Virus record (IMG/VR): IMGVR_UViG_3300009537_000402
Location: 1 to 12,004 of that record
Direction: 5' to 3' (one strand)
DNA: 12,004 nucleotides
Source: a virus
Shown here one piece after another: positions 1-12,004 of this stretch. The translations under genes were made by a program, and so were the position numbers. Numbering within the stretch: the first letter of the stretch is position 1; the number at the start of each line of letters is the position of its first letter. The notes under the pieces are model-generated. The model searched no databases. It saw only the letters and a program-made list of their open reading frames with translations, and was not told where the DNA came from.

Positions 1-99
1 CCGAGCGTAGCGTTGCATCGATGACAACGCTTTAAGCCCCGACCCTACGCAAAAGGGTCAAACCCCTGTGGTTTGAGGGGTGCTGAGACTATTTAGGGC
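1..99. repeat. Terminal direct repeat, copy 1. It is identical to 11906-12004 and is the signature of a circular or terminally redundant genome with an 11,905-bp unit length.
   Basis: Read directly: ccgagcgtagcgttgcatcgatgacaacgc...gctgagactatttagggc at 1-99 recurs base for base at 11906-12004. Confidence 0.95.
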
Positions 100-115
100 T
101 CTTTGAGGATGGATT
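96..115. repeat. Right arm of the perfect 20-bp inverted repeat (gggctctttgaggatggatt).
   Basis: It is the exact reverse complement of 11810-11829. Confidence 0.9.
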
Positions 116-142
116 TAATAGCACATAAAGAATTACAAGTAT

Positions 143-161
143 GAACGAGCTACGCTCGTTC
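143..161 (-). terminator. Perfect 8-bp hairpin with a 3-nt loop, downstream of the 61-aa ORF. Possible terminator or processing site, but not canonical.
   Basis: The sequence is gaacgagc-tac-gctcgttc. On the minus strand it is followed by atacttgtaattcttt, which is T-containing but not a clean U-tract. Its 3' half can alternatively pair with 2-11. Confidence 0.25.
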
Positions 162-204
162 AAGTAAAGTAAATATTTAAATGTTGCTATTAAATCTATT
201 AATA

Positions 205-390
205 TCACTCTGTTCGAGCCCTCAAATGTAACCAAGTATATTCCATAACTGGTGTTTTAGCTTTCTCTTGCTTACGCCTAAATAGCTTGATGGGCTTATT
301 TATTACTTCACTTTCTATCTTTTCAATGTTACTGAAGTTGTGAGATTCAATGTTTATTTCTATTTTTTTCCTATATAACTTCGGTTTCAT
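205..390 (-). CDS. Hypothetical basic 61-aa protein, the last gene before the structured island.
   Basis: ATG start at 390 forms an ATGA overlap with the stop of the upstream 113-aa ORF (tcat at 387-390). It is co-oriented with all other genes. No family was recognised. Confidence 0.55.
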   Translation of the reverse strand: MKPKLYRKKIEINIESHNFSNIEKIESEVINKPIKLFRRKQEKAKTPVMEYTWLHLRARTE

Positions 391-728
391 TGTATAGGTT
401 TCAAGCTACCTTTAACAACATTGGCGTAAGTACCTCTATCAGTTATATTATTGATAGTCATGAAGGAGCATTTCTTTCCGACTAGTACATCCGCAGGGTC
501 GATTTCTTTACCTACCTCTAACTTAGCACCGAAATCGACCAGAAGCAAACCTAGTTTACTATCTTGTGTTATGTTAGTCGGATAGCCATCTATTACTCTA
601 AGCCCTTCACCAAATTCAATAACAATATCAGTGTACTGGAAGGGCTGTTCTCTATATTTAACTTCAACAATGACTCCTTCATGTTTACCTTCTTCAATAA
701 TCCTAGTTTGTTCTATTTTTATTTTCAT
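387..728 (-). CDS. Hypothetical 113-aa protein, possibly an OB-fold DUF669-like phage protein (weak).
   Basis: ATGA overlap with the upstream wHTH gene (tcat at 725-728). The pattern G.HEGVIVEVK...SKLGLLLVDFGA...VLVGKKCSF resembles DUF669-type phage proteins from memory only. Confidence 0.6.
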   Translation of the reverse strand: MKIKIEQTRIIEEGKHEGVIVEVKYREQPFQYTDIVIEFGEGLRVIDGYPTNITQDSKLGLLLVDFGAKLEVGKEIDPADVLVGKKCSFMTINNITDRGTYANVVKGSLKPIQ

Positions 729-991
729 AGTTTCAATTCCTCTTTCATTTTTACTACTAATGATGATATAGTAGTCCTAGCTTTGTCTAATGGTGCTTTA
801 TTTGTTATTTCATAACTGACTTTTCTTTGACTCTCAATTCTTTTAAGCCAGCCTTTAGTTACCATACTAGCCAGAATTCTTAGTAGATAATTATAATCTA
901 TTTCTAGCTTGGCAGATATTTTGGTCGCATATTTATTTTCATTACTTACTTGACTAAGATAAGTAAGAATTCTTGCTTCTGACTTCTTCAT
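725..991 (-). CDS. Winged helix-turn-helix DNA-binding protein (ArsR/MarR/TrmB-like, 88 aa from the ATG at 991).
   Basis: The track ORF starts at a GTG (1003) that lies inside the Shine-Dalgarno site. ATG 991 is preceded by GGGGTGA plus 8 nt. The sequence EARILTYLSQ...YATKISAKLEIDYNYLLRILASMVTKGWLKR is a typical wHTH recognition-helix plus wing pattern. Confidence 0.7.
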   Translation of the reverse strand: MKKSEARILTYLSQVSNENKYATKISAKLEIDYNYLLRILASMVTKGWLKRIESQRKVSYEITNKAPLDKARTTISSLVVKMKEELKL

Positions 992-1214
992 TTGTTTAAT
1001 CACCCCATACTAGAGTAATACTTAACTAATATATTAATGTATCTAATATTCGTTTCATAACCTTTATAAACTAGGGGGTTTTTTATCAATTTATCTAGTT
1101 CTAGTGCTATTAAAAAGTTAATTTAATTAGTTAATTAGATGCAGTTATAATTTTGTTAATACTATATCATTAGTAGTATTTTTCTTTGAGCAAAAAAATT
1201 AAGCCAATTACGGC
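992..1214 (-). promoter_or_regulatory. AT-rich intergenic region upstream of the wHTH gene. It is the probable promoter or operator region and a possible origin.
   Basis: About 220 nt lack any ORF. The region holds AT palindromes (taatatatta; ttaatttaattagttaatta with gttaatt repeated). A minus-strand extended -10-like TGATATAGT lies at 1161-1169. No canonical -35/-10 pair with good spacing was found. Confidence 0.35.
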
Positions 1215-1217
1215 TCA
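1192..1217 (-). terminator. Candidate intrinsic terminator after the 55-aa ORF.
   Basis: The minus strand reads tgagcc-gtaatt-ggctta, a 6-bp stem including one G-U pair, followed by attttttt. The stem is short and overlaps the stop codon. Confidence 0.35.
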
Positions 1218-1382
1218 ATTTTTCTTTTCATTTCTGAAACAAGCAACGGTATGACCAAGTACCTTTACTCTAAGGTAATCTCGACCTTTTTTATCCTTTG
1301 CTTCCCAGATATCTACACCATTGCCTTTGTAAGTAGGTGCAGTACCTACGAATTCAGTTTCATTTATTTTAGTTTTTGCCAT
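1215..1382 (-). CDS. Hypothetical 55-aa protein, below the ORF-track length cutoff (MAKTKINETEFVGTAPTYKGNGVDIWEAKDKKGRDYLRVKVLGHTVACFRNEKKN).
   Basis: Translated by hand. ATG at 1382 is preceded by GGAG plus 10 nt, and the stop TGA is at 1217-1215. It is the only co-oriented ORF in the 1003-1552 gap. Confidence 0.5.
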   Translation of the reverse strand: MAKTKINETEFVGTAPTYKGNGVDIWEAKDKKGRDYLRVKVLGHTVACFRNEKKN

Positions 1383-1416
1383 TTTTATATAGCTCCGCCA
1401 TGTTCGTAATCTTTGT

Positions 1417-1446
1417 CACGACTTAGACACCTTTCCCTTAGTCGTG
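1417..1446. promoter_or_regulatory. Imperfect hairpin in the leader of the 55-aa ORF.
   Basis: Stem cacgact (1417-1423) pairs with agtcgtg (1440-1446). One mismatch and 2 more base pairs follow, and the loop is acacctttcc. Confidence 0.25.
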
Positions 1447-1551
1447 TTTAGAGACTATCTGGACTTCTGCAGTACGGGAGCAAGTAAGTCTATTTATGAT
1501 TTTTTTTCTGTTAAAATTATTAAATAAGACTTTTGCGTGTACGAAGTAGTT

Positions 1552-2373
1552 TTAGAAGATAGTTTTCCAAGCGTCACCGATGTTAATTTGTGCTCCTTCT
1601 ACAGCTTTCCATGTGTCTCCTATGTTGATTTGCATCGCTTCTACGCTTTTCCAGGCATCACCTATATTTATTTGGCAATTTGTACCTTCAGAAAAAGGGT
1701 AAGCTAATCCATTTCCACTGTTATACAGGGAAGTAACTTCTGCAGCTGTTAGGGCTTTGTTCCAGATGCCAATTTCATCGATGTTTCCATCGTAAGCAGA
1801 GGAAGTACTGCTTATGGTATCTGCATAGGTAGTTCCAGAGCCCGAAACAAAAGAAGCATTTGTGAAGTCATTTGAGGCTGCATTAACATCAACAGTTCCG
1901 TTGATGTAAATAGAGATAGTGTCATTTGCGAAATCACAAACCCCTACAACATGAGTCCATGCACCAGCTTCGCTGATCGTGCCAGTTGTTGTTTCGCTTT
2001 GATATGAGCCCCCTGTGCCTGGGTTTGCAGCACATAGTACTGTGTCGCTGGAAGTAACATACATAGCAAAGGCAGTATGTCCAGCATCACTGAAGTAGGA
2101 ATTAAAGATAAAACGGGTATCAGCAGCAGAGTTTGTATAGACCCAAGCTGAGACTGATATTGCAGCTGCTCCGCTGAAGTTATCATTGATGTAGCCAGTT
2201 CCAAATGTGATGTGGTCGTCTGCACCGTCAAAGTCATAGGATGTGTTGATGTGGCCTGATTGGTTTTGGACTGCTCCTGATACTGTTCCGTTTTTTGTTC
2301 CAACAGCATCAACAGCATCGCCAGATGATTCGTCAAGTTTCCAATATCCAATACATCCATCAATTATTGCCAT
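1552..2373 (-). CDS. LamG / concanavalin-A-like lectin-domain protein (273 aa), a probable distal tail fiber or receptor-binding protein.
   Basis: The start is moved to ATG 2373, which is preceded by GAAGAGG plus 7 nt. The pattern GYWKLDESSGD...DFDGADDHITFG...FSGAAAISVSAWVY...IDEIGIWNKALTAAEV is the classic Laminin_G_3-type signature. The C-terminus carries three 14-aa repeats. Confidence 0.8.
   Translation of the reverse strand: MAIIDGCIGYWKLDESSGDAVDAVGTKNGTVSGAVQNQSGHINTSYDFDGADDHITFGTGYINDNFSGAAAISVSAWVYTNSAADTRFIFNSYFSDAGHTAFAMYVTSSDTVLCAANPGTGGSYQSETTTGTISEAGAWTHVVGVCDFANDTISIYINGTVDVNAASNDFTNASFVSGSGTTYADTISSTSSAYDGNIDEIGIWNKALTAAEVTSLYNSGNGLAYPFSEGTNCQINIGDAWKSVEAMQINIGDTWKAVEGAQINIGDAWKTIF
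1555..1674 (-). repeat. In-frame 42-nt tandem repeat, about 2.9 copies, encoding QINIGD(A/T)WK(S/A/T)VE.. at the C-terminus of the LamG protein.
   Basis: Trp codons (cca on the plus strand) occur at 1567, 1609 and 1651, exactly 42 nt apart. The copies differ mainly at synonymous positions (gtcaccgatgttaat, gtctcctatgttgat, atcacctatatttat). Confidence 0.85.
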
Positions 2374-2582
2374 ACATAAACCTCTTCTGTGCATGGTTTT
2401 GGGGGTTTTTCATCGTGATAGCAGGTGTGTTTGGTGTATTTGTAGGTTTTTCCTTCAATTTTTTTAGGAGAAAGTTTAGTTTTAGCTAAATCCAGGTTTC
2501 CATTTTTAATTTCTTCTCTGATATTGTGAGGTGCTATTTTTCCAGGCTCTTTGTCTTCTAGGGCTTCAAGATAGATTTTCAT
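2364..2582 (-). CDS. Hypothetical 72-aa protein between the two fiber genes.
   Basis: TAATG overlap with the tail fiber stop at 2582. The C-terminus has HTCYHDEKPPKPC, a possible small metal-binding knuckle (speculative). Confidence 0.55.
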   Translation of the reverse strand: MKIYLEALEDKEPGKIAPHNIREEIKNGNLDLAKTKLSPKKIEGKTYKYTKHTCYHDEKPPKPCTEEVYVWQ

Positions 2583-3175
2583 TATGCTGTGTATTGGATG
2601 TATATTGTTCCGATTGGGAAGTTAGAAGCTGTGGGTGGTGTTGCATCAGTGTTGTAAAGTACTTGTGCAGTGTATTGAGTGTCGGCCGAGCTATTATCCC
2701 CTGTTAAAGTTAAGCCTACGCCTGTGTCTGAGGCATCATTTTTGAGAAAAGCGTCATCGACATTGAGGGTGTTGGTGGATAAAGTGCAGTTTGTACCTGC
2801 AACTAAGGCTGTTTTAGACATATCAATAGCTGCACTGGCATTTATATCAGCATTTACAATAACTCCAGAGCCGATAGCAACAACACCAGCATTAGACATG
2901 GTGGCATCACCACTTAAGGCATATTCTATGGGTGCTGAGGATGCGTTTCCTATCCATATTTTACCATCAGCTAGGGTTGTATCTCCAGTATTGTCATCAA
3001 CATATTTTTTAGTGGCAATTTCATAATCAGTGGTAGGTGTTACTCTCACTCTACCACGCGAGTGATCTCCAGAGTGATTAGGAAGGATTAAGCCAGTTCC
3101 TACTGGTGTGGCTTTAATTGGCTCCATCTTGGAGCTTACTTGTTTGATTAATCTTGATTCTTTTGTTCTTGCCAT
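2582..3175 (-). CDS. Tail fiber protein (197 aa).
   Basis: The N-terminal region has the EIATKKYVDD motif common in phage tail fiber N-termini. It is followed by Gly/Ser/Thr/Asn-rich beta-type sequence (GDATMSNAGVVAIGSGVIVNADINASAAIDMSKTAL). The start is a TAATG overlap at 3175. Confidence 0.75.
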   Translation of the reverse strand: MARTKESRLIKQVSSKMEPIKATPVGTGLILPNHSGDHSRGRVRVTPTTDYEIATKKYVDDNTGDTTLADGKIWIGNASSAPIEYALSGDATMSNAGVVAIGSGVIVNADINASAAIDMSKTALVAGTNCTLSTNTLNVDDAFLKNDASDTGVGLTLTGDNSSADTQYTAQVLYNTDATPPTASNFPIGTIYIQYTA

Positions 3176-3330
3176 TATTCAAACCCCGCCTTCTTGCGTC
3201 TAGCGACAAGAGAGCCATTTTCAGCAATTAAATTGAGTTTTCTGCCAGTTTGTTTGGTAGTTCTAGCAGTAAGTCCAGATGTAACTGGGTAATCAGTTTT
3301 AACTTCTGCTTGGTTATGAGTATCTGGCAT
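3175..3330 (-). CDS. Hypothetical 51-aa protein, below the track cutoff (MPDTHNQAEVKTDYPVTSGLTARTTKQTGRKLNLIAENGSLVARRKKAGFE).
   Basis: Translated by hand. Its stop overlaps the fiber start as TAATG at 3175, and it fills an otherwise empty co-oriented gap. There is no Shine-Dalgarno site. Confidence 0.45.
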   Translation of the reverse strand: MPDTHNQAEVKTDYPVTSGLTARTTKQTGRKLNLIAENGSLVARRKKAGFE

Positions 3331-3362
3331 ACAAAGAAGAAAGTAAAGGAGTTTAATAAATT

Positions 3363-3545
3363 TTATGTTGATACTGAGCCATTAAGGATGCCCTGGTCGA
3401 TTAGCTGTCTGATAACTTCGCCTAGAACATCAGCAATTTCAGCATCGGCTGCGGCGTTGCAGTCCATAGCTAAATCTTGTGTGTGATTAGTTACTGAGAA
3501 AGCTGGTGCGTGGATGTTATTATTATCCCTTAGATTTCTTGGCAT
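3363..3545 (-). CDS. Hypothetical 60-aa protein.
   Basis: The start is moved from 3593 to ATG 3545, which is preceded by AAGAGGT plus 5 nt. This cuts the overlap with the upstream ORF from 71 nt to 23 nt. Confidence 0.55.
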   Translation of the reverse strand: MPRNLRDNNNIHAPAFSVTNHTQDLAMDCNAAADAEIADVLGEVIRQLIDQGILNGSVST

Positions 3546-3750
3546 CTTTAACCTCTTTTTTTGGCTGGGAAGGTTTGCTACCTTCAAGTTCATTTCGGAT
3601 AGCAGAGTCGATAAATTTTTTACCAGTTAGAATATGATTTTTCATCATATCATAGTTTTTTTGAGACTGTTCTTTAGCGTGGTCTGTCTCAGCATTTTCT
3701 ATGTTATGTTTATAAGCTTTAAGAAGTGCAGCACAATTATCTATTGTCAT
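3523..3750 (-). CDS. Hypothetical helical, Lys-rich 75-aa protein downstream of the capsid gene.
   Basis: ATGA overlap with the capsid gene stop (tcat at 3747-3750). Confidence 0.55.
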   Translation of the reverse strand: MTIDNCAALLKAYKHNIENAETDHAKEQSQKNYDMMKNHILTGKKFIDSAIRNELEGSKPSQPKKEVKDAKKSKG

Positions 3751-4634
3751 GTAATTGTATCGGTGATTACATGAACAGCTTTAGGGTCTGTTAGTAAACA
3801 CTCGCCCTCTTCCCAGACTCTAATTGTTTTTCCGATGCCCGGGTCATCAACGATAGCTGTGGTTAAACCTGTAAACTGCTTCCATGTTGCAGCTCTTTTA
3901 GGTACAAACATGATAACAGTATCGGTTGTCATATTGACACTAACTACAATTTTACAGCCTAGTAATTCCATGACTACTCCGGATTTAACTTTATCGCTGG
4001 AGAATTGAGGAATACTTGAGCCTTTAACATCGATTAAGTAGTTTAAAAGGTGTTTGTGTTCAGCTGGGTGCATATAAATAATACATCCTTCTGGGTCATA
4101 TCTGTTAGTTCGGATTTGTTCTTTTCCGTTTAAGATATCAGTGATAGGATTACCGGTTACTGTGTCGTCCCAGCCATCTTGGGTAGCGGCAGCGGTGTTT
4201 ACATTACCGCCTGTACCTAGAGTGTCGCCTAGAACTGTTAAAATTCTTTGATCGACTTGATTTGATACAGCTAAAACTAAGTCTCTGACATTAGTAGCTA
4301 GGATATCTGGGTCTGTGTCTTTGATATCTTCAATAGTAATTAGAGGAGATGCAACAAAGAATTTTTTAACATAGCTAGTCTGCCGAGTCCATGACTGCTC
4401 GGCTACGACCGGCAATGCTTTAAACGAGGTATTTAAAATTTGTGATGCAGTGATAGCAGTAGTATCAGTAGAATCAATAAACCCTGCAGTTTTTTGATAC
4501 CATCGGATTTCTCTAGCATTTGTTTTGGCTACTGTTACAAATCTTTTGAGCATTAACGCTTCATCAGCAAAGCCTTTGGCTAGTTTGTCTATGTTAATTC
4601 CTCTTATATCCGCTTGTGCGCTTGAGTCTGCCAT
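3747..4634 (-). CDS. Major capsid protein (295 aa, presumed HK97 fold).
   Basis: The size and position (scaffold-like, decoration-like, then this ORF) are typical. It is a long uninterrupted ORF with a TAATG-coupled start. The fold is assumed and was not verified. Confidence 0.7.
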   Translation of the reverse strand: MADSSAQADIRGINIDKLAKGFADEALMLKRFVTVAKTNAREIRWYQKTAGFIDSTDTTAITASQILNTSFKALPVVAEQSWTRQTSYVKKFFVASPLITIEDIKDTDPDILATNVRDLVLAVSNQVDQRILTVLGDTLGTGGNVNTAAATQDGWDDTVTGNPITDILNGKEQIRTNRYDPEGCIIYMHPAEHKHLLNYLIDVKGSSIPQFSSDKVKSGVVMELLGCKIVVSVNMTTDTVIMFVPKRAATWKQFTGLTTAIVDDPGIGKTIRVWEEGECLLTDPKAVHVITDTIT

Positions 4635-5047
4635 TATGCTAAGTTAACATTAAAAGGTGCTAATTTGAATAGGAAGCTTTCTGTGTCGGCTGCTGTTTCT
4701 AAAGCCATGCCTACGATTGCTTCAGAGTTTACATCTGCAACTACTAACTCGTTGGCTGCTCCTGTTGCTGTATCTGTGATAATTGCTAGTCCAGCTGTAA
4801 CTCCAGCTGCTCCAGCAAATCCTCTGAAGATGCCTTCCATATAAACTGCTATTTTGGTTTTACCATCGTTAGCGATTTTTTCTTCTGCAGCAATACCAAT
4901 GATTTCATCAGTATCTCCAGTAGTGACCGCAACAGTAGCCGGGTCAGTTAAAATAAGAATTGAGCCTTTTTCGATGGTTGCACCATCAGCACAAGTAAAC
5001 GGTACTGGTACGCCAGTTTCGTAAATTAGGGTTGCTTCGAGTGCCAT
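4634..5047 (-). CDS. DUF2190-like head decoration or capsid-associated protein (137 aa).
   Basis: It is Gly/Ala/Thr-rich (GIAAEE...GFAGAAGVTAGLAIITDTATG) and lies immediately upstream of the capsid gene, as in many DUF2190-family decoration proteins. Confidence 0.5.
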   Translation of the reverse strand: MALEATLIYETGVPVPFTCADGATIEKGSILILTDPATVAVTTGDTDEIIGIAAEEKIANDGKTKIAVYMEGIFRGFAGAAGVTAGLAIITDTATGAANELVVADVNSEAIVGMALETAADTESFLFKLAPFNVNLA

Positions 5048-5068
5048 GGGGGTAGGAAGGATATTGTT

Positions 5069-5260
5069 CTATTTAAACTTTTCCTTCTCTATGGTTATTT
5101 TGCCTTTAGCAAATCCTAAAATCCCTTTTTGTACTACCAAAGCATCTTCATATTGTTCTATCAGAGCTTCGGTTTCATCGTGTACTTTAGTCCAAATAAC
5201 TTCAGTTTTACTGCCTATTTTTACACCTAGGTCTTTTGGTACTTTTGGTTTGTCTCCCAT
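5069..5260 (-). CDS. Hypothetical 63-aa protein.
   Basis: TAATG overlap with the upstream scaffold-like ORF at 5260. It is co-oriented with the other genes. Confidence 0.5.
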   Translation of the reverse strand: MGDKPKVPKDLGVKIGSKTEVIWTKVHDETEALIEQYEDALVVQKGILGFAKGKITIEKEKFK

Positions 5261-5568
5261 TATAATCGCCCAGCCATAATTCTTTTGGCGTACTCTTGGG
5301 GCGTTTCTTCTTTCTCTACCTTGGGAGTACCAGCTTGAGATTTGCCGCTTAAAATGTCTGTCGTAGCCATCTTTTCAGCTCTTTCCAGATTTTTGACCAG
5401 CTTTTTATTTTCTTCTTTAAGTTCTTTAACAACTTGTTTGGCCTCTTTTATGGAAGTAGGAGCGTCCGATTCCTCGGACTCCTCTCCTTCTTCTTCATCT
5501 GTGGGTGTGTTTTCCTCAACAGATTCCTCTGGTTGAGCATCAACATCCCCATTTAGTTCTTCAGTCAT
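5260..5568 (-). CDS. Acidic coiled-coil protein (102 aa), a putative scaffolding protein.
   Basis: It has a strong Shine-Dalgarno site (AAAGGTGA plus 4 nt). The N-terminus is Glu/Asp-rich and is followed by a helical KELKEENKKLVKNLERAEK segment. It sits between the portal-proximal genes and the capsid gene. Confidence 0.55.
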   Translation of the reverse strand: MTEELNGDVDAQPEESVEENTPTDEEEGEESEESDAPTSIKEAKQVVKELKEENKKLVKNLERAEKMATTDILSGKSQAGTPKVEKEETPQEYAKRIMAGRL

Positions 5569-5572
5569 TTTA

Positions 5573-5710
5573 TCACCTTTTTAATCTGATTATGAGTGTG
5601 TTTATCGCTTCTGTGTTTTTCCTTAAAATCTTCTCAAATCGGACTATAAGGTAAATACTTAAAGCAATAGGGAATCCTACAGTACTTATTAATTCTACGA
5701 TTTCTTGCAT
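5573..5710 (-). CDS. YvrJ-like small membrane protein (45 aa, below the track cutoff): MQEIVELISTVGFPIALSIYLIVRFEKILRKNTEAINTLIIRLKR.
   Basis: Translated by hand. The start is a TAATG overlap with the 458-aa ORF stop at 5710. The GFPIA..YL.VR.E pattern matches my recollection of the YvrJ family, which consists of short Bacillota and phage peptides. Confidence 0.5.
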   Translation of the reverse strand: MQEIVELISTVGFPIALSIYLIVRFEKILRKNTEAINTLIIRLKR

Positions 5711-7086
5711 TATAATAACCCGAAGTTTAAGCTAGATGGTGCTCTATTTTCGTAATATTTTTCATTTTGTTTTTTTAAATCATTGTAGTATTTTTCAGCT
5801 TCTTTTCTTTTTTCATCCAGGAGAGCCTGGTTTCTTTTTCTGATATTTTCGTAATATTGTTCAGCTTCTATTCTTTCATCGCTTCTTTTCTTTCTTCGTT
5901 CTTTTTCAATACGATCGTAATAGGCTTCTAGTTCTTCTCTCCTTCTGGCTTCTCTTTCGTCTAGAAGTCTAAGTCGTTCGGCAAATCGAGCATCATCTTC
6001 ATTAAGTCGTCTCTGTCTAGCTTCTTCGTATTCTTGGGTTTTTCTGGCATCTTCTTCTTCTCTTTTTTTTCTTCTTTCTTCATATTCTAAATCAGCTGGG
6101 GAAGGCTGTCCCGCCCTGGCCACAGTACCTTTGATTAGTTCTCTGTCTTGTTTCCAGTTATCCCAAACTTGTAGAGGGAAATTTACGATGGGTATGAGAG
6201 CCCTGGCTATCCTTCCAGCACTTGTTAATTCATCGTGCATTTCTTCTAATCTTTTTAGTTGTTCGATATCTCCGTTTCTTTCAGCATCACTTGCTCTGAA
6301 TACTAAATCTGATGATGCGTCATCAAGAATATTAAAAGTGAGTTTTGTTTCAAAAGCGTATGCGGCTAAAGCACCAGCTACCCATAATTGTCCTTTAGAA
6401 ATTTTATTTAGTAAATTTTTTATGAGTCCAGATTTTTTAGTATTCATTTTAGCTCCAGCAGTGGTTTGACCAGAAGCGGCTTTGATTACATCTGGAGCGT
6501 CATCAATAAATTTAGCAGCGTATTTTCCAACCATTCTTTCTAATCCTTCTCTAGCTGATTTTGCTGCTGCTGTTTTAGCTACTCCCTTAACAGCACCCTT
6601 CACTACTGTACCTCCAACTAGGCCAGAAGCTAATTCTGCTGGGGATTGAGGTTGGTCTGTACCTAAAAATTTTCTAACTGGTGCGAATTGGTCTGATACC
6701 TGTTGGAGTGTGTCTCCAACTCCTCTGCCAACATCTTTTATTGTTTCTTTAGCTCTGGTGATAAAAGTTTGACCAGTCTGTTCGAAATCTCCTACAGCAC
6801 CGCCCCCGCCTACAGCTGGAGTCTCAACACCAAAATCTCTTGCCCTTCTCGATACGCCTCCCCCGCCTACGCTACCAGGAGAAATAGGTCTCGCTTCTCT
6901 GCCAGCTATTGGTGAAGGACTTTTGAATCTATCTTTTGATGTGACTGCAGCTTTGCCTACTTTTTTAGCAATACCTTTAATATTTTCAGTTAATTGTTTT
7001 GTAACTGGTTTGGGCGTTTTTCCCTTTCTGGTGAAAGCTTTTTTTACTCTTTTGAAAGCTTTTTTGATTCTATCTCTAAATCCCAT
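5710..7086 (-). CDS. Large 458-aa virion-associated protein candidate. It occupies the position of a minor head or internal protein directly after the portal gene.
   Basis: Shine-Dalgarno GAGGT plus 9 nt, with a TAATG overlap with the portal stop. The N-terminus is basic. Two VGGGG motifs are encoded by a repeated cccccgcctac string. A hydrophobic segment LWVAGALAAYAF follows. The C-terminal 110 aa or so are Arg/Glu/Lys-rich with a recurring E..YY..I.K motif. Confidence 0.6.
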   Translation of the reverse strand: MGFRDRIKKAFKRVKKAFTRKGKTPKPVTKQLTENIKGIAKKVGKAAVTSKDRFKSPSPIAGREARPISPGSVGGGGVSRRARDFGVETPAVGGGGAVGDFEQTGQTFITRAKETIKDVGRGVGDTLQQVSDQFAPVRKFLGTDQPQSPAELASGLVGGTVVKGAVKGVAKTAAAKSAREGLERMVGKYAAKFIDDAPDVIKAASGQTTAGAKMNTKKSGLIKNLLNKISKGQLWVAGALAAYAFETKLTFNILDDASSDLVFRASDAERNGDIEQLKRLEEMHDELTSAGRIARALIPIVNFPLQVWDNWKQDRELIKGTVARAGQPSPADLEYEERRKKREEEDARKTQEYEEARQRRLNEDDARFAERLRLLDEREARRREELEAYYDRIEKERRKKRSDERIEAEQYYENIRKRNQALLDEKRKEAEKYYNDLKKQNEKYYENRAPSSLNFGLL

Positions 7087-8216
7087 TATGTTTTGACCTC
7101 GTTAGGAGTAGGTTGTTGTGGTGGTGTAGCTTCCTGGTTTTCTACTGATGTATCTTCTGGAGTATTAGCTTGTTGAGTTTCGCTTTTTGATGAATCCGAG
7201 AGGAGCTCGTTTTGTAAACTTGCTGGGAATTCCAGCTCTATCTCTAAATCCAGCTGAATTAAGACTTGTTCTTCTAAAAATAATTGTTCTTCTTCGATAG
7301 TTTGTTCGAAAGCTAAGTAAGCTATTTTAGCAGAAGCCTCAGTAATCTCTTGAGACCCCCCGACGATGATTTGAGGTACGCCAGTAGCCTGGAAGAAATA
7401 CTGATTAAGCTGTTGAATCCAAGGTAAAGGGTTAAGCATCGAGTTAGTAGGGACAGCTGAAAGCTCAGTTTCAACAGTTCCCATTGGGACATAGATATTT
7501 TCGCCCTGCGTGTAAGCTCTATCTGCTTTAGCCTTAAACGCAGCGATTTTGGTTGTGTCATCTGTATCTAAGTGCCAGATTCTAACTGGATAAACATTAC
7601 GATGAAGTAGCTTTTTGTAATCAGCCATAGCTTCATTACGCATGAGGATGATATCCTCAACAGCTTTGACCATACTTACGCCATGTATTTCATCAGCTAC
7701 TCTGTTTCTGGCTAAGTGGAAAATATCTTCTGGCTCAAATCTGGCATTAACCATACCTTTTGGTTTATTAAGTTGTTCGTAACGGATGATTACTCCTTTT
7801 TTATTGGCTACGATTCTGATGAGTTCGGGATCTAAAGGCTTTAGATTTACAAGTCTGCCTTTTTTATCTCTAATAATTTCGCAATATGAATCCCCGCCTA
7901 TGTGATATGTTCGTACACAATTTTCCAGGATAGTGTTAAAAGTGTCTTTACCCCATCCTTTAATTTCATCTAAGACAATTTGAGTGATTTCATTACTCTG
8001 AAATCCTTTGCCGATAGTCCAGGTAGCTTTAGCATCAATAGCAGCGGCTAATTCTGGAATAGCTTTGTAGAAGCCAAACCATTTAGACCAGTCGGTATTA
8101 TCATAATAAGTTTCAACATCTTCAGCACCATCAGTAGTTTCTACCTGTGGTGCATATAAATCTTCAGTACCTTCGAGGTTACTAATATCAACATTTGCTA
8201 TATCTGTATCTGGCAT
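7086..8216 (-). CDS. Portal protein (376 aa).
   Basis: Sequence is Phage_portal-like: IGGDSYCEIIRDKKGRLVNLKPLDPELI, NRVADEIHGVSMVKAVEDIILMRNEAMADYKKLL, PQIIVGG...ASAKIAYLAFEQTIEEEQ, plus an acidic C-terminal tail. Shine-Dalgarno is AAGAGGGA plus 8 nt. Confidence 0.85.
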   Translation of the reverse strand: MPDTDIANVDISNLEGTEDLYAPQVETTDGAEDVETYYDNTDWSKWFGFYKAIPELAAAIDAKATWTIGKGFQSNEITQIVLDEIKGWGKDTFNTILENCVRTYHIGGDSYCEIIRDKKGRLVNLKPLDPELIRIVANKKGVIIRYEQLNKPKGMVNARFEPEDIFHLARNRVADEIHGVSMVKAVEDIILMRNEAMADYKKLLHRNVYPVRIWHLDTDDTTKIAAFKAKADRAYTQGENIYVPMGTVETELSAVPTNSMLNPLPWIQQLNQYFFQATGVPQIIVGGSQEITEASAKIAYLAFEQTIEEEQLFLEEQVLIQLDLEIELEFPASLQNELLSDSSKSETQQANTPEDTSVENQEATPPQQPTPNEVKT

Positions 8217-8491
8217 TATATTATTCCCTCTTTTTCCCAGTCCTCAAATATTTTTTCAAATCCTAGGTTATTATCTTTGCTGTGTTGTTTCATTGAAAGT
8301 ATTTTGTCTGGTTTAGCATCATCTTCGATGATTTCTTTAAAATGATTTTCGAATTTATCTACAGCTATTCTGATGGTGTTTTTTTGACCATGTTCGTCCG
8401 TCCATTGTTTTAGGGTAATCTGGTCTATACCTTCTAGTTTGTCTTTTATCTTTACTCCTAGTTTTGTTGTTATCCAGTCTTTAGCTTTCAT
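8216..8491 (-). CDS. Hypothetical 91-aa protein.
   Basis: The track start at 8512 is a TTG. ATG 8491 gives an ATGA overlap with the upstream stop (tcat at 8488-8491). Its own stop overlaps the portal start as TAATG. Confidence 0.55.
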   Translation of the reverse strand: MKAKDWITTKLGVKIKDKLEGIDQITLKQWTDEHGQKNTIRIAVDKFENHFKEIIEDDAKPDKILSMKQHSKDNNLGFEKIFEDWEKEGII

Positions 8492-8766
8492 ACGACTATC
8501 CCACAATAACAAAGTGTTTGTGTAGATGCTACATTATTGAGCATGATTAAATAATTTGTGTTAGTTACGAAGAGTTTAACAGCGCCAAACTTTTGGCTGT
8601 CGTTGATGTAAGCCGTAAGAGTGCCGTTATAGAGACCATAATTGATTGTTGCCCAGTTACTCGTTCCACAATGAGTAATAATCCATTGAACGCCCGATGC
8701 CGGCTGAACAGCCCAGCTACTATTTGCGGTGATAGATGATAATCCGTTTACTATTGTAAATGCCAT
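8488..8766 (-). CDS. Hypothetical beta-rich 92-aa protein (alternative start at ATG 8784).
   Basis: ATG 8766 forms a TAATG overlap with the hand-found 54-aa ORF upstream. Neither candidate start has a Shine-Dalgarno site. Confidence 0.5.
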   Translation of the reverse strand: MAFTIVNGLSSITANSSWAVQPASGVQWIITHCGTSNWATINYGLYNGTLTAYINDSQKFGAVKLFVTNTNYLIMLNNVASTQTLCYCGIVV

Positions 8767-8930
8767 TATAATATGAGTGCCCATTTCTTAATGGAATCTT
8801 CACTAAGAACGGTTATTATGTTTCCTTCTTCATCTTCAATTTTAGCAAAGCCACTGCTAGTGACACCTAAACCCTGGTTTTCAGAGTTAGGGAATATGTT
8901 TGATTTGAGTAAGCCGAATTCTAATACCAT
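8766..8930 (-). CDS. Hypothetical 54-aa protein, below the track cutoff (MVLEFGLLKSNIFPNSENQGLGVTSSGFAKIEDEEGNIITVLSEDSIKKWALIL).
   Basis: Translated by hand. The ATG lies 1 nt after the nuclease stop codon, and the stop forms a TAATG overlap with the next ORF. Confidence 0.45.
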   Translation of the reverse strand: MVLEFGLLKSNIFPNSENQGLGVTSSGFAKIEDEEGNIITVLSEDSIKKWALIL

Positions 8931-8931
8931 T

Positions 8932-9384
8932 TTATTCAATTTTAGGCAATATCCAGTCTATATCTGGAATTACGCCTTCAAGTCTTTTGTTCCAGAATTT
9001 AGCGTATCCTGAATTTGCCATTTCTTCACCTATATCATTACCAGCTAGGATTATATTTCCTAGTAGTCTGCCCCATTTTTCTACTCTATTGAATTTATTG
9101 ATTTTAATGGTTACTTTTTTATTGAGAATCATTTTTTCTAAAGCACTCTGAGATTTCTTTCCCCCTTTTTCAGACATCTCTGGAGCGGCGATATTTGAGA
9201 ATCGTACAGGGAAATCAAATTCTCGATGCTGCCATCTGACCGTAATTGTATCGCCATCATGCACTTTAACGACTTTAGCTTGAAAGTCCTCAAAAATTTG
9301 CTTATGGGGACTACTGAAGTAATAGAAATTCATCTGCGCGTTGGTGAGTTCTGGGAATCTGTCGAAATCGTGTCCATTTGTCAT
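8932..9384 (-). CDS. Staphylococcal nuclease (thermonuclease/SNase) homolog (150 aa).
   Basis: It aligns by eye to S. aureus nuclease: VHDGDTITV (the D19/D21 region), VRFSNIAAPE (R35...E43) and KWGRLLGNI (R87). Ala replaces the metal ligand Asp40. Confidence 0.8.
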   Translation of the reverse strand: MTNGHDFDRFPELTNAQMNFYYFSSPHKQIFEDFQAKVVKVHDGDTITVRWQHREFDFPVRFSNIAAPEMSEKGGKKSQSALEKMILNKKVTIKINKFNRVEKWGRLLGNIILAGNDIGEEMANSGYAKFWNKRLEGVIPDIDWILPKIE

Positions 9385-9749
9385 TATGATTCATTGATAA
9401 AATCGACTGCTTTTTTGTCTCTCAGTAAAGCTAGGGCTCTTAATCCAGCATCTCTGAGAACATTAATCATATCTTCACCTTCAATTCTGGAAGTGTAGCC
9501 AGACAAATCATAGATAATGACATAAATGGCAGCGAAGTTTGAAGCGGCTTCTTTGAGAAGTCCTTTGGTGTCTGCGTTTAGGGAAGCGTAATTATCGCTG
9601 AAATTGTATCTGCAAGTGACATTAATCATAGATTCCACTTGAGTCATAAAATCGTTGATGTATGCTTCGACATTAGAAGTGCTACTAGCATTAGCTCCAG
9701 TTTTTCTCTGCACTTCTGCAGTTGTTGCGAATATTCCAGTATCAGCCAT
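9384..9749 (-). CDS. Hypothetical 121-aa protein, with weak resemblance to gp6-like head-tail connector proteins.
   Basis: ATG at 9749, and its stop overlaps the nuclease start as TAATG. The helical pattern (AYINDFMTQVESMIN...AASNFAAIYVIIYD) is only suggestive. Confidence 0.5.
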   Translation of the reverse strand: MADTGIFATTAEVQRKTGANASSTSNVEAYINDFMTQVESMINVTCRYNFSDNYASLNADTKGLLKEAASNFAAIYVIIYDLSGYTSRIEGEDMINVLRDAGLRALALLRDKKAVDFINES

Positions 9750-9814
9750 TTTTTAAACGCTAGGTGCATAACCACAAGTACAGTCTATCCAATGATTAGA
9801 GCACCCAGGACATA

Positions 9815-10348
9815 TCATAAAACTTTAGGTAGGATATTTACTAATTTATTAGTGGGAGGAATGCCGTCGTCGTTAGCATCACATCCTAACTTTACCTCCA
9901 ATATTGTGCCTTTCAGTCCTTTAGGGATATCAAGACCTATTCCAATTAATGCAGATGGGAATCTTGCACCATCTCCGTCTAATCCTTCGTATGATACTCT
10001 TCTATCTGGAATAAATATCCATGAGCAATTAGGCAATATTTCTTTCTGCCACAAGGATGTTTCAAGATTATCACATCTATAAATCGCTACTCCTTTCTTA
10101 ATTACCTTAAAGAAATGTCTGAACATTACATACGCCTTTGAAAATGGGGGATTCATCCATGCAACCTTATCCATATCACTGATATCTTGAAAATCTTCTT
10201 CTGAAAACGTTTCCGTCTTAGTATTTTCTTTCGTGGCACAGCAGTCAAATTCAAAATTATACTGTTCCATCAAAGGATCAAATACCCATGATGGAGTTTC
10301 CCATTCATCCCTTGAAGGATTGTTACCTTTTCCGTTGTTTGCTTTCAA
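9815..10348 (-). CDS. Phage Dam-family DNA N6-adenine methyltransferase (177 aa, TTG start).
   Basis: Motifs seen are EWETPSWVF, FDCCAT and the catalytic NPPFS, then CDNLETSLW. The codon at 10348-10346 is TTG, preceded by AGAGGT plus 8 nt. Confidence 0.75.
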   Translation of the reverse strand: MKANNGKGNNPSRDEWETPSWVFDPLMEQYNFEFDCCATKENTKTETFSEEDFQDISDMDKVAWMNPPFSKAYVMFRHFFKVIKKGVAIYRCDNLETSLWQKEILPNCSWIFIPDRRVSYEGLDGDGARFPSALIGIGLDIPKGLKGTILEVKLGCDANDDGIPPTNKLVNILPKVL

Positions 10349-10367
10349 TCTTATCTACCTCTGGAAA

Positions 10368-10388
10368 CCGCACACTTTAGTGTGTCGG
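10368..10388 (-). promoter_or_regulatory. Hairpin between the terminase and methyltransferase genes, a possible attenuator or mRNA stabiliser.
   Basis: The minus strand reads ccgACACAC-taaa-GTGTGcgg, 8 bp with one bulge, followed only by tttcc. The Shine-Dalgarno site of the methyltransferase lies just downstream. Confidence 0.3.
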
Positions 10389-10406
10389 AGGATGTCATTT
10401 TTTTTA

Positions 10407-11702
10407 CTAATGGATGTAAATATTTAAATTTTTGCTTCCTATGAGCCAAGCTGCTCTTATTAATGCTTCTGTGATGTGGGAGTCGTTTCCCATGTATTTT
10501 ACTTTTGCGTTGATTATTTCAAATTGTATGGAGCGTAAAGAGTGAAAAATATCATCTCTTTTGAGCAGCTTGATCCTTCCCCACTCCATCATGGCTAAGA
10601 GGTTGTTATACATATCTTCTTTTAGTAAGCGTTTTTTCTGTTTTCCATCTCTGGTGAGGCTTCGGCTGGCGTTGTTTAAGGCGATGGTTTTTCTTCTGGT
10701 TTCATCAGCTTTGAGAAGGTAATCAAAGTCTCCACTACCTAGCCCCCCATCATCAATGCCTATTTTTCTGAAAGAGTAGATTCTTTCTAATTTGGTGGTG
10801 TAATTGACTCTTTCTGGTGTTGTGAGTTTATTTGATACTTTGTAAGCGTTCATGGTTATATTTTTGCTGTCTGTACCATCTAAAACAGCCCAGACTGTAC
10901 TATCTCGACCCATCCCTGCTACATCTATGCCTAGGAAATAGTCTCTCCTGGGCCGGATATTAGGTGAATCTTCAATGATAAGTACTTTTTCAAGTAGTTT
11001 GTCGGGGAATACTTGTTTTAGGTCTTGGAGTGGTTGTCCCATGTATTCTTGAGCATAGGCTAGAGCAGTCATCCTGGATTTTTCAGCTTGTAGTCTTTCT
11101 AGGGCTCTATCTCGTTGATGTTCTGTCCAGGTTTCGCATATTTCTCTTTCTCTGACGACCTTTTCGGAATCTGTACGAAATCTGGTGTAAGAATTAAAGG
11201 CATTGCCTTTATTGATAAGAACATCATAAAAAAACCCCTCAGTCCCGAAAGGTGTAGAAAGAAGTATTGTGTCCCCGCCTGTGGTTAATAGCATAGGGGT
11301 GACTGCATCCCAGACGGGCTCGGGAATCCGAGAGGCTTCATCAGCGTATAATCTGTGTACGGTTAAAAATCTTATGCCTAAACCACTGAGTCCTGTTGGC
11401 AGACACCATATAATCGTGCCATTTTTGAGCGTGATTTTGGATTTTGTGGGGCGAAATTTGCCTTTTCTGATGATGGTTTTATCTTTTCTGAGGATATAAT
11501 CAAGTGTTTTTTCAAATAGAGCGTACGCCTGGCGCTCAGTCGGAGCGATCATAAGTACGACTTTCTTAGGGTTGTTGATAGCATATTCCCCAGCATCTAT
11601 GCCACAAACTACTGATTTACCTACTTGCCTGCCAGTACAAAGGTGTTTATCACCTTTAGTAGATAAAAAAGCTTTTTGCCAGGGGTCTAGTTTTATTTCC
11701 AT
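10407..11702 (-). CDS. terL: Terminase large subunit (431 aa from ATG 11702).
   Basis: Walker A is GRQVGKS and Walker B-like is LYADEA. Nuclease-domain acidic motifs are GIDVAGMGRDS and IGIDDGGLG. The track start at 11747 is a GTG whose 15 extra codons run into the GC-rich island. MEIKLDPWQKAF is a typical TerL N-terminus. No Shine-Dalgarno site precedes 11702. Confidence 0.85.
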   Translation of the reverse strand: MEIKLDPWQKAFLSTKGDKHLCTGRQVGKSVVCGIDAGEYAINNPKKVVLMIAPTERQAYALFEKTLDYILRKDKTIIRKGKFRPTKSKITLKNGTIIWCLPTGLSGLGIRFLTVHRLYADEASRIPEPVWDAVTPMLLTTGGDTILLSTPFGTEGFFYDVLINKGNAFNSYTRFRTDSEKVVREREICETWTEHQRDRALERLQAEKSRMTALAYAQEYMGQPLQDLKQVFPDKLLEKVLIIEDSPNIRPRRDYFLGIDVAGMGRDSTVWAVLDGTDSKNITMNAYKVSNKLTTPERVNYTTKLERIYSFRKIGIDDGGLGSGDFDYLLKADETRRKTIALNNASRSLTRDGKQKKRLLKEDMYNNLLAMMEWGRIKLLKRDDIFHSLRSIQFEIINAKVKYMGNDSHITEALIRAAWLIGSKNLNIYIH

Positions 11703-11809
11703 TATATAAAAAATTTGTCTGCCGCATCCTGGGATACACGCATCCACATCCCTTCAAACTCGCTACCCACATACATACAACATTAAGCTCGAGCATCCCA
11801 GCCTCTGGG

Positions 11810-11829
11810 AATCCATCCTCAAAGAGCCC
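11810..11829. repeat. Left arm of a perfect 20-bp inverted repeat (aatccatcctcaaagagccc).
   Basis: It is the exact reverse complement of 96-115. The arms are 171 nt apart on the circular map (11830-11905 plus 1-95). Confidence 0.9.
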
Positions 11830-11905
11830 CGCGGTACGCGGGCGACCGAAGGGAGCCCGCCTATTATTCGTCTCAGCATGAGGGCTGGGCTCTTTCTAGA
11901 CCTGC

Positions 11906-12004
11906 CCGAGCGTAGCGTTGCATCGATGACAACGCTTTAAGCCCCGACCCTACGCAAAAGGGTCAAACCCCTGTGGTTTGAGGGGTGCTGAGACTATTTA
12001 GGGC
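11906..12004. repeat. Terminal direct repeat, copy 2 (identical to 1-99).
   Basis: Same 99-nt string as 1-99. The window ends exactly where the copy ends, as expected for a fixed-length assembly overlap. Confidence 0.95.

What the first reader, a model, noticed from the sequence alone, without database searches (positions are those of the whole stretch)
1..12004. Complete 11.9-kb head-plus-fiber genome with no recognisable replication, lysis, tail-tube, integrase or small-terminase genes
After the small gaps are filled, about 24 co-oriented ORFs cover the circle. Recognisable functions are terL, portal, capsid, decoration, scaffold-like, two fiber proteins, a methyltransferase, a nuclease and a wHTH protein. 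I see no DNA polymerase, primase, helicase, Rep or initiator. I also see no integrase, prohead protease, tail tube, sheath or tape measure, and no peptidoglycan hydrolase, although the Shine-Dalgarno usage and a YvrJ-like peptide suggest a Gram-positive host. That places it at the very low end of tailed-phage genome sizes. It could be a minimal podovirus-like phage relying on host replication. It could instead be a capsid-forming satellite that borrows tail, lysis or replication functions from a helper. The missing functions may also lie in the unassigned small ORFs and the 458-aa protein.
Basis: inference. Interest (0 to 1): 0.75.

Follow-up and report, generated by a model that had tools for sequence, protein, structure and literature searches.

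The report
Miniature 12-kb head-and-fibre virus genome
This is a complete 11.9-kb genome from a large, globally spread and undescribed family of tiny capsid-forming viruses. They encode a head, a DNA-packaging motor and receptor fibres, but no recognisable genes for copying DNA, integrating, building a tail tube or breaking the cell wall.

Summary
The window is an 11,905-bp unit with a 99-nt assembly overlap. It carries 24 co-oriented genes at 92% coding density. TerL, portal, an HK97-fold capsid protein, a cement protein, a Dam methylase, an SNase nuclease, a wHTH protein, a LamG fibre and a YvrJ/holin-like peptide are confirmed.

It is not a mis-circularised fragment. The capsid protein has 1,804 homologue clusters, and their contigs stop at about 13 kb. 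At least 17 relatives assemble as circles of 10.3-12.6 kb. The only longer contigs (21.4 and 24.2 kb) are tandem concatemers. No copy is integrated.

The universal core is TerL, a probable adaptor, portal, scaffold, cement, capsid, a small protein and a fibre. Pfam and PHROG scans of 86 accessory proteins from 29 relatives found only fibre/structural proteins and methylases.

Most likely (about 0.5) this is an autonomous miniature virus with a predicted T=3 head. It would use the host replisome and leave the cell with a small membrane protein. A helper-dependent satellite (about 0.25) is not excluded.

The Gram-positive host inference is weak. A GC-rich hairpin region upstream of terL is a candidate pac/ori site.

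The parts
1..99 (.). Terminal overlap, identical to 11906-12004. It marks a circular or terminally redundant 11,905-bp unit.
   Evidence: Relatives show the same kind of k-mer-sized overlaps of 99-141 nt.
10407..11747 (-). Large terminase, 446 aa from the GTG start. An alternative ATG start lies at 11703.
   Evidence: Terminase_6N 1.3e-11 and phrog_2 1.5e-34. The best cultured match is Halogranum tailed virus 1 at 28% identity. Present in 29 of 29 large relatives.
9815..10348 (-). Dam-type N6-adenine DNA methyltransferase. It is an accessory gene.
   Evidence: PF05869 2.5e-12 and phrog_111 2e-19. It is absent from relatives, although other methylases recur in the family.
9384..9749 (-). Conserved 121-aa all-helical protein, a probable head-to-tail adaptor.
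   Evidence: Present in 26 of 29 relatives and represented by 626 clusters at 50% identity. The AF2 model has pLDDT 87.5. The top BFVD match is an unnamed viral protein (E 6e-5, TM 0.78). Weaker matches are annotated head-to-tail adaptor, head-tail connector or Mu gp36. Nothing in the PDB was significant.
8932..9384 (-). Staphylococcal-nuclease-fold nuclease.
   Evidence: PF00565 3.7e-9 and phrog_452 1e-16. Present in 16 of 29 relatives.
8216..8939 (-). Variable cassette between the nuclease and the portal, with three orphan ORFs of 57, 98 and 98 aa.
   Evidence: No homologue in relatives. Relatives carry unrelated genes in this slot. Most have a roughly 210-aa protein that hhalign does not link to these ORFs. 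One has a NosD beta-helix protein. The 98-aa ORF at 8216-8512 gives only weak DnaD (0.046) and YffB (0.23) hints.
7086..8216 (-). Portal protein.
   Evidence: PF04860 3.9e-12 and phrog_9232 2e-19. Present in 29 of 29 relatives.
5710..7086 (-). 458-aa protein. It has a basic, disordered N-terminus, a Gly/Ala-rich hydrophobic segment, a charged coiled-coil C-terminal half and a conserved extreme C-terminus (PSxLxFGLL). It is inferred to be an internal or ejected virion protein.
   Evidence: Alignment of 13 family members. The only database hit is a weak tape-measure PHROG at 3e-3. The PDB profile search found nothing. About half of relatives have a homologue. Others have an unrelated 300-500-aa protein in this position, several of which end in GLL. 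L084 has none.
5573..5710 (-). 45-aa single-pass membrane peptide, YvrJ family, a holin-like candidate.
   Evidence: PF12841 2.2e-11 and phrog_4898 'holin' 3.5e-10. In 13 of 27 relatives, a protein of 90 aa or less between portal and cement passes a strict hydrophobicity cut-off. About 18 pass a looser one.
5260..5568 (-). 102-aa acidic coiled-coil protein with a conserved C-terminus (EYAKRIMxG). It is inferred to be the scaffold.
   Evidence: Present in 23 of 29 relatives. The C-termini are listed. It has no database hit.
5069..5260 (-). Conserved 63-aa protein of unknown role in the head module.
   Evidence: Present in 20 of 29 relatives.
4634..5047 (-). Cement (decoration) protein.
   Evidence: PF09956 3e-4, below the curated cut-off. 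Present in 28 of 29 relatives. Its homologues are marked Phage_cement_2.
3747..4634 (-). HK97-fold major capsid protein, 295 aa.
   Evidence: phrog_1650 8e-14. The AF2 model has pLDDT 80.8. Foldseek against the PDB puts encapsulins and the HK97 prohead on top, down to 2e-14. There are 1,804 homologue clusters.
3363..3750 (-). Two small ORFs of 75 and 76 aa downstream of the capsid gene, function unknown.
   Evidence: The 76-aa ORF is found in 15 loci, the 75-aa ORF in 4.
3175..3330 (-). Conserved 51-aa protein that always precedes the fibre gene.
   Evidence: Found in 60 loci and 24 of 29 large relatives. Gene order is shown.
2582..3175 (-). Fibre protein with a conserved N-terminus and a variable C-terminus.
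   Evidence: Only the N-terminal part is conserved. In relatives the protein ranges from 160 to 604 aa. Accessory proteins of relatives match tail-fibre, tail-spike, BppL_N and PD40 families.
1552..2394 (-). LamG/concanavalin-type receptor-binding protein. It ends in three QINIGDxWK repeats.
   Evidence: Laminin_G_3 4.7e-20. The repeats are visible in the translation.
205..1382 (-). Variable 'early-like' module: a 55-aa ORF, a 92-aa TrmB/MarR-type wHTH protein, a 113-aa beta-rich protein and a 61-aa ORF.
   Evidence: wHTH: TrmB 5.8e-6. The 113-aa protein is shared with L007, L014, L032 and L095. In each of these it lies directly upstream of the structured non-coding region.
1..204 (-). First half of the GC-rich structured non-coding region between the last small ORF and terL.
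   Evidence: A perfect 20-nt inverted repeat (96-115 with 11810-11829) closes a 212-nt multi-hairpin domain. That domain has MFE -111.5 kcal/mol and z = -9.7. Rfam has no match.
11748..12004 (-). Second half of the same structured region, directly upstream of terL. It is a candidate pac and/or ori site.
   Evidence: The closest relative, L095, shares parts of it. Similar stem-closed domains or tandem C-tract/G-tract hairpins lie upstream of terL in many relatives.
1004..1214 (-). AT-rich intergenic region with short inverted repeats, a likely promoter/operator region ahead of the wHTH gene.
   Evidence: No sigma-70 consensus promoter stands out.

Best explanation
The window is the complete genome of one member of a very large, uncultivated, globally distributed family of miniature HK97-type viruses of 10.3-12.7 kb.

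Shown: it encodes everything needed to build and fill a small head, namely capsid protein, cement, portal and large terminase. It also encodes host-recognition fibres with swappable tips. About 5 kb is a fast-changing set of small accessory genes such as methylases, nucleases and DNA-binding proteins.

Inferred mechanism:
1. Scaffold-assisted assembly builds a small head. T=3 is predicted from genome length.
2. The terminase fills the head without a recognisable small subunit. It may start at the GC-rich hairpin region just upstream of terL.
3. The portal is closed by the 121-aa adaptor, which carries the 51-aa protein and the fibres. There is no tail tube.
4. After adsorption, an internal protein is expelled through the portal to carry DNA across the envelope. 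This is the 458-aa protein, which is tape-measure-like in composition and carries a conserved C-terminal docking motif.
5. Replication is done entirely by the host replisome. Small variable DNA-binding proteins recruit it to the structured region.
6. Release relies on a small membrane protein without a wall hydrolase. That would be enough in a host lacking a murein wall.

The host is unknown. An archaeal or ultra-small-cell host is as plausible as a bacterial one.
For: Completeness and stable size:
- The 99-nt overlap.
- At least 17 circular relatives of 10.3-12.6 kb.
- No relative contig above 13 kb among the 80 listed of 148 IMG/VR relatives, the 80 listed of 427 metagenome relatives, or the top 120 protein hits. 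The only exceptions are two tandem concatemers with units of 11,831 and about 11,585 bp.
- The same architecture persists down to 37-46% capsid identity.

Self-sufficiency of the particle:
- Universal core of TerL, adaptor, portal, scaffold, cement, MCP, 51-aa protein and fibre.
- Fibres have a conserved N-terminus with LamG, PD40, BppL_N, tail-spike or NosD tips. This means the element sets its own host range.

Free-living lifestyle:
- No integrase and no integrated copy. A scan of 185,579 species genomes gave only six stand-alone contigs of 12 kb or less.
- No match in plasmid or GenBank phage collections.
- Recurrent in Tara Oceans marine metagenomes.
- Great diversity: 1,804 MCP clusters at 90% identity and 626 adaptor clusters at 50%.

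Size and fold:
- The published model predicts a mean of 11.8 kb for T=3 heads (PMC7762592).
- The MCP model is a compact HK97 fold closest to T=1-4 encapsulins and the HK97 prohead.

Cis element and membrane protein:
- Structured region with z = -9.7, with analogues and tandem hairpin repeats upstream of terL in relatives.
- A small membrane protein in the head module of most relatives.
Against: - Every known autonomous tailed phage of this size (phi29-like phages, astrithr, Mycoplasma P1) carries its own protein-primed polymerase, according to the review abstract seen and my own knowledge. Nothing of the kind is present here.
- No nozzle, knob or tube protein was recognised.
- The adaptor assignment rests on one unnamed BFVD hit and on weak annotated hits.
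- The roles given to the 458-aa protein, the scaffold and the hairpin region are inferences. The 458-aa family is also missing from some relatives.
- No wall hydrolase was found, which is awkward if the host is a walled bacterium.
- Among small HK97 elements, a satellite lifestyle is common (preprint 10.1101/2025.06.18.659913).
- Sensitive structure-based searches were possible for only two proteins.
Confidence: 0.5

Rival explanations
1. It is a capsid-forming satellite. The element makes its own small heads, packages itself and supplies its own fibres. It borrows a tail, lysis functions and possibly replication functions from a larger helper virus co-infecting the same cell.
For: No tail tube, nozzle, lysin or replication gene was recognised in this genome or in 29 relatives. 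It does encode a probable head-to-tail adaptor, which tail-stealing islands also keep. Small HK97 elements of 11-18 kb are often satellites.
Against: There is no integrase and no integrated copy in genome, metagenome or viral collections, nor in plasmids. Known satellites (P4, PICI, cf-PICI, PLE) live in host chromosomes or as plasmids. The element carries diversifying receptor-binding fibres of its own. It has no recognisable helper-sensing or helper-interference genes. A stable size and gene order at 37% capsid identity point to an old, self-sustaining lineage.
Confidence: 0.25
2. It is an autonomous virus whose replication, lysis and tail functions are encoded after all. They would be carried by proteins too divergent for profile searches: the 458-aa protein, the 113-aa protein, the wHTH protein and the orphan cassette.
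For: About half the ORFs have no assignment. There are weak DnaD-like hints for the 98-aa ORF and the wHTH protein and a weak tape-measure hint for the 458-aa protein. The 113-aa protein always sits next to the structured region. Some relatives carry what looks by eye like an Hjc-type resolvase or ribbon-helix-helix proteins just upstream of terL.
Against: None of the candidate proteins is universal in the family, so no single hidden replicase or lysin can serve all members. No ORF outside the structural core is large enough for a polymerase or a primase-helicase. All the hints have E-values of 0.003 or worse, and they contradict each other (DnaD versus YffB).
Confidence: 0.15
3. It is an assembly artefact, a fragment of a larger phage or prophage that was falsely circularised.
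For: A 99-nt end overlap on its own can arise from a repeat.
Against: Many independent assemblies from different samples and assemblers close at 10.3-12.6 kb with the same gene order. Two longer contigs are head-to-tail repeats of the same unit. No relative extends into other genes.
Confidence: 0.01

Closest known systems
Smallest isolated tailed phages: Salmonella phage astrithr (11.6 kb), Mycoplasma virus P1 (11.7 kb) and phi29-like podoviruses
   Same: Genome size at the lower limit for tailed viruses, with a predicted T=3-class head. Both have HK97-type capsid, portal and packaging ATPase genes and no tail tube or tape measure.
   Different: Those phages replicate with their own protein-primed family-B polymerase and terminal protein. 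They also encode a tail knob or collar and lysins. phi29-like phages use a packaging RNA as well. None of these was found here. There is no protein similarity: tblastn of the MCP against 50,697 phage records found no match at E<=1e-3 and nothing better than E=0.3.
Capsid-forming phage-inducible chromosomal islands (cf-PICI)
   Same: An element of roughly 10-15 kb that encodes its own small HK97 capsid, portal, large terminase and head-to-tail adaptor but no tail.
   Different: cf-PICIs are integrated chromosomal islands with an integrase, AlpA and primase-replicase genes, and they carry no fibres. This family has no integrase, no integrated copy and no Rep, and it does carry fibres.
Encapsulin nanocompartments
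   Same: The capsid protein model is closest in the PDB to encapsulin shells: P. furiosus 2e0z at 2e-14, M. xanthus EncA T=3 and Q. thermotolerans T=4. The 458-aa protein carries a conserved extreme C-terminal motif, which recalls cargo-loading peptides.
   Different: Encapsulins have no portal, terminase or fibres, and they package proteins rather than DNA. All three of those genes are present here.
Haloarchaeal tailed viruses (HGTV-1, HRTV-27) and Thermus/Meiothermus phages
   Same: They give the best cultured matches for TerL (28% identity over 62% of the protein) and are among the few matches for the portal.
   Different: Those genomes are 33-144 kb with full tails and replication genes. 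The similarity is limited to the packaging proteins.
Metagenomic 'missing small tailed phages' and 'twilight-zone' HK97 genomes (Luque and co-workers)
   Same: The same general class: complete HK97-encoding contigs at or below the size of the smallest isolates, with predicted T<=3 heads.
   Different: Those studies survey size classes. The group they highlight lacks portal and tail genes and encodes RepA. I found no description of this portal-plus-terminase-plus-fibre family in the searchable literature.

Membership tests
Duplodnaviria / Caudoviricetes-type viruses | HK97-fold major capsid protein | tested here: met
   phrog_1650 8e-14. The AF2 model with pLDDT 80.8 matches HK97 and encapsulin shells at E down to 2e-14.
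Duplodnaviria / Caudoviricetes-type viruses | Portal protein and large terminase (ATPase plus nuclease) | tested here: met
   PF04860 and phrog_9232; Terminase_6N and phrog_2. The Terminase_6C match is weak.
Duplodnaviria / Caudoviricetes-type viruses | A tail (tube, nozzle or knob) attached to the portal | tested here: inconclusive
   Only a probable adaptor and fibres were found. No tube, sheath, nozzle or tape-measure family was found beyond one 3e-3 PHROG hit.
phi29-like / smallest podoviruses | Protein-primed family-B DNA polymerase and terminal protein | tested here: not met
   No polymerase family hit in the window or in 86 accessory proteins of relatives.
phi29-like / smallest podoviruses | Packaging RNA (pRNA) | tested here: not met
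   The Rfam scan at E<=1 found no pRNA. A structured region does exist upstream of terL, but it matches no known family.
cf-PICI and other phage satellites (P4, PICI, PLE) | Residence in the host chromosome (or as a plasmid), with an integrase | tested here: not met
   No integrase. All relatives in genome bins are stand-alone contigs of 12 kb or less. No plasmid match.
cf-PICI and other phage satellites (P4, PICI, PLE) | Dependence on a helper phage for tails, lysis or induction | not testable with these tools
   This needs co-occurrence data or an experiment. The lack of tail and lysin genes is compatible with dependence, and the element's own fibres argue against it.
cf-PICI and other phage satellites (P4, PICI, PLE) | Own replication module (primase-replicase) and AlpA-type regulator | tested here: not met
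   Nothing was found in the window or in relatives.
Gene transfer agents | Chromosomal gene cluster with tail genes whose particles package random host DNA | tested here: not met
   The element is a free circular unit that recurs as its own contig. It has no flanking host genes and no tail genes.
Encapsulins | HK97-fold shell without portal or terminase, loaded with cargo through a C-terminal peptide | tested here: not met
   Portal and terminase are present. The shell-fold similarity is met. The conserved C-terminus of the 458-aa protein is only suggestive.
YvrJ / PHROG 4898 'holin' | Short single-pass membrane peptide matching the family profile above its cut-off | tested here: met
   PF12841 scored 43.6 bits against a cut-off of 29.5, and phrog_4898 gave 3.5e-10. 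Holin activity itself was not tested.

The most novel reading that the evidence does not exclude
These are autonomous and essentially tail-less T=3 HK97 viruses, the 'missing' smallest architecture of the tailed-virus realm. They may infect archaea or ultra-small prokaryotes. On this reading they carry no replication genes at all. They deliver DNA by expelling an internal protein that is loaded into the head through an encapsulin-like C-terminal docking peptide. They use a tandem C-tract/G-tract hairpin region as a combined packaging and replication signal in place of a small terminase.
Probability: 0.2. Interest if true: 0.85.

Novelty: new variant of a known kind. Interest (0 to 1): 0.62.

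Why it matters
The lower size limit of the HK97/tailed-virus realm is an open question. So is whether a portal-bearing dsDNA virus can exist with no tail tube and no replication genes. This genome belongs to a family that is abundant, ancient, fixed at about 12 kb and present in oceans, sediments and groundwater. It is a concrete and tractable candidate for the predicted but never isolated T=3 head.

If the family is autonomous, its eight or so universal genes define a minimal gene set for a packaging virus. Its capsid protein's closeness to encapsulins bears on how viruses and cellular nanocompartments are related. If it is a satellite, it would be a new, non-integrating class that brings its own receptor fibres. 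In either case the family is missing from cultured-phage and plasmid databases, and I found no description of it in the searchable literature.

Tried and rejected
- **Homologue search with the 458-aa protein.** It returned only the query itself, because low-complexity words filled the candidate list.
- **Single search with ten orphan ORFs concatenated.** It returned nothing.
- **Profile searches against PDB sequences.** Searches for the adaptor, the 210-aa cassette protein and the 458-aa family found nothing useful. The same was true of single-sequence searches for the 98-aa, 113-aa and 197-aa proteins.
- **Foldseek of the adaptor model against the PDB.** Nothing was significant. A P74-26 neck chain appeared at E = 2.8.
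- **hhalign of the common 210-aa cassette protein against the window's 98-aa ORFs and another relative's 136-aa ORF.** No relationship was found.
- **Exact-pattern scan of IMG/VR for the hairpin shared with L095.** It gave 29 unrelated phage contigs and no family member.
- **Other negative scans.** Rfam, tRNA, and sigma-70 promoters and intrinsic terminators, which were not above shuffled expectation.
- **Look-up of the window's own contig by its capsid protein.** It is not on record.
- **Host inference.** Shine-Dalgarno use and genome bins were inconclusive. The bins mix Thaumarchaeota, Nanoarchaeia, Pacearchaeota, Levyibacteriota, Anaerolineales and Bacteroides.
- **Literature searches.** Seven searches found no description of this family.
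- **Readings rejected.** I rejected a phi29-like packaging RNA as the reading of the structured region. There is no Rfam match, and in relatives the region consists of tandem hairpin repeats, which look like protein-binding DNA sites. I also rejected a prophage fragment, a gene transfer agent and an encapsulin operon.

Full report
**1. What is in the window**

Bases 1-99 repeat exactly at 11906-12004, so the unique unit is 11,905 bp. Twenty-four ORFs, all on the minus strand, cover 92% of it. G+C is 39% overall. It rises to about 46% in the non-coding stretch around the junction.

- Large terminase: Terminase_6N 1.3e-11, phrog_2 1.5e-34.
- Portal: PF04860 3.9e-12, phrog_9232 2e-19.
- Major capsid protein: phrog_1650 8e-14. 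The Pfam Phage_capsid_4 match is below its cut-off.
- Cement protein: PF09956 3e-4, also below its cut-off.
- Dam methylase: 2.5e-12.
- Staphylococcal-type nuclease: 3.7e-9.
- TrmB/MarR-type winged-helix protein: 5.8e-6.
- LamG-domain protein: 4.7e-20.
- A 45-aa YvrJ peptide: 2.2e-11. PHROGs files this family as a holin (3.5e-10).

The 'scaffold-like' 102-aa protein and the 197-aa 'fibre' have no database hit. Their labels rest on composition, position and conservation in relatives. No tRNA and no Rfam family is present.

**2. What is absent**

At E<=0.1, Pfam, PHROGs and NCBIfam give no polymerase, primase, helicase, Rep or initiator. They also give no integrase, prohead protease, tube, sheath or wall hydrolase.

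The only hints are weak. The 458-aa protein matches a tape-measure PHROG at 3e-3. DnaD-type matches appear at 0.046 for the 98-aa ORF at 8216-8512 and at 0.027 for the wHTH protein. The same 98-aa ORF equally resembles YffB/ArsC at 0.23, so I leave it unassigned.

**3. It is a complete genome of a large family, not a fragment**

The capsid protein has 1,804 homologue clusters at 90% identity. The 120 best are 64-78% identical, and their longest contigs pile up at 11-12.1 kb. IMG/VR holds 148 relatives, and JGI metagenomes hold 427.

At least 17 relatives end in k-mer-sized overlaps of 28-141 nt. Their units measure 10.3-12.6 kb.

Only two contigs are longer. One of 21,422 bp is 1.8 tandem copies of an 11,831-bp unit, which was also assembled as a circle from another sample. 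One of 24,212 bp is two copies offset by about 11,585 bp.

A scan of one genome for each of 185,579 species found six relatives, all stand-alone contigs of 12 kb or less. They sit in bins named Thaumarchaeota, Nanoarchaeia, Pacearchaeota, Levyibacteriota, Anaerolineales and Bacteroides. The capsid protein has no match at E<=1e-3 in 50,697 GenBank phage records and none at E<=0.01 in 72,556 plasmids. One genotype recurs in many Tara Oceans assemblies.

**4. Family anatomy**

The gene order is conserved:
- terL
- the 121-aa protein
- often the nuclease
- a variable cassette
- portal
- a 300-500-aa protein
- a small membrane protein
- scaffold
- a roughly 60-aa protein
- cement
- capsid
- small ORFs
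- a roughly 50-aa protein
- a fibre and/or LamG protein
- 3-4 kb of small variable ORFs
- a non-coding region, then back to terL

The order persists in a circular 11.6-kb relative at 46% capsid identity and in a groundwater relative at 37%.

Universal genes are TerL, the 121-aa protein, portal, scaffold, cement, capsid, the roughly 50-aa protein and the fibre N-terminus. Six of the window's genes (Dam, g57, g98a, g98b, g72, g61) have no counterpart in relatives.

I scanned 86 accessory proteins of 100 aa or more from 29 relatives. Pfam gave only LamG, sialidase-N, PD40/WD40, BppL_N, a zinc finger, a C5 methylase and CcdA. PHROGs gave only tail, fibre, spike and virion proteins and methylases. 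The lack of replication, integration and lysin genes is therefore a property of the whole family, not a gap in this one annotation.

**5. Individual proteins**

*The 121-aa protein.* It has 626 representative clusters at 50% identity. Its AF2 model has pLDDT 87.5 and is a helical bundle.
- PDB searches gave nothing significant.
- In BFVD the top hit is an unnamed viral protein (E 6e-5, TM 0.78). Weaker hits include proteins annotated head-to-tail adaptor, head-tail connector and Mu gp36.
- Its N-terminal sequence pattern also resembles gp6-type adaptors, judged from memory.
- I call it a probable adaptor.

*The capsid protein.* The model has pLDDT 80.8 and a compact HK97 fold. Its best PDB matches are encapsulin shells (P. 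furiosus, M. xanthus EncA T=3, Q. thermotolerans) and the HK97 prohead.

*The 458-aa protein.* It has a basic disordered N-terminus, a Gly/Ala-rich hydrophobic segment, a charged repetitive C-terminal half and a conserved last motif, PSxLxFGLL.
- About half of relatives have a homologue.
- Others have an unrelated protein of similar size, and several of those also end in GLL.
- One distant relative has none.
- I infer a head-internal, ejected protein docked by its C-terminus. This is not shown.

*Small membrane proteins.* A protein of 41-87 aa with one or two hydrophobic segments lies between portal and cement in most relatives. The window's YvrJ peptide is one version.

*The adaptor-portal cassette.* It varies between relatives. 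Most carry a 210-aa protein unrelated to the window's ORFs, and one carries a NosD beta-helix protein.

**6. The non-coding region upstream of terL**

About 350 nt with no ORF lie between the last small ORF and terL. Within it, a perfect 20-nt inverted repeat (96-115 with 11810-11829) closes a 212-nt multi-hairpin domain. That domain has MFE -111.5 kcal/mol and z = -9.7 against shuffles.

The closest relative with this region, L095, shares pieces of it and has its own stem-closed domain (z = -6.8). L020 has a 19-bp-stem domain (z = -5.9).

In 12 of 42 family genomes the coding strand carries C-tract/C-tract/G-tract hairpins 0.1-2.9 kb upstream of terL, within 1.4 kb in 10 of the 12. They are often in 3-6 tandem copies spaced 46-51 nt apart. 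Tandem hairpins look like protein-binding DNA sites. Given their position and the missing small terminase, I read the region as a pac and/or ori element. This is an inference, and a stable RNA is not excluded.

The 113-aa protein sits directly upstream of this region in all five genomes that have it.

**7. Host**

- Most starts in the window are ATAATG-type overlaps.
- AGGAG precedes only 12% of 445 family gene starts.
- Sigma-70 promoters and intrinsic terminators are not enriched.
- Points for an archaeal or ultra-small-cell host: the best TerL match is a haloarchaeal virus, a haloarchaeal virus is among the few portal matches, the wHTH is TrmB-like, and three of six bins are archaeal.
- Points for a bacterial host: the YvrJ family and the Dam methylase.
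- Binning of small free contigs is unreliable.

The host is unresolved.

**8. How it most likely works**

*Shown.* The genome encodes a complete head-assembly and packaging set plus diversifying receptor-binding proteins. It exists as a free unit of about 12 kb and has no recognisable replication, integration, wall-hydrolase or tail-tube genes.

*Inferred.* A small head forms, with T=3 predicted because the published model gives a mean of 11.8 kb for that class. Packaging starts at the hairpin region. The adaptor and fibres close the portal without a tube. DNA delivery is helped by an ejected internal protein. Replication is by the host replisome. Exit uses a small membrane protein, which would be sufficient only in a host without a murein wall.

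I put 0.5 on this autonomous-virus reading and 0.25 on a helper-dependent satellite. I put 0.15 on 'the functions are there but too divergent to see' and about 0.01 on an artefact.
- Against a satellite: there are no integrated or plasmid copies, the element has its own fibres, and the lineage is old and diverse.
- For a satellite: every known autonomous tailed phage of this size brings its own polymerase, and small HK97 elements are often satellites.

**9. Comparison with known systems and novelty**

The element passes the hallmark test for the HK97/tailed-virus realm: capsid fold, portal and terminase. It fails the defining features of four other groups:
- phi29-like phages, because there is no polymerase and no pRNA;
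- cf-PICI and other satellites, because there is no integrase, island or Rep;
- gene transfer agents;
- encapsulins.

General surveys have noted complete HK97 contigs at or below 12 kb. I found no description of this portal-terminase-fibre family in seven literature searches. I rate it a new variant of a known kind, with interest 0.62.

**10. Limits**

Only two proteins could be modelled with alignments. Two protein-homologue searches were lost. No co-occurrence, spacer or read-level data were available.

Noticed in passing
window 1-204 and 11748-12004 (minus strand); also L095:8626-9190, L020:2800-3042, L088:1-456, L032:3439-3595, L087:174-292: There is a GC-rich, very stable non-coding domain upstream of terL. 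In the window a 20-bp stem closes a 212-nt domain with z = -9.7. In 12 of 42 relatives the same position holds tandem C-tract/C-tract/G-tract hairpins, always in the same orientation. Nothing in Rfam matches. It may be a pac/ori site or an RNA.
   Followed up: partly
window 5710-5735 (C-terminus of the 458-aa protein), with homologues in L018, L020, L024, L027, L045, L058 and L070: The extreme C-terminus is conserved (PSxLxFGLL), and unrelated proteins in the same slot also end in GLL. The capsid protein is structurally closest to encapsulins, so this recalls a cargo-loading or capsid-docking peptide. The 102-aa scaffold-like protein has its own conserved C-terminus (EYAKRIMxG).
   Followed up: partly
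window 1552-1680 (C-terminus of the LamG protein): There are three tandem copies of a 13-aa unit (QINIGDAWKSVEA, QINIGDTWKAVEG, QINIGDAWKTIF) at the very end of the receptor-binding protein.
   Followed up: no
L001:3674-4042, L035 and L042 (ORF immediately upstream of terL): An 83-122-aa protein carries the motif GSHSPIDVIAID...IQAK. By eye it looks like an archaeal-type Hjc or PD-(D/E)xK Holliday-junction resolvase. In other relatives ribbon-helix-helix-like proteins occupy this position. Pfam did not call either.
   Followed up: no
L128:1313-2296: One close relative carries a NosD right-handed beta-helix protein of the tail-spike or depolymerase type in the variable cassette between adaptor and portal. 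This suggests the cassette can hold virion-surface proteins.
   Followed up: no
L001/L093 (contig of 21,422 nt) and L151/L153 (contig of 24,212 nt): Two assemblies are head-to-tail concatemers of the roughly 11.6-11.8-kb unit. The copies in the second are 99.9% identical over 7.9 kb, apart from a roughly 600-nt stretch at 82%. This suggests concatemeric replication or packaging intermediates, or co-assembled strains.
   Followed up: partly
P0128, P0129, P0132, P0142 and about 20 others; L064 and L067: In many relatives the 121-aa adaptor domain is the C-terminal part of a 280-340-aa protein. The roughly 170-aa N-terminal extension has no Pfam match in most of them.
   Followed up: partly
window 387-728: The 113-aa beta-rich protein looks OB-fold-like by eye. 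It is found in only five family genomes, and in each it lies directly upstream of the structured non-coding region. It may bind that element.
   Followed up: no

Follow-up and report, generated by a model that had tools for sequence, protein, structure and literature searches.

The window analysed here is the whole 12,004-nucleotide stretch of viral DNA, which consists of an 11,905-bp unit followed by an exact 99-nt terminal overlap (1-99 = 11906-12004). All genes lie on the - strand of the window, which is referred to as the sense strand; the + strand is antisense to the genes. On the sense strand, a GC-rich island follows the last gene and precedes terL, the next gene downstream. The features of this region are as follows, with strand given where one is assigned.

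10407..11702, - strand: terL, large terminase, 431 aa (PF03237, phrog_2; P0001, 431 aa, 100% identical)
11703..11763, - strand: conserved anchor block, GCGAGTTT-N38-CAGACAAA-TTTTTTATATA on the sense strand, abutting the terL ATG in the window
11796..11808: small hairpin CCCAG-CCT-CTGGG, outside the outer helix on the side of the anchor block, found in the MFE fold of both strands
11810..11829 (5' arm, on the + strand) and 96..115 (3' arm): perfect 20-bp long-range outer helix
11828..11842: all-GC 6-bp hairpin CCCGCG-GTA-CGCGGG (11828-11833/11837-11842), an alternative pairing
11838..11860: conserved composite hairpin, 23 nt (covariance model, 35.6 bits)
11870..11878 (5' arm) and 81..89 (3' arm, = 11986-11994): 9-bp helix
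11906..12004: exact repeat of 1-99, a non-biological overlap from assembly, at which the circle closes
1..115: second half of the island, with a hairpin, a three-way junction and the 3' arms of the 9-bp and 20-bp helices
9-15/25-31: hairpin; the + strand reads GCGTAGC at 5-11
37-40/77-80, 41-45/55-59 and 60-64/70-74: three-way junction, all perfect Watson-Crick complements
112..196: 12-bp inverted repeat (112-123/185-196) enclosing palindrome T1 and a TATA-like box
143-161: palindrome T1, GAACGAGC-NNN-GCTCGTTC
174-181: TATA-like box, TTTAAATA on the sense strand
205-390: 61-aa ORF, between the OB-fold gene and the island in the window
387..728, - strand: SSB-like OB-fold protein, 113 aa (predicted structure, pLDDT 89)

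The packaging enzyme is a Terminase_6N large terminase, and its gene starts at 11702 (ATG at 11700-11702, - strand), 107 nt from the outer helix. Genomes of this kind abound in marine and sediment metagenomes, with 1,943 terL homologues at E <= 1e-50; a host search in which 185,579 species-representative genomes were scanned with terL yielded zero relatives. The family considered here comprises ~150 relatives with terL 34-77% identical and contigs of 11.3-12.8 kb. It represents tiny (~12 kb) tailed viruses, probably of archaeal hosts; among isolates, the lower size limit of tailed viruses is ~11.6 kb (bioRxiv 10.1101/2025.06.18.659913). L067 was rejected as the closest relative, its upstream region being unrelated to that of the window. 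No window ORF matched a replication initiator, polymerase, primase, helicase or integrase, and tRNA and tmRNA scans found none. A small terminase was found neither in the window nor among the variable small ORFs of relatives; small ORFs between the island and terL were considered for this role and rejected, some being RHH-like and one an HNH nuclease, with no assignment for the others.

The original prediction placed the island across a circular junction. That junction is merely a 99-nt assembler-type overlap: relatives that look circular have overlaps of 114-127 nt, with junctions anywhere along the genome. The position of the junction inside the island is thus meaningless, and a genome end at this point was rejected on account of the k-mer-like character and arbitrary placement of the overlaps in relatives.

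The island does stand out from its AT-rich genome as described, with a G+C content of 58% over 11801-12000 and a maximum of 66-68% in 50-nt windows, against 38.7% for the genome. Each of the seven helices proposed from inspection of the sequence is a perfect Watson-Crick complement. The 6-bp hairpin, however, shares bases with the outer helix and with one arm of the core hairpin at 11838-11860, which has comparative support; the three compete and never form all at once. An A-A'-A arrangement resembling the 6-bp alternative pairing of the window is seen in L079. The joined 217 nt of the island were folded as RNA and as DNA, on both strands, and compared with shuffled sequence. The RNA fold of the + strand has an energy of -114.5 kcal/mol (shuffles -74.1 +/- 4.4, z -9.2) and that of the - strand -111.9 kcal/mol (z -8.9), and the DNA folds of the two strands reach -60.0 (z -7.6) and -60.9 kcal/mol (z -8.6). 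The island therefore folds far better than shuffled controls on both strands, no shuffle having equalled the native sequence. Neither folding energy nor G·U content shows a strand asymmetry.

Across 714 kb of related genomes, no long-range perfect inverted repeat exceeds the 20-bp repeat, which ties for first place in length. An analogous 20-bp closing helix of unrelated sequence occurs at the same place in L076, and these two longest repeats both enclose the hairpin cluster. Long-range inverted repeats of 14 bp or more number 27; upstream of terL there are 22 of them, 21 of these at 250-1,250 nt. Inverted repeats so distant pair readily only when ~200 nt are single-stranded.

Searches with the island using blastn and nhmmer retrieved nothing past short motifs. 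A scan of both strands against Rfam 15 gave no island match at E <= 10, in agreement with the initial impression that no Rfam-type motif is recognisable, and seven relatives gave no match at E <= 1. Conserved elements were accordingly located by eye and with structure-aware searches. The 60-mer of highest G+C content is found 100-1,700 nt ahead of terL in 43 of 70 whole contigs, down to ~37% terL identity. The islands of relatives consist of perfect hairpins in arrays that occupy the same place and are unrelated in sequence. Hairpin number ranges from 1 to ~10 among relatives, and the hairpin sequences are variable too. The comparison with related contigs that had been proposed as a check thus returned a same-place hairpin cluster, with helices that covary between L074 and L079, but not a conserved overall architecture. 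The cluster is kept from 34% to 100% terL identity, once per viral genome, with fixed place and strand, and no dispersed copies were seen. We conclude that the island is non-coding, strongly structured and under selection.

On the sense (-) strand, the composite core hairpin reads GCGGGC-TC-CC-TTC-GG-TC-GCCCGC. The + strand reads GCGGGC-GA-CC-GAA-GG-GA-GCCCGC, that is, a tandem G·A and a CCGAAGG mini-hairpin (11846-11852). Orthologous core hairpins are present in L074, L078 and L079, and the same core hairpin persists in L281, at a terL identity of 34%. Both sides are changed in seven of eight pairs; the stems vary even within one genome, and only the unpaired bases are conserved. Inspection of the minus strand had suggested a cUUCGg loop in this stem, a reading that gives way to a triloop once the register of the flanking stems is considered, and it is CCGAAGG on the + strand that relatives conserve. 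A cUUCGg tetraloop was rejected, given that GC/GC inner pairs in most family members preclude UNCG loops, and the resemblance is probably coincidental.

The polarity of this element is pronounced. The pattern stem-TC-SS-NNN-SS-TC-stem occurs 27 times on the sense strand vs 4 times on the antisense strand in 714 kb, with 26 of the 27 sense occurrences inside the island zone, and all 30 covariance-model matches, 9 of them outside the training set, are on the sense strand. Loops in the islands are mostly tri- and tetraloops. Read on the sense strand, T..C loops outnumber G..A loops 49:14 (p = 1e-5), the rest of the genome being opposite in this respect, and the commonest triloops, C-TTC-G and C-TCC-G, correspond to C-GAA-G (8) and C-GGA-G (7) on the antisense, that is, the template strand. 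The stabilising GNA loops and the tandem G·A are thus located on the antisense strand, where the loop motifs constitute DNA mini-hairpin signatures. Mini-hairpins of the C-GNA-G type are DNA structures of exceptional stability (review PMC13037366). GCGNAGC/CCGNAGG heptamers number 103 on the antisense strand against 26.4 +/- 5.3 in dinucleotide shuffles (z 14.5), a roughly four-fold enrichment that is not fully independent of the core-hairpin counts because the two partially overlap; the sense strand shows no enrichment (19 vs 22.1 expected). N is A or G in 89 of 130 mini-hairpin heptamers, and the + strand of the window contributes CCGAAGG at 11846-11852 and GCGTAGC at 5-11.

The core hairpin was also considered as a universal motif, and this was rejected: there are at least 120 matches in cellular genomes, but these have a median G+C content of 71%. 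In viral contigs outside the family and the haloarchaea, the exact pattern occurs 10 times vs 7 for a composition-matched control (CT/CT), which is chance level, and 8 of these 10 matches represent one coding-sequence coincidence in a single phage species. Only family members and haloarchaeal arrays stand out for the core-hairpin pattern.

In all relatives at >= 58% terL identity, the anchor block next to terL keeps its spacing, and 50-80 nt of AT-rich sequence come after it. The AGACAAA box, which is conserved, lies directly against the terL ATG in the window and leaves no room for a promoter, so that terL is likely driven by a promoter farther upstream. On the other side of the island, the TATA-like box is situated 12-18 nt upstream of T1 in the window, L074 and L076. 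L074 and L076 conserve both the T1 stem and this box but show no covariation there, so that this stretch may be a double-stranded operator or promoter, and transcription from the conserved box could run through the island. Sites resembling intrinsic terminators number 9 in the window vs 8.7 expected, and the island contains no - strand hairpin followed by a T-run. Sigma-70 consensus promoters are at or below chance across the window, a result for the bacterial consensus that does not extend to archaeal promoters. The OB-fold gene is the conserved last gene ahead of the non-coding region; the predicted structure of its product matches PrgE (E = 1e-4, TM 0.61-0.67), followed by the Teb1 OB domain and SSBs.

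A link to replication origins is provided by canonical archaeal origin recognition boxes (ORBs) in distant members of the family. These were sought as the dyad TTCCAGTGGAA(A), with or without a G-string and usually in inverted pairs, using the consensus as checked in PMC4153887, PMC4164010 and PMC1868953. The exact dyad TTCCAGTGGAA is found in at least 13 distinct distant relatives, always between the island and terL, and is followed by 40-80 nt of 3-10% G+C. Some distant relatives contain full ORBs with a G-string (GTTCCAGTGGAAATCATGGGGGGT) in inverted pairs, and L058 and L145 carry island and ORB together. The idea that ORB and core hairpin are mutually exclusive alternatives is unsupported (1 overlap vs 1.3 expected). 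The window itself has only chance-level ORB matches at 2 mismatches, 15 members of its clade (>= 56% terL identity) contain none of the published ORB variants, and the AT-rich sequence before terL in the window is limited to ~25 nt overlapping the terL start. For the window, the case for an origin consequently depends on synteny with relatives of 38-45% identity. Lying beside an origin is only a weak indication of function, as a compact viral genome concentrates its cis elements in one intergenic region, and polarity relative to the origin is inseparable from polarity relative to transcription because gene order is invariant.

The reading that we favour, tentatively and with a probability of roughly 0.4, is that the island is an origin-flanking, strand-specific single-stranded DNA (ssDNA) hairpin signal, a DNA-level cis-acting cluster of extrudable stem-loops. 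It is probably not an RNA at all. With the same reserve, the hairpin cluster may be regarded as one conserved module of the single large control region of the genome, beside the origin. Of the four roles offered in the original prediction, a single-strand or replication origin fits best. The analysis shows the structure of the cluster, its family-wide position, its strict strand polarity and its mini-hairpin enrichment, together with the adjacency to ORBs and AT-rich sequence in distant relatives, the lack of recognisable replication genes and the OB-fold neighbour. On the favoured reading, the hairpins would form in vivo as ssDNA and would act in replication.

A possible mechanism would begin with host initiators opening the AT-rich stretch, or with negative supercoiling extruding the hairpins. 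The + strand, antisense to the genes, could then fold into very stable hairpins with C-GNA-G mini-hairpin caps, one of which would carry the invariant tandem G·A internal loop. Folded in this manner, the ssDNA would resist coating by SSB, and a host factor would read the hairpins, perhaps with the OB-fold protein of the virus, such that DNA synthesis is started or organised on the + strand. The resulting signal would resemble the ssi and sso elements of plasmids and ssDNA phages. We know of no archaeal primase or replisome factor that reads hairpins. A more far-reaching proposal, which we consider doubtful, is that tandem-G·A, GNA-capped hairpins represent a new archaeal ssDNA recognition class, common to haloarchaeal chromosomes and to the ~12-kb tailed viruses of this cosmopolitan family, which lack replication genes, with a host reader and the OB-fold protein recruiting the priming machinery or replisome beside the origin.

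GC enrichment and nested helices had been taken as the look of a structured RNA, an argument that is not sustained by an architecture that varies, the lack of G·U strand asymmetry and loops with the signatures of DNA mini-hairpins. An RNA element on the gene-sense strand, at the 3' end of an operon or in the terL leader, could protect transcript ends, insulate or attenuate, or bind a regulator. It would suit a genome whose genes all share one strand, with the island placed after the last gene and before terL and with hairpin polarity strictly tied to the direction of transcription; the TATA-like box 12-18 nt upstream of T1 (window, L074, L076), the probable need of terL for an upstream promoter (AGACAAA against the ATG) and the strong sense-strand RNA fold (z = -8.9) also point in this direction. 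We nonetheless consider such an element unlikely. The stabilising loop motifs are on the opposite strand, the sense strand would display U..C loops and a UC/UC internal loop of no known stability, UNCG-type tetraloops make up just 6/70, and G·U pairs are not commoner on the sense strand. Furthermore, no sense-strand hairpin of the island has a T-run, terminator-like sites occur at chance (9 vs 8.7), a hairpin with a T8 tract upstream of the island in L076 indicates that termination may precede it, and the haloarchaeal copies are found in both orientations with respect to flanking genes. A discrete ncRNA, acting like packaging RNA or as an antisense regulator and perhaps released by cleavage at the 20-bp helix, might explain the nested architecture with its long perfect closing helix in the window and L076, the covariation of helices between L074 and L079 and the very strong folding z-scores. 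It is nevertheless very improbable, since Rfam matches neither the window nor seven relatives, the architecture is lost beyond the nearest relatives, no sigma-70 consensus site for antisense transcription was found (in a scan not covering archaeal promoters) and the terminase is of the classical large type rather than a phi29-type ATPase. The packaging-RNA role put forward originally fails the comparison with phi29 pRNA on account of the missing Rfam match and the classical large terminase.

Three further explanations treat the island as DNA. The hairpins may be REP-like palindromes with a generic host-related role, such as a gyrase or nucleoid-protein site, or semi-selfish passengers that were acquired from, or have converged with, host repeats. 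The exact pattern occurs at eight haloarchaeal loci, the 23-mer of L211 is identical to that of the window, and arrays of 3-5 hairpins in L171, L161, L191 and L229 are intergenic and in either orientation; hairpin number and sequence also differ greatly among related viruses. What makes this explanation rather improbable for the viruses is the single cluster per genome, constant in place and strand and without dispersed copies, its retention from 34% to 100% terL identity, and the chance-level frequency of exact matches outside the family and haloarchaea (10 vs 7 in the control). A pac or cos site, at or beside which the terminase begins packaging, would account for the position immediately upstream of the packaging module, and in one lineage terL is directly preceded by an HNH nuclease gene, as in cos-type phages. 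Fragmentary contigs often end at the island (L085, L099, L102 and L127 at 0 nt; L118 and L146 at ~30 nt), although assembly alone would break contigs at GC-rich, hypervariable hairpins, and the junctions of circular-looking contigs fall anywhere. Terminases recognise duplex DNA sequence; here the stems are variable even within a genome and conservation is confined to unpaired bases. No small terminase was found in the window or among the small ORFs of relatives. We consider packaging at this site possible but improbable. The perfect 20-bp inverted repeat around 171 bp also raised the prospect of a MITE or an invertible segment, an idea related to the inserted palindromic element of the original prediction, which is left unsupported. 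Inspection of the flanks by eye revealed no target-site duplication, the arm has no further copy in 2.9 million viral contigs or the rest of the window, no recombinase gene was found among the window ORFs, and relatives without the repeat have an ortholog of the enclosed core hairpin, oriented as in the window; such an origin is hardly credible.

Genomes of the size of the smallest tailed viruses that encode no recognisable replication enzyme pose the question of how they replicate. The family offers candidate cis elements: some lineages have an ORB with an AT-rich stretch, and most have a conserved, strand-specific cluster of DNA hairpins. The SSB-like OB-fold protein encoded beside the island is a candidate trans factor. 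The ORB boxes furnish a sequence argument for archaeal hosts of at least part of the family. The arrays of 23-nt hairpins in haloarchaeal chromosomes point to an undescribed class of archaeal repeat that can be studied in genetically tractable haloarchaea. If the viral hairpins do belong to a new class of ssDNA signal, they would be the first ssi-like element for archaeal viruses and would explain the replication of the smallest tailed viruses. The island also serves as a caution that GC richness and strong folding in an AT-rich genome are not by themselves evidence of a structured RNA.

Several known systems share features with the island. Like phi29 pRNA, it is a structured non-coding element tied to the packaging genes of a very small tailed virus, but it differs in lacking an Rfam pRNA match and in its association with a classical large terminase, and no transcript is indicated; a phi29-type system would also include protein-primed replication genes, and no DNA polymerase gene is found among the window ORFs. 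To our knowledge, archaeal chromosomal origins have not been described as containing GC-rich hairpin clusters. The ORBs of Orc1/Cdc6 origins and the AT-rich unwinding element beside them are matched in distant relatives, whereas the window and its clade have no ORB. Origins of the Rep-Arvir and HUH type are similar in their layout of hairpin and inverted repeat: the SNJ2-type Rep-Arvir origin, situated where an operon ends, combines a conserved hairpin with an inverted repeat upstream that varies, and these origins need an adjacent gene for a ~400-aa Rep endonuclease (DUF7845/PF25227 or HUH) (PMC13107129). A rolling-circle origin of either kind was rejected, as no window ORF has a Pfam or PHROG Rep match.

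REP and BIME elements are GC-rich imperfect palindromes with conserved mismatches that form intergenic arrays in either orientation. They are resembled by the same hairpin type in haloarchaeal chromosomes, which likewise occurs in intergenic arrays of both orientations, whereas the viruses have one cluster per genome with fixed place and polarity. Because the haloarchaeal arrays are in ordinary intergenic spacers, a general REP-like element fits better than an origin-specific one; neither of two REP hallmarks, a conserved GTAG-type 5' tetranucleotide and a RAYT transposase partner, was seen in the viruses.

The promoter hairpins of phage N4 are stabilised by SSB, and the gene neighbouring the island encodes an SSB-like protein. 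The early promoters of N4 also have stems of 5-7 bp, GGA/GAA triloops and GCGGAGC-type mini-hairpins on one strand, and they act extruded and single-stranded, read by the virion RNA polymerase (PMC13037366). On its template strand, the island has the N4-type combination of a stem and a GGA/GAA triloop. RNA polymerases, including the virion type, have no match among the window ORFs, the largest unassigned protein having 458 aa, and N4 promoters are single and upstream of early genes while the island hairpins are a cluster of variable number.

The ssi and sso elements lie within structured non-coding blocks of 150-300 nt. In the ssi elements (RSF1010 ssiA/ssiB of oriV; G4, St-1 and alpha3) and the sso of rolling-circle plasmids, very stable strand-specific hairpins are found in or beside an origin; the island has such hairpins and, by synteny with ORB-bearing relatives, may likewise lie beside an origin. 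These systems are bacterial ssDNA phages and plasmids with their own primase or Rep, in contrast to a terminase-packaged dsDNA virus that is probably archaeal and has neither gene; in addition, the viral hairpins form an array whose size ranges from 1 to 10, a tandem G·A internal loop marks one of them, and priming is only predicted. Sequence homology is limited to the heptamer. Mini-hairpins with GGA/GAA loops characterise the N4 hairpin promoters, and mini-hairpins are likewise present in the priming origins of G4, St-1 and alpha3 and in RSF1010 ssiA (CCGAAGG, primase RepB'); G4-type origins contain GCGAAAGC or GCGTTAGC, and the ssiA mini-hairpin is the same CCGAAGG as at 11846-11852 of the window (PMC13037366). 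The island thus shares with ssi and sso elements stable hairpins on one strand and in one orientation, C-GNA-G/GCGNAGC motifs, and a structure that is conserved beyond its sequence.

The structure-forming potential of the non-coding island upstream of the large terminase gene (terL) is real and far above chance on both strands. Positions 11800-11905 plus 1-115 are 58% G+C over 200 nt, with 50-nt windows up to 68%, in a genome of 38.7% G+C, which bears out the predicted GC-rich island in an AT-rich genome, and in every helix originally listed the two strands are fully complementary. As RNA, the joined 217 nt reach a folding energy of -114.5 kcal/mol on the plus strand (z -9.2) and -111.9 kcal/mol on the minus strand (z -8.9); as DNA, they reach about -60 kcal/mol on each strand (z -7.6 and -8.6). 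As expected from the original prediction, folding is better than that of shuffled sequence: no 217-nt shuffled control reached the real RNA or DNA energies. One arm of the core hairpin at 11838-11860 (plus strand GCGGGC, 11838-11843) can alternatively be used by a CCCGCG/CGCGGG hairpin (11828-11833/11837-11842), and a similar A-A'-A arrangement, GCCCGC-ACCG-GCGGGC, is found in the related viral locus L079; the alternative pairing at 11828-11860 might act as a switch between two states or might just reflect hairpin duplication.

The island belongs to a unit of 11,905 bp closed by an exact 99-nt overlap (1-99 = 11906-12004). Positions 1-11905 have the form of a circular or circularly permuted tailed-virus genome of 11.9 kb, a size at the lower limit known for tailed viruses, with all plausible genes on the minus (sense) strand. 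The features used below are as follows.

10407-11702, minus strand: terL
5710-7086, minus strand: 458-aa protein, between portal and scaffold
725-1003, minus strand: TrmB/MarR-like wHTH protein of 92 aa
387-728, minus strand: conserved gene for an OB-fold protein, bordering the non-coding region
174-181, sense strand: TATA-like box TTTAAATA, 12-18 nt upstream of the palindrome in the window, L074, and L076
143-161: palindrome GAACGAGC-NNN-GCTCGTTC, its stem kept without covariation in L074 and L076

The other minus-strand products are a Dam-type methyltransferase, an SNase-like nuclease, the portal, the major capsid protein, a cement-like protein, a LamG-domain protein, and several small unknowns; no window ORF matched a replication initiator, polymerase, primase, helicase, integrase, or small terminase. 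The 387-728 product has a confident OB fold in its predicted structure (pLDDT 89), with the best likeness to PrgE, an SSB-like protein of plasmid pCF10, followed by Teb1 and SSBs. The 458-aa protein has a basic, glycine-rich N-terminal part and a coiled-coil-like, extremely charged, E/R/K-rich C-terminal tail, and no family match except a faint tape-measure hit. A second non-coding stretch (1003-1552; 22% G+C at 1001-1200) holds a 55-aa ORF (1215-1382) preceded by TATATAAAAATG, which resembles the terL start context, and could be an alternative site for an unwinding element or promoter.

Searches with terL gave 1,943 homologues at E ≤ 1e-50; some 150 related loci were retrieved for comparison. 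Full-length contigs group at lengths of 11.3-12.8 kb, and their sources are ocean water, deep sea, and sediments. The nearest relatives share only 75-77% terL identity, and the nearest named viruses (Meiothermus and Thermus phages, Halogranum tailed virus 1, and a Methanobacterium virus) are about 28% identical. A scan of 185,579 species-representative genomes found no relatives. The family is large and apparently undescribed. In relatives that look circular, the overlap measures 114-127 nt, a length typical of assembler k-mers, and the position of the junction in the genome is arbitrary; that the window's junction lies within the island is therefore an assembly coincidence. Fragmentary contigs of relatives tend to end at the island, as expected of a GC-rich, hypervariable hairpin cluster.

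No relative contains a sequence homologue of the island, yet 43 of 70 whole contigs have their 60-mer of highest G+C at 100-1,700 nt upstream of terL. Each island of this kind consists of 1 to about 10 perfect GC-rich hairpins, unrelated in sequence. Among 107 distinct loci, the two longest long-range perfect inverted repeats are the 20-bp helix of the window and an unrelated 20-bp helix in L076, each of them enclosing the hairpin cluster some 320-340 nt upstream of terL. Long-range repeats of at least 14 bp are upstream of terL in 22 of 27 cases, 21 of these 22 at 250 to 1,250 nt. L074 and L079 have a common nested domain in which the 8-bp closing helix is fully substituted with complementarity kept (CAGCCAAC/GTTGGCTG vs CGGGAGAC/GTCTCCCG). 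The proposed nested architecture thus holds as a recurrent design of the nearest relatives, in the L076 helix and the covarying L074/L079 domain, and not as a family-wide one.

A composite hairpin is shared more widely. On the sense strand its outer stem is followed inward by a 2x2 TC/TC internal loop, a mini-helix of 2 bp, and a triloop. Searching 714 kb by structure alone gave 27 on the sense strand versus 4 on the other, with 26 of the 27 in the island zone, in at least 15 outer stems and four inner-pair combinations. The window copy (11838-11860) is orthologous to hairpins of L074, L078, and L079, from which it differs by a double change, C:G to G:C, in the mini-helix. An alignment of 21 sequences has both-side changes in seven of eight pairs (53 cells vs about 20 in shuffles); these hairpins were selected partly by pairing, so that what counts as independent evidence is their strand bias, their location, and the invariant C-TC...TC-G. 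A covariance model run over both strands of 704 kb gave 30 hits at E ≤ 1, all on the sense strand and nine outside the training set. A member at only 34% terL identity keeps the composite hairpin on the sense strand, 1.2 kb upstream of terL.

Other repeats vary by lineage. A module of C7-8, AA, C6-7, a short loop, and G6-7 occurs in the islands of L014, L018, L027, L074, L076, L079, and L119, and at 480-520 of L130, and is absent from the window; its one G-run and two C-runs permit alternative pairing or an intramolecular triplex. Tandem CAAAATA/CAAATA units span about 110 nt directly beside the island/origin of L132 (7720-7817).

Neither folding energy nor G·U content differs between strands. 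Island loops on the sense strand are T...C in 49 cases and G...A in 14 (p = 1e-5), the opposite of loops in the rest of the genome (260 vs 427). The commonest sense triloops, C-TTC-G and C-TCC-G, read C-GAA-G and C-GGA-G on the antisense (window plus) strand, where the composite hairpin becomes C-GA-SC-NNN-GS-GA-G, a tandem G·A internal loop with a short cap (GGGC-GA-CCGAAGG-GA-GCCC in the window). GCGNAGC and C-GNA-G form DNA mini-hairpins of exceptional stability that contain a sheared G-A pair, with melting temperatures in the order A > G > C > T for N; phages G4, St-1, and alpha3 have them at their priming origins, RSF1010 has one in ssiA (CCGAAGG), and the hairpin promoters of phage N4 carry them (GCGGAGC, GGA or GAA loops) (PMC13037366). 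Across the family, the density of these heptamers within 2 kb upstream of terL is 0.95 per kb antisense and 0.28 per kb sense, compared with 0.11 per kb on the antisense strand elsewhere. GC-rich segments hold 103 antisense heptamers against 26.4 ± 5.3 in dinucleotide shuffles (z 14.5), and 19 sense heptamers against 22.1; N is A or G in 89 of 130. Together, loop polarity, triloops, tandem G·A, and heptamer enrichment point to stable hairpins being selected for, as single-stranded DNA, on the gene-antisense strand. The cUUCGg reading fails, since the stem register does not fit and the majority GC/GC variant cannot form it. The idea of a structured RNA is disfavored by these antisense motifs, the lack of strand asymmetry, and the absence, as originally anticipated, of any Rfam match in the window and in seven relatives; a discrete non-coding RNA is quite improbable.

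An inverted pair of AAGTTCCAGTGGAA in L097, adjoined by a (TA)n repeat (130-220), led to the archaeal origin recognition box (ORB), published as CTTCCAGTGGAAACGAAAGGGGT (PMC4153887), GTTCCAGTGGAAAC-AAA----GGGGG (PMC1868953), and [TC]TCCAGTGGAAA[TC][GA]AA (PMC4164010). The exact ORB 11-mer is found in at least 13 distinct distant relatives (about 0.3 expected by chance, an estimate), always between island and terL, some copies being full ORBs with the G-string. The layout in these relatives is constant: hairpin island, ORB(s), 40-80 nt at 3-10% G+C, small ORFs, terL. ORBs followed by an AT-rich stretch are the canonical archaeal origin architecture, which argues for archaeal hosts and, in ORB-bearing relatives, would place the island directly beside the origin. 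The window's own clade (at least 56% terL identity) has no ORB of any published type, and only about 25 nt of AT-rich sequence is left in the window, whose own origin link would be by synteny only. In L130, the C-run module directly follows an ORB. Accessory genes between origin and terL vary by lineage: two ORB-bearing loci (L058 1264-1614; L145 4260-4556) encode RHH (CcdA-like) DNA-binding proteins, and L092 (3148-3429) encodes an HNH endonuclease just upstream of terL, where cos-type phages have one too. Upstream of terL, the 12.8-kb relative L020 has a tRNA 3'-half-like sequence (GGGGTTCGAATCCCC ... CCA; 3406-3560), in which ARAGORN finds no intact tRNA and which may be what is left of an attachment site.

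Cellular genomes contain at least 120 matches to the exact core pattern, most of them chance in DNA of about 71% G+C; viral contigs gave 10 versus 7 for a composition-matched control, and eight of the 10 trace to one coincidental match within a coding sequence of a single phage species. Eight hits are in haloarchaea, among them a 23-mer on the Halorarius litoreus chromosome identical to that of the window (L211 7802-7824), and the haloarchaeal locus L171 carries TCCCGTTGGTC, an 11-mer of three viral relatives. The covariance model found arrays of 3-5 hairpins in four haloarchaeal loci.

L171 2549-2778
L161 6723-6858
L191 1415-1499 and 2097-2339
L229 5080-5322 (includes a run of N masked by the database)

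These arrays occupy ordinary intergenic spacers, point either way with respect to the flanking genes, and have flanking sequence in common across genera; the hairpin type is therefore also a REP-like repeat of haloarchaeal chromosomes. No description of them was found in the literature searched, and they may be an undescribed class. The occurrence in haloarchaeal chromosomes suggests that the viruses exploit a hairpin that their hosts already recognise.

In the window's clade the island is followed by a conserved block, GCGAGTNT-N~38-(C)AGACAAA plus an A/T-rich run, which abuts the terL ATG in the window and is separated from it in relatives by 110-900 nt with 1-4 variable small ORFs. The AGACAAA and T/A-rich box (11700-11720, minus strand) resembles an archaeal BRE/TATA promoter. 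The window seems to have lost the intervening segment, and its terL may therefore rely on an upstream promoter. The palindrome at 143-161 resembles an operator that is read as double-stranded DNA and overlaps a promoter; the 92-aa TrmB/MarR-like protein may bind it.

The observation holds up, and it is of more interest as a family-wide DNA element than as an RNA. We favor, at a probability of roughly 0.4, a strand-specific cluster of DNA mini-hairpins that would flank the origin and act in single-stranded form; of the roles originally proposed, that of a replication or single-strand origin fits best. A sense-RNA leader or 3' element is unlikely but retains some appeal, as the TATA-like box upstream of the palindrome could drive sense transcription through the island and the window's terL lacks space for a promoter of its own. 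The island has no canonical terminators, and the either-orientation haloarchaeal arrays weaken such mRNA-strand-specific explanations. Those same arrays leave room for a generic host-factor role, for example in DNA topology; a REP-like generic or passenger element seems a little less probable again. A packaging (pac/cos) site is improbable, and a MITE or inverton highly so. For the preferred mini-hairpin cluster, acting beside the origin on one strand, the analogues would be the single-strand initiation signals (ssi/sso) of plasmids and ssDNA phages and the hairpin promoters of phage N4.
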